A stretch of DNA of 64,000 nucleotides from Pristiophorus japonicus (GCF_044704955.1 NW_027251778.1:496001-560000), one strand, 5' to 3'; numbered from the stretch's first letter, positions 1 to 64,000 are shown. Numbers and translations are program-made. Notes: generated from the letters alone by a model not told the origin.

Positions 1-2125
1 CTGATCATTCACCTCAGTACCCCTTTCCTGATTCCTCACCATACCCCTTGATCCCTTTAGCCGTAAGGGGCCACATCTAACACCCTCCGGAATATATCCA
101 ACGAACTGGCCTCAACAACTCTCTGCGGCAGGGAATTCCACAGGTTCACCACTCTCTGGGTGAAGAAGTTTCTCCTCATCTCGGTCCTAAATGGCTTACG
201 CCTTATCCTAAGACTGTGTGACCCCTGGTTCTGGACTTCCCCAACATCGGGAACATTCTTCCTGCATCTAACCTGTCCAGTCCCGTCAGAATTTTATATG
301 TTTCTATGAGATCCCCTCTCATTCTTCTAAATTCCAGTGAATATAAGCCTAGTCAATCCAGTCTTTCTTCATAAGTCAGTCCTGCCATCCCGGGAATCAG
401 TTTGGTGAACCTTCGCTGCACTCCCTCAATAACAAGAACGTCCTTCCTCAGGTTAGGAGAACAAAACTGACACAATATTCCAGGTGAGACCTCACCAAGG
501 CCCTGTACAACTGCAGTAAGACCTCCCTGCTCCTATACTCAAATTCTCTCGCTATGAAGGCCAACATGCCATTTGCCTTCTTCACCACCTGCTGTACCTG
601 CATGTCAACTTTCAATGACTGATGAAGCATGACACTCAGGTCTCGTTGCATCTCCCCTTTTCCTAATCTGCCGCCATTCAGATAATATTCTGCCTTCGTG
701 TTTTTGCCCCCAAAGTGGATAACCTCACATTTATCCACATTATACTGCATCTGCCAGGCATTTGCCCACTCACCTAACCTGTCCAAATCAACCTGCAGCC
801 TCTTGGCGTCCTCATCACAGCTCACACCACCACGCAGTTCAGTATCATCTGCAAACCTTAAGATATTACACTCAATTCCTTCATCCAAATCATTAATGTA
901 TATTGTAAATAGCTGGGCTCCCAGCACTGAGACGTGCGGCACTCCACTAGTCACTGCCTGCCATTCCGAAAAGGATCCGTTTATCCGGACTCTCTGCTTC
1001 CTGTCTGAAACCAATTATCTATCCACGTCAGTACATTACCCCCAATACCATGTGCTTTAATTTTGCACACCAATCTCTTATGCGGGACCTTGTCACAAGC
1101 CTTTTGAAAGTCCAAATACACCATATCCACTGGTTCTCCCTTGTCCACTCTGCTAGTTACATCCTCAAAACATTCCAGACCATTTGTCAAGCATGATTCC
1201 CCTTTCATAAATTCATGCTGATTTGGACCGATCCTGCTACAAATGCGCTGCTATTTCATCTTTAATAATTGATTCCAACATTTTCCCCACTACTGATGCC
1301 TGGCTAACTGGCCTATAATTAACCGTTTTCTCTCTCCTGCCTTTTTAAAACGTGGTGTTACATTAGCTACGCTCCAGTCCATAGGAACTGTTCCAGAGTA
1401 TATAGACTTTTGGAAAATGTTCACAAATGCATTCACTATTTCTAAGGCCACTTACGTAAGTACTCTGTGATGCAGACAATCAGGCCCCGGGGATTTCTAG
1501 GCCTTCAATCCCATCAATGTGCCCAACACAATTTCTCGCCTAATAAGGATTTCCTTCAGTTCCTCCTTCTCACTAGACCCTCAGTCCGCTAATATTTCCG
1601 GAAGGTTATTTGTGTCTTCCTTCGTGAAGACATAACCACCGTATTTATTCCATTGGTCTGCCATTTCTTTGTTCTCCATTATAAATTCACCTGAGTCCGA
1701 CTGCAATGGACCTACGTTTGTCTTCACTAATGTTTTTCTCTTCATATATCTAAAGAAGCTTTTGCAGTCAGTTTTTATGTTCCCGGCTAGCTTCCTCTCG
1801 TACTCTATTTTTCCACTCCTAATTAAACCCTTTGTCCTCCCAGTCCTCAGGTTTGCTGCTTTTTCTGGCCAATTTATATGCCTCTCCCTTGGATCTAACA
1901 CTATCCTTAATTTCCCTAGTTAGACATGGTTGAGCCACCTTCCCTGTTTTATTTTTACTCCAAAACATTTGTTGAAGTTCATCCATGTGATCTATAAATG
2001 TTTGCCATTGACTATCTGGCGTTAACCTTTTAAGTATAATTTGCAAGTCTATTCTAGCCAGTTCACATCATATAGCGTCAAAGTTAACTGTCCTTAAGTT
2101 CAGGACCCTAGTTACTGAATTAACT
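1..2125 (-). mobile_element. CR1-clade LINE, decayed ORF2 (RT region to 3' UTR), 5'-truncated
   Basis: ORFs 448-1014, 981-1208, 1581-1901 and 1819-2046 carry RT motifs (YLDFQKA, GVP(H)VSVLG, FADD, HLEYC) split by frameshifts. Confidence 0.92.
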
Positions 2126-2376
2126 GTCTGTCTTTCTTTCTCTCTTCCTTTCTTACTTTTATTCTTCCTATGAAGATTAATATTTTTATAAAATATCTAT
2201 CAAAAATCGATTCCATGAGAATAATTATATGTTAGACCTGAAACAAGATGCATATTCTCACAATGTTTACACAAACTTAGAATCTAGTGGGTCAAATGTG
2301 AGTCCTACCGATCTGTGTGGGCCGAATGAGTGGTGGGGGCATTTCAGGGTGTTGGCGGTGTGGCGGTACAAAAGCG

Positions 2377-2390
2377 CCACCACCTGGCGG
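2377..2390 (-). promoter_or_regulatory. CTCF-like motif CCGCCAGGTGGTGG downstream of V1 RSS
   Basis: Visual match to the CTCF core CCRSYAGRKGGCR with one mismatch; same orientation as the other sites. Confidence 0.5.
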
Positions 2391-2424
2391 CTGAGATTAT
2401 CGCACCCCTATCCTTCTGGTTCAG

Positions 2425-2805
2425 GCACTTGACTTATGAGGATAGGTTGAGTTGGTTGGGCCTCTACACATTACAGTTCAGCAGAATGAGAGATGAACTT
2501 ATTGAAACTTGTAGGATAATGAGGGCGCTTGACAAGGCCGATGCAGAGAGATATTTCACTCATAGGGGAGAGGAGAACTAGGGGAAATAGTCTTAGAATA
2601 AGGAGCCACTTATTTAAAACTGAGATGCGTAGGGATTTCTTCACTCAGAGGGTTGTAAATCTGTGGAATTTTCTGCCCCAGATAGGTGTGGAGGCTGGGT
2701 CGTTAAATATATTTAAGGCGGGGATAGACAGATGTTTGAGCGATAAGGGAGTTACGGTTATGGGGAGCGGGAAGGGAAGTTGATCTGAGTCCCTGATCAG
2801 ATCAA
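2425..2805 (+). mobile_element. CR1 LINE 3' fragment
   Basis: Encodes YEDRLSWLGLY..RMR..FFTQRVVNLWN, the typical CR1 ORF2 C-terminus. Confidence 0.85.
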
Positions 2806-3169
2806 ACAGAGCAAAGAGGAAGATACTGTATATCTTCCTATCTTTCTCTCTTTCTTCTCTACGCCCTACCCTATACTACACATTTTTAATCGGTAAAGAC
2901 CTCTGATAGGTTCACCCCCTCAGCTTTCTCGTTTATTGGCACAACAGCCCCAGCCTGTTCAGCCTTTCCCGACAGTGTGAACTTCTCAATTCTGGTGTTA
3001 TCCCTGTTAAACTTCCTTTGCACCTGCGAGAGTGCCTCTACACCTAATCTCACACTTTTATTCTAAACCTTTTTCCTCTTGTCAAAAACACATTCGCTCT
3101 GCAGAATAAACTCAACAGAACTCGGCACGGCATTGGTTCACCATCCACAGGTGTTTCCTGCCATGGCTT

Positions 3170-3208
3170 GGTTTGTGTCGAGCCCCTCCATCTCCCTGAG
3201 TCACTGTG
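3170..3208 (-). other. 23-RSS of V1
   Basis: CACAGTG-23 bp-ACACAAACC. Confidence 0.95.
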
Positions 3209-3945
3209 CAGACTCCAGGCGCAGTAATACACGGCAGACTGATCCACTTGAAGGCCGGAGGAATTCAGGTTAAACTCCTTGTCATTCGGTCGCTTGGCGG
3301 TAAAACCGTCCACCGTCCCCTCTGGATTCACAATATTGATGCCCATGGAGTAAAACATGAACTGCGGCTCCTTCCCCGGGTCCTGTCTGTACCAGTACAT
3401 GTTTGGGGTGCTTGCTCCCTCCACAGTGCATTTAAATTCCACACCCTCCGCGGGAAATCTGGAGACAGCGGCCGGAGTCTGGCGGATAGTCTGTGAGCTC
3501 ACATCTGGGAAAGAGACAGGGAGAGGAGTCAGTGAGTAAACAGGGTCATTCTGGGGAATGGGAGAAAGACAGAAAGAAAGAAAGAAGGAAAGAAATAAAG
3601 AAAGGTACAAAGAAAGAAAGAAAGTAAGGAAGTTAGTAAGAAAGATATAGAGAAACAACGACTGAGACAAAGAGAGAGGGAGAGAAAGAGAGAGAAAAAG
3701 AAAGAAAGATAGCAAGAAAGAAAGAAGTAAAGAATGAGAGAAGGAGAGAAAGAAAGAAGTGAAGAATGAGATAAAGAGATAAAGAAAGTAGTAAAGAAGT
3801 AAAGAATGAGAAAAGAAAGGAAGAGAGAAAGAAAGAAGGAACGAAAGAAGGAAAGAAACAGTAAGGAACGGATATTTACAACGATTATTGTGTGAAATAA
3901 TCACTTACATTGAAATACGATCATGAGAACCAGTAACCGATACAT
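3209..3945 (-). CDS. TRBV: V1: TCR beta V segment, family A (TRBV30-like), apparently functional
   Basis: Leader 3945-3909 (MYRLLVLMIVFQ, GTAAGT donor). V exon 3504-3209 after cccAG: SQTIRQTP..C..WYRQ..YYCAWS, no stops. Confidence 0.9.
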
Positions 3946-4429
3946 CTCCTACTTTAGGATTCACTTTTGAAAATTAAATCAGCGAAAATAAGAGCGTTGA
4001 GTCTTTGAGGATCCAACCCGCTCCTTTCAAATCATTGAGCAAAATGTGAAGATCAATTTGGAAGTGGAGCAGGAAGTGGGTGATGTAATTTCCCCAATTA
4101 CATCACCACGTTCAAGTTATTACGTAGGAAAGCACTAACCTATAAAATAAGAGTCAATCCATGCTATGTCAAACCATACTGAAATTCCGCTTGGGTCTGG
4201 GACCAAAATACTCGATCGATAAGAAATAGTTTACAAAAACAACAATAGCACGAGCATGCATCTATATTGCGCCTTCAACGTCCATGTGCGCTTCACGGGA
4301 GCGTTATCGAACGACCCCAGCAACAGCGTGAAGTGATAGCTTGGGGAAATTAACTCCTAGGTGTATCCATAGGGCAACTGGGAATAAGACATATTCATCG
4401 ATTAGTCAGGACGCACTTGTAATACTGTC

Positions 4430-5280
4430 GGAGAGACAGAGGGAGAGTGAGGAGTGAGAGTCAGAGGAGGAGCGAGAGAGAGGGAAAGAGAGAGGAGGAG
4501 AGAGAGGAGGAGAGCGAGTGTGAGGATGAGCGAGAGGATGGGTGAGAGGGAGAGAGAGAGTGGAGAGAGCGAGAGGATGAGAGAGAGGGGGAGAGCGAGT
4601 GAGAGTATTAGAGAGAAATATTGGGAGATAGAGTTAGAGTGAGAGGATGAGAGAGGGAAAGAGAGAATAGGAGGGAGAGTGAGAGGATGAGAGAAGAGGA
4701 TGGGAGAGAAAGAGGGTGAGAGAGGGATGGAGAGGAGGCGAGAGCGTGAAAGGATGAACGAGAGAGGATGAGAGAGAGAGCGAGAGAGAGAGAGGAGACC
4801 GAATGAGAGGATAAGAGAGCGAGAGACGGAGAGAGGAGGATTGAGAGAGTATGGGAGAGAAAAGATGAGACAGAGACAGCGAGATAGAGCGAGGAGGAGT
4901 GAGAGTGAGAGGATGAGAGAGAGAGAGAGGTAGGGAGAGGAGGAGAGAGTGACAGCGAGGGTTAGAGGATGGGAGACAAAGAGGGAGACAGAGGTGAGAT
5001 GATGAGAGTGAGAGAATGAGAGAGAGAGGGGACAGAGAGCAGAGGAGAGAGCGTGAAAGGATGAGAGAGAGAGGGAGAAGATGGAAGAGAGAGGGGGAGA
5101 GAGAATACAAGAGAAAGAGAGAGAATGAAAGAGAGTTGCAGGGACAGATCTGAAGGGAGGATGACACAGAAAGGAAGGGAGCGAAAATGACAGCGACAGG
5201 TAGAGAATGAGACAGAGAGATAGAGAGAGAGGAACAGAGAGAGAGAGAGATAAATAGAGAGACATAGAGAGAGAGAGAGA
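4430..5280. repeat. GA-rich polypurine low-complexity tract
   Basis: About 850 bp of almost only G/A; paralogous to 17360-18290. Confidence 0.9.
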
Positions 5281-5454
5281 TTTGGTCTCCTGTAATAAGG
5301 AAGGATAGATATACTTGCCTTGGAGACGGTGCCAAGGAGGTTCACCAGACTGATTCCTGGGATGGTAGGGCTGCCTTATGATGAAAGATTGTGTAGACTG
5401 GGCCGATACTCTCTGGTGTTTAGAAGAATGAGAGGTGATATTCGTGAAATGAGC

Positions 5455-6045
5455 TTCTGAATGGGCCTCCTCTTGTTCCTTTCTAACAGGCTCGAAGGAC
5501 TGAATGTGCATCGTCCTGTTCCGATGTAACAGGCTCGAGGGGCTGACTGGGCCTGCTCCTGTTCCCATGTAATAGGCATGAGGTGCTGAATGGGTAACTT
5601 CCTGTTCCTGTGCAAGAGGCGCGAGGGGCTGAATGGGCCTCCTCCTGTTCCTGTGTTACAGGCTCGAGGGGCTGAATGGGCCTCCTCCTGTTCCTGTGTA
5701 ACAGACTCGAGGGGCTGAATGGGCCTCCTCCTGTTCCTGTGTAACAGGCTCGAGGGGCTGAATGGGCCTCCTGTTCCTGTGTAACAGGCTCGAGGGACTG
5801 AATGGGCCTCCTCCTGTTCCTGTGTAACAGGCTCGAGGGGCTGAATGGGCCTCCTCCTGTTCCTGTGTAACAGGCTCGAGGGGCTGAATGGGCCTCCTCC
5901 TGTTCCTGTCTAAAAGGCTCGAGGGGCTGAATGGGCCTCCTCCTGGTCCTGTGTAACAGGCTCGAGGGGCTGAATGGGCCTCCTCCTGTTCCTGTGTAGA
6001 AGTCTCGAGGGGCTGAATGGGCCTCCTCCTGGTCCTGTCTTCCTA
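5455..6045. repeat. 40/43-bp minisatellite array
   Basis: Tandem GGGCCTCC(TCC)TGTTCCTGTGTAACAGGCTCGAGGGGCTGAAT. Confidence 0.95.
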
Positions 6046-6088
6046 TTGTGAACTATGTTCTGGTCACTGGTGTGTGTCGTGGTCTACA

Positions 6089-6102
6089 GCACCCTCTACT
6101 GT
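6089..6102 (-). promoter_or_regulatory. CTCF-like motif ACAGTAGAGGGTGC
   Basis: Type-I flank site, separated from V2 by a LINE insertion. Confidence 0.45.
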
Positions 6103-6558
6103 CCCTGTGGACAAAGAAAACACACTGTCAGTGTTTAAAAAGTATTTTACTTGCATTCCAACTTTTTAAAATTCGTTTTTTTTAAACTATCGTTCTGTCT
6201 TTCTATCTTTCTTTATTTTCTCTATCTTTCTTTCCGACTCTTTGTCCAGCTTACATTCTTTCATTTTTACCTTCTGTCTTTCTTTCTCTCTTCATTTCTT
6301 GCTTTTATTCTTTCTATCTTTCTTTCTTCCTATCTTCGTTTCTTTCGTTCTTTCTATCTTTCTATCTGGCTTCTCCTCGCCCTACCCAACAAAACACATT
6401 GTTAATCTGCAAAGACCTCTGACAGGTTCACCCATCAGCCTTCTCTTTTCTGGACATAACAGCCACAGCCTGTTCAGCCTGCCATGATAGTTTGAACCTC
6501 TCAAATCTGATGTTATCCGTGTTAATCTTTCTTTGCTACTTCTCCCGAGCCTCTACAT

Positions 6559-9412
6559 ATGAATATAAGAGCATACGAATTTGGAAAAGGAATAGGCCAT
6601 CAAGTCCCTCGACCCTGCTCCGCAATACAAGATCATGGCTGATCTGGCCGTGGACTCAGCTCCACTGACCCGCCCGCTCCCCGTAACCCTTAATTCCCTT
6701 ATTGGTTAAAAATCTATCTATCTGTGACTTGAATACATTCAATGAGCTAGCCTCAACTGCTTCCTTGGACAGAGAATTCCACAGATTCACAACCCTGTGG
6801 GAGAAAAAATTCCTTCTCAACTCGGTTTTAAATTGGCTCCCCCGTATTTTGAGGCTGTGCCCCCTAGTTCCAGTCTCCCCGACCAGTGGAAACAACCTAT
6901 CTGCCTCTATGTTGTCTATCCCTTTCATTATTTTTAATGTTTCTATAAGATCACCCCTCATCCTTCTGAACGCCAATGAGTTAAGATGCAGTCTACTCAA
7001 TCTATCATCATATAGTAAGCCCCTCATCTCCGGAATCAGCCTAGTGAATCATCTTTGTACCCCCTCCAAAGCTAGTATATCATTCCTGAAGTAAGGTGAC
7101 CAAAACTGCACGCAGTACTCCAGGTGTGGCCTCACCAACACCCTGTACAGTTGCAGCAGGGCCTCCCTGCTTTTTACTCCATCCCTCTCGAAATGAAGGC
7201 CAACATTCCATTCGCCTTCCTGATCACCTGCTGCACCTGCAAACTAATTTTTGGGATTAATGCACAAGGACCCCCAGGTCCCTCTGCAACGCAGCATGTT
7301 GTAATTTCTCCCCATTCAAATAATATTCCCTTTTACTGCTTTTTTTCCCCCAGGTGAATAACATTGTATTCCATCTGCCAAACCTTAGCCCATTCGCTTA
7401 ACCTATCCAAATATCTTTGCAGCCTTTCTGTGTCCTCTACACAACCCGCTTTCCCACTAATCTTTGTGTCATCTGCAAATTTTGTTACACTACACTCTGT
7501 CCCCTCTTCCAGGTCATCTATGTATATTGTAAACAGTTGTGGGCCCAGCACCGATCCCTGTGGCACACCACTAACCACCGATTTCCAACCCGAAAAGGAC
7601 TCATTTATCCCGAATCTCTGCTTTCTTTTCGCCAGCCAATTCTCTATCCATGCTAATACATTTCCTCTGACTCCGCGTACCTTTATCTTCTGCAGTAACT
7701 TTTGTGTGGCAGCTTATCGAATGCCTTTTGGAAATCTAAATACACCACATCCATCGGTACACCTCTATCTACCATGCTCGTTATATCCTCAAAGAATTCC
7801 AGTAAATTAGTTAAACATGATTTCCCCTTCATGAATCCATGCTGCGTCTGCTTGATTGCACTATTACTATCTAGATGTCCCGCTATTTTTTCCTTAATGA
7901 TAGTTTCAAGCATTTTCCCACTACAGATGTTAAACTAACTGGCCTATAGTTACCTGCCTTTTGTCTGCCCCCTTTTTTAAACAGAGGCGTTACATTAGCT
8001 GTTTTCCAATCCGCTGGTACCTCCCCAGAGTCCAGAGAATTTTGGTAGATTATAACGAATGCATCTGCTAAAACTTCCGCCATCTCTTTTAATACCCTGG
8101 GATGCATTTCATCAGGATCAGGGGACTTGTCGACCTTGAGTCCCATTAGCCTGTCCAGCACTACCCCCCTAGTGATAGTGAATGTCTCAAGGTCCTCCCT
8201 TCCCACATTCCTGTGACCAGCAATTTTTGGCATGGTTTTTGTTTCTTCCACTGTGAAGACCGAAGCAAACTAATTGTTCAAGGTCTCTGCCATTTCAACA
8301 TTTCCCATTATTAAATCCCCCTTCTCATCTTCGAAGGGACCAACATTTACTTTAGTCACTCTTTTCAGGTTTGTATATCTGTAAAGGCTTTTACTATCTG
8401 TTTTTATGTTTTGCGCAAGTTTTCCTTCGTAATCTATCTTTCCTTTCTTTATTGCTTTCTTAGTCATTCTTTGCTGTTGATTAAAATTTTCCCAATCTTC
8501 TAGTTTCCCACTAACCTTGGCCACCTTATACGCATTGGTCTTTAATTTGATACTCTCCTTTATTTCCTTGGTTATCCTCGGCTGGTTATCCCTTCTCTTA
8601 CCGCCCTTCTTTCTCACTGGAATATATTTTTGTAGAGCACTATGAAAGAGCTCCTTAAAAGTCCTCCATTGTTCCTCAATTGTGCCACCGTTTAGTCTGT
8701 GTTCCCAGTCTACTTTAGCCAACTCTGCCCTCAACCCACTGTAGTCCCCTTTGTTTAAGCATAGTACGCTCGTTTGAGACATTACTTACTCACCCTCAAT
8801 CTGTATTACAAATTAACCATACTGTGATCACTCATTCCGAGAGGATCTTTTACTAGCAGATCGCTTATTATTCCTGTCTCATTACACAGGACCAGATCTA
8901 AGATAGCTTGCTCCCTTGTAGGTTCTGTAACATACTGTTCTAAGAAACAATCCCGTATGCATTCTATGAATTCCTCCTCCAGGCTACCCCGTGCGATTTG
9001 ATTTGACCAATATGTAGGTTAAAATCCCCCATGACTACTGCCGTTCCTTTTTCACATGCCTCCTTTATTCCCTTGATTATTGCCCGCCCCACCGTGAAGT
9101 TATTATTTGGGTCCTATAAACTACACCCACCAGGGAATTTTTCCCCTTACTATCACTAATCTCCACCCACAATGATTCAACATTTTGTTCATTAGAGCCA
9201 ATATCGTCTCTCACAACTGCCCTGATATCATCCTTTATTAACAGAGCTACCCCACCTCTTTTCCCTTTTTGTCTGTCTTTCCGAATCGTCAGATACCCCT
9301 GTATGTTTAATTCCCAGTCTTGGCCACCCTGCAACCACGTTTCTGTAATGGCCACCAAATCATACCCATTTGTAATGATTTGTGCCGTCAACTCATTTAC
9401 TTTATTTAGAAT
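6559..9412 (-). mobile_element. CR1-clade LINE, about 2.85 kb, endonuclease to 3' UTR, frameshifted
   Basis: APE motif DLVAITETWL (9077-9391), then NYRPVSLTS, YLDFQKAFD, GVPQGSVLGP, FADD, RLHLNSL..RRMRGDL. Interrupts the conserved V 3' flank. Confidence 0.93.
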
Positions 9413-9535
9413 GTGAGAGATTACATCTAATCTCTCACTTTTATTCTAACCCGTCTCTGCTTGTCAAAAACACATGAGCTCTGCAGCATAAACGTGACAG
9501 TGTTCACCATCCACAGGTGCTTCCTGCCATGGTGG

Positions 9536-9574
9536 GGTTTGTGTCGAGCCCCTCCATCTCCCTGATTCACTGTG
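9536..9574 (-). other. 23-RSS of V2
   Basis: CACAGTG-23-ACACAAACC. Confidence 0.95.
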
Positions 9575-10068
9575 CAGACTCCAGGCGCAGTAATAGACGG
9601 CCGCCTGATCCGCCCGCAGGCCGGAGGACTTCAGGTTAAACTCCTTGTCATTCGTTCGCTCGGCGGTAAAACCGTCCACCATCCCCTCTGGAGACACGGC
9701 ATTGGTACCCACGGAGTAAACCATGAACTGCGGCTCCTTCCCCGGTTCCTGTCTGTACCAGTACATGTAAGTGTCGCTTGTTCCCTCCACAGTGCATTTC
9801 AATTCCACTCCCTCCCAGGAAAATCTGGAGACAGCGGCCGGAGTCTGGCGGATAGTCTGTGAGCTCACGTCTGGGAAAGATACGGGGAGAGGAGTCAGTT
9901 AGTGAACAGGGATAATCTGGGGATTGGGAGAAACACAGAAAGATAGATAGAAGGAAAGAATGAAAGAAAGAAAGAAAGAAAGATAGAAAAAAGATTACCA
10001 ACAAGACTTATATTGTGTAAAAGTCCCTTACACTGAAACAAGAACATCAGACCAAGTAACTGATACAT
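9575..10068 (-). CDS. TRBV: V2: TRBV family A, apparently functional
   Basis: Leader 10068-10032 (MYQLLGLMFLFQ, GTAAGG donor); open V exon 9870-9575 ending YYCAWS. Confidence 0.9.
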
Positions 10069-10177
10069 CTTTGACTTGAAGTTTCAGCTCAATAATGAAA
10101 GGAGCGAGAGCAGGAGCGGGGAGTCTGTGAGGAGCCAACTTCGCTCTTTTCAAATCAGTGAGGAAAATGTGAAGAAT

Positions 10178-10350
10178 GTGAGGAAGTGATGCAGGTTTGG
10201 ATCGTCGAGTCCCTCCCACTGATTGACAGACAAAGCCCCTCCCTCTCTGATTGACAGACACAGCCCCTCCCTCTCTGATTGAGAGACAAAGCCGCTCCCT
10301 CCCTCATTGTTAGCCCCGCCCCTCTCTCTCTGATTGGCCTTTGATTGGAG
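10178..10350. promoter_or_regulatory. Family-A promoter: GGAAGTGATGCA (Ets + CRE-half) plus TGATTGACAG/CCAAT repeats
   Basis: Exact TGATTGACAG at 10220 and 10248, ATTGG boxes near 10333 and 10344; similar arrangement upstream of other A leaders. Confidence 0.55.
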
Positions 10351-10429
10351 CAGCTATGAAGTGGGAGTTACCTACGGAGGAGCAAAGGAATTTCGAAGAC
10401 CATGTCCACAAATCACTACCAATGAGCGG

Positions 10430-10985
10430 ATAGTTGCGGGTGAAGGGGGCTGGAATTGGAGAGAAAGATTTGATTCTTCAGTTGCACACAGCCTCAGTCA
10501 GAATTCATCTGGAGAACTGACTTCAGTTCTGCGCACTGCACCTCTCTGTTAACCTTGCAAGGGCTTCAACACAGTTTCAACAGGATGGCAGCAGTGCCGG
10601 TGGGTCAAATGAAACGGACAGATTGAATCAACGTAATTTGTATTATATTGACAAAGGAGATTCGGCGGTGAACTGATTGGCGTTCGTAAAGCATTAAAAG
10701 GGGTTGATATGGTCGACAGAGAGAATCAATTTCTTTCAGTCGGGGACTCCAGAAGGAAGGGACAGAAACTTAAAATTAGAGCCAGGTCATTCTGGCATTG
10801 CAACAGAAATCACTTCTTCATATAAAGAGTACTGGGTATATGGACCTCTCTGCTCCAAAAGCTGTTGAGACTGGGGGTCAATTGCAGGCTTCAAGACAGA
10901 GATTGAATAAATTTTGGTTGGGTATGGGTATTGCATGATATGTGGTAGAGGAGACCAATATTTATCGGCAATTATATAACTGCAT
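10430..10985 (+). mobile_element. Old CR1 3' fragment co-duplicated with family-A cassettes
   Basis: Degenerate CR1 ORF2 C-terminus. Paralogs at about 20340-20890, 30490-31035, 33920-34465, 36870-37410, 44320-44860, 50630-51130, 53520-54070 and 58735-59260. Confidence 0.8.
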
Positions 10986-11250
10986 GAGCAAGCAGGCTCG
11001 AGAAGCTGAATGGGCTTCCTCCTGTTCCTGTGTAACAGGCTCGAGAAGCTGAATGGGCCTCCTGTTCCTGTGTAACAGGCTCGAGGGACTGAATGGGCCT
11101 CCATTTGTTCTTGTGTAACAGGCTCGAGGGGCTGAATGGACCTCTTCCTCTTCCTGTGTAAAAGGCTCGTGGGGATGAATGGGTCTGCTCCTGTTCCTGT
11201 GTAAAACGCTCGAGGGGCTGAATGGACCTCCTCCTGTTCCTGTGTTCCTG
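10985..11250. repeat. 40/43-bp minisatellite array
   Basis: Same unit, about 6 copies. Confidence 0.9.
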
Positions 11251-11288
11251 TTGTGAACCAAGTGCGCTGGTGTGCTTCGTCGTCTAGA

Positions 11289-11302
11289 GCGCCCTCTACT
11301 GT
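11289..11302 (-). promoter_or_regulatory. CTCF-like motif ACAGTAGAGGGCGC
   Basis: Close match to the CTCF core, about 560 bp beyond the V3 nonamer. Confidence 0.6.
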
Positions 11303-11861
11303 CGTTGCGGGGATAGAAAACAGACTGTCAGCGTTTAAAGAATTATTTTATTTGCATTCCTATAAAACTTCGTTATTTTTTTAAAACTATCGTTCCGTCG
11401 TTCCTTATTTCTTTATGTTACCTATCTTTCTTTCAGACTCTTTTTCCTACTTCAATTCTTTCATTCTATCCTTCTGTCTTTCTTTCTCTTTTCCTTTCTT
11501 TCTTTTATTCTTCCGATCTTCCTTTCTTTCTTTCTTACTCCTTTCGTTTATTTTCCCATCTTGCATCTCCACGCCCTACCCTATAAAACACATTGTTAAG
11601 CTGTAAAGACCTCTGACAGGTTCACCCCTCAGCCTTCTCTTTCCTGGACACAACAGCCCCAGCCTGTTCAGCCTTTCCTGATAGTTTGAACCTCTCAATT
11701 CTGGTGTTATCCCTGTTAATCTTTCTTTGCACCTTCTCCAGTGCCTCTACACCTAATGCCTCACTTTTATTCTAACCCGTCTCTGCTTGTCAAAAACACA
11801 TTCGCTGTGCAGAATAAACGCGACAAGGTTCACCATCCACAGGTGTTTGCTGCCATGGTGG

Positions 11862-11900
11862 GGTTTGTGTCGAACCCCTCCATCTCCCTGAGTCACTGTG
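11862..11900 (-). other. 23-RSS of V3
   Basis: CACAGTG-23-ACACAAACC. Confidence 0.95.
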
Positions 11901-12623
11901 CAGACTCCAGGTGCAGTAATACACGGCCGCCTGATCCGCCGGCAGGCCGGAGGTCTCCAGGTAGAAGTGGGTGTAGTCTGGTCTCCTGGCGGTGAATCCG
12001 TCCACTTCACAGGAGGGAATGATCGATCCGGGGATGTTGGAATAGAAAAGGTTCTGAGGCTCCCGGTCAGGATGCCACCGGTACCAGTAGAAATAGGAGC
12101 CAGCTGCTGCTTCTGTGTAAAGGCACTCGATGCTAACCGGAGTACCCGGGGAATTGGATATGGAAGCGGGGGTCTGTTGGATCAGCACGGCCTCCACATC
12201 TGTAAAACCGAGAAAGAGAGAGAGTTAGAGATAGAGATAAACCGAAGGGGTGAGACAGCGGGGCGGACAGAGGTAGAGAGGCAAAGGCAGAGAGAGAATG
12301 AGTTAAAGAGAGAGAGGTAAACTGAGCGACAATCTACACATCACCGGAGGATGAGATGGCGCACATGAGGAGAAGGTGCTCGAAACGAGAAAGTGAGAGA
12401 GGAATAGCGAGAGAGAGAGAGAGGGAGTGTAGGAGACAGAGAGAGGGAGACAGACAGACAGACAGAGAATACAGCATAAATCGAGAGGGAGAGAATCTAG
12501 GCTAACGTGCGGTGTGAAGGAACCTGAGATCTCACAGCCCAGCTCTACCTTAACACCAGCAACACAAGCCAGAGCTGGGACACAGGCATCTCTGGGGGGG
12601 GGGGGGGAGATCCAGGGGTTCAT
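11901..12623 (-). pseudogene. TRBV: V3: TRBV family B, open V exon but defective leader (probable pseudogene)
   Basis: V exon 12199-11901 is open (YYCTWS). A 7-bp deletion at about 12550 removes the GG/GTAAG donor, so the leader reads ..VLR-TAG. Confidence 0.75.
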
Positions 12624-13698
12624 GGTTTGCAACCTCTGAATATCTCACAGTTCTAGGCACTGTGGCATTTACTGACCCCCTGCTCCCGTATGTTCAGTGT
12701 GATGGTAGGATTGGCCAATCTCTCTTCACCAATTCATTGGCTCCCTCATCGCGACTGGTCATTTCCGGAGCGGGGCTGATGGGTACTCCGAGGGATCGGC
12801 GCCATGTCTCCTCCCTTTGATGGTGGATTCTGGGGTTCCTTAAACCCACAACAACACGGATCCTTTACTCTGTATCTAATCAGTAAAGGAGAGCTCTTTC
12901 TTTCATTCTCTCTTTCTTTATTTCTTTCTTTCTATCCTTCTCTTTCCTTCTGTCTCTCTTTCCTGCTTTCTTTCGTTCTCTATTGCTTTCGTGCTGCTTT
13001 CATTCTCTCCTTCTATCCTTCTTTCCTTCCGTCGTTCGCTCCCTCTATTCTTCTCTCTTTGCTGCTCTTTTCCCTGTTTCTTACTCTCCTTTTTCTTTAC
13101 TTCTTTCTTTCTCTCTTTCTTTCTCTATTTCCTTTTTTTCTTTCCTTCCTTCTTTCATTCTGTCTTTCTTTCTTTATTTTCTCTCTCTCTCTCATTCTTT
13201 ACTTCTTTCCAAGCTTCCTTCTATCATTCTTTCTAACCTTCTTTCTTTCTGTCCTTCTCTCCTGCTTACATTTTTTCATTCTTTCCATCTGTCTTTCTTG
13301 CTCTCTTGCTTTCTTTCTTTTAGGCTTCCTCTCATCTGTTCTTTCTATATTCCTTTCTTCCTATCTTCCTTTCTTTCTATCTTCCTATCTTTCTATCTCA
13401 CTTCTCTACGCCCTACCCTATAAAACACATTGTTAATCTGTAAAGACCTCTGACAGGTTCACCCCTCAGCCCTCACTTTTCTGGGCACAACAGCCGCAGC
13501 CTGCTCACCCTTTCCTGATAGTTTGAACCTCTCAATTCTGGTGTTATCCCTGTTCATCTTTCTTTGCCCCTTCTCCAGTGCCTCTACATCTAATCTCTTA
13601 CTTTTATGCTAACCCGTCTCTGCTTGTCAAAACCACATTCGCTCTGCAGAATAAACGCGACAGGGTTCACCATCCGCAGGTGTTTCCTGCCATGGTGG

Positions 13699-13737
13699 GG
13701 TTTGTGTCGAGTCCCTCCATCTCCCTGAGTCACTGTG
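13699..13737 (-). other. 23-RSS of V4
   Basis: CACAGTG-23-ACACAAACC. Confidence 0.95.
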
Positions 13738-14483
13738 CAGACTCCAGGCGCAGTAATACACGGCAGACTGATCCGCTTGAAGGCTGGAGGACTTCAGGTT
13801 AAACTCCTTGTCATTCAATCGCTTGGCGGTAAAACCATCCACCGTCCCCTCTGGATCAACGATATTGATGCCCGTGGAGTAAACCATGAACTGCGGCTCC
13901 TTCCCCGGGTCCTGTCTGTACCAGTACATGTAAGGGTTGCTTGCTCCCTCCACAGCGCATTTTAATTCCACTCCCTCCTCGGGAAATCTGGAGACAGCGG
14001 CCGGAGTCTGGCGGATAGTCTGTGAGCTCACGTCTGGGAAAGAGATGGTTGGAGGAGGCGGTCAGTAAACCGGGTCAACCGGGGGAATGGGAGAAACACA
14101 GAAAGAAATAAAGAAAGAAAGAAGGAAAGAAGAACGAAAGAAAAGATAGAAAGAAAGAAAGTAAGAAAGTGAGAAAGAAAGATATAGACAAACAATGAAT
14201 GAGACAAAGAGATAAGGAGAGAAAGAGAGAGAAAAAGAAAGGAAAATAGCAAGAAAGAAAGAAGTAAAGAATGAGAGAAGGAAAGAAAGAAAGAAGTGAA
14301 GAATGAGATAAAGAGATAAAGAAAGTAGTGAAGAAGTAAAGAATGAGAACAAGAAAGGAAGACAGAAAGAAAGAATGAACGAAAGAAGGAAAGAAAGAGC
14401 AAGAAACGGATATTTACAAAGATTATTGTGTGAAATAATCACTTACATTGCAATAAGATCATGAGACAGAGTAACAGGTACAT
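13738..14483 (-). CDS. TRBV: V4: TRBV family A, apparently functional
   Basis: Leader 14483-14447 (MYLLLCLMILLQ, GTAAGT donor); open V exon 14033-13738. Confidence 0.9.
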
Positions 14484-14964
14484 CTTTTACTGTATGATTC
14501 ACTTTTGAATATTAAATCAGCGAAAATAAGAGCGTTGAGTCTGTGAGGATCCAACCCGTCCTTTCAAATCATTGAGCAAAACATGAAGAGCAAATGGAAT
14601 TGGAGCAGTCACCGCCCCTTCTGATTGACAGCCCAGTCCCTCCCTCCCTGACGGGAAGCTCCTCCCTCTCTGATTGAGAGGCCCCTCCCCTCCCCCTCTG
14701 ATGGGGAACAGGAAGTTGCAAAGGTACCCAATAGAAATTGGGTGAATGAGATAAGCAGTGACTGGTGGATGTCAAGGTGGCCTAGTGTGAGGTCAGCTAG
14801 GGTGGGCCTGAGGAAGGAAGATCAGAGTGTTTATAACTGCTGTGAGGCTGAGATCTGTGAAGGAGCAAAGGTAATGCTTTTATCAAGTGTACAAATCCCT
14901 AAAACCCATGAAACAGCTGCAGAAAGGGAACCAAAGTTCTAATGGGATGCTCTTTATATTGGCC

Positions 14965-15245
14965 GCTAGAGCCTGTTCAATCATCCAATGAGATGATGGC
15001 TGATCTTCTACCTCAACTCCACTTTCCTGCACTCTCCCCATATTGCTCGATTCCCTTAATAATCAAAAATTTATCGATCTCAGCCTTGAATAGATTCAAC
15101 GACTGAGCCTCCGCAGACCTCTGGGGTACAGAACGCAAAAGATTCACCACCCTCTGAGTGAAGAAATTACTCCTCATCTCAGTCCTAAATGGCCGACCAC
15201 TTATTCTGAGACTGTGACCCCTGGTTCTCGACTCCCAAGCCAGGG
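14965..15245 (-). mobile_element. CR1 3'-tail fragment
   Basis: Homologous to the LINE 3' end at 6600-6890. Confidence 0.75.
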
Positions 15246-15333
15246 GTTCATCTGGCCTCCTGAGGGTTCGTAAAAGGCGCTATACAAATGCAAGTTATTT
15301 CTTTCCTTCTTCACCCTTCGAGCCTGGCGCGGT

Positions 15334-15372
15334 TTTTTTTGACAGGGCGTTCAAAGTGTCTGTCACACTGTG
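15334..15372 (-). other. RSS of V5 with atypical nonamer
   Basis: CACAGTG-23-TCAAAAAAA(ACC); the A-run is expanded. Confidence 0.75.
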
Positions 15373-16896
15373 CAGTACTCATAGCGCAGTAATGCACGGC
15401 CGTGTCGACAGGGGTGGCGCTGGGGAGCTTCAGAGCAGAGTTTCTGTCGCCGTTTCCTGTAATTTCGAAGCGGGTTTGATCCTTATCCTCGTCATGAATC
15501 GTTCCTCCGACCTGAATTTATTCGATTAACACCAGACCCTGGCCGGCGGGTTGGCGGTACCAGGGCATGAGTTGAGAAATCGAGTCGTCTTCTGAGCAAC
15601 TTATTTTTGCAAGCATGTTTTCTGCAACCACCAGTGTGAGGGGGCTTTCCAGCGGCCGTACTCCGTGTGTTAAATCTACAAACAAATCAAATGAAGTGAA
15701 TTCATCAAATCAAATTGCACGCAATGAGGCCCTTCGGCCCATCGTCCTTGTGCCAGGTCTTTTGTTGGGATGCCCAGTTAGACCCAGTCCCCTCCCCATG
15801 CCCTTTCCCCAGTCCTTTTCCCACACCCACCATTCAATAGGATAAGAACATAAGAATCAGGAGCAGGAGTCAACCATTCGGCCCCTCGAGCTACTCCGCC
15901 ATCCAATGAGATCATGGTTGATCTTCTACCTCAAATCCATTTCCCGCCCAATCCCTCGCTTACTATCCAAAAATCGATCCTTGTCTCGTATATACTCAAA
16001 GACAGAGCCTCCACAGCTGGCTGGGGTACAGAATCCGAAGGATTCACCAGCCCCGAAGTGAATAAATTTGTCACCATCTCAGTTCTAAATGGCTGAATCC
16101 TTCTTCTGGGACTGTGTGACCACTGGTTCTAGACTCCCCAGCCAGGGGGAAACATCCTCCTGCATCTATCCTGTCTATCCCTCTAAGAATTTTGCATTTT
16201 TCAAAGAGAGCACCTCTCCTTATTCTAAGCTCTAGAGAATATAGGCCCAGTCTGCTCAATGTCTCCTAATCGGACAATCGCCACACCCAGGAATCAGTCT
16301 GGTGAACATTCGTTGCACTCCCTCGATGGCAAGTATATCCTTCCTTAGGTAAGGAGACCAAAACTGTACACAATATTCCAGGTGTGGTCTCACCAGGGCC
16401 CGATATGATTGCAGCAAGACGTCTTCACTCTTATACTCAAATCCTCTTGTAATAAAAGCCAACGTACCATTTGCTTTCTTAAACGCTTTCAGTACCTGCA
16501 TGTTAACTTTCAGTGATTTGTGTACAAGGACACCCAGGTCCCTCTGAACACCAACATTTCCCAGTCTCTCACCATTTAAAAAATACTCGGCTTTTCTATT
16601 TTTCCGACCAAAGTGGATAACTTCACAATTCACCACATGATATTCCGTTCGCCACGTTCTTGCCCACTCACTTAGACTATCTATAATTCCCTCGTTCTGA
16701 GCCTCATCTGTAAATCCGTCAATCCGAAAAGCCTCAGACCAATTTCGACCCACTCAGTCGCACTTCGAACCTTGCCAATTTAGTGATCTCTACTGTCTAA
16801 TGCAATACATCGCTCTAATACATCAACCGATGTCATTTCAGGCTACTTACCCGACAGGAAAAGCGGGAGAGTAGATACAAGTAACACTATTTGCAT
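15373..16896 (-). pseudogene. TRBV: V5: TRBV family C pseudogene (absent from the ORF track)
   Basis: Leader 16896-16851 MQIVLLVSTLPLFLS with GTAAGT donor. V exon 15675-15373 reads ..KISCSEDD..WYRQPAGQGLVLIE*..TRFEI..DTAVHYCAMST, with TAA at 15520-15518. Confidence 0.88.
15845..16690 (-). mobile_element. CR1 LINE 3' fragment inside the V5 intron
   Basis: ORF 16256-16753 ([18 protein letters not shown]) plus 3' UTR tail. Confidence 0.9.
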
Positions 16897-17008
16897 TATT
16901 GAATGGAAGTGGCCGGCTATATGCTGGAAGTATCGCTTTCTCACACCGAGTGCCTCCGATCCTGACTCACCCACCGTCCAGATGCACATCGGAAACAGAG
17001 TCCCCGGA

Positions 17009-17035
17009 ATTGATGTCATTTCCCCAATGACGTCG
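17009..17035. promoter_or_regulatory. Paired CRE-like motifs (TGATGTCA, TGACGTC) upstream of the V5 leader
   Basis: 115-140 bp upstream of the ATG; resembles the conserved Vbeta promoter decamer AGTGAYRTCA. Confidence 0.6.
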
Positions 17036-17359
17036 CCACGTTCAAGTTATTACGTAGGATTGCACTGACCTATAGAATGTGATTAATCCATGCTATGTCA
17101 AAGCATATAGAAATTCCGCTTGGGTCTGGGCCCCAAATCCTCGATTGATAAGAATTAGTCTACAACAATAACAGCACCAGCATGCATCTATATAGCGCCT
17201 TCAAAGTCCCGGTGCGCTTCACAGGAGCGTGATCGAACGACATCAGCAAAAGTGTGAAGAGATAGCTGGGGCATATCGGCTGTTCGGCGTCTCCATAGGA
17301 CAACTGGGTATAAAACGAGGCGTACACATCCATGAATCAGGACGCACATGTAATACTGT

Positions 17360-18290
17360 CGGAGAGAGAGAGGGGGAAAGATAGGGTGAGGATGCGAGAG
17401 ATAGAGGTAGAGAGAGAGAGATAGGAGAGAGAGTGAGAGGATGAGAGAAAGAAAGGAGGTGAGAGTGAGGAGGAGAGAGAGAGTGAGAGGATGAGAGAGA
17501 GAGGATTGGAGAGAGAGAGGGAGGGAGAGGATGAGAGAGAGAGGATGATAGCGAGTAAGAGAGAGAGAGAGAGAGAGCGCGAAAGTAGAGTGAGTGAGAG
17601 GATCAGATGGAGAGGAGGAGAGAGAGTATGAGATTGAGAGAATGGGTGGGAGAGAGGAGGTGAGAGAATGTGATGATGAGAGAAAATGATGGGAGAGAGA
17701 GGGAGAGAGAGAGAGGGAGTGCGGAGAGTGAGTGAAATGAGGAGAGAGAGAGAGGGGGACGAGGGGGGAGAGAGAGGAGAGAGACAGTGAGAGGATGAGA
17801 GAGAGAGGATGGGAGAGAGGGGGAGTATGAGAGATTGGGAGAGAGTATGAGAGAGAGAGGATGGGAGTGAGAGAGGGCGAGAGAGGATGAGAGAGAGAGA
17901 GGCTGAGAGAGAGAGAGTATGAGAGAAAGAGATGAGAGAGAGGAGACTGAGTGAGAGGATGAGAGAAACAGATGGGAGAGAGAGAGAGTGTATCAGAGAG
18001 AGAGGAGGAGAGAGAGAGTAGGAGTGAGAGAGAATGGGAGAGAGATAGGGAGAGAGGGGATGGAAGAGAAAAATTATGGGAGAGAGAGAATGGGAGAGAG
18101 AGCGAGAGAGGGGGGTTGTGAAAGAGAGAGAGAGTATGGGAGAGGGACATAACAGGATGGAGGATGACACAGAAAAGGAGGGAGAGAAAATGATAGCCAC
18201 GAGGTGAGAATGAGACAGATAGATCGAGAAAGAGGAACAGAGAGAGAGAGAGAGAGAGAGAGAAGTAGAGAGAAGAAGAGAGAGAGATAG
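17360..18290. repeat. GA-rich polypurine tract
   Basis: Low complexity; paralog of 4430-5280. Confidence 0.9.
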
Positions 18291-18820
18291 ATTTGGTCTC
18301 CTTTACTAAGGAAGGATATACTTGCCTTGGGGACGGTGCAACGGAGGTTCATAAGATGGTGTCCTTGGATGGGAGGGCTGTCTTATGATGAGAGAATGTG
18401 TAGACTTGGCCTATACGCTCTGGAGTTTAGCAGAATGAGAGGGGATCTTCTTACAACGTGTAAGATTGTGAGGGGTCTGGACAGGGTATATGCAGATAGG
18501 ATGTTTGCAGTCGTGGGAGAATCTAGAACTTGGGGACATAGTCTCAGAATACAGCGCCGCCCATTGAAGACGGAAATGAGTGTTGTAAATCTGTGGAATT
18601 CGCTGCTCCAGACAGCTGTGGAGGCTGGGTCATTGAATATATTTAAGGCGGTGCTAGACAGATTTTTGAGCGATAAGGGAGTGAAGGATTATGGGGAGCA
18701 GACGGGGAAGTGGAGCTGAGTCCATGATCAGATCAGCCATAATCTTAATGAATGGTGGAGCAGTCTCAAGGGGCCGAATGGCCGACTCCTGCTCCTGTTT
18801 CTTCTGTCCTTATGTTCTAT
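18290..18820 (+). mobile_element. CR1 LINE 3' end with a single unamplified tail
   Basis: ORF 18327-18719 is the CR1 C-terminus; tail GGAGCAGTCTCAAGGGGCCGAATGGCCGACTCCTGCTCCTG. Confidence 0.9.
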
Positions 18821-19311
18821 GTGTTAATAAACTTCTCACTTTCTATCTTTCATTCTTTTCTCTGTCTTTCTTTCCGACTCTTTTTAACATTCCATACATT
18901 CCATCTTTCGTTCCCTCTTCCTTTAATTATTTTGCTCTTTCTTCCTTCCTTTCTTTTATTCGTCCTATCTTCCTTTCTTTCCATCTTGCTTTCTTTCTAT
19001 CTTCCTATCTTTCTATCTTTCTTCTCTACCCTATAAAACACATCGTTAATCTGTAAAGACTTCTGACAGGTTCACCCCTCCGCCTTCTCTTTTCTGGACA
19101 CAACAGCCCCAGCCTGTTCAGCTTTTCCTGATAGTTTGAACCTCTCAATTCTGGTGTTATCCCAGTTAATCTCTCTTTGCAACTTCTCCAGTACCTCTAC
19201 ACCTAATCTCTCACTTTTATTCTAACCCGTCTCTGCTTGTCAAAAACACATGTGCTCTGCAGATTAAATGCGACAGGGTTCACCATCCACAGGTGTTTCC
19301 TGCCATGGTGG

Positions 19312-19350
19312 GGTTTGTGTCGAGCCCCTCCATCTCCCTCAGTAACTGTG
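19312..19350 (-). other. 23-RSS of V6 (heptamer CACAGTT)
   Basis: CACAGTT-23-ACACAAACC; the critical CAC is intact. Confidence 0.9.
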
Positions 19351-19959
19351 CAGACTCCAGGCGCAGTAATACACGGCCGACTGCTTTGCCATCAGGCCGG
19401 AGGACTTCAGGTTAAACTCCTTGCCATTCGGTCGTTGGGCGCTAAAACCATCCACCGTCCCCTCTGGATTGATGTGATTGATGCCCGTGGAGTAGAACAT
19501 AAACTGCGGCTCCTTGCCCGGGTCCTGTCTGTACCAGTACATGGAAGGGGTACTTGCTGTATCCACAGTGCATTTCAATTCTACTCCATCCCCGGGAAAT
19601 CTGGAGACAGCGGCCGGAGTCTGGCGGATAGTCTGTGAGCTCACGTCTGGGAAAGAGATGGGGAGAGTAGGCCGTCAGTTAACAGGGACATGCTAGGGAA
19701 TGGGAGAAACACAGAACGANNNNNNNNNNNNNNNNNNNNNNNNNNNNNNNNNNNNNNNNNNNNNNNNNNNNNNNNNNNNNNNNNNNNNNNNNNNNNNNNN
19801 NNNNNNNNNNNNNNNNNNNNNNNNNNNNNNNNNNNNNNNNNNNNNNNNNNNNNNNNNNNNNNNNNNNNNNNNNNNNNNNNNNNNNNNNNNNNNNNNNNNN
19901 ATATTTTGTAAAAGTCCCTTACGCTGAAACAACACCATCAGACCCAGTAACTGATACAT
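19351..19959 (-). CDS. TRBV: V6: TRBV family A, apparently functional
   Basis: Leader 19959-19923 MYQLLGLMVLFQ; open V exon 19646-19351; N gap in the intron. Confidence 0.87.
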
Positions 19960-20889
19960 CTTTGACTTAATAATGAAAGGAGCGAGACCAGGAGCGGGGA
20001 GTCTGTGAGGAGCCAAATTCGCTCTTTTGAAATCATTGAGGAAAAATGAAAAAACTCAGGAGATTATGCAGATTTGGGCCGTCAATCATTTCGCTTTCTG
20101 ATTCGCAGACAAAGCCCCTCCCTCTGATTGACAGACAAAATCCCCTCTCCTTCTGATTGACAGGCAAAGCCCCTCCCTCTCTGATTGAAAGACAAAGCCC
20201 ATCCCTCTCTGATTGTCAGCCCCACCCCACCCTCTCTGATTGGCCATGATGAGAGCAGATGGGACGTGGGAGTTAACTGTGGAGGAACAACGGGTTTTTG
20301 AAGACCATGTCCACAAATCACTACCAATGAGTGGATAGTTACGTGTGAAGGGGGTTGGAATAAAGAGACAAAGATTTGTTGCTTCAGTTGCACAGACCCT
20401 CAGTCAGAATCCATCTGGAGAACTGCCTTCAGTTCTGGGCACTGTACCGCCATGTTAGATTTGCATGGGCTTCAACACAGATTCAACAGAATGACAGCAG
20501 GGCCCGGGCATTTAAATGAAGAGGATTTAAATCAACGTGGTTTATATTACACTGACTCTAGGAGATTCGGCGGTGAGCTGATTGAGGTTCGGAAAGCATT
20601 AAAAGGGGTTGATATGTTCGATAGAGAGACTCAATTTCCTCCAGTCGGGGACTCCAGAAGGAAGGGACACAAACACAAAATTAGAGCCAGGCTGTTCAGG
20701 CATTACATCAGAAACCACTTCTTCACACAAAGACGAGTGGGAATATGGGACTCTCTCCTCTAAACGCTGTTGAGTCTAGGGGTCAATTGCAGAATTCAAG
20801 AGAGATTTTGGTATAGTGTTGGTTGGGTAAGGGTGTCGCGTGATATGGGGCAAAAGAGATAAAGAATAATCGGCCATGATATAACTGAA

Positions 20890-23215
20890 TGGGGCAGCAG
20901 GCTCGAGGTTCCGAATGGGCCTCCATTTCCTGTGTAACAGGCTCGAGGGGCTGAATGGGCATCCTGTTCCTGTGTAACAGGGTCGAGCAGTTGAAGGGGC
21001 CTTCTCCTGTTCCTGTGCAACAGGTTCAAGTGGCTGAATGAGCCTCCTCCTGTTTCTGTGCAACAGGCCCGAGGGGCAGAATGGGCTTCCTGATCCTGTG
21101 TCACAGGCTAGAGGGGCTGAATGGGCCTCCTGTTCCTGTGCAACAGGCTCGCCGAGCTGAAGGGACCTTCTCCTGTTACTGTGCAACAGGCTCGAGGGGC
21201 GAAATGGGCCTCCTCCTGTTCCTGTCTAACAGGCTCGAGGGACAAATTTGCCCCCTTCCTGTCTTTGCATAACAGGCTCGAGGGGCTGAATGGGCCTCCT
21301 GTTCCTGTGTAACAGGCTCGAGGGGCAGAATGGGCCTCCTGTTCCTGTGTAACAGGCTCGAGGGGTTGAATGGACCTCCTGCTCCTGTGCAACAGACTCG
21401 AGGGGTTGAATGGGCCTCCTCCAGTTCCTGTGTAACAGGCTCGCGCAGTTGAAGGCATCTCCTCTCGTTCCTGTATAACCGGCTCGAGGAGCTGAATGGC
21501 CCTCCTCTTGATCCTGTGCAACATGCTCGAGAGGCTGACTGAGCCTTCTCCTGTTCCTGTGTAACATGCTCGAGAGGCTGACTGGGCCTCCTGCTGTTCC
21601 AGTTCTAACAGGCTCGAGGGGTTAAATTGGCCTCCTCCTGTTCCTCTGTAAAAGGTGCAAGTGATTGAATGGGCCTCCTGTTCCTATGTAACAGGCTCGA
21701 GGGGCTGAATGGACCTCCTGTTCCTGTGTTTCAGGCTGCAGCGGCTGAAAGGGCCTCCTCCTGTTCCTGTGTAACAGGCTCGAGGGGCATTATGGGCTTC
21801 CTGTTCCTGTGCAACAGGCTCGCCGAGCTGAAGGGGCCTCCTCATGTTCCTGTGTAACAGGATCGAGAGGATAAATGTGTCTCCTCTTGTTACTGTGTAA
21901 CAGGCTCGAGGGGACAAATTGCCCTCCTCCTGTTCCTGCACAACAGGCTCGAGGGGCTAAATGGGCCTTCTGTTCCTATGGAACAGGCTCGAGGGTCTGA
22001 ATGGGCCTCCTGTTCCCGTGTAACAGGCTCGAGGGGCTGAATGTACATCCTGTTCCTGTGCAACAGACTCGAGGGGCTGAATGGGCCTCCTGTTCCTGTG
22101 TAACAGCCTCGTGGAGCTGAATGGGCCTCCTGTTCCTGTGTAACAGGCTCGCAGAGCTGAAGGGACGTCCTCCCGTTACTGTAGAACAGGCTCGAGGAGC
22201 TGAAAGGGACTCCTCCTGATCCTGTGCAACAGGATTGAGGGGCTGACTGGACCTCCTCCTGTTCCTGTGTAACAGGCTCGAGACGCTGAATGGGCCTCTT
22301 GCTGTTCCTGTGTAACCAGCTCGAGGGTCTGATTGGACCTTCTCCAACAAGCTCGAGGGACGAAATTGGACTCCTCCTGTTCCTGTGTAACAGGCGCAAG
22401 TGATTGAATGACCTCCTGTCCACTGTAACTGGCGCGAAGTGCTGAATAGGCCTGCTCCTGTTCCTATGTTTCGGGCTCGAGGGGTTGAATGGCCTCCTCC
22501 AGTTCCTGTGTATAAGGCTCGAGTGGCTGAATGGGCCTCCTGTTCCTGTGCAACCGGCCCGCCGAGCTGAAGGGACCTCCTCCTGTTGCTGTGTAACAGG
22601 GTCGAGGGGCTAAATGGGTTTCCTCCTGTTCCTGCATATCAAGCTCGAGGGCTGAATGGGCCTCCTGTTCCTATGTAACAGGCTAGAGGGGCTGAATAGG
22701 CTTCCTCCAGTTCCTGTGTAACAGGCTCGAGGGGCTGAATGGGCCTCCTATTCCTGTGCAGCAGGCTCGCCGAGCTGAAGGAACCTCCTCCTGTTGCTTT
22801 GCAACAGGCTCGAGCGGCGAAATAGGCCTCCTCCTGTTCCTGTGTAACAGGCTCGAGCGGCGAAATAGGCCTCCTCCTATTCCTGCATAACAGGCTTGAG
22901 GGGCTGAATGGGCCTCCTGTTCCTGTGTAACAAGCTCGAGGGGCTGAATGGACCTCCTGTTCCTGTGTAACAGACTCGAGGGGCTGAATGGCCCTCCTAT
23001 TCCTGTGTAACAGGCTCAAGGGGCTGAATGGACATCCTGTTCCTGTGCGACATGATCAATGGGATGAATGACCTCCTCCTGTTCCTGTGTAACAGGCTCG
23101 AGGGGCTGACTGGGATTTTTCCTGTTCATGTGTAACAGGCTCGAGGGGCTGACTGGGATTCTTCCTGTACATGTGTAACAGGCTCGAGGGGCTGAATGGG
23201 CCTCATCCTGGTCCA
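20890..23215. repeat. Largest 40/43-bp minisatellite array (about 2.3 kb, roughly 55 diverged units)
   Basis: Continuous tandem units with no unique spacers. Confidence 0.95.
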
Positions 23216-23267
23216 GTTTTGCTATTGCCAACTATGTTGTGGACCCTGGTGTTTTTGTTGTTCTAGA

Positions 23268-23281
23268 GCGCCTTCTACTGT
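23268..23281 (-). promoter_or_regulatory. CTCF-like motif ACAGTAGAAGGCGC
   Basis: Type-I flank site, about 540 bp beyond the V7 RSS. Confidence 0.45.
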
Positions 23282-23817
23282 GCCTGTGGATAAAGAACAC
23301 ACATTTTCCATGTTTAAATAAGTATTTTACTTGCATTCGTAACTTACTAAAAATTCGTTATTTTTTCCACTATCATTCTGCCTTTCTATCTTTGTTTAAT
23401 TTCTTTATCTTTCTTCCCAACTCTTTTTCCTGCTTACATTCTTTAATTATTTCGTTCGGTCTTCTTTTCTCTCTTATTCCTTTATTTTTTTCTTCCAATT
23501 TTCATTTCTTTCTATCTTCCTTCTCTTCCACCTACCCAACAAAACACATGGTTAATCTGTAAAGACCTCTGACAGGTTCACCCCTCAGCCTTCTCTTTTC
23601 TGGACACAACTGCCACAGCCTGTTCAGCTTTTCCTGATAGTTTGAACCTCTCAAACCTGGTGCTATCCTTGTTAATATGTCTATGCCCCTTCTCCAGTGT
23701 CTCTCCATCTAATCTCTCAGTTTTGTTCTAAACCGTCTCTGCTTGTCAAAAACACATTCGCTCTGCAGAATAAACGTGACAGTGTTCACCATCCACAGGT
23801 GTTTGCTGCCATGGTGG

Positions 23818-23856
23818 GTTTTGTGTCGAGCCCCTCCAACTCCCTGAGTCACTGTG
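23818..23856 (-). other. 23-RSS of V7
   Basis: CACAGTG-23-ACACAAAAC. Confidence 0.93.
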
Positions 23857-25034
23857 CAGACTCCAGGCGCAGTAATACACGGCCGCCTGATCCGCCCGCA
23901 GGCCGGAGGTCTCCAGGTAGAAGTGGGTGTTGTCGGGTCTCCTGGCGGTGAACCCGTCCACCTCACCGGAGGGAGTGACCGTTCCAGCGTAGGAATAGAA
24001 AAGGTTCTGTGGCTCCCGGTCAGGATGCAACCGGTACCAGCAGAAATTGGAGGTAGCTGTTGCTTCTGTGTAAACGCACTCGATGCTAACCGGAGTGCCC
24101 GGGGAAATGGATATGGAAGCGGGCGTCTGTTGGATCAGCATGGCCCCCACATCTGTAAAACCGACAAAGAGAGAGAGTTAGAGATAGCGATAAACCCAAG
24201 GGGAAATTACATATAAACACCCGCCATGAAGCAGCAGAGGAGAGAGAGTGAGGGGGAAAGGTGGCGAGAGATGCAGAGAGACAGAGCGAGATGGAGAGCG
24301 CGAGAGAGGGAGGGAGTGAGACAGCGGGATAGACAGAGATAGAGTGCCAAAGACAGAGAGATAATGAGATAGAGAAAGAGGGAGATAAACCAAGCGACAA
24401 TCTGCACTTCACCGGAGGATGAGAAGGAGAACATGAGTAGAGAGCAATAGAAATGAGAAAGGCAGAGAGACAGAGAGANNNNNNNNNNNNNNNNNNNNNN
24501 NNNNNNNNNNNNNNNNNNNNNNNNNNNNNNNNNNNNNNNNNNNNNNNNNNNNNNNNNNNNNNNNNNNNNNNNNNNNNNNNNNNNNNNNNNNNNNNNNNNN
24601 NNNNNNNNNNNNAGACGGAGAGAGCAAGAAACATAGAGAGATAGATAGATATATATAGAGAGAGAGAGACAGAAAGACAGAGTGACAGACAGACAGAGAC
24701 AGAGTGAGACTGAGCCAGCGAAGACAGAAAGAGACCGGGAAAGAGAATGGGAGGCAGAGAGAGAAACAGGCAGAGAGAGAGAGAGATAAATAGAGGCAGT
24801 GAGCTTGGAAGACAGCGAGGGAGGGAGACAGACAAACAGACAGACAGAGAACACACTATAAAGCGAGGGGGAGAGAATCTAGACCAGGCCGCGGTGTGAA
24901 GGGACACACGGGGAAATTAAAGTGAGGATCGATGAGATCTCACAGCCCAGCTCCACCTTACCCGTTAACAGCAGCAACACAAGCCAGAGCTGGGACACAG
25001 GCATCTCTGGGGCGAGAGAGATGCGGGGGTTCAT
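23857..25034 (-). CDS. TRBV: V7: TRBV family B, apparently functional
   Basis: Leader 25034-24962 MNPRISLAPEMPVSQLWLVLLLLT with GTAAGG donor; open V exon 24152-23857. Confidence 0.87.
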
Positions 25035-26491
25035 GGTGTGCAACCTCTGAATATCTCACAGTTCTGGGCACTGTGGCATTTACTGACCCCCTGCCTCGCA
25101 TGTTCAATGTGCGGGTGGGAGGGGCCAATCTCTTGTCACCAGTTCATTGGCTCCCTCATCGGGACTGGTCATTCCCGGGGTGGTGCTCATGAGGACTCCG
25201 GTGAAAGGGCGGTCCATGGATCATTCATTGGAGAGGGCAGTGATGGTGAGAAGGGATTTATACAGTGTGTCTGACTCACTCTCAGGATTTAATCTGTGAA
25301 TGAGGGGCTTTAACTCTGTATCTAACCAGTAAGAGAGAGATTAATCCCGACATAACAAGGCAGGCGTGGACGTTACTCTGAATGTAATCATTAAAATACA
25401 GGTCTTCCTTTGCTTTTTTGTTCGTTCCAACCATCTCTCTTTCTTTGCTTCTTTCTATCATTCCCTTTCTTTATTTCGTTCCTCACTCCTTCTTCCCTTC
25501 TTTCTCTCTTTCTTTCATCTGCACTTTCTCTCTTTCTTTACCTTTTTACTTTTATTTCCTTCTTTCTTTCAAGCTGTCGTTCTTTATTTTTTCTTTCTCT
25601 CTTTCTTTCTTTCTTTTTCAGACTCTCGAGCTTTCTTTCTCTCTTTATGTATTTCCTTCTTTTAATATATCTTTCTATCCTTCTATGCTTCCTTTCTTCT
25701 TTCTAACTCTCACATTCTAACCTTTATTTCTTCAATTTACAACCCCTATCCTTCTTTCTTTCTTTAATTGTCTATTTCTATCTTTCTTTCCTTCTATCCT
25801 TCTTTCTTCCTTTCTTTATTTCTTTCATTTACTCTTTCTATGCTTCTTTCTTTCATTCATTCACTCTTTCTATCCTTCTCTCCTTCTTTCTATCTTGCTT
25901 TCTAGATATTTTTCTTTCCTGCTTTCCTGCTCTCCTTCTTTCTCTCTAACCTCTCCCTTTCGCTTTCCTTCTTACTTTCTCTTTTTATTTCTAACCTTCC
26001 CTCTTTCCAGCGTTGTTTTTTATGTCCGTTTTTCCCTCCTCTGTCTGCGTTTCGTTCTATCTTCATTTTTTTCATTACTTTATTTCTGTAACTCTTTCTC
26101 TAAATCATTTTGCCTTTCATCGATTCAAACTTTCAATGTTTCTTCCATCCTTTCTCTCTCTTTCATTGTTTATCATTATTTCCCTCTCCTGCCCGTTGAT
26201 GTAATTTTGCCTTTATTTCTCGCTTACATTAATTCTCTCCATTTTCCTTTATTTCTCTCACTTACATTTCCTCTTTCACTTTTTCATTTTCTTTCTGTCT
26301 TTCTTAACCTTTTTATAAAATGTAATACCCTCCCTTGCATTGCTGCACGCTTCCTTTCATTTTTCAGTCAGCTCCTTCAACTTTTATCTTTGTTTCATGC
26401 AATGAAACTTTCTTTATTTCGAGCTATGGTTTACTCTTTCATTCCATCTGTCCATCTCGCAAGGATCAAAAGTGCTGAGATATGATCTCTG

Positions 26492-26505
26492 CTGCCCACT
26501 GGTGA
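26492..26505 (-). promoter_or_regulatory. CTCF-like motif TCACCAGTGGGCAG (type-II flank)
   Basis: Core-like match with the same orientation as the type-I sites. Confidence 0.5.
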
Positions 26506-26559
26506 CCATTATCTTACATGCTCGTCCCCTCCACGGGAGTGACCAACTGCAGATATCGT

Positions 26560-26900
26560 GTACAGACAGACAGACAGACAGACAGATAGATAGACAGACA
26601 GGTCGAGCGACAGACAGATAGATAGATCGATAGACAGAAAGACAGACAGATAGACAGAGAGACAGATAGATAGACAGACAGGCAGGCAGACAGATAGATA
26701 GACAGATAGACAGAGCAGAAATAAACAGATATAGAGATAGACAGATAGACAGACAGACAGTCAGATAGACAGTTAGACAGATAGATATAAAGTTAGAGAT
26801 AGATAGGTAAACAGAGAGATAGATAGCTAGATAGAGAGAGAGAGAGCCAGAGAGACAGACAGACAGACAGTCAAACAGATAGATAAATGTGTAAATAAAC
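26560..26900. repeat. GACA/GATA microsatellite
   Basis: Tetranucleotide repeats just 3' of the V8 RSS. Confidence 0.9.
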
Positions 26901-26956
26901 ATACAAACTTCGACAACGAGACAGATATATCTTCCACACGTTTGCTGCCATGGTGG

Positions 26957-26995
26957 GGTTTGTGTCGAGCCCCTCCATTTCCCTGAGTCACTGTG
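26957..26995 (-). other. 23-RSS of V8
   Basis: CACAGTG-23-ACACAAACC. Confidence 0.95.
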
Positions 26996-27950
26996 CAGAC
27001 TCCAGGCGCAGTAATACACGGCCACCTGATCCGCCCGCAGGCCGGAGGTCTCCAGGTAGAAGTGGGTGTTGTCGGGTCTCCTGGCGGTGAATCCGTCCAC
27101 CTCACCAGAGGGATCGACCATTTTGACGTATCTGGACAAGAAAAGGTTCTGAGGCTCGCGGTCAGGATGCCACCGGTACCAGTAGAAATAGGAGGTATCT
27201 GTTGCTTCTGTGTAAAGACACTCGATGCTAACCGGAGTGCCCGGGGAATTGGATATGGAAGCGGGGGTCTGTTGGATCAGCACGGCCCCCACATCTGTAA
27301 AACCGAGAAAGAGAGGGAGTTCGAGATAGAGATAAACCCAGCGAGATATTGCATATAAACACCTGCAATGAAGGGGCAGAGGAGGGGATAGAGAATGCGC
27401 GAGTGAGGGGCGAGAGAGTCAGAGAGACAGAGCGAGAGGGAGAGAGCGAGAGAGAGTGAGGGAGGGAGGGAGACAGCGGGACGGACAGAGAGAATGGAAA
27501 AGACAGAGAGAGAACGAGATACAGAGAGAGAGATAATCCGAGCGACAAGCTACACATCGGTGGAGGATGAGAAGAAGCACATGAGGAGACAGCGATAGAA
27601 ATGAGAAAGAGAGAGCGANNNNNNNNNNNNNNNNNNNNNNNNNNNNNNNNNNNNNNNNNNNNNNNNNNNNNNNNNNNNNNNNNNNNNNNNNNNNNNNNNN
27701 NNNNNNNNNNNNNNNNNNNNNNNNNNNNNNNNNNNNNNNNNNNNNNNNNNNNNNNNNNNNNNNNNNNNNNNNNNNNNNNNNNNNNNNNNNNNNNNNNNNN
27801 NNNNNNNNNNNAGGGAGAGAGAATCTACACCAGCCCGCGGTGTGAAGGAACACACGGGGATATTAAAGTGAGTATCGATGATATCTCACAGCCCAGCTCC
27901 ACCTTACCCGTTAACACCAGCAACACAAGCCAGAGCTGGGACACAGGCAT
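26996..27950 (-). CDS. TRBV: V8: TRBV family B, using the second leader ATG
   Basis: Upstream ATG lost; leader 27950-27908 MPVSQLWLVLLVLT; open V exon 27294-26996. Confidence 0.83.
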
Positions 27951-29013
27951 CTCTGGGGGTGCGAGATCCGGGGGTTCAAAGTGTGAAACCTCTGACTATC
28001 TCACAGTTCTGGGCAATGTGGCATTTACTGACCCCCTGCTCGCCAATGTTCAATGTGCGGGTGGCAGGGGCCAACCTCTCTTCACCAGTTCATTGGCTCC
28101 CTCATCGGGACTGGTCATTTCTGGGGCGGGGCTAATGGTGACTTTCAGTAATCCGTGCTCTGTCTCCGCCCTTTAATGGTGAAGTCTGGAGTTCCTTAAA
28201 CCCACACCACGGAGGCTTTACTCTGTATCTAATCAGTAAAAGAGAGCTCTATCTTTCATTCTCTCTTCCATTCTTTCTCACTTTCTATTCTTCTCTAACC
28301 TTCTTTCTCTCTTTCCTGCTTTCTCCCATTCTTCTTTCGTTCGTTCTCTCTTTCATTTTCTGCTTCTTTCTCTCTTCCCCCTTTTCTTTCTCTCTTTCTT
28401 TCTTTACTTCTTTCTTTCTCTCTATCTATCTCTATTTCTTTTCATTTTCTTTGCTTCTGTCTTTCATTATGTTTTTCTCTCTTTCTTTTCTCTTGTCCTT
28501 TAATTCTTTCTTATTTCCTTCTTTCTTTCTTTCGTACCTTTTTTCCTTCTGACCTTCATTTTCACTACTTTCTCTCTGTGTTTCGCTATATCTCATATTT
28601 CCTTAAGTTCTTTCTGTCTTTTGTTATCTAAATCCTTTTTCCTTTCATCGAATCAAAGTCTCGATATTTCTTCTTTTCTTTCTCTTTCATTATTTATCTG
28701 TCTTTCCGTCTCCTGTTCGTTGACTTTATTTCTGCCTTTCTTTTTTGCTTTCATTCCTTCGCTCCTTTTTTCTTTCTTTCTCCCACTTTCATTTCCTCTT
28801 TCTCTTTCTTACATTATTTCCTTCTTTCATGATCCTTTTTATTCTAATCAATTCCCTTGCATTCCTATTCACTTCCTTTCAATTTTATTTCCGTTAGTTC
28901 AAAATTTAGCTTTCTTTCAGCCGATGAAACTTTATTTATTTTGAGCTACGGTTTATTATTTCATTCCATATCTCCGATTCGAGAGGATCAAACGTGCTGA
29001 GATGTGATCTCTG

Positions 29014-29027
29014 TTGCCCCCTGCTGA
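29014..29027 (-). promoter_or_regulatory. CTCF-like motif TCAGCAGGGGGCAA (type-II flank)
   Basis: Strong match to the CTCF core. Confidence 0.6.
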
Positions 29028-29329
29028 ACATTACTTTATACATTCATCCGCCCCACGAGCGGATCCAACTGCAGATGNNNNNNNNNNNNNNNNNNNNNNN
29101 NNNNNNNNNNNNNNNNNNNNNNNNNNNNNNNNNNNNNNNNNNNNNNNNNNNNNNNNNNNNNNNNNNNNNNNNNNNNNNNNNNNNNNNNNNNNNNNNNNNN
29201 NNNNNNNNNNNNNNNNNNNNNNNNNNNNNNNNNNNNNNNNNNNNNNNNNNNNNNNNNACCAGAGAGATATTTAAATGGGTAAAGAGACCCACAAACAGAA
29301 GCATAGACAGGTATTTCCTGCTATGGTGG

Positions 29330-29368
29330 GGTTTGTGTCGAGCCCTTCCATCGCCCTCAGTCACTGAG
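29330..29368 (-). other. Defective 23-RSS of V9
   Basis: Heptamer is CTCAGTG (CAC broken), followed by 23 bp and ACACAAACC. Confidence 0.88.
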
Positions 29369-30044
29369 CAGAATCCAGGCGCAGTAATACACGGCCGACT
29401 GATCCACCTGCAGGCCGGAGGTCTCCAGGTTAAACTCCTTGTCATTCGGTCGCTTGGCAGTAAAACCATCCACCGTCCCCTCTGGATCCACGAAATTAGT
29501 ATCCGCGGAGATAAATGTGGACTGCGGCTCTTTCCTCGGGTCCTATCTGTACCAATACATGTAAGAGCTGCTTAATCCTTCCACAGTGCATTTTAATTCC
29601 TCTGCCTCGCCGGGAAATCTGGAGACAGCGGCCGGAGTCTGGCGGATAGTCTGTGAGCTCACGTCTGGGAAAGAGGCGGTCAGTAAACAGGGACATACTG
29701 GCAATGCATGAAAAAAAGNNNNNNNNNNNNNNNNNNNNNNNNNNNNNNNNNNNNNNNNNNNNNNNNNNNNNNNNNNNNNNNNNNNNNNNNNNNNNNNNNN
29801 NNNNNNNNNNNNNNNNNNNNNNNNNNNNNNNNNNNNNNNNNNNNNNNNNNNNNNNNNNNNNNNNNNNNNNNNNNNNNNNNNNNNNNNNNNNNNNNNNNNN
29901 NNNNNNNNNNNNNNNNNNNNNNNNNNNNNNNNNNNNNNNNNNNNNNNNNNNNNNNNNNNNNNNNNNNNNNNNNNNNNNNNNACTTAGATTTTGTAAAAGT
30001 CCCTTACACTGAAACAAGAGCATCAGATCCAGTAACTGATATAT
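29369..30044 (-). pseudogene. TRBV: V9: TRBV family A pseudogene
   Basis: Start ATG changed to ATA (30044-30042), WYR-TAG stop at 29545-29543, broken heptamer; V exon 29664-29369. Confidence 0.92.
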
Positions 30045-31034
30045 CTTTGACTTGAAGATTTCCCTCAATAATGAAAGGAGCGAGAGCAGGAGCGGGGAGT
30101 CTGTGAGGAGCCAAATTCGCTCTTTTCAAATCATTGAGGAAAATATGAAGAATGTGAGGAAATGATTGACAGACAAAGCTCCTCCCTCTCTGACTGACAG
30201 ACACAACCCCTCCCTCTCAGATTGACAATCAAATTCCCTCCCTCTGATTTTGAGACAAAGCACCTCCCCCTGATTGACAGACAAAGCCCCTTACTCTCTG
30301 ATTGATAGACAAAGCCGCTCCCGCTCCGATTGACAGACAACGCCCCTCCCTCCCCGATTGTCAGCCAGCCCCTGCCTCTCTGATTCGCCATGATTGGAGA
30401 AGATGGCAAGTGGGCATGAACTGTTGAGGTGCAAAGAGTTTTCGAAGACCATGTCCACAAATCACTACCAATGAGTGGATAGTTACGGGTGAATGGGGCT
30501 GGGATACAGAGAGAAAGAATTGATGCTTCAGCTGCACAGACCCGCAGTCAGATTTCAACTGGAGAACTGCCTTCAGTTCTGGGCACTGCACCTCCCTGTT
30601 AGACTTGCATGGGCTTCAACACAGATTCAACAGAATGACAGCACGGCCGGGGAGTTAAATGAGGAGGACAGGTTGCATCAACGTGGCTTTTATTACCTTG
30701 ACTAAATGAGATTCGTCGGTGAGTTTATTGAGGTTGGTAAAGCATTAACAGGGGTTGATATGGTAGATAGTGAGAATCAATTTCCTCCAGTCGGGGACTC
30801 CAAAGCGAAGAGCCAGATACTTCAAATTAGTGCCAGCCGGTTCAGGCATTGCATGAGAAACCACTTCTTCACACAAATAGTAGTGGCAATATGGAACTCT
30901 CTTCTACAAAAGCTGTTGAGGCTTGGGGGGAAAGGCATGCTTCAAGAGAGCGACTGGTACAGTTTTGTTTGGGTAGGTGTGTCACGTTATATGGGGAAAA
31001 GGAGATAAATAATTATCGACCATGATATAACTGA

Positions 31035-31130
31035 ATGAGGCAGCAGGTTCAAGGGGCTGAATGTGTCTCCTCCTGTGACTGTGTAATAGGCTCGAGGGGC
31101 TGAATGGGCCTCCTGTTCCTGTTTTCGTTT
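31035..31130. repeat. Short minisatellite array (about 2 units)
   Basis: Same 43-bp unit. Confidence 0.8.
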
Positions 31131-31172
31131 TGTGAACCATGTTCTGGGCCCAGGTGTGTTTCATCATTTAGA

Positions 31173-31186
31173 GCGCCCTCTACCGT
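31173..31186 (-). promoter_or_regulatory. CTCF-like motif ACGGTAGAGGGCGC
   Basis: Type-I flank site. Confidence 0.5.
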
Positions 31187-31716
31187 CCTGTCAGTGGTGT
31201 AAAATGTATTTTACTTGCGTTCCAACGTTCTGAAAATTCGTTCTTTTTTTACTGTCGTTCTGCCTTTCTATCTGTCTTTATTTTCTCTATCTTTCTTTGC
31301 GACTCTTTTTCCTGCTTCATTCTTTTATTCTTTCCTTCTGTCTTTCGTTCTCTCTTCCTTTCTTTATTTTATTCTTCCTATCTTCCTTTATTTCTATCTT
31401 CCTATCTTTCTATCTTGCTTCTCTACGCTCTACCCTATAAAACACATTGTTAATCTGTGAAGTCAGCTGACAGGTTCACCCCTCAGCCTTCTCTTTTCTG
31501 GACACAACAGCCCCGGCCTGTTCAGCCTTTACTGATAGTTTGAACCTCCCAATTCTGGTGTTATCCCTTGTTAGTCTTTCTTTGCACATTCTCCAGTGCC
31601 TCTACATCTGATCTCTCACTTTCACTCTAATCCATCTCTGCTTGTCAAAAACTCATTCACGCTGCAGAATAAACGCAAGAGGGTTCACCATCCACAGGTG
31701 TTTCCTGCCATGGTGG

Positions 31717-31755
31717 GGTTTGTGTCGAGCCCCTCCATCTCCCTGAGTCACTGTG
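31717..31755 (-). other. 23-RSS of V10
   Basis: CACAGTG-23-ACACAAACC. Confidence 0.95.
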
Positions 31756-32792
31756 CACACTCCAGGCGCAGTAATACACGGCCGCCTGATCCGCCCGCAG
31801 GCTGAAGGTCTCCAGGTAGAAGTGGGTGTTGTCGGGTCTCCTGGCGGTGAATCCGTCCACCTCACCAGAGGGATCGACCATTTTGGCGTATCTGGAAAAG
31901 AACATGTTCTCGGGCTCCCGGTCAGGATGCCACCGGTACCAGTAGAAATAGGAGCTAGCTTCTGCTTCTGTGTAAAGGCACTCGATGCTTACAGGAGTGC
32001 CCGGGGAATTGGATATGGAAACCGGGGTCTGTTGGATCAGCACGGCCCCCGCATCTGTAAAACCGAGAAAGAGAGAGAATTAGAGATAGCGATAAACGCA
32101 TGGAGAAATTGCATATAAACACCCACCATCAAGGGTCGGAGGAGGGGAGAGAGAGCGAGGGAGAGGGGTCGAGAGAGGCAGAGACATAGCGCGACGGAGA
32201 GAGCGAGAGAGAGAGAGTGAGGGGGAGTGAAGCAGCGGGACAGACAGAGAGAGAAAGAAATAAACAGACCGACAATCAAACATCACCGGAGGATGAGAAG
32301 GAGCACATGAGGAGTGAGAGATAGAAACGAGAAAGTGAGAGAGAAAGAGAGAGAGAGAGAGACAGAGTAAGAGAGAGAGGGGGAGAGAGAGAGAGACAGA
32401 GAAAGACAGAGAAAGATAGAGAGAGGGAGAGATAGACACACCTAAAAAGAGAGAGATTGAGAGACAAGGCAAATATAAATGGACAGGCAGGAAATAAGGC
32501 AGACAGACAGAGATAGAGCGGAGGAGAGTGGCAGGGAGAGTGGAAGAGAGATAGATGGAGACAAACAGACAGAGTGCGGGAGGGAGAGAGAGAGACAGAC
32601 AGAGGACACACTATAAACCGAGGGGGCGGGGGGAATCTAGACCAGCCCGCGGTGTGAAGGGACACACGGGGAAATTAAAGTGAGGATCGCTGAGATCTCA
32701 CAGCCCAGCTCCACCTTACCCGTTAACACCAGCAACACAAGCCAGAGCTGGGACACAGGTATCTCTGGGGGGAGGGAGATCCGGGGGTTCAT
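31756..32792 (-). CDS. TRBV: V10: TRBV family B, apparently functional
   Basis: Leader 32792-32720 MNPRISLPPEIPVSQLWLVLLVLT; open V exon 32054-31756 ending YYCAWSV. Confidence 0.88.
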
Positions 32793-32869
32793 GGTGTGCA
32801 ACCTCTGAATATCTCACAGTTCTGGGCACTGTGGTATTTACTGACCCCCTGCTCTCCAATGTTCAACGT

Positions 32870-32946
32870 GCGGGTGGGAGTGGCCAATCTCTCTTCACCA
32901 GTTCATTGGCTCCCTCATCGTGGCTGGTCATTCCCGGGGCGGGGCT
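32870..32946. promoter_or_regulatory. Family-B promoter: two opposed CCAAT boxes and a GC box
   Basis: GGCCAATC...CATTGGC...GGGGCGGGGC; similar elements upstream of the B leaders near 12.7, 28.1, 39.5, 47.8, 56.0 and 61.3 kb. Confidence 0.6.
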
Positions 32947-33541
32947 AACGGGTCCTCTGGGTAATCGGCGCCCTGTCTCCTTTTTTTGATGGAGGAGTCT
33001 GGGGTTCCTTAAACCCACAAAAACACGGAGCCTTTACTCTGAACCTAATCAGTAAAGGAGAGCCCTTTCTTTCATTTTCTCTTTCCTTCTTTCTTTCTAT
33101 CCTTCTCTTTCCAACTTTCTCTCTTTTCTTCTTTCTTGCGTTCTCTTTTTCTTTCTCTGTTTCATTCACTCTTTCTTTCTTGCTTGCATTCTGCCTCGCC
33201 AATCCTTCTTTCTTTTCTTCTTTCATTCCCTCTTTCCTTCCTTCTTTCTCTCTTTCTTTATCTCATTCTTTCTTTCCAGTCCTCACTCTCTCGGTCAGTA
33301 AACAGGANNNNNNNNNNNNNNNNNNNNNNNNNNNNNNNNNNNNNNNNNNNNNNNNNNNNNNNNNNNNNNNNNNNNNNNNNNNNNNNNNNNNNNNNNNNNN
33401 NNNNNNNNNNNNNNNNNNNNNNNNNNNNNNNNNNNNNNNNNNNNNNNNNNNNNNNNNNNNNNNNNNNNNNNNNNNNNNNNNNNNNNNNNNNNNNNNNNNN
33501 NNNNNNNNNNNNNNNACTTATATTTTGTAAAAGTCCCTTAC

Positions 33542-33578
33542 GCTGAAACAAGAACATCAGACCCAGTAACTGATACAT
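33542..33578 (-). pseudogene. Orphan family-A leader exon (V exon deleted)
   Basis: MYQLLGLMFLFQ with GTAAGG donor and A-type promoter. The intron remnant CGGTCAGTAAACAGG at about 33292 abuts CT-rich DNA instead of a V exon. Confidence 0.8.
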
Positions 33579-34464
33579 CTTTGACTTGAAGATTTCCCTC
33601 AATAATGAAAGGAGTGAGAGCAGGAGCGGCGAGTCTGTGAGAAGCCAAATTCGCTCTTTTTAAATCATTGAGGACAATGTGAAGAATGTGAGGATGTGAG
33701 GCAGGTTTGTTGCGTCCATTTCCTCCCTCCGATTGTCATCCCCGCCCCACCCTCTCTGATTGACAGACAAAGCCCCACCCCTTCCTCTCTGATTGACAGA
33801 CAAAGCCTCTCCCTCCATGATTCACCATGATTGGTGCAGGTGGGAAGTGGCAGTTTACTGTGGAGGATTAAAGGGATTTCGAAGACAATGTCCACAAATC
33901 ACTACCAATGATTGGATAGTTGCGGGTGAAGGGGGCTGGAAGACAGAGGGAAAGATTTGATGCTTCAGTTGCCCAGACCCTCAGTCAGAACCCATCTGGA
34001 GAACTGCCTTCAGTTCCGGGCACTGCACCTCCGGGTTAGACTTGCATGGGCTTCAACAGAGATTCAACAGAATGGCAACAGTGCCGGGGGGGCAAATGAA
34101 GACGACAGATTGCATCAACGTGGCTTGTATTACATTGACTATAGGAGATTCGATGGTGAGCTGATTGAGTTTCGTAAAGCATTAAAAGGGGTTGATATGG
34201 TAGATAGAGAGAATCAATTTGCTCCAGTCGGGGACACCAGAAGGAAGGGACAGATCTTAAAGTTAGAGACAGGCTGTTGAGGCATTGCATCAGAAACGAC
34301 TTCTTCACACAAAGAATAAAGGGAATATGGACCTCTCTGCTCCAAAAGCTGTTGAGGCCGGGGGTCAGTTGCAGGCTTCAAGACAGAGATTGGTACACTT
34401 TTGGTTGGGTCTGGATGTCACGGGATATGGTCCAAAGGAGATAAATAATGATCGACATGATGCA

Positions 34465-35045
34465 AGTGAATGGGCCTTCTGTTCCTCTGTAAGGCGCTCG
34501 AGGGGCCGAATGGGACTCCTGTTCCCGTGTAACAGGCTCGAGGGGCTGAATGGGCCTCCTCCTGTTCCTGTGTAACAGGCTCGAGAGGCTGAATGGGCCT
34601 CCTCCTGTTCCTGTGTAACAGGCTCGTGGGGCTGAATGGCCTCCTCCTGTTCCTGTGTAATAGGCTCGAGGGGCTGAATGGGCCTCCTCCTGTTCCTGTG
34701 TAACAGGCTCGAGGGGCTGAATGGGCCTCCTCCTGTTCCTGTGCAACAGGCTCGAGGGGCTGAATGGGCCTCCTCCTGTTCCTGTGTAACAGGCTCGAGG
34801 GGCTGAATGGGCCTCCTCCTGTTCCTGTGTAACAGGCTCGAGGGACTGAATGGGCCTCCTCCTGTTCCTGTGTAACAGGCTCGAGGGGCTGAATGGGCCT
34901 CCTCCTGTTCCTGTGTAACAGGCTCGAGGGGCTGAATGGGCCTCCTCCTGTTCCTGTGCAACAGGCTCGAGGGGCTGAATGGGCCTCCTCCTGTTCCTGT
35001 GCAACAGGCTCGAGGGGCTGAATGGGCCTACTCCTGTTCCTGTGT
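34465..35045. repeat. 43-bp minisatellite array, highly homogeneous
   Basis: About 13 near-identical units. Confidence 0.95.
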
Positions 35046-35649
35046 TCCGATTGTGAAGCATCTTCTGGGCACTCTTTTGTTTCATGTTCTAGTCCGCCCT
35101 ATGCTGTCCGTTTGAAGAAAGAAAATACACTGTCAGTGTTTAAAAATGTATCTTACTTGCATTCCAACTTTCTACAAATTCGTTCTTTTTTTACTATCGT
35201 TCTGCCTTTCTATCTTTCTTTATTTACTTTTTCATTCTTTCTGCTCTTTTTCCTGCTTACAATGTTTCATTCTTTCCTTCTGTCCTTCTATCTTCCTTTT
35301 TTATAATCTTCCTTTATTCCTTTCTTTCTATCTTCCTATCTTTCTATCTCACTTCTCTACGCCCTACCCTGTAAAACGCATTGTTAATCTGTAAAGGCCC
35401 CTGACAGGTTCACGCCTCAGCCTTCTCTTTTCTGGACACAACAGCCCCAGCCTGTTCAGCATTTCCGAATAGTTTGAACCTCTCAATTCTGGTATTATCC
35501 ATGTTAATCTTTCTTTGCACCTTCTCCAGTGCCTCGACATCTAGTCTCTCACTTTTATTCTAATCCGTCTATGCTTGTCAAAAACACATTCGCTCTGCAG
35601 CATAAAAGCAACAGGGTTCACCATCCGCAGGTGTTTCCTGCCATGGTGG

Positions 35650-35688
35650 GGTTTGTGTCGAGCCCCTCCATCTCCCTGAGTCACTGTG
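35650..35688 (-). other. 23-RSS of V11
   Basis: CACAGTG-23-ACACAAACC. Confidence 0.95.
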
Positions 35689-35984
35689 CAGACTCCAGGC
35701 GCAGTAATACACGGCCGCCTGTTCTGCCCGCAGGATGGAGGTCTCCAGGTTAAACTCCTTCTCAGTCAGTCGCTCGGCGGTAAAACCATCCACCGGCAAC
35801 TCTGGATCAACGGCATTGGTACCCACGGAGTAAAACATGGCCTGCGGCTCCGTCCCCGGGTCCTGTCTATACCAGTACATGTTAGGGGTGCTTGCTCCCT
35901 CCACAGTGCATTTCAATTCCACTCCCTCCCCGGGAAATCTGGAGACAGCGGCCGGAGTCTGGCGGATAGTCTGTGAGCTCACGT
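35689..35984 (-). CDS. TRBV: V11: TRBV family A V exon (leader presumably in the N gap 36018-36738)
   Basis: Open V exon; the A-type promoter resumes after the gap. Confidence 0.85.
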
Positions 35985-37409
35985 CTGGTATAGAGACAGG
36001 GAGAGGAGGCGGTCAGTNNNNNNNNNNNNNNNNNNNNNNNNNNNNNNNNNNNNNNNNNNNNNNNNNNNNNNNNNNNNNNNNNNNNNNNNNNNNNNNNNNN
36101 NNNNNNNNNNNNNNNNNNNNNNNNNNNNNNNNNNNNNNNNNNNNNNNNNNNNNNNNNNNNNNNNNNNNNNNNNNNNNNNNNNNNNNNNNNNNNNNNNNNN
36201 NNNNNNNNNNNNNNNNNNNNNNNNNNNNNNNNNNNNNNNNNNNNNNNNNNNNNNNNNNNNNNNNNNNNNNNNNNNNNNNNNNNNNNNNNNNNNNNNNNNN
36301 NNNNNNNNNNNNNNNNNNNNNNNNNNNNNNNNNNNNNNNNNNNNNNNNNNNNNNNNNNNNNNNNNNNNNNNNNNNNNNNNNNNNNNNNNNNNNNNNNNNN
36401 NNNNNNNNNNNNNNNNNNNNNNNNNNNNNNNNNNNNNNNNNNNNNNNNNNNNNNNNNNNNNNNNNNNNNNNNNNNNNNNNNNNNNNNNNNNNNNNNNNNN
36501 NNNNNNNNNNNNNNNNNNNNNNNNNNNNNNNNNNNNNNNNNNNNNNNNNNNNNNNNNNNNNNNNNNNNNNNNNNNNNNNNNNNNNNNNNNNNNNNNNNNN
36601 NNNNNNNNNNNNNNNNNNNNNNNNNNNNNNNNNNNNNNNNNNNNNNNNNNNNNNNNNNNNNNNNNNNNNNNNNNNNNNNNNNNNNNNNNNNNNNNNNNNN
36701 NNNNNNNNNNNNNNNNNNNNNNNNNNNNNNNNNNNNNNCTCTGATTGACAGACAAAGCCTCTCCCTCCATGATTCACCATGATTGGTGCAGGTGGGAAGT
36801 GGCAGTTTGCTGTGGAGGATTAAAGGGATTTCGAAGACAATGTCCACAAATCACTACCAATGATTGGATAGTTGCGGGTGAAGGGGGCTGGAAGACAGAG
36901 GAAAAGATTTGATGCTTCAGTTGCCCAGACCCTCAGTCAGAACCCATCTGGAGAACTGCCTTCAGTTTGGGCACCGCACCTCTGGGTTAGACTTGCATTG
37001 GTTCAACACAGATTCAGCAGAATGGCAGCCGGGCCGGTGGGTTAAATGAAAGGGACAGGTTGCATCAACGTGGCTTGTATTACATTGACTATAGGAGATT
37101 CGGCGGTGAGCTGATTGAGATTTATAAAACATTAAAGGGGTTGCTGTGGTAGATAGAGAGAATCAATTTCCTCCAGTCGAGGACACCAGAAGGAAGGGAC
37201 AGAAACTTAAAATTAGAGCCAGGCCGTTCAGGCATTGCATCAGAAGCCACTTCTTCACACGAAGAGGAGTGGGAATATGGAACTCTCTCTTCCAAATGCT
37301 GTTGAAGTCTTGGGTCATTGGATTCTTCAAGACAGAGATTTGTTCGGGTCTGAGTGTCGCGTGATATGGGGCAAATGAGACAACTAATGATCGACCATGA
37401 TATAACAGA

Positions 37410-37710
37410 TTGGGGCCGCAGTCTCAAGGGACTGAATGGGCTTCCTCCAGTTCCTGTGTAACCGGCTCGCGGGGCTGAATGGGCCTCCTCCTGTTCCTGT
37501 ATAATAGGTTCCAGGGGCATAATGGGCCTCCTCCTGTTCCTGTGTAACAGCCTCGAGGGGCTGAATGGGCCACCTCCTGTTCCTGTGTAACAGGCTTTAT
37601 GGGCAGAATGGGCCTCCTGTTCCTGTGAAACTGGCTCGAGTGTCTGAATGGGCCTCCTGTTCCTGTCTAACAGGTTCTAGGGGCAGAATGGGCCTACTCC
37701 TGTTCCAGAT
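37410..37710. repeat. 40/43-bp minisatellite array
   Basis: About 7 units. Confidence 0.9.
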
Positions 37711-37759
37711 TTCCGATTGTGAACCGTTTTCTGGGCACATGTGTGTTTCATGGTCTACA

Positions 37760-37773
37760 GCGCCATCTACTGT
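37760..37773 (-). promoter_or_regulatory. CTCF-like motif ACAGTAGATGGCGC
   Basis: Close match to the CTCF core. Confidence 0.6.
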
Positions 37774-38370
37774 CCATGTGGATAAAGAAAACACATTTGC
37801 AGTGTTTAAGCAAGTATTTTGTTTGCATTCGTAACTTTCTAAAAATTCGTTATTATTTCGACTATCATTCTGCCTTTCTATCTTTGTTTAATTTCTCTAC
37901 TTTTTTTCCCAGCTCTTTTTCTTGCTTACATTCTTTCATTCTTTCCTTCTGTCCTCTTTTCTCTCTTCCTTTCTTTATTTTATACTTCCTATTTTCCTTT
38001 CTTTCACTCTTCCTTTCTTTCCTTTATTCATCCTATTTTCTTTTCTTTCGATCTTCCTTTCTTTCTATCTCACTTCTCTACGCCCTACCCTATAAAACAC
38101 ATTGTTCATCTGTAAAGACCTCTGACAGGTTCACCCCTCAGCCTTCTCTTTTCTGGACACAACAGCCCCGGCCTGTTCAACTTTTCCTCAAAGTTTGAAC
38201 CTCTCAATTCTGGTGTTATCCCTGTTAATCATTCTTTGCCCCTTCTCCAGTGCCTCGACATCTAATTTCTCAATTTAACTCTAACCCATCTCTGCTTGTC
38301 AATATCATGTTTGCTCTGCAGAATAAACGCGACAGGGCTCACCATCCACAGGTGTTTCCTGCCATGGTGG

Positions 38371-38409
38371 GGTTTGTGTCGAGCCCCTCCATCTCCCTGA
38401 GTCACTGTG
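38371..38409 (-). other. 23-RSS of V12
   Basis: CACAGTG-23-ACACAAACC. Confidence 0.95.
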
Positions 38410-39383
38410 CAGACTCCAGGCGCAGTAATACACGGCCGCCTGATCCGCCCGCAGGCCGGAGGTCTCCAGGTAGAAGTGGGTGTTGTCGGGTCTCCTGGCA
38501 GTGAATCCGTCCACCTCACCGGAGGGAGTGACCGTTCCAGGGTAGGAATAGAAAAGGTTCTGAGGCTCCCGGTCAGGATGCCACCGGTACCAGTAGAAAT
38601 AGGAGCTAGGTGTTGCTTCTGTGTAAAGGCACTCGATGCTAACCGGAGTGCTCGGGAAATTGGATATGGAAGCGGGGGTCTGTTGGATCAGCACGGATCC
38701 CACATCTGTAAAACCGAGAAACGGAGAGAATTAGAGATAGAGATAAACCCAAGGGGAAATTACATAAAAACACCCGCCATGAAGCGGCAGAGGAGGGTAG
38801 ACAGACTGAGGGAGAGAGCGGACGAGAGAGACAGAGAGACAGAGCGAGATAGAGAGAGCGAGAGAGGGAGGGAGTGAGACAGCGGAACGGACAGAGAGAG
38901 AGAGAGAGAGAGACAAAGACAGAGATAATGAGATACAGAGAGAGATATCAACCGAGCGACAATCTACACATCACCGGAGGATGAGAAGGAGCACATGAGG
39001 ATAGAGCGATAGAAATGAGAAAGTGAGAGGGACAGAGAGAGAGAGACAGAGAGAGAGAGAGAGACATAGACAGAGAGAGAGAGAATGAGAGACAATGGAA
39101 ATATAAATGGAAAGTCAGGCATTAAGACATAAAGAGAGAGTGCGATTGGGAGTCAGAGAGAGGGAGATAGACAGAGAGAAGTAGACAGACAGACAGAGAG
39201 CACACTTTCAACCGAGGGGGAGATAATGTAGACCAACCCGCGGTGTGAAGGGACACACGGGGATATTAAAGTGAGGATCGCTGAGATCTCACAACCCAGC
39301 TGCACCTTACCCGTTAACACCAGCAACACAAGCCAGAGCTGGGAAACAGGCATCTCTGGGGGGAGGGAGATCCGGGGGTTCAT
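38410..39383 (-). CDS. TRBV: V12: TRBV family B, apparently functional
   Basis: Leader 39383-39311 MNPRISLPPEMPVSQLWLVLLVLT; open V exon 38705-38410. Confidence 0.88.
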
Positions 39384-40396
39384 GGTGTGCAATCTCTGAA
39401 TATCTCACAGTTCTGGGCACTGTGGCATTTACTGACCCCCTGCTCTCCAATGTTCAATGTGCGGGTGGGAGCGGCCAATCTCTCTTCATCAGTTCATTGG
39501 CTCCCACATCGGGTCTGGTCACTCCCGGGGCGGGGCTAATGGGGACTCTGGGTAATCGGCGCCCTGCATCCTCCCTTTGATGGTGGAGGCTGGGGTTCCT
39601 TCAACCCAAAATAACACGGAGGCTTTACTCTGTATGTAACCTGTAAATTATGTGTTTTACTCTGTATCGAATCAGGAAAAGAGAGCTCTTTCTTTAATTC
39701 TCTCTTAGTTTCGTTCTTACTTTCAGTCCTCAATCCTTCTTTCTCTTTTTCCATCTTTCTCTCTTTCCTTCTTTCTTTCATTCTCTCTTTCTCTGTTTAT
39801 TTCTCTATCCCTTTCTTTCGTTCTCTCTTTCTTTCCTTCTTTCTTTCATTCTCTTTTTCCTTCCTTCCTTCCTTCTTTCAGTCTAACGTTCTCTATTTCC
39901 GGTCTTGTTTCTGTTTTCTTCTTTCTCAATTTTGTTTTGTTTCTTCATTCCTTCTTTTATTCTTTTTTTCTTTCTTTTTTATTTCTTATTTTCTTTCTTT
40001 GTATCTATCTTTCTTTCCTTCAAATCTTCTCTCCTTCTTTCTTTCTATCCCTATTTCCCTGTTTCTTTCATTCTTTCTTTCTTTCTCTCTCTCTCTCTCT
40101 TTCTTTCATTTTTTCTTACTTTCATTCTGTCTTTCTCTCCCCCTCTCTCTTGCTTTCTTTCTTTACATCTATCGCTCTTTCTTTCTTTCGATCAATGTTC
40201 TTCCCTTTCTTTCGTCCTTTCTTTATTTCCTTCTGTCTCTCATTCCCTCGCACCGCCTGTAATTTCCTGCTATTCTGCCCGGGTTAAACATGTAAGGAGC
40301 GGCGGGGCACCAAGTGCCAGTAGCGGGTGAAGCCTGCAGTCATTGGCCAGTGTCAGGGCTCCTGTCTGTCAGTAAGTCATGTTCCTTCACTCTGCA

Positions 40397-40435
40397 GGTT
40401 TATGTAAGGATGGGAGCGCAGTCTGCGGCGCTGTG
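40397..40435 (-). other. 23-RSS of V13
   Basis: CACAGCG-23-ACATAAACC; the spacer is unrelated to the A/B spacer. Confidence 0.9.
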
Positions 40436-41604
40436 CTCACTGGTCGCACAATAATATACCGCCGTATCCGCAGCCGTAACCTTGAAGATCCTCAACGAGC
40501 ATCTTTTCTCCTCGGGCCTTAAAATCTCCACCTGTTTCTCGAAGCTTTCTTCGGGAGTGGCCGGAATGGCAGTGCGAGAATAGCCGATCAGGTCCAGGCT
40601 GTGACCAGCGTACTGCCGATACCACCGCATGAAGGTCTTACTGCTGTCGTTCTGGTAACAGTGTAATTCTGCTGGTTCGCCTCTATTCAACGCCACCAGA
40701 CTCGGCCATTGGTGTATCACCTCTGCTAATATTTCACCTTGGGAAATAAGGGAACGGTCACATCAACCATTACAGCATGTAACATTTGGTAACTAGACAG
40801 AGGGAGCTATGGTTAGATAGGGAGATAGAGAGATANNNNNNNNNNNNNNNNNNNNNNNNNNNNNNNNNNNNNNNNNNNNNNNNNNNNNNNNNNNNNNNNN
40901 NNNNNNNNNNNNNNNNNNNNNNNNNNNNNNNNNNNNNNNNNNNNNNNNNNNNNNNNNNNNNNNNNNNNNNNNNNNNNNNNNNNNNNNNNNNNNNNNNNNN
41001 NNNNNNNNNNNNNNNNNNNNNNNNNNNNNNNNNNNNNNNGATAGATAGAGTGAAAGAGATAGAGAGCAATAGATAGATTGGNNNNNNNNNNNNNNNNNNN
41101 NNNNNNNNNNNNNNNNNNNNNNNNNNNNNNNNNNNNNNNNNNNNNNNNNNNNNNNNNNNNNNNNNNNNNNNNNNNNNNNNNNNNNNNNNNNNNNNNNNNN
41201 NNNNNNNNNNNNNNNNNNNNNNNNNNNNNNNATAGAGCGAGTTATATCAGACAACAAAAGTACCTGGAATTCGGGAAAATTTACGAGTAAAAAGTTCACT
41301 CTGTGTTCGATTTACTAAAATATACGTCATGCCTATTCACTCAAACCTTCCTTGGTCACAATTATTCAGAGCGATATTCTGCTGAATTACAATTTTACAA
41401 CGCACAGTTTGAACAATAATGAATAAAATGGCAGGATATGAAAATACTATTCGTAGAATATCCGCCGTGTGATATTGTTTTCCAATCTAGATTGACAGGA
41501 AGTTTGCAGTGAAGGAAAACGCAAATATAATTTGAGCGGTCGTGTCTCAGAAACGGAGAATACGTACATAGAAAGAGAGTTGACAGGAGAAGGTGTAAGA
41601 TCAT
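40436..41604 (-). CDS. TRBV: V13: TRBV family D (conventional Vbeta), apparently functional
   Basis: Leader 41604-41568 MILHLLLSTLFL with GTACGT donor; V exon 40737-40436 EVIHQWP..HCYQ..WYRQ..LIGYS..DTAVYYCATSE. Confidence 0.88.
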
Positions 41605-41889
41605 CTTGCCAGCTGGGGGCTGAATCTGGTATCTGACCAACTTCAGGCAACAGAACATAAAACTGCCAGCCGGATATGGCATCACGAGTAGTAGTCTTCC
41701 CTTACAACTCGTCACCTTCGGTAAGACACCATGTTCAGACACCCTGGTGGAACCGAGTGTGGAAACTGAACTGTTTGCGGGCGGTGTCCGGGTTTGATTA
41801 TATGTGTCTGACCTTTGGAGGGTGGGGCGAGTGAGGAAACAGGTTTGGTTGGTTGTACCCCTGGTTCCCATTAAGGTCGTGATCATTTA

Positions 41890-42295
41890 CTTTATTCGTT
41901 CCTGGGACCTGAGCGTCGCTGGCAAGGCCCAGCATTTATTGCCAATCTCTAAGTGCCCCTTGAGAATGTGGTGGTGAGCCGCCTTCTTGAACCGCTGCAG
42001 TCCGTGTGGTGAAGGTGCTCCCACAGTGTTGTTAGGGAGGCAGTTCCAGGATTGTGACCCAGCGACGATGAAGGAACGGCCGATATATTTCCAAGTCAGG
42101 AAGGTGTGTGTGACTCGGAGGGGAACGTGGAGGTGGTGTTGTTCCCATGCGCCTGCTGCCCTTGTCCTTCTCGGCGGTAGAGGTCACGGGTTTGGGAGAT
42201 GCTGCCGATGAAGCCTTGGCGAGTTGCTGCAGTGCATCTTGCAGCACTGCAGCCACGGTGCGCCAGTGGTGGAGGGAGTGAGTGTTTGCCGGTGG
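41890..42295 (-). mobile_element. 3' end of a non-LTR retrotransposon, different from the CR1 copies
   Basis: Degenerate reading gives ..RSFIVAGSQSWNCLP..GLQRFKKAAHH, a LINE ORF2 C-terminal pattern; clade not determined. Confidence 0.55.
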
Positions 42296-42534
42296 TGGGT
42301 AGTGGGCCGATCATGTGGACAGCTTTGGGTCATTCAGGAAGCGATTCTTCACACAAGGGGAAGGGCAAATCTGGAAATATGTCGTCGCAGAAGTCTATTG
42401 AGGCTGGGAATCAGTTGAACATTTCAAAACTGAGTTTGCTACAATTGTGTTCGGCAAGGGTATTAAGGGATTGTGAATTAAGGCGGCGGGATGGAGATCA
42501 GCGACAGATCCGCCATGATCTAATTGAATGGTGG

Positions 42535-42830
42535 AAGAGGCTCGAGAGGCTGAATGGTCCATTTATATCCCTACGTAAAAGGCTAGCTGGACAGAATGGC
42601 CTCCTCCCGCTCCTGGGTCATAGCCTCGAGGAGCTGAATGTCTTCCACCTGTTCCAGGGTAAAACATAAGAATGGCTGAATGGGCCTCCTCCTATTCCTG
42701 TGTAATAGGCTCGAGGTGCTGAATGGGCTTCCTCCTTTTCCTGTGTAACAGGGTCGAGGGGCAGAATGGTCCTCTTCCTCCTGTGTAACATGTTCGGGGG
42801 GCTGAATGGGCCCCCTCCTGTTCCTGTGGT
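42535..42830. repeat. Diverged 43-bp minisatellite array following a CR1 tail (42330-42560)
   Basis: About 7 units. Confidence 0.85.
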
Positions 42831-42877
42831 CCTATTGTGAATCATGTCCTGGGCACTGGTGTGTTTCATGGTCTAGT

Positions 42878-42891
42878 CCGCCCTCTGCTGT
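42878..42891 (-). promoter_or_regulatory. CTCF-like motif ACAGCAGAGGGCGG
   Basis: Type-I flank site. Confidence 0.55.
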
Positions 42892-43430
42892 CCATGTGAA
42901 GAAAGAAAATACACTGTGCTTATAAAAGTATCTTACTTGCATTCCAACTTTCTAAAAATTCGTTCTTTTTTTTAAACTATCGTTCTGCCTTTTTATCCTT
43001 CTTTATTTCCTCTAACTTTCTTTCCTACTCTTTTTCCTACTGACATTCTCTCATTTTTTTCCTTCAGTCTTTTTTTCTCTCCTCGTTTCTTGCTTATTTT
43101 CTTCCTATCTTCCTTTCTTCATTTCTACCTTTCTTTCGATCTTGCTTCTCTACACCCTACCCTATAAAACACATTGTTTATCTATAAAGAACTCTGACAG
43201 GTTCACCCCTCAGCCATCTCTTTTCTGCACACAACAGCCCCAGCCTGTTCAGCCATTCCTGATAGTTTGAAACTCTCAATTCTGGTGTTATACCTGTTAA
43301 TCTTTCTTTGTACCTTCTCCAGTGCCTCCACATCAATCTCTCACTTTTATTCCAACCCATCTCTGATTGTCAAAAACACATTCGCTCTGCGACAGGGTTC
43401 ACCATCCACAGGTGTTTCCTGCCATGGTGG

Positions 43431-43469
43431 CGTTTGTGTCCAGCCCCTCCATCTCCCTGAGTCACTGTG
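43431..43469 (-). other. 23-RSS of V14
   Basis: CACAGTG-23-ACACAAACG. Confidence 0.93.
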
Positions 43470-44034
43470 CAGACTCCAGGCGCAGTAATACACAGCCGAC
43501 TGGTCCGCCCGCAGGCCGGAGGACTTCAGGTTAAACTCCTTCTCATTCAGTCGCTCGGCGTTAAAACCGTCCACTGTCCCCTCTGAACTCACACTTTGTA
43601 CAGTAAGAGAGATAAACATGGACTGCGGCCCCTTCCCCGGGTCCTGTCTGTACCAGTACATGTAAGGGTTGCTTGTTCCCTCCACAGTGCATTTCAATTC
43701 CACTCCCTCCCCGGGAAATCTGGAGACAGCGGCCGGAGTCTGGCGGATAGTCTGTGAGCTCACGTCTGGGAAAGAGACGGGGAGAGGAGGCTGTCAGTAA
43801 ACAGGGACAATAGGGGTAATGGGAGTAACACAGAAAGAAGGATANNNNNNNNNNNNNNNNNNNNNNNNNNNNNNNNNNNNNNNNNNNNNNNNNNNNNNNN
43901 NNNNNNNNNNNNNNNNNNNNNNNNNNNNNNNNNNNNNNNNNNNNNNNNNNNNNNNNNNNNNNNNNNNNNNNNCTTATATTTTGTAAGAGTACCTTACGCT
44001 GGAACAAGAGCATCAGACTCAGTAACTCATACAT
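43470..44034 (-). CDS. TRBV: V14: TRBV family A, apparently functional
   Basis: Leader 44034-43998 MYELLSLMLLFQ; V exon 43765-43470 with CTVEGTSNPYMYWYRQ. Confidence 0.9.
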
Positions 44035-44859
44035 CTTTAACCTGAGGTTTTCCCTCAATAATGAAAGGAGTGAGCGCAGGAGCGGGGGGTCTGTGAGAAG
44101 CCAAATTCGCTCTTTTCAAATCATTGAGGAAAATATGAAGAATGTGAGGAAGTGATGCAGGTTTGTACCATCCATCCCCTCTCTCTGATTGGCAGACAAA
44201 GCACCTCCCTCTCTGATTGACCACGATTGGAGCAGACGGAAAGTGGGAGTTAACTGTGGAGGAACAAAGGGATTTCGAAGACCATATCCACAAATCACTA
44301 CCAGTGAGTGGATATTTACTGGTGAAATGGTCAGGAATACAGAGAGAAAGATTTGATGCTTCAGTTGCACACAGCATCAGTCAGAATTCATCTGGAGAAC
44401 AGCCTTCATTTCAGGGCACAGCACCTCATTGCTAGATTTGCATGGGCTTCAACATATTCAACAGAATGACAGCAGGGACCCGGGGGGTTAAATGCAGGGG
44501 ACAGGTTACATCAACGTGGCTTTTATGATATTGACTATAGGAAATTCGGCGGTGAGCTGATTGAGGTTCGGAAAGCATTAAAAGGGGTTGATATGGTAGA
44601 TAGAGAGAATCCATTTCCTCCAGTCGGGGACTCCAGAAGGCAGGGCCAGCGACATAAAATTAGAGCCAGTCTGTTCAGGCATTGAATCAGAAACCACATC
44701 TTCAAACGAAGAGTACTGGAAATATGGAACTCTCTCCTCCAAATGCTGCTGAAGTCTTGGGTCACTTGCAGGCTTGAAGAAAGAGATCTGTTCGGGTATG
44801 GGTGCCGCGTGATATGGAGCAAATGAGAGAAATAATGATCGAACATGATATAACAGATT

Positions 44860-45645
44860 GGAGCAGCAGGCTCAAGGGGCTGAATGGGCCTTCTCCAGTT
44901 CCTGTGTAACCGGCTCGCGGGGCTGAATATCCTCCACCTGTTCCTGTGTAACAGGCGCAAGGGGCTGAATGGGCCTCCTCCTGTTCCTGTGTAACAGGCT
45001 CGAGGGGCTGAATGGGCCTCCTCCTGTTCCTGTGTAACAGGCTCGAGGGGCTGAATGGAACACCTCCTGTTCCTGTGTAACAGGCTCGAGGGGCTGAATG
45101 GGCCTCCTGTTCCTGTGTAAAAAGTTTGATGAGCTGAATGGGCCTCCTGTTCTAGTGTAACTGGCTTGAGGACCTGAGTGGCCACCTGTTTCTGTGCAGC
45201 AGGCTCGAGGGGCTGAATATCCTCCACCTGTTCCTGTGTAACAGGCTCGATGGGCTGAATGGCCCTTCTGTTCGCATGTAACGTGCTCGAGCGACTGAAT
45301 GTGCTTCCTGTTACTATCTAATAGATTAGAGTGGCTGAATGGCCTCCACTTTTTGCTGTGTAACAGTCTCGAGGGATGAATGTGCCTCCTGTTAAGGTTT
45401 AAGATGCTCGAGGGGCTGAATGGCCTGCTGTTGCTATGTAAAAGCCTCGAAGGGATGACTGGCCTCCTCCTGTTCCTGTGTAACATCTCAGTCGTCTGAA
45501 TGGGCCTCCTCCTGTTCCTTGTGTAACAGGCTTTCGGGGCAGAATGGGCCTCCTATTCCTGTGTAACAGGCTCGAGGGTCTGACTGGGCCTCCTGGTCCT
45601 GTCTAACAGCTTCTAGGGGCAGAATGGGCCTCCTCCTGTTCCAGT
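44860..45645. repeat. 40/43-bp minisatellite array
   Basis: About 19 units. Confidence 0.93.
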
Positions 45646-45695
45646 TTACCGATTAAGGACCGTTTTCTGGGCACATGTGTGTTTCATGGTCTAGA

Positions 45696-45709
45696 GCGCC
45701 CTCTACTGT
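45696..45709 (-). promoter_or_regulatory. CTCF-like motif ACAGTAGAGGGCGC
   Basis: Type-I flank site. Confidence 0.6.
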
Positions 45710-46295
45710 CCGTGTGGATAAAGAAAACACATTTTCAGTGTTAAAGCAAGTATTTAGCTTACATTCGTAACTTTCTCAAAATTCGTTATTATTTATAATA
45801 TCATTCTGCCTTTCTATCTTTGTTTAATTTCCCTATCTTTCTTCCCAACTCTTTTTCTTGCTTATATTCTTTCATTCTTTCCTTCTGTCTTCTTTTCTGT
45901 CTTCCTTTCTTTATTTTATTCTTCCTATTTTCCTTTCTTTCGCTCTTCCTTTCTTTCCTTTATTCTTCCTATCATCCTTTCTTTCTATCTTCCTTTCTTT
46001 CTATCTTGCTTCCCTGCGGCCTACCCTATAAAACACATTGTTAATCTGTAAAGACCTCTGACAGGTTCACCCCTCAGCCTTCGCTTTTCTGGACACAACA
46101 GCGCCGGCCTGTTCAGCTTTTCCTGATAGTTTGAACCTCCCAATTCTGGTGTTATCCCTGTTCATCTTCGTTTGCATCTTCTCCAGTGCCTCTACACCTA
46201 CTCTCTCACTTTAACTCTAACCCGTCTCTGCTTGTCAATACTGCAGAATAAACGCGACAGGGCTCACCATCCACAGGCGTTTCCTGCCATGGTGG

Positions 46296-46334
46296 GGTTT
46301 GTGTCGAGCCCCTCCATCTCCCTGAGCCACTGTG
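46296..46334 (-). other. 23-RSS of V15
   Basis: CACAGTG-23-ACACAAACC. Confidence 0.95.
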
Positions 46335-46633
46335 CAGAGTCCAGGCGCAGTGGTACACAGCCGCCTGATCCGCCCGCAGGCCGATGCTCTCCAGGTAGAA
46401 GTTGCTGTTGTCGGGTCTCCTGGCGGTGAATCCGTCCACCGCACTGGAGGGAGTGAGCGTTCCGGGGAGAATGGAATAGAAAAGGTTCTGAGGCTCCCGG
46501 TCAGGATGCCACCGGTACCAGTAGAAATAGGAGCTAGCTGTTGCTTCTGTGTAAAGGCACTGGATGCTAACCGGAGTGCCCGGGGAATTCGTTATTGAAG
46601 CGGTGGTCTGTCGGATCAGCACGGCCCCCACAT
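46335..46633 (-). CDS. TRBV: V15: TRBV family B V exon lacking its own leader (function uncertain)
   Basis: Open exon with acceptor, ending VYHCAWTL; its intron is fused at about 46781 to the truncated V16. Confidence 0.75.
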
Positions 46634-46780
46634 CTGTAAAACCGAGAAAGAGAGAGACTTAGAGATAGAGATGAATCCAGGGAGAAATTGCATAGGAACA
46701 CCCGCCTTGAAGGGACGGAGGAGGGGAGAGAGAGCGAGGGAGAGGGGGCGAGAGAGGCAGAGAGACAGAGGGCGACGGAG

Positions 46781-47681
46781 AGAGGTATCAACCATTGTAG
46801 CGTAGGTGGAATGGAAAAGGTTCTGAGGTTCCCAGTCAGGATGCCACCGGTACCAGTAGAAATACGAGCTAGCTGCTGCTTCTGTGTAAAGGCACTCGAT
46901 GCTAACTGGGGTGCCGGAGGAATTGGATATAGAATCGGGGGTCTGTTGAATTAGCACGGCCCCCACATCTGTAAAACGGAGAGAGAGAGAGAGTTAGAGC
47001 TTAAAATAAACACAGGGAGAAATTGCATATAAACACCCGCCATGAAGTGGCATAGGAGGGGAGAGAGTGTGAGGGAAAGAGGGGGCGAGAGAGGGAGAGA
47101 GACAGAGCGAGATGGAGAGCGCGAGAAAGAGAGAGGGAGGGAGTGAGACAGCGAGACCGGCGGTGAGTCAGGCAAAGACTGAGAGTGAGTGCGATAGAGA
47201 GAGAGAGAGATAAACCGAGCGATTAGCGACACATCACCGGACGATGAGAAGGAGAACATGAGGAGAGGGCGATAGAGAGGAGAAAGTGGGAGGGTCAGAG
47301 AGGGAGAGAGAGAGTGTGTCAGAGAGAGAGTGTGAGAGAGACAGCGACGGAGAGAGAGAGAGAGAGAGAGAGAGCATGAGAGCGAATGAGAGAGGAGGGA
47401 AATATAAATGGACAGTCAGGCAGTAAGATACACAGAGAAAGAGTGGCAGGGAGAGAGATTGAGTGGCAGAGAGAGTTGGAGACAGAGAGGGACAGACAGA
47501 TAGAGAAAACCGAGGGGGAGAGAATCTAGACCAGCCCGCGGTGTGAAGGGACACACGGGGAAATTAAAGTGAGGATCGCTGAGATCTCACAGCCCAGCTC
47601 CACCTTACCCGTTAACACCAGCAACACAAGCCAGAGCTGGGAAACAGGCATCTCTGGGGGGAGGGAGATCCGGGGGTTCAT
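46781..47681 (-). pseudogene. TRBV: V16: 3'-truncated family-B V (FR1 to CDR2 only) with intact leader
   Basis: Leader 47681-47609; exon from 46968 reads AVLIQQTP..WYRW..STYATMVDTS and then runs into intron sequence; no FR3 or RSS. Confidence 0.88.
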
Positions 47682-48741
47682 GGTGTGCAATCTCTGAATA
47701 TCTCACAGTTCTGGGCACTGTGGCATTTACTGACATCCTGCTCTCCAATGTTCAATGTGCGGGTGGAAGGGGCCAATCTCTCTTCACCAGTTTATTGGCT
47801 CCCTCATCGGGACTGCTCATTCCCAGGGCGGGGCTAATGGGGTCTCTGGGTAATCGGCGCCCAGTCTCCTCCTTTTGATGGTGGAGTTGGGGTTTCCTTA
47901 AACCCACAACACGGGGGCTTTACTCTGTATCTAACTTGTAAATTATGTGCTTTGCTCTGTATCTAATCAGTAACAGAGAGCTCTTTCATTCTTTCTTTAT
48001 TTCCTTCTTACTTTCTATCCTTCTCTTCCTTCTTTCTCTCTCTCCTGCTTTCTCCCGATCCTTCTTTCTTTCGTTCTCTCTTTCATTCTCTGCTTCATTC
48101 TCTCTTTCCCCTTTTTTTTTCTCTCTTTCTTTCCTTCCTACTTTCTTTCTCTCTTTCTATCCCCCTTTTTTTAATTTTCTTTGCGTTTTTCTTTCAATAT
48201 GTCTTTCTCTCTTTCTTTTCTCTCGTCCATTACACCTTTCTCATTTCCATCATTCTTCCTTTCTAACCTTCTTTCATTCTGACCTTCCTTTTCACGACTT
48301 TCTGTCTGTGTTTCGCTCTTTCTCATATTTAATTGTACTTTGTGTCTTTTGTTATCTAAATCATTTTTCCTTTCATCGAATCAAAGTCTCGATGTTTCTT
48401 CCTTTCTTTCCCTTTCATTATTTATCTGTCTTTCTGTCTCCTGCTCGTTGACTTTATTTCTGCCTTTCCTTGTTGCTTTCATTGCTTTGCTCCTTTTTTC
48501 CATCTTTCTCCCACTTTCATTTGCTCTTTCTCTCTCTTACATTATTTCCTTCTTTCATGATCCTTTTTACTCTAATCCATTCCCTTGCATTCCTATTCGC
48601 TTCCTTTCATTTTTATTTCCGTTAGTTCAACATTTATAGTTCTTTCAGCGGATAAAACTTTCTTTATCTCGAGCTACGGTTTAGTCTTTCATTCCATCTC
48701 TCTGCCTCGAGGGGATCAAATGTGCTGAGATGTGATCTCTG

Positions 48742-48755
48742 CTGCCCCCTTCTGA
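48742..48755 (-). promoter_or_regulatory. CTCF-like motif TCAGAAGGGGGCAG (type-II flank)
   Basis: Core-like match. Confidence 0.5.
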
Positions 48756-49415
48756 CCATTATGTTATACATTCTTCCGCTCCACGAGCGGGTCCAATTGC
48801 AGATGGAGTGTACAGTCAGANNNNNNNNNNNNNNNNNNNNNNNNNNNNNNNNNNNNNNNNNNNNNNNNNNNNNNNNNNNNNNNNNNNNNNNNNNNNNNNN
48901 NNNNNNNNNNNNNNNNNNNNNNNNNNNNNNNNNNNNNNNNNNNNNNNNNNNNNNNNNNNNNNNNNNNNNNNNNNNNNNNNNNNNNNNNNNNNNNNNNNNN
49001 NNNNNNNNNNNNNNNNNNNNNNNNNNNNNNNNNNNNNNNNNNNNNNNNNNNNNNNNNNNNNNNNNNNNNNNNNNNNNNNNNNNNNNNNNNNNNNNNNNNN
49101 NNNNNNNNNNNNNNNNNNNNNNNNNNNNNNNNNNNNNNNNNNNNNNNNNNNNNNNNNNNNNNNNNNNNNNNNNNNNNNNNNNNNNNNNNNNNNNNNNNNN
49201 NNNNNNNNNNNNNNNNNNNNNNNNNNNNNNNNNNNNNNNNNNNNNNNNNNNNNNNNNNNNNNNNNNNNNNNNNNNNNNNNNNNNNNNNNNNNNNNNNNNN
49301 NNNNNNNNNNNNNNNNNNNNNNNNNNNNNNNNNNNNNNNNNNNNNNTGGCAGACACATAAATGGGTAAACAGACACACAAGCAGCCGCACAGACAGGTGT
49401 TTCCTGCCATGGTGG

Positions 49416-49454
49416 GGTTTGTGTCGAGCCCCTCCATCTCCCTGAGTCACTGTG
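49416..49454 (-). other. 23-RSS of V17
   Basis: CACAGTG-23-ACACAAACC. Confidence 0.95.
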
Positions 49455-50083
49455 CAGACTCCAGGCGCAGTAATACACGGCCGCCTGATCCGCCCGCAGG
49501 CCGGAGGACTTCAGGTTAAACTCCTTGCCATTCGGTCGCTTGGCAGTAAAACTGTCCACCGTCCCCTCTGGATCCACGAAATTGGTGCTCGCAGAGATAA
49601 ACATGGACTGCGGCCCCTTCCCCGGGTCCTGTCTGTACCAGTACATGTAAGGGGTGCTTGCTCCCTCCACAGTGCATTTCAATTCCATTCCCTCCCCGGG
49701 AAATCTGGAGACAGCGGTCGGAGTCTGGCGGATAGTCTGTGAGCTCACGTCTGGGAAAGAGATGGGGAGAGGAGGCGGTCAGTAAACAGGGACATTCTGG
49801 CAATGTAGGAAACAAATAAAGATGTAAAGAAAGAAATTAAAGAATGAAGCANNNNNNNNNNNNNNNNNNNNNNNNNNNNNNNNNNNNNNNNNNNNNNNNN
49901 NNNNNNNNNNNNNNNNNNNNNNNNNNNNNNNNNNNNNNNNNNNNNNNNNNNNNNNNNNNNNNNNNNNNNNNNNNNNNNNNNNNNNNNNNNNNNNNNNNNN
50001 NNNNNNNNNNNNNNNNNNNNNNNNNNNNNNNNNNNNNNNNNNNNNCGCCGGAACAAGACCATTAGGCCCAGTAACTGATACAT
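49455..50083 (-). CDS. TRBV: V17: TRBV family A, apparently functional
   Basis: Leader 50083-50047 MYQLLGLMVLFR (donor mostly in the gap); open V exon 49750-49455. Confidence 0.85.
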
Positions 50084-50224
50084 CTCTGACTTGAAGTGTT
50101 CGCTCAATAACGAAAGGAGCGAGAGCAGGAGCGGGGAGTCTGTGAGGAGCCAAACTCGCTCTTGTCAAACCATTGAAGAAACTGTGTGAATGTGAGGAAG
50201 TGATGCAGGTTTTGATCGACCAGC

Positions 50225-50625
50225 CCCTCCCTCACATTGGCAGACAACGCCCCTCCCTCTCTGATTAACAGACAAAGCCCCTCCCTCTGATTGGCAGACA
50301 AAGCCCCTCCTTCTTTGATTGGCAGCCAAAGCTGCTCGCTCTCTGATTGGCAGACAAAGCCTCTCCCTCTGATTGGCAGACAAAGCTCCTCCCTCCCAGT
50401 TGACAGAAAAAGTACTTCCCTCTGATTCACAGACACAGCCTCTGCCCCACTGATGGAGAGACTTAGCCCCTCCCCCTGATTGACAGAAAAAGTCCCGCCC
50501 TCTGATTGACAGACAAAGCCTTTGCCCCCCTGATTGACAGAGAAAGCCCCTCCCCCATGATTGACAGACAAAGCCCCTCCCCCATGATTGACAGAGAAAG
50601 CCCCTCCCCCATGATTGACAGACAA
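50225..50625. promoter_or_regulatory. Tandem array of TGATTG(A/G)CAG motifs, period about 27 bp, in the V17 promoter
   Basis: Six exact TGATTGACAG (50477, 50503, 50531, 50558, 50585, 50612) and four TGATTGGCAG. Confidence 0.7.
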
Positions 50626-51129
50626 TTTAAAGCTTCAGGTGCACACAGCCAGTCAGAATTCATCTGGAGAACTGCCTTCCATTCTGGGCACTGCACCTCT
50701 GGGTGACACTTGCATGGGCTTCAACACAGATTCAACAGAATGGCAGCAGGGCCGGGGGGTTAAATGAAGAGGACAGATTGCATCAACGTGGCTTGTATTA
50801 GATTGAAGATAGGAGATTCGGCGGTGAGCTGATTGAGGTTCATAAAGCATTAAAAGGGATTGATATGGTAGACAGAGAGAATCAATTTCCTCCAGTCGGG
50901 AAGTCCAGAAGGAAGGGCCAGAGACTTAAAATTACAGCCAGGCCGTTCAAGCTTTGCATCAGAAACCACTTCTTCACACAAAGACTAGTGGGAATATGGA
51001 ACTCTCTCCTCCAAACGCTGTTGAGGCTGGGGGTCAATTGCAGACTTCAGGACAGAGATTGGTACAGTTTTGTTTGGGTATGGGTGTCGCATTATATGGA
51101 GAAAATAATACTCAACCATGATATAACTG

Positions 51130-51805
51130 AATGGGGCTGCAGGCTCGAGGGGCTGAATAGGCCTCCTCCAGTTACAGTGTAATAGGCTCGAGGGGCTGAA
51201 TGCGTCCCCTGTTCCTGTGTAACAGGCTCGAGGGGCTGGATGGGCCACCTCCAGTTCCTGTGTAACAGGCTTGAGGGACAGAATGGGCCACCTCCTGTTC
51301 CTGTGTAACAGGCTCGAAGGGCTGATTGGGTCGCCTCATGTTCCGATGTAAGAGATTAGAGTGGCAGAATGGGCCTCTTCTTGTTGCTGTGTAACAGACA
51401 CCAGGGCTGAATTGACCTCCACCTGTTGCTGTGTAACAGGTTTGAAGGGCTGAATGAGCTTCCGTATCTTTCTGTGTAAAATGCTCGAGGGGCTGAATGG
51501 GCCTCCTCCTGTTCCTGTGAAACAGGCCGGGGAGCTGAATGGCCTCCTCCTGTTGCTGTGTAACATGCCTGAAGGGCTGAATGGCATCCTCTCGCTGCTG
51601 TGTAACAGGCTCGGGTTGTTGAATAATCCAACTCCTGTTGCTTTGTTACAGGCTCGAGGGGCTGAATGGGCCTCCAGTTGCAGTGTAACAGGCTCGAGGT
51701 GCAGAATGGGCCTCCTCCTGTTCCTTTGTAACAGGCCCGAGATCTGAATGGGCCTCCACGTTACAGTGTAACAGGTTCGAGTCTGAATGGGCCTCCTCCT
51801 GTTCC
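51130..51805. repeat. 40/43-bp minisatellite array
   Basis: About 16 diverged units. Confidence 0.93.
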
Positions 51806-51858
51806 CATGTTGATATTGTGAACCATGTTCTGGGCACTCGTGTGTTTCATGGTCTAGA

Positions 51859-51872
51859 GCGCCGTCTACTGT
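51859..51872 (-). promoter_or_regulatory. CTCF-like motif ACAGTAGACGGCGC
   Basis: Type-I flank site. Confidence 0.45.
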
Positions 51873-52401
51873 ACCTGAGGAGTTAGAAAACACACTGTCA
51901 GTGTTTAAAAACGTATGGTACTTGCATTCCAACTTTCTAATAATTCGTTATTTTCTTAAAACTATCGTTCTGCTTTTCTATCTTTCTTTATTTTCTCTAT
52001 CTTCCTTTCCTACACTTTTACCTACTTACATTCTTTCGTTCTTTCCTTCTGTCTTTCTTTCTTCCTATCTTGCTTTCTTACTATCTTCCTCTCCTTCTAT
52101 CTTGCTTCTCTACGCCCTACCCTATAAAACAGATTGTTAATCTGTAAAGACCTCTGACAGGTTCACCCCTCAGCCTTCTATTTTCTGGACACAACAGCCC
52201 CGGCCTATCCAGCCTTTTCTGATAGTTTGGACCTCTCAATTCTGGTGTAAACCTGTTAATCTTTCTTTGCCCCTTCTGCAGTGCATCTACACCTAATCTT
52301 TCACTTTTATTCAAAACCGCATCTGCTTGTCAAAAACACATTCGCTCTGCAGAATAAACACGACGGGGTTGACCATCCACAGGTGTTTCCTGCCATGGTG
52401 G

Positions 52402-52440
52402 GGTTTGTGTCGAGCCCCTCCATCTCCCTGAGTCACTGTG
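52402..52440 (-). other. 23-RSS of V18
   Basis: CACAGTG-23-ACACAAACC. Confidence 0.95.
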
Positions 52441-53015
52441 CAGATTCCAGGCACAGTAATACACGGCCGCCTGATCCGCCCGCAGGCCGGAGGACTTCAG
52501 GTTAAACTCAATGCCATTTTGAGGCTGGGCGGTAAAATCGTCCACCGGCCCCTCTGGATCCACAGCATTGGTACCCACGGAGTAAAACATGGACTGCGGC
52601 CCCTTCCCCGGGTCCTGTCTGTACCAATACATGCAAGGGTTGCTTGCTCCCTCCACAGTGCATTTCAATTCCACTCCCTCCCCGGGAAATCTGGAGACAG
52701 CGGCCGGAGTCTGGCGGATAGTCTGTGAGCTCACGTCTGGTATAGAGACGGGGAGAGGAGGCGGTCAGTAAACAGGGACATTCTGGCAATGTAGGAAAAA
52801 AATAAAGAAGGAAAGAAAGAATTAAAGAAAGAAAGAATTAAAGAATTAAAGAAAGAAAGAAAGAAAGAAAGAAAGAACGAACGAACGAAAGAAAGAAAGA
52901 ACGAAAGAAAGAAAGAAAAAAGGAAAGAAAGAAAGAATATGTCACTATCAAGACTTATATTTTGTAAAAGTGCCTCACGTTGAAACAAGATCATCAGACC
53001 CAATAACTGATACAT
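52441..53015 (-). CDS. TRBV: V18: TRBV family A, apparently functional
   Basis: Leader 53015-52979 MYQLLGLMILFQ with GTGAGG donor; V exon 52736-52441 ending YYCAWNL. Confidence 0.9.
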
Positions 53016-54069
53016 CTTTGACTTGAAGATTTCCCTCAATAATGAAAGGAGCTTGAGCAGGAGTGGGGAGTTTGTGAGGATCCAAATTCGCACTTTTCAA
53101 TCATTGAGCAAAATATGAAGAATTTGAGGAGGTGATGCAGGTTTGGACCGTCCATCCTCTCTCTCTGATTAAGAGACAAAGCCCCTCCTTCTCTGACTGA
53201 CAGTCAAAGCCCCTCACTCTCGGATTAATAGTCAAAGTCCCTCCCTCTGAATGAGAGACAAAGACCCTCCCCCTGATTGACAGACGAAGTGCCTCCCTCT
53301 CTGATTGATAGACAAAGCCCCTCCCTCTCTGATTGACATACACAGCCCCTCCCTCTCTGATTAACATACAAAGCCCCTCCCTCCCTGATTGTCAGCCCGC
53401 CCCTCACTCTCTGATTGGCCATGATTGGAGCATATGGGAAGTGGTCATGAACTGTTGAGGTGCAAAGGGTTTTCGAAGACCATGTCCACAAATCACTACC
53501 AATGAATGGATAGTTACGGGTAAATGGGGCTGGGATACAGAGAGAAAGATTTGATGCTTCAGCTGCATAGACCCGCAGTCAGAATTCAACTGGAGAACTG
53601 TCTTCAGTTCTGGGCACTGCACCTCCCTGTTAGACTTGCATGGGCTTCAACACAGATTCAACAGAATGACAGCACGGCCGGGGAGTTAAATGAGGAGGAT
53701 AGGTTGCATCAACGTGGCTTTTATTTCGTTGACTGTAGGAGATTCGGCGGTGAGTTTATTGAGGTTGGTGAAGCATTAACAGGGGTTGATATGATAGATC
53801 GAGAGAATCAATTTCCGCCAGTCGGGGACTCCAAAGCGAAGAGCCAGAGACTTCAAATTAGTGCCAGCCGGTTCAGGCATTGCATGAGAAATCACTTCTT
53901 CACACAAATAGTAGTGGAAATATGGAACTCTCTTCTTCAATAGCTGCTGAGGCTGGGGGGGGGGGAAAGGCATGCTTCAAGACAGCGACTGGTACAGTTT
54001 TGTTTGGGTAGGTGTGTTCCGTTATATGGGGCACAGGAGATAAATAATTATCGACCATGATATAACTGA

Positions 54070-54290
54070 ATGGGGCAGCAGGCTCAAGGGGCTGAATGGG
54101 CCTCCTCCTGTTCCTGTGTAACAGGCTCGAGGGGCTGAATGGGTCTCCTCCTGTTCCTGTGTAACAGGCTCGAGGGGCTGAATGGGCCTCCTCCTGTTCC
54201 TGTGTAACAGGCTCGAGGGGCTGAATGGGCCTCCTCCTGTTCCTGTGTAACAGGCTCGAGGGGCCGAATGGGCCTCCTGTTCCTGTGTTC
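54070..54290. repeat. 43-bp minisatellite array
   Basis: About 5 units. Confidence 0.9.
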
Positions 54291-54868
54291 GTATTGTGAA
54301 CCATGTTCTGGGCCCTGGTGTGTTTCATCGTCTAGAGTGCCCTCAACTGTCCCTGTCAGTGGTATAAAATGTATTTTACTTGCATTCCAACTTTTTAAAA
54401 ATTCGTTCTTTTTTTACTATCGTTCTGCCTTTGTATCTTTCTTTATTTTCTCGATATTTCTCTCCTACTCTTTTCCATGCTTACATTCTTTCAATCATTC
54501 TTTCTCGCTTCCTATTTTCCTTTTATGCTTCCTAGCTTCATATTTTTCTATCTTCCTATCTTTCTATCTTGCTTCTCTATGCCCTACCCTATAAAACACA
54601 TTGTTAATCTGTAAAACCTCTGAGAGGTACCAACCTCAGCGTTCTCTTTTCTGGACACAACAGCCCGAGTCTGTTCAGCCTTTCCTGAAAGTTTGAACCT
54701 CCCATTTATGGTGTTATCCCTGTTAATCTCTCTTTGCACATTCTCCAGTGCCTCGACACCTAATCTCTCACTTTCACTCTAACCCGTCTCTGCTTGTCAA
54801 AAACACATTCACGCTGCAGAATCAACGCAAGAGGGTTCACCAGCCACAGGTGTTTCTTGCCATGGTGG

Positions 54869-54907
54869 GGTTTGTGTCGAGCCCCTCTATCTCCCTGAGT
54901 CACTGTG
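54869..54907 (-). other. 23-RSS of V19
   Basis: CACAGTG-23-ACACAAACC. Confidence 0.95.
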
Positions 54908-55526
54908 CAGATTCCAGGCGCAGTAATACACGGCCGCCTGGTCCGCCCGCAGGCCGGAGGTCTCCAGGTAGAAGTGGGTGTTGTCGGGTCTCTTGGCGGT
55001 GAATCCGTCCACCACACCGGAGGGATCGACCATTTTGGCGAAACTGGAAAAGAACATATTCTCGGGTTCCCGGTCAGGATGCCACCGGTACCAGTTGAAT
55101 TCGGAGCCAGCTGTTGCTTCTGTGTAAAGGCACTCGATGCTAACCAGAGTGCCCGGGGAATTGGATATGGAAGCGGGGGTCTGTTGGATCAGCACGGCCC
55201 CCACATCTGTAAAACCGAGAAAGAGAGAGAGTTAGAGATAGAGATAAACCCAGGGAGAAATAGCATATAAACACCCTCCATGAAGGGTCGGAGGAGGGGA
55301 GAGAGAGTGAGGGAGAGGGGGCGAGAGAGGCAGAGAGACAGAGCGCGACGGAGAGAGCGAGAAAGCGAGGGAAAGATAGAGAAAGAATGAGATACAGAGA
55401 GAGAGAGTTAAACAGACCGACAATCTATACATCACCGGAGGATGAGAAGGAGCACATGTGCAGTCAGAGATAGAAACGAGAAAGTGAGAGAGACAGAGAG
55501 AGAGAGTGAGACAGAGAGAGAGAGAC

Positions 55527-55563
<37 letters not shown>

Positions 55564-55916
55564 TAGACACACACAAAAAGAGAGAGATTGAGAGACAAGG
55601 GAAATATAAATGGACAGGCAGGAAATAAGGCAGACAGACCGATATAGAGCGCGGGAGAGTGACAGGGAGCGTGGAAGAAAGATAGATGGAGACAGAGAGA
55701 CAGAGAGCGGGAGGGAGACAGACAGACAGAGGACACACTATAAACCGAGGGGGAGAGAATCTAGACCAGCCCGCGGTGTGAAGGGACACACGGGGAAATT
55801 AAAGTGAGGATCGCTGAGATCTCACAGCCCAGCTCCACCTTACCCGTTAACACCAGCAACACAAGCCAGAGCTGGGAAACACGCATCTCTGGGAGGAGGG
55901 AAATCCGGGGGTTCAT
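54908..55916 (-). CDS. TRBV: V19: TRBV family B, apparently functional
   Basis: Leader 55916-55844; open V exon 55206-54908 ending YYCAWNL. Confidence 0.88.
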
Positions 55917-57034
55917 GGTGTGCAACCTCTGAATATCTCACAGTTCTGGGCACTGTGGCATTTACTGACCCCTGCTCTCCAATGTTAAATGTGCGGGTGG
56001 GAGGGGCCAAACTCTCTTCACCAGTTCATTGGCTCCCTCATCGGGACTGGCCATTCCCGGGGCGGGGCTAATATTAACTCTGGAGAATCGGCGCCCAGTC
56101 TCCTCCCTTTGATGGTGGAGTCTGGGTTTCCTTAAACCCACAACAACACGGAGGTTTTACTCTGTATCCAACCTGTAAATTATATGCGTTAATCTGTATC
56201 TGATCATTAAAGGGGAACTCTTTCTTTCACTCACTCTTTCTTTCGTGCTTGCTTTCATTCTCTCCTTCTATCCTTTCTTTCCTTCTGTCTTTCATCCTCT
56301 CTTGCCATCGTTCTTTATTTCTTCCTTTTATTCATTCTCTCCTACCTTTATCCTTCCTTCTTTCTCTTACTCTAAATTATCTTTACTCCTCTCTTTCCAT
56401 TTTTCTTTCTCTCTTTCTTTCTTTACTTATTTCCTGCTCTCATTCTTTCTTTATATATTTCCTTTCTTTCTTTCCTTCTTTCTTTCATTCTATCTTTTAT
56501 TCTCTTTCGTTCTTTAGTTCTTTCCTTATTTCCTTATTTCTTTCATCTGAACTGTCTGTCTTTCTGTCCTTCTTTTTTTCTATCTTTCAGTCTGTGTTTC
56601 GTTCCATCTATCATATTTTCATTAATGTATTTCTCTTATTCTTTATGTAAATCCTGTTTCCTTTCATCGAATCAAAATCTCGATATTTCATTCTTTATGA
56701 CTTTCTTGCTTTCTCTTTCATTATTTATCTGTCTTTCCCTCTCCAAGTTGTTGAAGTTATTTCTGCCTTTCTTTTTTGCTTACATTCCTTCGCTCCTTTT
56801 TTTATTATTTCTCTCACTTTATTTTCCTTTTTCTCTTTCTTACATTATTTGCTTCTTTTTTGATCGTTTTTATTCTAATCCCTCCCGTGGCATTCCTATT
56901 CGCTTACTTTTCTTTTTACCTCAACTTTGATCTTTCTTTCATGCAACGAAACCTTCTTTATTAGAGCCATGGTTGATTCTTTCATTACTTGTGAACCACT
57001 CGAGAGGATCAAATGTGCTGAAATGTGATCCCTG

Positions 57035-57048
57035 CTGTCCCCTACTGA
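57035..57048 (-). promoter_or_regulatory. CTCF-like motif TCAGTAGGGGACAG (type-II flank)
   Basis: Weaker core-like match. Confidence 0.4.
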
Positions 57049-57631
57049 CCATTGTCTTATATGGTCATCCTCTCCAGGAGCGTGTGCAACTGCTGATAGA
57101 GTGCACAGACAATCTGAGGGAGAGACAGTCAGACAGACAGNNNNNNNNNNNNNNNNNNNNNNNNNNNNNNNNNNNNNNNNNNNNNNNNNNNNNNNNNNNN
57201 NNNNNNNNNNNNNNNNNNNNNNNNNNNNNNNNNNNNNNNNNNNNNNNNNNNNNNNNNNNNNNNNNNNNNNNNNNNNNNNNNNNNNNNNNNNNNNNNNNNN
57301 NNNNNNNNNNNNNNNNNNNNNNNNNNNNNNNNNNNNNNNNNNNNNNNNNNNNNNNNNNNNNNNNNNNNNNNNNNNNNNNNNCAGTGAGAAAGATGAATAG
57401 ATAGATGTAAAAAGAGATGGTTATATACATATAAATATAAACATAGATAGATAATGAATGAATGGATGGACGGACGAATGAACGGATGGATGAACAGATG
57501 GACAGACGCATATAAAGAGAGAGAGAGAGAAAGAGACAGATTGATAGACAACTGGGTAAATAGACTTACAAACAAACTCAGATATACTATGAGAAACATT
57601 TATCTCGCACAGGTGTTTCCTGCCATGGTGG

Positions 57632-57670
57632 GGTTTGTGTCGAGCCTCTCCATCTCCCTGAGTCACTGTG
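57632..57670 (-). other. 23-RSS of V20
   Basis: CACAGTG-23-ACACAAACC. Confidence 0.95.
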
Positions 57671-58361
57671 CAGACTCCAGGCGCAGTAATACATGGCAGC
57701 CTGATCCGGCCGCAGAACGGAGGACTTCAGGTTAAAATCCTTGTCATTCGGTCGCTCGGCGGTAAAACCATCCACCGGCAACTCTGGAATCACACTTTGT
57801 ACTATTTGCGAGAGAAACATAAACATTGGCTCCTTCCCCGGGTCCTGTCTGTACCAGTACATGTTTGGGTTGCTTGCTCTCTCCACAGTGCATTTCAATT
57901 CCACTCCCTCCCCGGGAAATCTGGAGACAGCGGTCGGAGTCTGGTGGATAGTCTGTGAGCTCACATCTGGGAAAGAGACAGGGAGAGGAGGCGGTCAGTA
58001 AACAGGGACATTCTGCCANNNNNNNNNNNNNNNNNNNNNNNNNNNNNNNNNNNNNNNNNNNNNNNNNNNNNNNNNNNNNNNNNNNNNNNNNNNNNNNNNN
58101 NNNNNNNNNNNNNNNNNNNNNNNNNNNNNNNNNNNNNNNNNNNNNNNNNNNNNNNNNNNNNNNNNNNNNNNNNNNNNNNNNNNNNNNNNNNNNNNNNNNN
58201 NNNNNNNNNNNNNNNNNNNNNNNNNNNNNNNNNNNNNNNNNNNNNNNNNNNNNNNNNNNNNNNNNNNNNNNNNNNNNNNGAATACGGTTATTAACAAAAC
58301 TTATATTTTGTAAAAGTCTCTTACGCTGGTACAAGACCATCAGGCCCAGTAACTGATACAT
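57671..58361 (-). CDS. TRBV: V20: TRBV family A, apparently functional
   Basis: Leader 58361-58325 MYQLLGLMVLYQ; V exon 57966-57671 SQTIHQTP..YYCAWS. Confidence 0.88.
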
Positions 58362-59269
58362 CTTTGAATCGAAGTTCTCCCTCAATAAAGAAAGGAGCGA
58401 GAGCAGGAGCGGCGAGTCTGTATTGAGCCAAATTCGCTCTTTTCTAATCATTGAGGAAAATATGAAGAACGTGAGGAAGTGATGCAGGTCAAAACCGTCT
58501 GTCCCCTCCCTCTGGTTGGTGGACAAAGCCCCTCTCTCTCTCGCTTTGACAGACAAAGACCCTCCCTCTCTGATTGACAGATAAATCCCCTTACTTTGAT
58601 TGACAGAAAAAGCCGCTCCCTCCCTCTCTGATTGGCCATGATTGAATCAGATGGGATGTGGGAGTTAACTGTGGAGGAACAAAGTGATTTCGAAGACCAT
58701 GTCCACAAATCACTACCAATGAGCGGATAGTTACAGGTGAAGGCGGCTGGAATACAGAGAGAAAGGTTTGATGCTTCAGTTGAACAGTCCCTCAGTCAGA
58801 ATCCATCTGGAGAACTGCCTTCAGTTCTGGCACTGCACCTCCGGGTTAGACTTGCATGGGCTTCAACACAGATTCAGCAGAATGGCAGCTAGGCCGGGGG
58901 GTTAAATAAAGAGGAGAGGTTGAGTGGCGTGTTTTACATTGACTATAGGAGATTTGGCGGAAAGCTGATTGAGGTTCGTAAAGCATTAAAAGGGGTTGAT
59001 GTGGTAGATAGAGATAATCAATTTTCTCCAGTCGGGGACACCAGAAGGAAGGGACAAAGACTTAAAATTGGAGCCAGGCCGTTGAGGGATTTCATCAGAA
59101 ACCACTTCTTCACACAAAGGGTAGTGTGAATACGGAACTCCCTTCTCCAAAAGCTGTTGAGGCTGGGGGTCAATTGCAGACTTCAAGACAGAGATTTGGT
59201 TGGGTATGGGTGTCACGTGATATGGGGCAAAGGAGGCAAATAATTATTGACCATGACCAACTGTTTGGG

Positions 59270-59525
59270 GCAGCAGATTCGAGGGGTTGAGTGGTTTTGC
59301 TCCTGTTCCTGTGTAACAGGCCCGAGGGGCTGAATGGGCCCCTCCTGTTCCTGTGTAACAGGCTCGAGGGGCTGAATGGGCCTCCTCCTGTTCCTGTGTA
59401 ACAGACTCGAGGTGCAGAAAGGGCCCCTCCTGTTCCTGTGTAACAGGCCCGTGGGGCTGAATGGGCCACTCGTGTTCCTGTGTAACAGGCTTGAGGTGCT
59501 GAATGGGGCTCCTCCTGTTCCTGTG
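59270..59525. repeat. 43-bp minisatellite array
   Basis: About 6 units. Confidence 0.9.
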
Positions 59526-60089
59526 TTCCGATTGTGAACCACATTCTGGACACTGATGTGCTTCATGCTCTCGAGCGCCCGCTATTCTCCGTGTAGCGAT
59601 AGAACACATACGGTCAGTGTTTAAAAGATTATTTTACGTGCTTTCCAACTTTCTAAAAATTCGTTTTTTTTACTATCGTTCGGCCTTTCTATCTTCATTT
59701 TCTCTTTCTTTTTTTCCTACTCTTTTACCTGCTTACATTCTTTCATTCTTTCCTTCCGTCTTTCTTTCTATCTCCCTTTCTTTCTATCTCACTTCTCTAC
59801 GCCCTACCCTGTAAAACACATAGTTAATCTGTAAAGACCTCTGACAGGTTCACCCCTCAGCCTTCTCTTTTCTAGACACAACAGCCCCGGCCTGTTCAAC
59901 TTTTCCGCAAAGTTTGAACCTCTCAATTCTGGTGTTATCCCTGTTAATCATTCTTTGCCCCTTCTCCAGTGCCTCTACATCTAATTTCACAATTTAACTC
60001 CAACCCGTCTCTGCTTGTCAAAACCACATTCGCTCTGCAGAATAAACGCGACAGGGCTCACCATCCACAGGTGTTTCCTGCCATGGTGG

Positions 60090-60128
60090 GGTTTGTGTCG
60101 AGCCCCTCCATCTCCCTGAGTCACTGTG
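60090..60128 (-). other. 23-RSS of V21
   Basis: CACAGTG-23-ACACAAACC. Confidence 0.95.
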
Positions 60129-60885
60129 CAGACTCCAGGCGCAGTAATACACGGCCGCCTGATCCGCCCGCAGGCCGGAGGTCTCCAGGTAGAAGTGGGT
60201 GTTGTCGGGTCTCCTGGCGGTGAATCCGTCCACCTCACCGGAGGGAGTGACCGTTCCAGCGTAGGAATAGAAAAGGTTCTGTGGCTCGCGGTCAGGATGC
60301 CACCGGTACCAGTAGAAATAGGAGCCAGCTGTTGCTTCTGTGTAAAGGCACTCGATGCTGACCCGAGTGCCCGGGGAATGGGATGTGGAAGCGGGAGTCT
60401 GTTGGATCAGCACGGCCCCCACATCTGTAAAACCGAGAAAGAGAGAGAGTTAGAGATAGAGATGAACCCATGGGGAAATTGCATAAAAACACCCGCCATT
60501 AAGCGGCAGAGGAGGGGAGACAGAGTGAGGAAGCGAGGGGGCAAGATAGACAGAGAGACAGAGCGAAACGGAGAGAGCGAGAGAGGGTGTGAGAGAAGGA
60601 GTGAGACAGCGGGATGGACAGAGAGAGCGAGGTAGAGACAGAGAGAGAATAAGACACAGAGAGAGAGATACACCGAGCGACAATCTACACATCACTGGAG
60701 GATGAGAGGGAGCACATGAGGAGAGAGAGATAGAAATGAGAAAGTGAGAGAGACAGAGAGAGAGAGATGGACAGACAGAGAGCGAGAGACAGAAAGACAT
60801 AGAGACAGAGAGAGAAAGAGAGAGAGAGACAAAGCGAGAATGAGAGACAAGGGAAATATCAATGGACAGTCAAACAGTAAGACAC

Positions 60886-60920
<35 letters not shown>

Positions 60921-61150
60921 GAGACAGAGACAGACAGAGAGAGAGAGAGTGGCAGTGAAGGTGAGAGGCAGAGAGGGAGACAGACAGACAGGCAGAGAAC
61001 ACAGGGTGAGAGAATCTAGACACACGGGGAAATTAAAGTGAGGATCGCTGAGATCTCACAGCCTAGCTCCACCTTACCCGTTAACACCAGGAATACAAGC
61101 CAGAGCTGGGACACAGGTATCTCTGGGGGGAGGGAGATCCGGGGGTTCAT
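60129..61150 (-). CDS. TRBV: V21: TRBV family B, apparently functional
   Basis: Leader 61150-61078 MNPRISLPPEIPVSQLWLVFLVLT; open V exon 60424-60129. Confidence 0.88.
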
Positions 61151-62164
61151 GGTGTGCAACCTCTGCGTATCTCACAGTTCTGGGCACTGTGACTTTTTCT
61201 GACCCCCTGCTCTCCAATCTTCGATGTGCGGGTAGGAGGGGCCAATCCCTCTTCACCAGTTCATTGGCTCCTTCATCGGGACTGGTCATTCCCGGGGCGG
61301 GTCTAATGAGGACTCTGGGTAAACATGCGCCCAGTCTCCTCTCTTTGATGGTGGAGTCTGGGGTTCCTTAAACCCACAACAACACGGAGACTTTGCACTG
61401 GATCTAATCAGTAAAGGAGAGCTCTTTCTTTTATTCTCAATTTCTTTCCTCCGTACTGTCTATTCTTCTCTTTCCTTCGCTCTCTCTTTCCTTCTTTGTC
61501 TCTTTTCTTCTTTATCTCTTTTCTTCCTTCTTTCTCTGTTTCATTCTCTCTTTCTTTCTTGCTTGCTTTCATTCTCCCCTTATAGCCTTGTTTCATTCTT
61601 CTTTCATTCTTTCATTCTCTCTTTCCATCCTTCTTTCTCTCTTCCTTTATTTCATTGTATCGTTCCTTCCATCCTTTTTTCACTCTAACCTTCTATCTTT
61701 CCTTCTCTCTTTCCATTCTTCTTTTTCTCTCTTATTTCTTTCACTCTATTTCTTTACTTATTTCATTCTCTCTTTTTTCTCTACTTGTTTCTTTCTCTCT
61801 TTACTTCTCAGTTTCTTATTTTTCTTTCTTTCATTCTGCATTTTCTATTTTACTTTTCTCTCTCTCGTTGTTTAATTCTTTCATTATTTCTTTCTTTCCT
61901 TCGTTCTTTATTTCTAAACTTCTTTCCTTCTGTCCTTCTTCTTTCCTTCCTCTTTTCTCTGTTGCGTTCTATCTTTCATATTTTCATTCATTTCTTTCTG
62001 CCATTCTTTATCGATATCCTTTTTCCTTTCATCAAACTCTCGATATTTCTTCCTTCAGTTCTTTCTCTTTCATTATTTATCTGTCTTTCCCTCTCTTATT
62101 CAGTTGATGTCACGTAATATGTGAAAAAGGAGACAAATAATTATTGATCATGATCCAACTGTTT

Positions 62165-62550
62165 GGGGCAGCAGATTCGAGGGGTAGAATGGGTCTGCTC
62201 ATGTTCCTGTGTAACAGGCCCAAGGGGCTGAATGGGCCCCTCCTGTTCCTATGTAACAGGCTCAAGGTGCTGAATGGCCTCCTCCTGTTCCTATGTAACT
62301 GGTTCAAGGTGCTGAATGGCCTCCTCCTGTTCCTATGTAACTGGCGCAAGGGGCTGAATGGCCTCCTGGTCCTGTGTAACTGGCTCGAGGTACAGAAAGG
62401 GCTCCTCCTGTTCCTGTGTAAAAGACTCGATGGGCTGAATGGGCCTCTTCCTGTTCGTGGGTAACAGGCTCGAGGGGCTGAATGGGCCTCCTCATGTTCG
62501 TGTGTATCAGGCCCGAGGGACTGAATGGGTCTCCTCCTTTTCCTGTGTTC
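62165..62550. repeat. 40/43-bp minisatellite array
   Basis: About 9 units. Confidence 0.9.
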
Positions 62551-63081
62551 CTATTGTGAACCATATTCTGGACACTGTCCCTGCAGAGATAGAACACATA
62601 CGGTCAGTGTTTAGAAAATTATTTTACTTGCTTTCCAACTTCTTTAAATTCGTTTTTTTACTATCGTTCTGCCTTTCTATCTCTCTTCATTTTTTCATTC
62701 TTTCTTTCCTACTCTTTTACCTGCTTACATTCTTTAATTCTTTCCTTCTGTCTTTCTTTCTATCTCCCTTTCTTTCTATCTCATTTCTCTACGCCCTACT
62801 CTATAAAACACATAGTTAAGCTGTAAAGACCTCTGAGAGGTTCACCCCTCAGCCTTCTCTTTTCTGGACACAACAGCCCCAGCCTGTTAAGCTTTTCCTG
62901 AAAGGTTGAAGCTCTCAATTCTGGTGTTATCCCTGTTAATCATTCTTTGCCCGTTCTCCAGTGCCTCTACATCAAATTTCTCACTTTAACTCGAACCCGT
63001 CTCTGCTTGTCAAAACCACATTCGCTCTGCAGAATAAACGCGACAGGGCTCACCATCCACAGGTGTTTCCTGCCATGGTGT

Positions 63082-63120
63082 GGTTTGTGTCTAGCCCCTC
63101 CATCTCCCTGAGTCACTGTG
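63082..63120 (-). other. 23-RSS of V22
   Basis: CACAGTG-23-ACACAAACC. Confidence 0.95.
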
Positions 63121-63416
63121 CAGACTCCAGGTGCAGTAATACACGGCCGCCTGATCCGCCCGCAGGCCGGAGGTCTCCAGATAGAAGTGGCTGTTGTCGG
63201 GTCTCCTGGCCGTGAATCCGTCCACCTCACCGGAGGGAGTGACCGTTCCGGGGACGATGGAGTAGAAAAGGTTCTGAGGCTCCAGGTCAGGATGCCACCG
63301 GTACCAGTAGAAATAGCTAGTTTCTGCTTCTGTGTAAAGGCACTCGATGCTAACCGGAGTGCCCGGGGAATTGGATATGGAAGCGGGGGTCTGTTGGATC
63401 AGCACGGCCCCCACAT
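63121..63416 (-). CDS. TRBV: V22: TRBV family B V exon (leader expected just beyond the window end)
   Basis: Open V exon ending YYCTWS; the B-type intron runs to 64000. Confidence 0.85.
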
Positions 63417-63769
63417 CTGTAAAACGGAGAAAGAGAGAGAGTTAGAGATAGAGATAAACCGAAGGGGTAATTACATAAAAACACCCGCCATGAAGCGGCA
63501 GAGGAGGGTAGAGAGAGTGAGGGAGAGCGCGGACGAGAGAGACAGAGAGACAGAGCGAGATGGAGAGAGCGAGAGAGGGAGGGAGTGAGACAGCGGAACG
63601 GACAGAGAGAGAGAGAGCGGCAATGACAGAGAGATAATGAGATACAGAGAGAGAGAGATACACCGAGCGACTATCTACACATCACCGGAGGATGAGACTT
63701 GCACATGAGGAGAGAGCGATAGAAATGAGAAAGTGAGATGGACAGAGAGAGAGAGACGGAGACAGAGAC

Positions 63770-63805
<36 letters not shown>

Positions 63806-64000
63806 AGACAAGGGAAATATAAATGGAAAGTCAGGCATTAAGACATAAAGAGAGAGAGTGGGATTGGGAGACAGAGAGAGGGAGACAGACAGACAGAGAA
63901 CACACTATAAACCGAAGGGGAGAGAATCTATAGATTGCCCGCGCTGTGAAGGGACACACGGGGAAATTAAAGTGAGTATCGCTGGGATCTCACCGCTCAG

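What the first reader, a model, noticed from the sequence alone, without database searches (positions are those of the whole stretch)
2377..59588. Co-oriented CTCF-like sites beyond most V RSSs, in three unrelated flank types
Seen: type-I flanks carry ACAGYAGAKGGCG-like cores about 500-600 bp past the nonamer (11289, 23268, 31173, 37760, 42878, 45696, 51859; weaker at 35094, 54337, 59575; the 6089 copy was displaced by a LINE). The non-homologous type-II flanks carry a different core, TCASNAGKGGRCAR (26492, 29014, 48742, 57035). V1 has a third, CCGCCAGGTGGTGG (2377). All are on the minus strand, pointing the same way as the RSSs. Established: oriented CTCF elements near V segments modulate cohesin loop extrusion and RAG scanning in mouse Igh and TCR loci. 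Inference: a roughly one-site-per-V architecture operates in this probable chondrichthyan locus, which would make the mechanism ancient in jawed vertebrates. Repeats within one flank type are explained by duplication, so the informative part is the agreement across three flank types.
Basis: partly seen in the sequence, partly recalled or inferred. Interest (0 to 1): 0.8.

Follow-up and report, generated by a model that had tools for sequence, protein, structure and literature searches.

The report
CTCF-like sites behind shark V genes
In a shark T-cell-receptor V-gene array, most V genes are followed by a DNA motif that looks like a binding site for the chromatin-looping protein CTCF, always pointing the same way as in mouse, but only motif statistics support this, not binding data.

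Summary
The window is a dense array of 21 full-length V exons plus one fragment, all on the minus strand, with 23-bp-spacer RSSs (TCR-beta-like).

- **Motif counts.** A CTCF matrix (recalled from memory as JASPAR MA0139.1) gives 11 minus-strand and 0 plus-strand hits at >=14 bits. Shuffles predict 0.35-0.87 per strand.
- **Placement.** Each hit lies behind a V RSS, 338-815 bases past the heptamer, except one displaced 3.5 kb by a LINE-like insertion.
- **Coverage.** 11 of 21 V genes have a site >=14 bits and 14 of 21 have one >=10 bits. Three type-I copies have decayed or been deleted, and four V genes have none.
- **Independence.** Most copies are duplicates. Collapsed to three motif-bearing contexts with no detectable homology, the same-strand recurrence is still unlikely by chance (about 1e-4 to 1e-3).
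- **Constraint.** Within families the motif is not significantly better conserved than its surroundings.

Best reading (0.45): V-linked CTCF elements facing the recombination centre, as in mouse Tcrb and Igh. Main rival (0.33): chance motifs amplified by cassette duplication. The scan has noted similar motifs elsewhere in this genome.

The parts
2375..2393 (-). CTCF-like site behind V1 (VA family), in its own unique context. 16.0 bits, p 1.7e-6, 815 bases past the heptamer. A second register at 2372-2390 scores 12.1 bits.
   Evidence: It lies 37 bp past the truncation point of a TE fragment (2835-2430) and outside TE homology.
6087..6105 (-). Type-I site belonging to V2, 14.3 bits. A 2.9-kb LINE-like insertion (6557-9423) displaces it to 3469 bases from the heptamer.
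   Evidence: APE endonuclease remnant at 9077-9391.
11287..11305 (-). Type-I site behind V3 (VB), 15.8 bits, 595 bases past the heptamer.
23266..23284 (-). Type-I site behind V7 (VB), weakened to 10.8 bits.
26490..26508 (-). Type-II site behind V8 (VB), 14.9 bits, 487 bases past the heptamer. It is the only type-II copy with no gap between RSS and motif.
29012..29030 (-). Type-II site behind V9 (VA), 16.2 bits. A 180-N gap lies between RSS and site. The V9 heptamer is damaged (CTCAGTG).
31171..31189 (-). Type-I site behind V10 (VB), 14.0 bits.
35092..35110 (-). Type-I site behind V11 (VA), decayed to 9.4 bits.
37758..37776 (-). Type-I site behind V12 (VB), the strongest at 19.5 bits, p 1.5e-7.
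42876..42894 (-). Type-I site behind V14 (VA), 17.9 bits.
45694..45712 (-). Type-I site behind V15 (VB), 19.2 bits.
48740..48758 (-). Type-II site behind V17 (VA), 18.0 bits. A 526-N gap lies between RSS and site.
51857..51875 (-). Type-I site behind V18 (VA), weakened to 10.1 bits.
54335..54353 (-). Type-I site behind V19 (VB), weakened to 11.2 bits.
57033..57051 (-). Type-II site behind V20 (VA), 15.7 bits. A 241-N gap lies between RSS and site.
59573..59591 (-). Type-I site behind V21 (VB), dead at about 0 bits after several substitutions.
62470..62700 (-). Type-I flank of V22 (VB). A 32-column deletion in the alignment removes most of the motif (14 of its 19 columns) and the bases after it.
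   Evidence: alignment; no hit >=6 bits in this flank
3170..63411 (-). V array: 21 full-length V exons plus 1 fragment in three V-set families (VA, VB, VC), each followed by a 23-bp-spacer RSS.
20898..23214 (-). Longest of ten 43-bp minisatellite arrays, which start about 47-52 bp after each type-I site. The unit is the amplified 5' end of a dispersed TE.

Best explanation
These are V-segment-associated CTCF-binding elements. One oriented site sits in the spacer behind most V cassettes of a shark TCR-beta-like array. Its G-rich core reads in the same direction as V transcription and the RSS, so it faces the D-J recombination centre.

Inferred mechanism, by analogy with mouse Tcrb and Igh: bound CTCF stops cohesin coming from the recombination-centre side. 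Each V is then held transiently next to the D-J centre, which spreads V usage along the array.

Shown here: motif quality, strand-specific excess, fixed placement behind the RSS, and recurrence in three contexts with no detectable homology.

Inferred: CTCF occupancy, the position of the D-J-C end, and any effect on recombination.

Individual sites appear dispensable, since copies decay at close to the neutral rate. Any selection would act on the array as a whole rather than on each copy.
For: 1. Motif quality. Eleven sites score >=14 bits (p <= 5.8e-6) and four score >=17.9 bits.
2. Strand excess. 11 minus against 0 plus at >=14 bits, with 0.35-0.87 expected per strand. The IUPAC check by the DNA search agrees.
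3. Placement. The 19-mer starts 487-633 bases past the heptamer in all 11 undisplaced, gap-free cases, and 815 bases past it in V1. Distance to the next V exon varies more widely, about 1.4 to 3.6 kb by my subtraction from the coordinates.
4. Independence. Sequences around the type-I, type-II and V1 motifs show no similarity beyond shuffles. The six Smith-Waterman comparisons were matched by 224, 346, 36, 297, 478 and 1 of 500 shuffles.
5. Collapsed statistics. After collapsing duplicates to 12,915 non-redundant bases, three same-strand hits have P 6e-5 to 1.5e-4 for a given strand.
6. Not TE-borne, as far as the window shows. The type-I motif lies about 45 bp upstream of the TE 5' end defined by three other copies. 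The V1 motif lies 37 bp beyond the point where five other TE copies continue differently.
7. Weak trend towards retention.
   - High-information positions in type I differ from consensus in 8 of 123 cells, against 153 of 1204 in neighbouring columns (nominal p 0.043).
   - 6 of 11 undeleted type-I copies keep >=14 bits, against 29% expected under independent drift at 12.7%.
   - All 4 type-II copies keep >=14.9 bits.
8. Precedent. In mouse Tcrb, 18 CTCF elements are interspersed among V-beta segments and all are convergent to those at the recombination centre (PMC10772921, section 6 passage). All V-region sites of Igh and TCR-beta share one orientation (PMC5859386, abstract). In the little skate, CTCF motifs show the orientation code at domain boundaries, scored with MA0139.1 at threshold 8 (PMC10115646, passages).
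Against: 1. No binding evidence. The only runs holding this DNA are 4 DNA runs of one study.
2. No significant footprint when changes are counted as events on a tree. Type-I high-information columns show 0.73 changes per column against 0.99-1.08 (p 0.22). Type II shows 0.27 against 0.43 (p 0.27). The whole type-I 19-mer ranks 133rd of 190 windows for conservation.
3. Copies decay behind apparently intact V genes: V21 about 0 bits, V22 deleted, V11 9.4 bits.
4. V4, V5, V6 and V13 have no site >=9 bits within their spacers.
5. No site matches the IUPAC core perfectly; the best have 1 mismatch.
6. CpG retention at the motif is no better than at other consensus CpGs (9 of 10 against 73 of 94 overall).
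7. The matrix was recalled from memory.
8. The flank 'types' were defined after seeing the data, so the collapsed P values are approximate.
9. The D-J-C end and any convergent partner sites lie outside the window.
Confidence: 0.45

Rival explanations
1. Hitch-hiking. A few chance CTCF-like sequences in ancestral V cassettes were multiplied by tandem and block duplication. They drift neutrally and have no role in recombination, whether or not some of them bind CTCF.
For: - Copy number comes from duplication. Eleven type-I copies and a twelfth flank (V22) with the motif deleted form a few clades, and the four type-II copies are one family.
- There is no significant excess conservation of the motif.
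- About half of the type-I copies fall below 14 bits, and one is deleted.
- V genes with dead sites look intact.
- Taken alone, the V1 site (16 bits) would be expected about 0.2 times per window on the two strands.
Against: - Three contexts with no detectable homology all carry a strong hit on the same strand at a similar distance from an RSS. P is about 1e-4 to 1e-3 after collapsing duplicates.
- The type-II consensus scores 20.2 bits and the best type-I copies 19.2-19.5 bits (p about 1.5e-7 to 1.9e-7). That corresponds to about 0.01 expected per strand per window.
- The plus strand shows no excess.
Confidence: 0.33
2. Repeat-borne motif. The motif-bearing segments belong to transposable elements or to minisatellite-associated sequence. 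Their association with V genes would then reflect where such elements inserted, as with SINE-borne CTCF sites in mammals.
For: - Every type-I site lies 47-52 bp before a 43-bp minisatellite that is the amplified 5' end of a dispersed TE.
- The V1 site is 37 bp from a TE fragment.
- Other notes of this scan mention tandem arrays of CTCF-like motifs elsewhere in this genome. These are unchecked.
Against: - Three other TE copies with intact 5' ends have unrelated sequence upstream.
- Five TE copies continue past the V1 truncation point with sequence unlike V1's.
- The type-II motif lies in a 160-bp unique island between two microsatellites, with no TE homology found.
- No Rfam family or tRNA-like head was found.
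- The window alone cannot exclude a low-copy repeat.
Confidence: 0.1
3. The sites are functional but belong to another factor or role. Examples are a different zinc-finger protein, a spacer insulator or enhancer-blocker between neighbouring V promoters, or a germline recombination hotspot that drives cassette duplication.
For: - The best-conserved block in type II lies immediately 3' of the core rather than in it (columns 607-640 of the alignment).
- A 21-nt patch of that block recurs behind the V1 site at a different spacing (1 of 500 shuffles).
- All type-I and type-II cores have a non-C at the first core position.
Against: The shared feature of the three contexts is the CTCF core itself and nothing else. 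The matches reach p about 1.5e-7 with a matrix built for CTCF. No alternative factor can be named from the data.
Confidence: 0.1

Closest known systems
Mouse Tcrb V-beta-interspersed CTCF-binding elements (18 bound sites, all convergent to the 5'PC, CBE1 and CBE3 sites at the D-beta-J-beta recombination centre)
   Same: The locus type is the same (TCR-beta-like V genes with 23-RSSs). Sites are interspersed among V segments, all have one orientation, and that orientation is the direction of V transcription, towards D-J (PMC10772921 section 6 passage; PMC5859386 abstract, Table 2 and discussion passages).
   Different: [quoted passage not shown] Here the sites lie about 0.5-0.8 kb downstream of the RSS, with about 14 sites for 21 V genes in 64 kb. 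Mouse sites are shown to bind CTCF and, for Trbv1, to matter for recombination. Here nothing is shown beyond sequence.
Mouse Igh proximal VH CTCF-binding elements (7183, Q52 and other families)
   Same: A CTCF element is linked to the RSS side of the V segment, roughly one per V within a duplicated family, and all are oriented towards the D-J end (PMC5859386 Table 2 and abstract).
   Different: The Igh sites lie within 100 bp of the RSS. These lie 487-815 bases away and are separated from the RSS by unique sequence and microsatellites. RAG scanning is established for Igh, but Tcrb was reported to use looping plus diffusion rather than scanning alone (PMC10772921 abstract).
CTCF orientation code in the little skate genome
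   Same: It is a cartilaginous fish in which the vertebrate CTCF matrix (MA0139.1, threshold 8) marks accessible sites with an orientation bias at domain boundaries. This makes it reasonable to use that matrix for a shark (PMC10115646, passages).
   Different: That work concerns genome-wide domain boundaries in fin tissue, not antigen-receptor loci. No antigen-receptor analysis appeared in the passages I read.
CTCF-like motifs 24-25 bp behind RSSs of other TCR V segments in this same genome
   Same: Same genome, motif on the V gene's own strand behind the RSS, and motif evidence only.
   Different: Those notes report a different spacing (24-25 bp), other V families and other pieces of the genome. 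I could not inspect those sequences.

Membership tests
V-segment-associated CTCF-binding elements of antigen-receptor loci | Sequence matches the CTCF core motif at a stringent threshold | tested here: met
   Eleven sites score >=14 bits (p <= 5.8e-6) and four score >=17.9 bits. Four matches to the IUPAC core have <=1 mismatch, against 0.52 expected. Both the matrix and the IUPAC string were recalled from memory.
V-segment-associated CTCF-binding elements of antigen-receptor loci | More sites than chance, not explained by duplication alone | tested here: met
   0 plus against 11 minus hits, with 0.35-0.87 expected per strand. After collapsing to 12.9 kb of non-redundant sequence, three independent same-strand hits have P about 6e-5 to 1.5e-4. 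With the block-shuffle rate this is about 9e-4. Flank types were defined after seeing the data.
V-segment-associated CTCF-binding elements of antigen-receptor loci | Uniform orientation of V-region sites, facing the D-J recombination centre | tested here: inconclusive
   All sites are on the V and RSS strand. This faces D-J for any V that joins by deletion or inversion, which is an inference. The D-J-C end is not in the window.
V-segment-associated CTCF-binding elements of antigen-receptor loci | Convergent partner sites flanking the D-J cluster | not testable with these tools
   Outside the 64-kb window.
V-segment-associated CTCF-binding elements of antigen-receptor loci | Occupancy by CTCF and cohesin in developing lymphocytes | not testable with these tools
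   The look-up of sequencing runs returned 4 DNA runs of one study and no ChIP, ATAC or Hi-C run.
V-segment-associated CTCF-binding elements of antigen-receptor loci | Sequence constraint on the motif relative to its flank | tested here: inconclusive
   Type-I high-information columns show 0.73 changes per column against 0.99-1.08 (p 0.22). Cell counts are 8 of 123 against 153 of 1204 (nominal p 0.043). Type II shows 0.27 against 0.43 (p 0.27).
V-segment-associated CTCF-binding elements of antigen-receptor loci | Effect on looping or V usage when the site is lost | not testable with these tools
   Needs repertoire data or genetics. Natural losses (V21, V22) and gains offer a comparison.
Transposon-borne CTCF sites | Motif lies inside the element's consensus and travels with its copies | tested here: not met
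   Other copies of the adjacent TE lack the motif-bearing sequence. This rests on the window only, not on genome-wide repeat annotation.
TCR-beta V gene segments (identity of the array) | V-set domain, 23-bp-spacer RSS, many tandem V genes, beta-like framework | tested here: inconclusive
   - V-set domain for all three families, E 8.6e-12 to 8.2e-15.
- 19 clean 23-RSSs.
- The VA family's best single-domain PDB hits include TCR V-beta chains, E about 1e-20.
- The VB family hits mainly antibody scFv chains.
- The 'CAWSL' exon end as beta-typical is recalled, not tested.
- No C, D or J segment lies in the window.

The most novel reading that the evidence does not exclude
A 'one oriented CTCF element per V cassette, facing the recombination centre' layout already existed in the common ancestor of sharks and mammals. 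It is maintained by turnover rather than by conservation of individual sites. In this reading, three cassette types with no detectable homology each acquired or kept such a site about 0.5-0.8 kb behind the RSS because arrays without them recombine poorly. Cohesin loop extrusion would then have been coupled to V(D)J recombination from near its origin.
Probability: 0.25. Interest if true: 0.7.

Novelty: new member of a known kind. Interest (0 to 1): 0.45.

Why it matters
Co-oriented CTCF elements among V segments are central to how mouse Igh and Tcrb loci fold for long-range V(D)J recombination. Whether this layout is a mammalian refinement or an original feature of RAG-based immunity is not settled.

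My three full-text searches that named sharks or cartilaginous fish found nothing on CTCF in their antigen-receptor loci:
- CTCF + shark + recombination signal: 7 papers, none on the topic by title or abstract start.
- CTCF + ChIP-seq + catshark: 8 papers on development and genomes.
- 'CTCF binding' + 'cartilaginous fish' + 'antigen receptor loci': 0 papers.

A very dense shark V array carries strong, uniformly oriented motifs behind two thirds of its V genes. It also holds natural 'knock-outs' in close paralogues (V21, V22). This makes the question directly testable with thymus ChIP or CUT&RUN, Hi-C and repertoire sequencing.

If binding fails, the locus becomes a cautionary example of how tandem duplication can fake a regulatory pattern.

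Tried and rejected
1. TE origin of the type-I and V1 motifs. I mapped the TE boundaries using other copies in the window. The motifs fall outside the TE, so this was rejected at window level.

2. Deep homology between the type-I, type-II and V1 motif contexts. Smith-Waterman alignment of the +/-60-140 bp flanks against 500 shuffles each gave nothing, apart from one 21-nt patch between type II and V1 at a different spacing. The motifs are treated as non-homologous.

3. Paralogue footprinting in type I and type II, by cell counts, Fitch events on a FastTree tree, and sliding windows. No significant constraint appeared, only a trend.

4. CpG retention as a proxy for protection from methylation. 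It was uninformative.

5. Neutral-drift simulation of motif survival. Observed 6 of 11 against 29% expected. This is suggestive only, because the copies share ancestry.

6. Experimental data through public runs. Only 4 DNA runs of one study were found, with no ChIP, ATAC or Hi-C. Read laying was not used, because contigs of whole-genome DNA runs cannot show binding.

7. Cross-species flank comparison. The word search found a single relative, P0001 of Chiloscyllium punctatum at 69% identity.

8. Rfam and tRNA scans for a SINE head or a structured RNA. None was found.

9. Link to the next V's promoter instead of the previous V's RSS. This was rejected because the distance to the upstream RSS is nearly fixed, while the distance to the next V exon varies from about 1.4 to 3.6 kb with minisatellite length.

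10. Supplementary files of the papers were not opened. Table S5 of PMC5859386 and the skate paper's supplementary figures might refine the comparison.

Full report
**What the window is.**
The 64-kb window holds 3,584 N in 14 gaps. A scan for heptamer / 23±1 spacer / nonamer finds 19 clean RSSs, all on the minus strand, plus one chance-like plus-strand hit with an 11-bp spacer. tblastn with three V exons translated from the window finds 22 V-like loci, all on the minus strand. They are 21 full-length exons and one 58-residue fragment (V16).

They fall into three families: VA, VB, and VC (V13 and the weaker V5). All three are V-set domains, with Pfam E values of 8.6e-12 to 8.2e-15. V5 has an RSS-like signal. 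V9 has a damaged heptamer, CTCAGTG.

The best single-domain PDB matches of VA include TCR V-beta chains. VB matches mostly antibody scFv chains. I therefore call the array 'TCR-beta-like': tandem V genes, 23-RSSs, and exon ends reading CAWSL, which I recall as beta-typical. Earlier notes of this scan call the genome a shark. The one database relative found is a Chiloscyllium punctatum protein at 69% identity.

**The observation.**
I scored both strands with a 19-column CTCF matrix that I recalled from memory as JASPAR MA0139.1. Its consensus came out as the familiar TGGCCACCAGGGGGCGCTA.

| Threshold (bits) | Plus hits | Minus hits |
|---|---|---|
| >=14 | 0 | 11 |
| >=12 | 1 | 12 |
| >=10 | 3 | 17 |
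| >=8 | 9 | 24 |

At >=12 bits, two of the minus hits are overlapping registers of the V1 site.

Expected hits per strand at >=14 bits:
- 0.35 from the exact i.i.d. distribution.
- 0.46-0.47 from 200 dinucleotide shuffles.
- 0.45 plus and 0.87 minus when shuffling within 250-bp blocks to keep local composition.

The plus strand is therefore at chance and the minus strand far above it.

The DNA search with the recalled IUPAC core gives an independent check:
- <=1 mismatch: 4 matches, all minus, against 0.52 expected.
- <=2 mismatches: 27 matches (21 minus, 6 plus) against 10.08 expected.

No site matches the IUPAC core perfectly.

**Per-V picture.**
- Sites >=14 bits follow V1, V2, V3, V8, V9, V10, V12, V14, V15, V17 and V20. 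That is 11 of 21 full-length V genes.
- Sites of 10-14 bits follow V7, V18 and V19, bringing the total to 14 of 21.
- V11 has decayed to 9.4 bits and V21 to about 0 bits.
- V22 has a 32-column deletion that removes most of the motif.
- V4, V5, V6 and V13 have nothing >=9 bits on the minus strand.

The site starts 487-633 bases past the heptamer in the 11 undisplaced, gap-free cases, and 815 bases past it in V1. It is 3,469 bases away in V2, where a 2.9-kb insertion (6557-9423) splits the flank. That insertion carries a decayed APE-type endonuclease ORF (PF03372, E 8.5e-6).

For V9, V17 and V20 an assembly gap lies between RSS and motif, so their distances (338, 696, 619) are only estimates. 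The sequence on both sides is colinear with the gap-free paralogue V8. This fits gaps inside the (CTGT)n microsatellite. I did not fill or look up any gap.

**Anatomy of the flanks.**
- **Type I** (V2, V3, V7, V10, V11, V12, V14, V15, V18, V19, V21, V22). In order: RSS, about 330 bp of unique sequence, about 250 bp of GAAA-rich sequence, about 100 bp of unique sequence holding the motif, then after 47-52 bp a 43-bp minisatellite of 4.7 to 55.8 copies. The minisatellite is the amplified 5' end of a dispersed TE whose body follows.
- **Type II** (V8, V9, V17, V20). In order: RSS, about 450 bp of (CTGT)n, a 160-bp unique island holding the motif, then a long GAAA-rich stretch.
- **V1.** Its first ~380 bp are type I at 81% identity. 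Next comes a TE fragment (2835-2430), then unique sequence with the motif 37 bp beyond the TE truncation. V6 shares V1's TE but has no motif.

Flank type does not follow V family: both VA and VB genes carry both types.

**Is the motif transposon-borne?**
Three other copies of the type-I TE with intact 5' ends have unrelated upstream sequence. Five copies of the V1 TE continue beyond V1's truncation point with sequence unlike V1's. Rfam and ARAGORN find nothing. Within the window the motifs lie outside recognisable TEs. A genome-wide repeat annotation is still needed.

**Are the three contexts independent?**
I ran Smith-Waterman comparisons of the sequences on either side of the three motifs, each against 500 shuffles. 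Five of six gave ordinary scores, matched or beaten by 224, 346, 36, 297 and 478 of 500 shuffles. The sixth was a 21-nt patch, matched by 1 of 500, shared by type II (15 bases after the motif) and V1 (74 bases after it). Because the spacing differs, the motifs themselves are not positional homologues.

I collapsed the window by self-BLAST to 12,915 non-redundant bases. Three independent >=14-bit hits on one given strand then have P of 6e-5 to 1.5e-4. My own Poisson calculation with the higher minus-strand rate gives about 9e-4. The flank 'types' were defined after seeing the data, so these are orders of magnitude, not exact probabilities.

**Is the motif under constraint within families?**
The evidence is not convincing.
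- In the 12-sequence type-I alignment the 19-mer differs from consensus in 28 of 213 cells (13.1%). Neighbouring columns differ in 153 of 1,204 cells (12.7%). The motif window ranks 133rd of 190 for conservation.
- Substitutions do avoid the 11 high-information positions: 8 of 123 cells, nominal p 0.043 against neighbours. They pile up in the 8 low-information positions: 20 of 90 cells.
- Counted as Fitch events on a tree of the flanks, the high-information columns show 0.73 changes per column against 0.99-1.08 (p 0.22).
- Type II shows 0.27 against 0.43 (p 0.27). Its best-conserved block lies just 3' of the core.
- Under independent drift at 12.7% per site, 29% of copies should keep >=14 bits. 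Observed: 6 of 11 undeleted type-I copies. The copies share ancestry, so this is only a trend.
- CpG retention at the motif (9 of 10) matches other consensus CpGs (73 of 94 overall).
- V genes whose site is dead or deleted (V21, V22) have open V exons and perfect RSSs.

**Outside evidence.**
They are probably the source sample.

Earlier notes of this scan report CTCF-like motifs 24-25 bp behind RSSs of other TCR V genes, and motifs accompanying 'TRBV30-like' cassettes, on other pieces of this genome. They also report tandem arrays of CTCF-like motifs. I could not check any of them. They show that the scan has seen this theme before, and they are not independent support.

**Literature.**
- PMC10772921 (passages read with 'find': abstract, introduction, section 6 and others). 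It states that mouse Tcrb has 18 CTCF elements interspersed among V-beta segments, all convergent to three at the D-beta-J-beta region. It also reports that the Trbv1 element anchors loop extrusion and supports Trbv1 recombination, and that Tcrb does not rely on RAG scanning alone.
- PMC5859386 (abstract, Table 2 and discussion passages). All CTCF sites in the V parts of Igh and TCR-beta have one orientation, towards D-J. Igh sites of proximal families lie within 100 bp of the RSS. [quoted passage not shown]
- PMC10115646 (passages). It shows a CTCF orientation code in the little skate using MA0139.1 at threshold 8.
- PMC7932699 (one passage). It reports CTCF-motif enrichment in stable open-chromatin peaks, in a study comparing mouse limb buds and bamboo-shark fin buds.
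- Three searches for CTCF in shark or cartilaginous-fish antigen-receptor loci found nothing on the topic.

**Verdict.**

The best reading is that these are V-linked CTCF elements facing the recombination centre (confidence 0.45). This would be a shark counterpart of the mouse Tcrb and Igh arrangement, with its own spacing of about 0.5-0.8 kb behind the RSS and a much higher density.

The main rival is neutral hitch-hiking of a few chance motifs on duplicating cassettes (0.33). It is favoured by the absence of a footprint and by dead copies behind intact V genes. It is disfavoured by the recurrence in three contexts with no detectable homology. A repeat-borne origin and a different binding factor each get about 0.1.

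Novelty: a new member of a known kind. Interest is moderate, because the result is expected by analogy, rests on motif evidence only, and has been noted elsewhere in this genome. The locus does offer natural site losses that make a clean experimental test possible.

Noticed in passing
window 5457-6038, 10993-11245, 20898-23214, 34467-35045, 37419-37706, 44867-45642, 51140-51805, 54079-54278, 59279-59526, 62180-62548: A 43-bp minisatellite of 4.7 to 55.8 copies follows every type-I flank's motif position. Its unit is the amplified 5' end of a dispersed transposable element. The unit scores only about 6-8 bits with the CTCF matrix, in the same orientation as the main site.
   Followed up: partly
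window 6557-9423: A 2.9-kb insertion splits V2's type-I flank. It carries a decayed APE-type endonuclease ORF (9077-9391, minus strand, PF03372, E 8.5e-6) and an opposite-strand copy of the dispersed TE (6640-7012).
   Followed up: partly
window 29330-29368: The V9 RSS heptamer reads CTCAGTG, so the essential CAC is broken. The nonamer and the V exon look intact, and a strong type-II site (16.2 bits) follows.
   Followed up: no
window 46790-46963: A 58-residue fragment of a VB-type V exon (V16) lies 160 bp upstream of V15. It is likely a remnant of an unequal crossover.
   Followed up: no
window, whole array: Flank type does not follow V family, since VA and VB genes each carry type-I and type-II flanks. 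The tree of type-I flanks groups V10+V19, V11+V14, V12+V15+V7 and V21+V22+V3. This pattern suggests block duplication and exchange between cassettes.
   Followed up: partly
window 2299-2319 (V1 flank) and the block 15-36 bases after each type-II site (e.g. 48704-48725): A 21-nt patch is shared by the V1 flank and the best-conserved block of type-II flanks, at different distances from the CTCF-like core (74 against 15 bases). Only 1 of 500 shuffles reaches its alignment score.
   Followed up: no
window 50222-50625: A 26-27-bp tandem repeat of about 15 copies lies in the spacer before V17. On the minus strand its units give weak CTCF-matrix hits (6.2 and 8.7 bits at 50467 and 50493).
   Followed up: no
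window 13738-14028 and 40436-40726 (downstream flanks): The V4 (VA) and V13 (VC) flanks share about 1.1-1.2 kb with each other. This is a further flank type that has no CTCF-like site.
   Followed up: no
window 37170-37198, 59025-59053 and similar: The strongest plus-strand matrix hits, other than 41606, lie in the body of the TE that follows type-I flanks. They repeat with the TE at 6-11.5 bits and account for much of the plus-strand background.
   Followed up: partly
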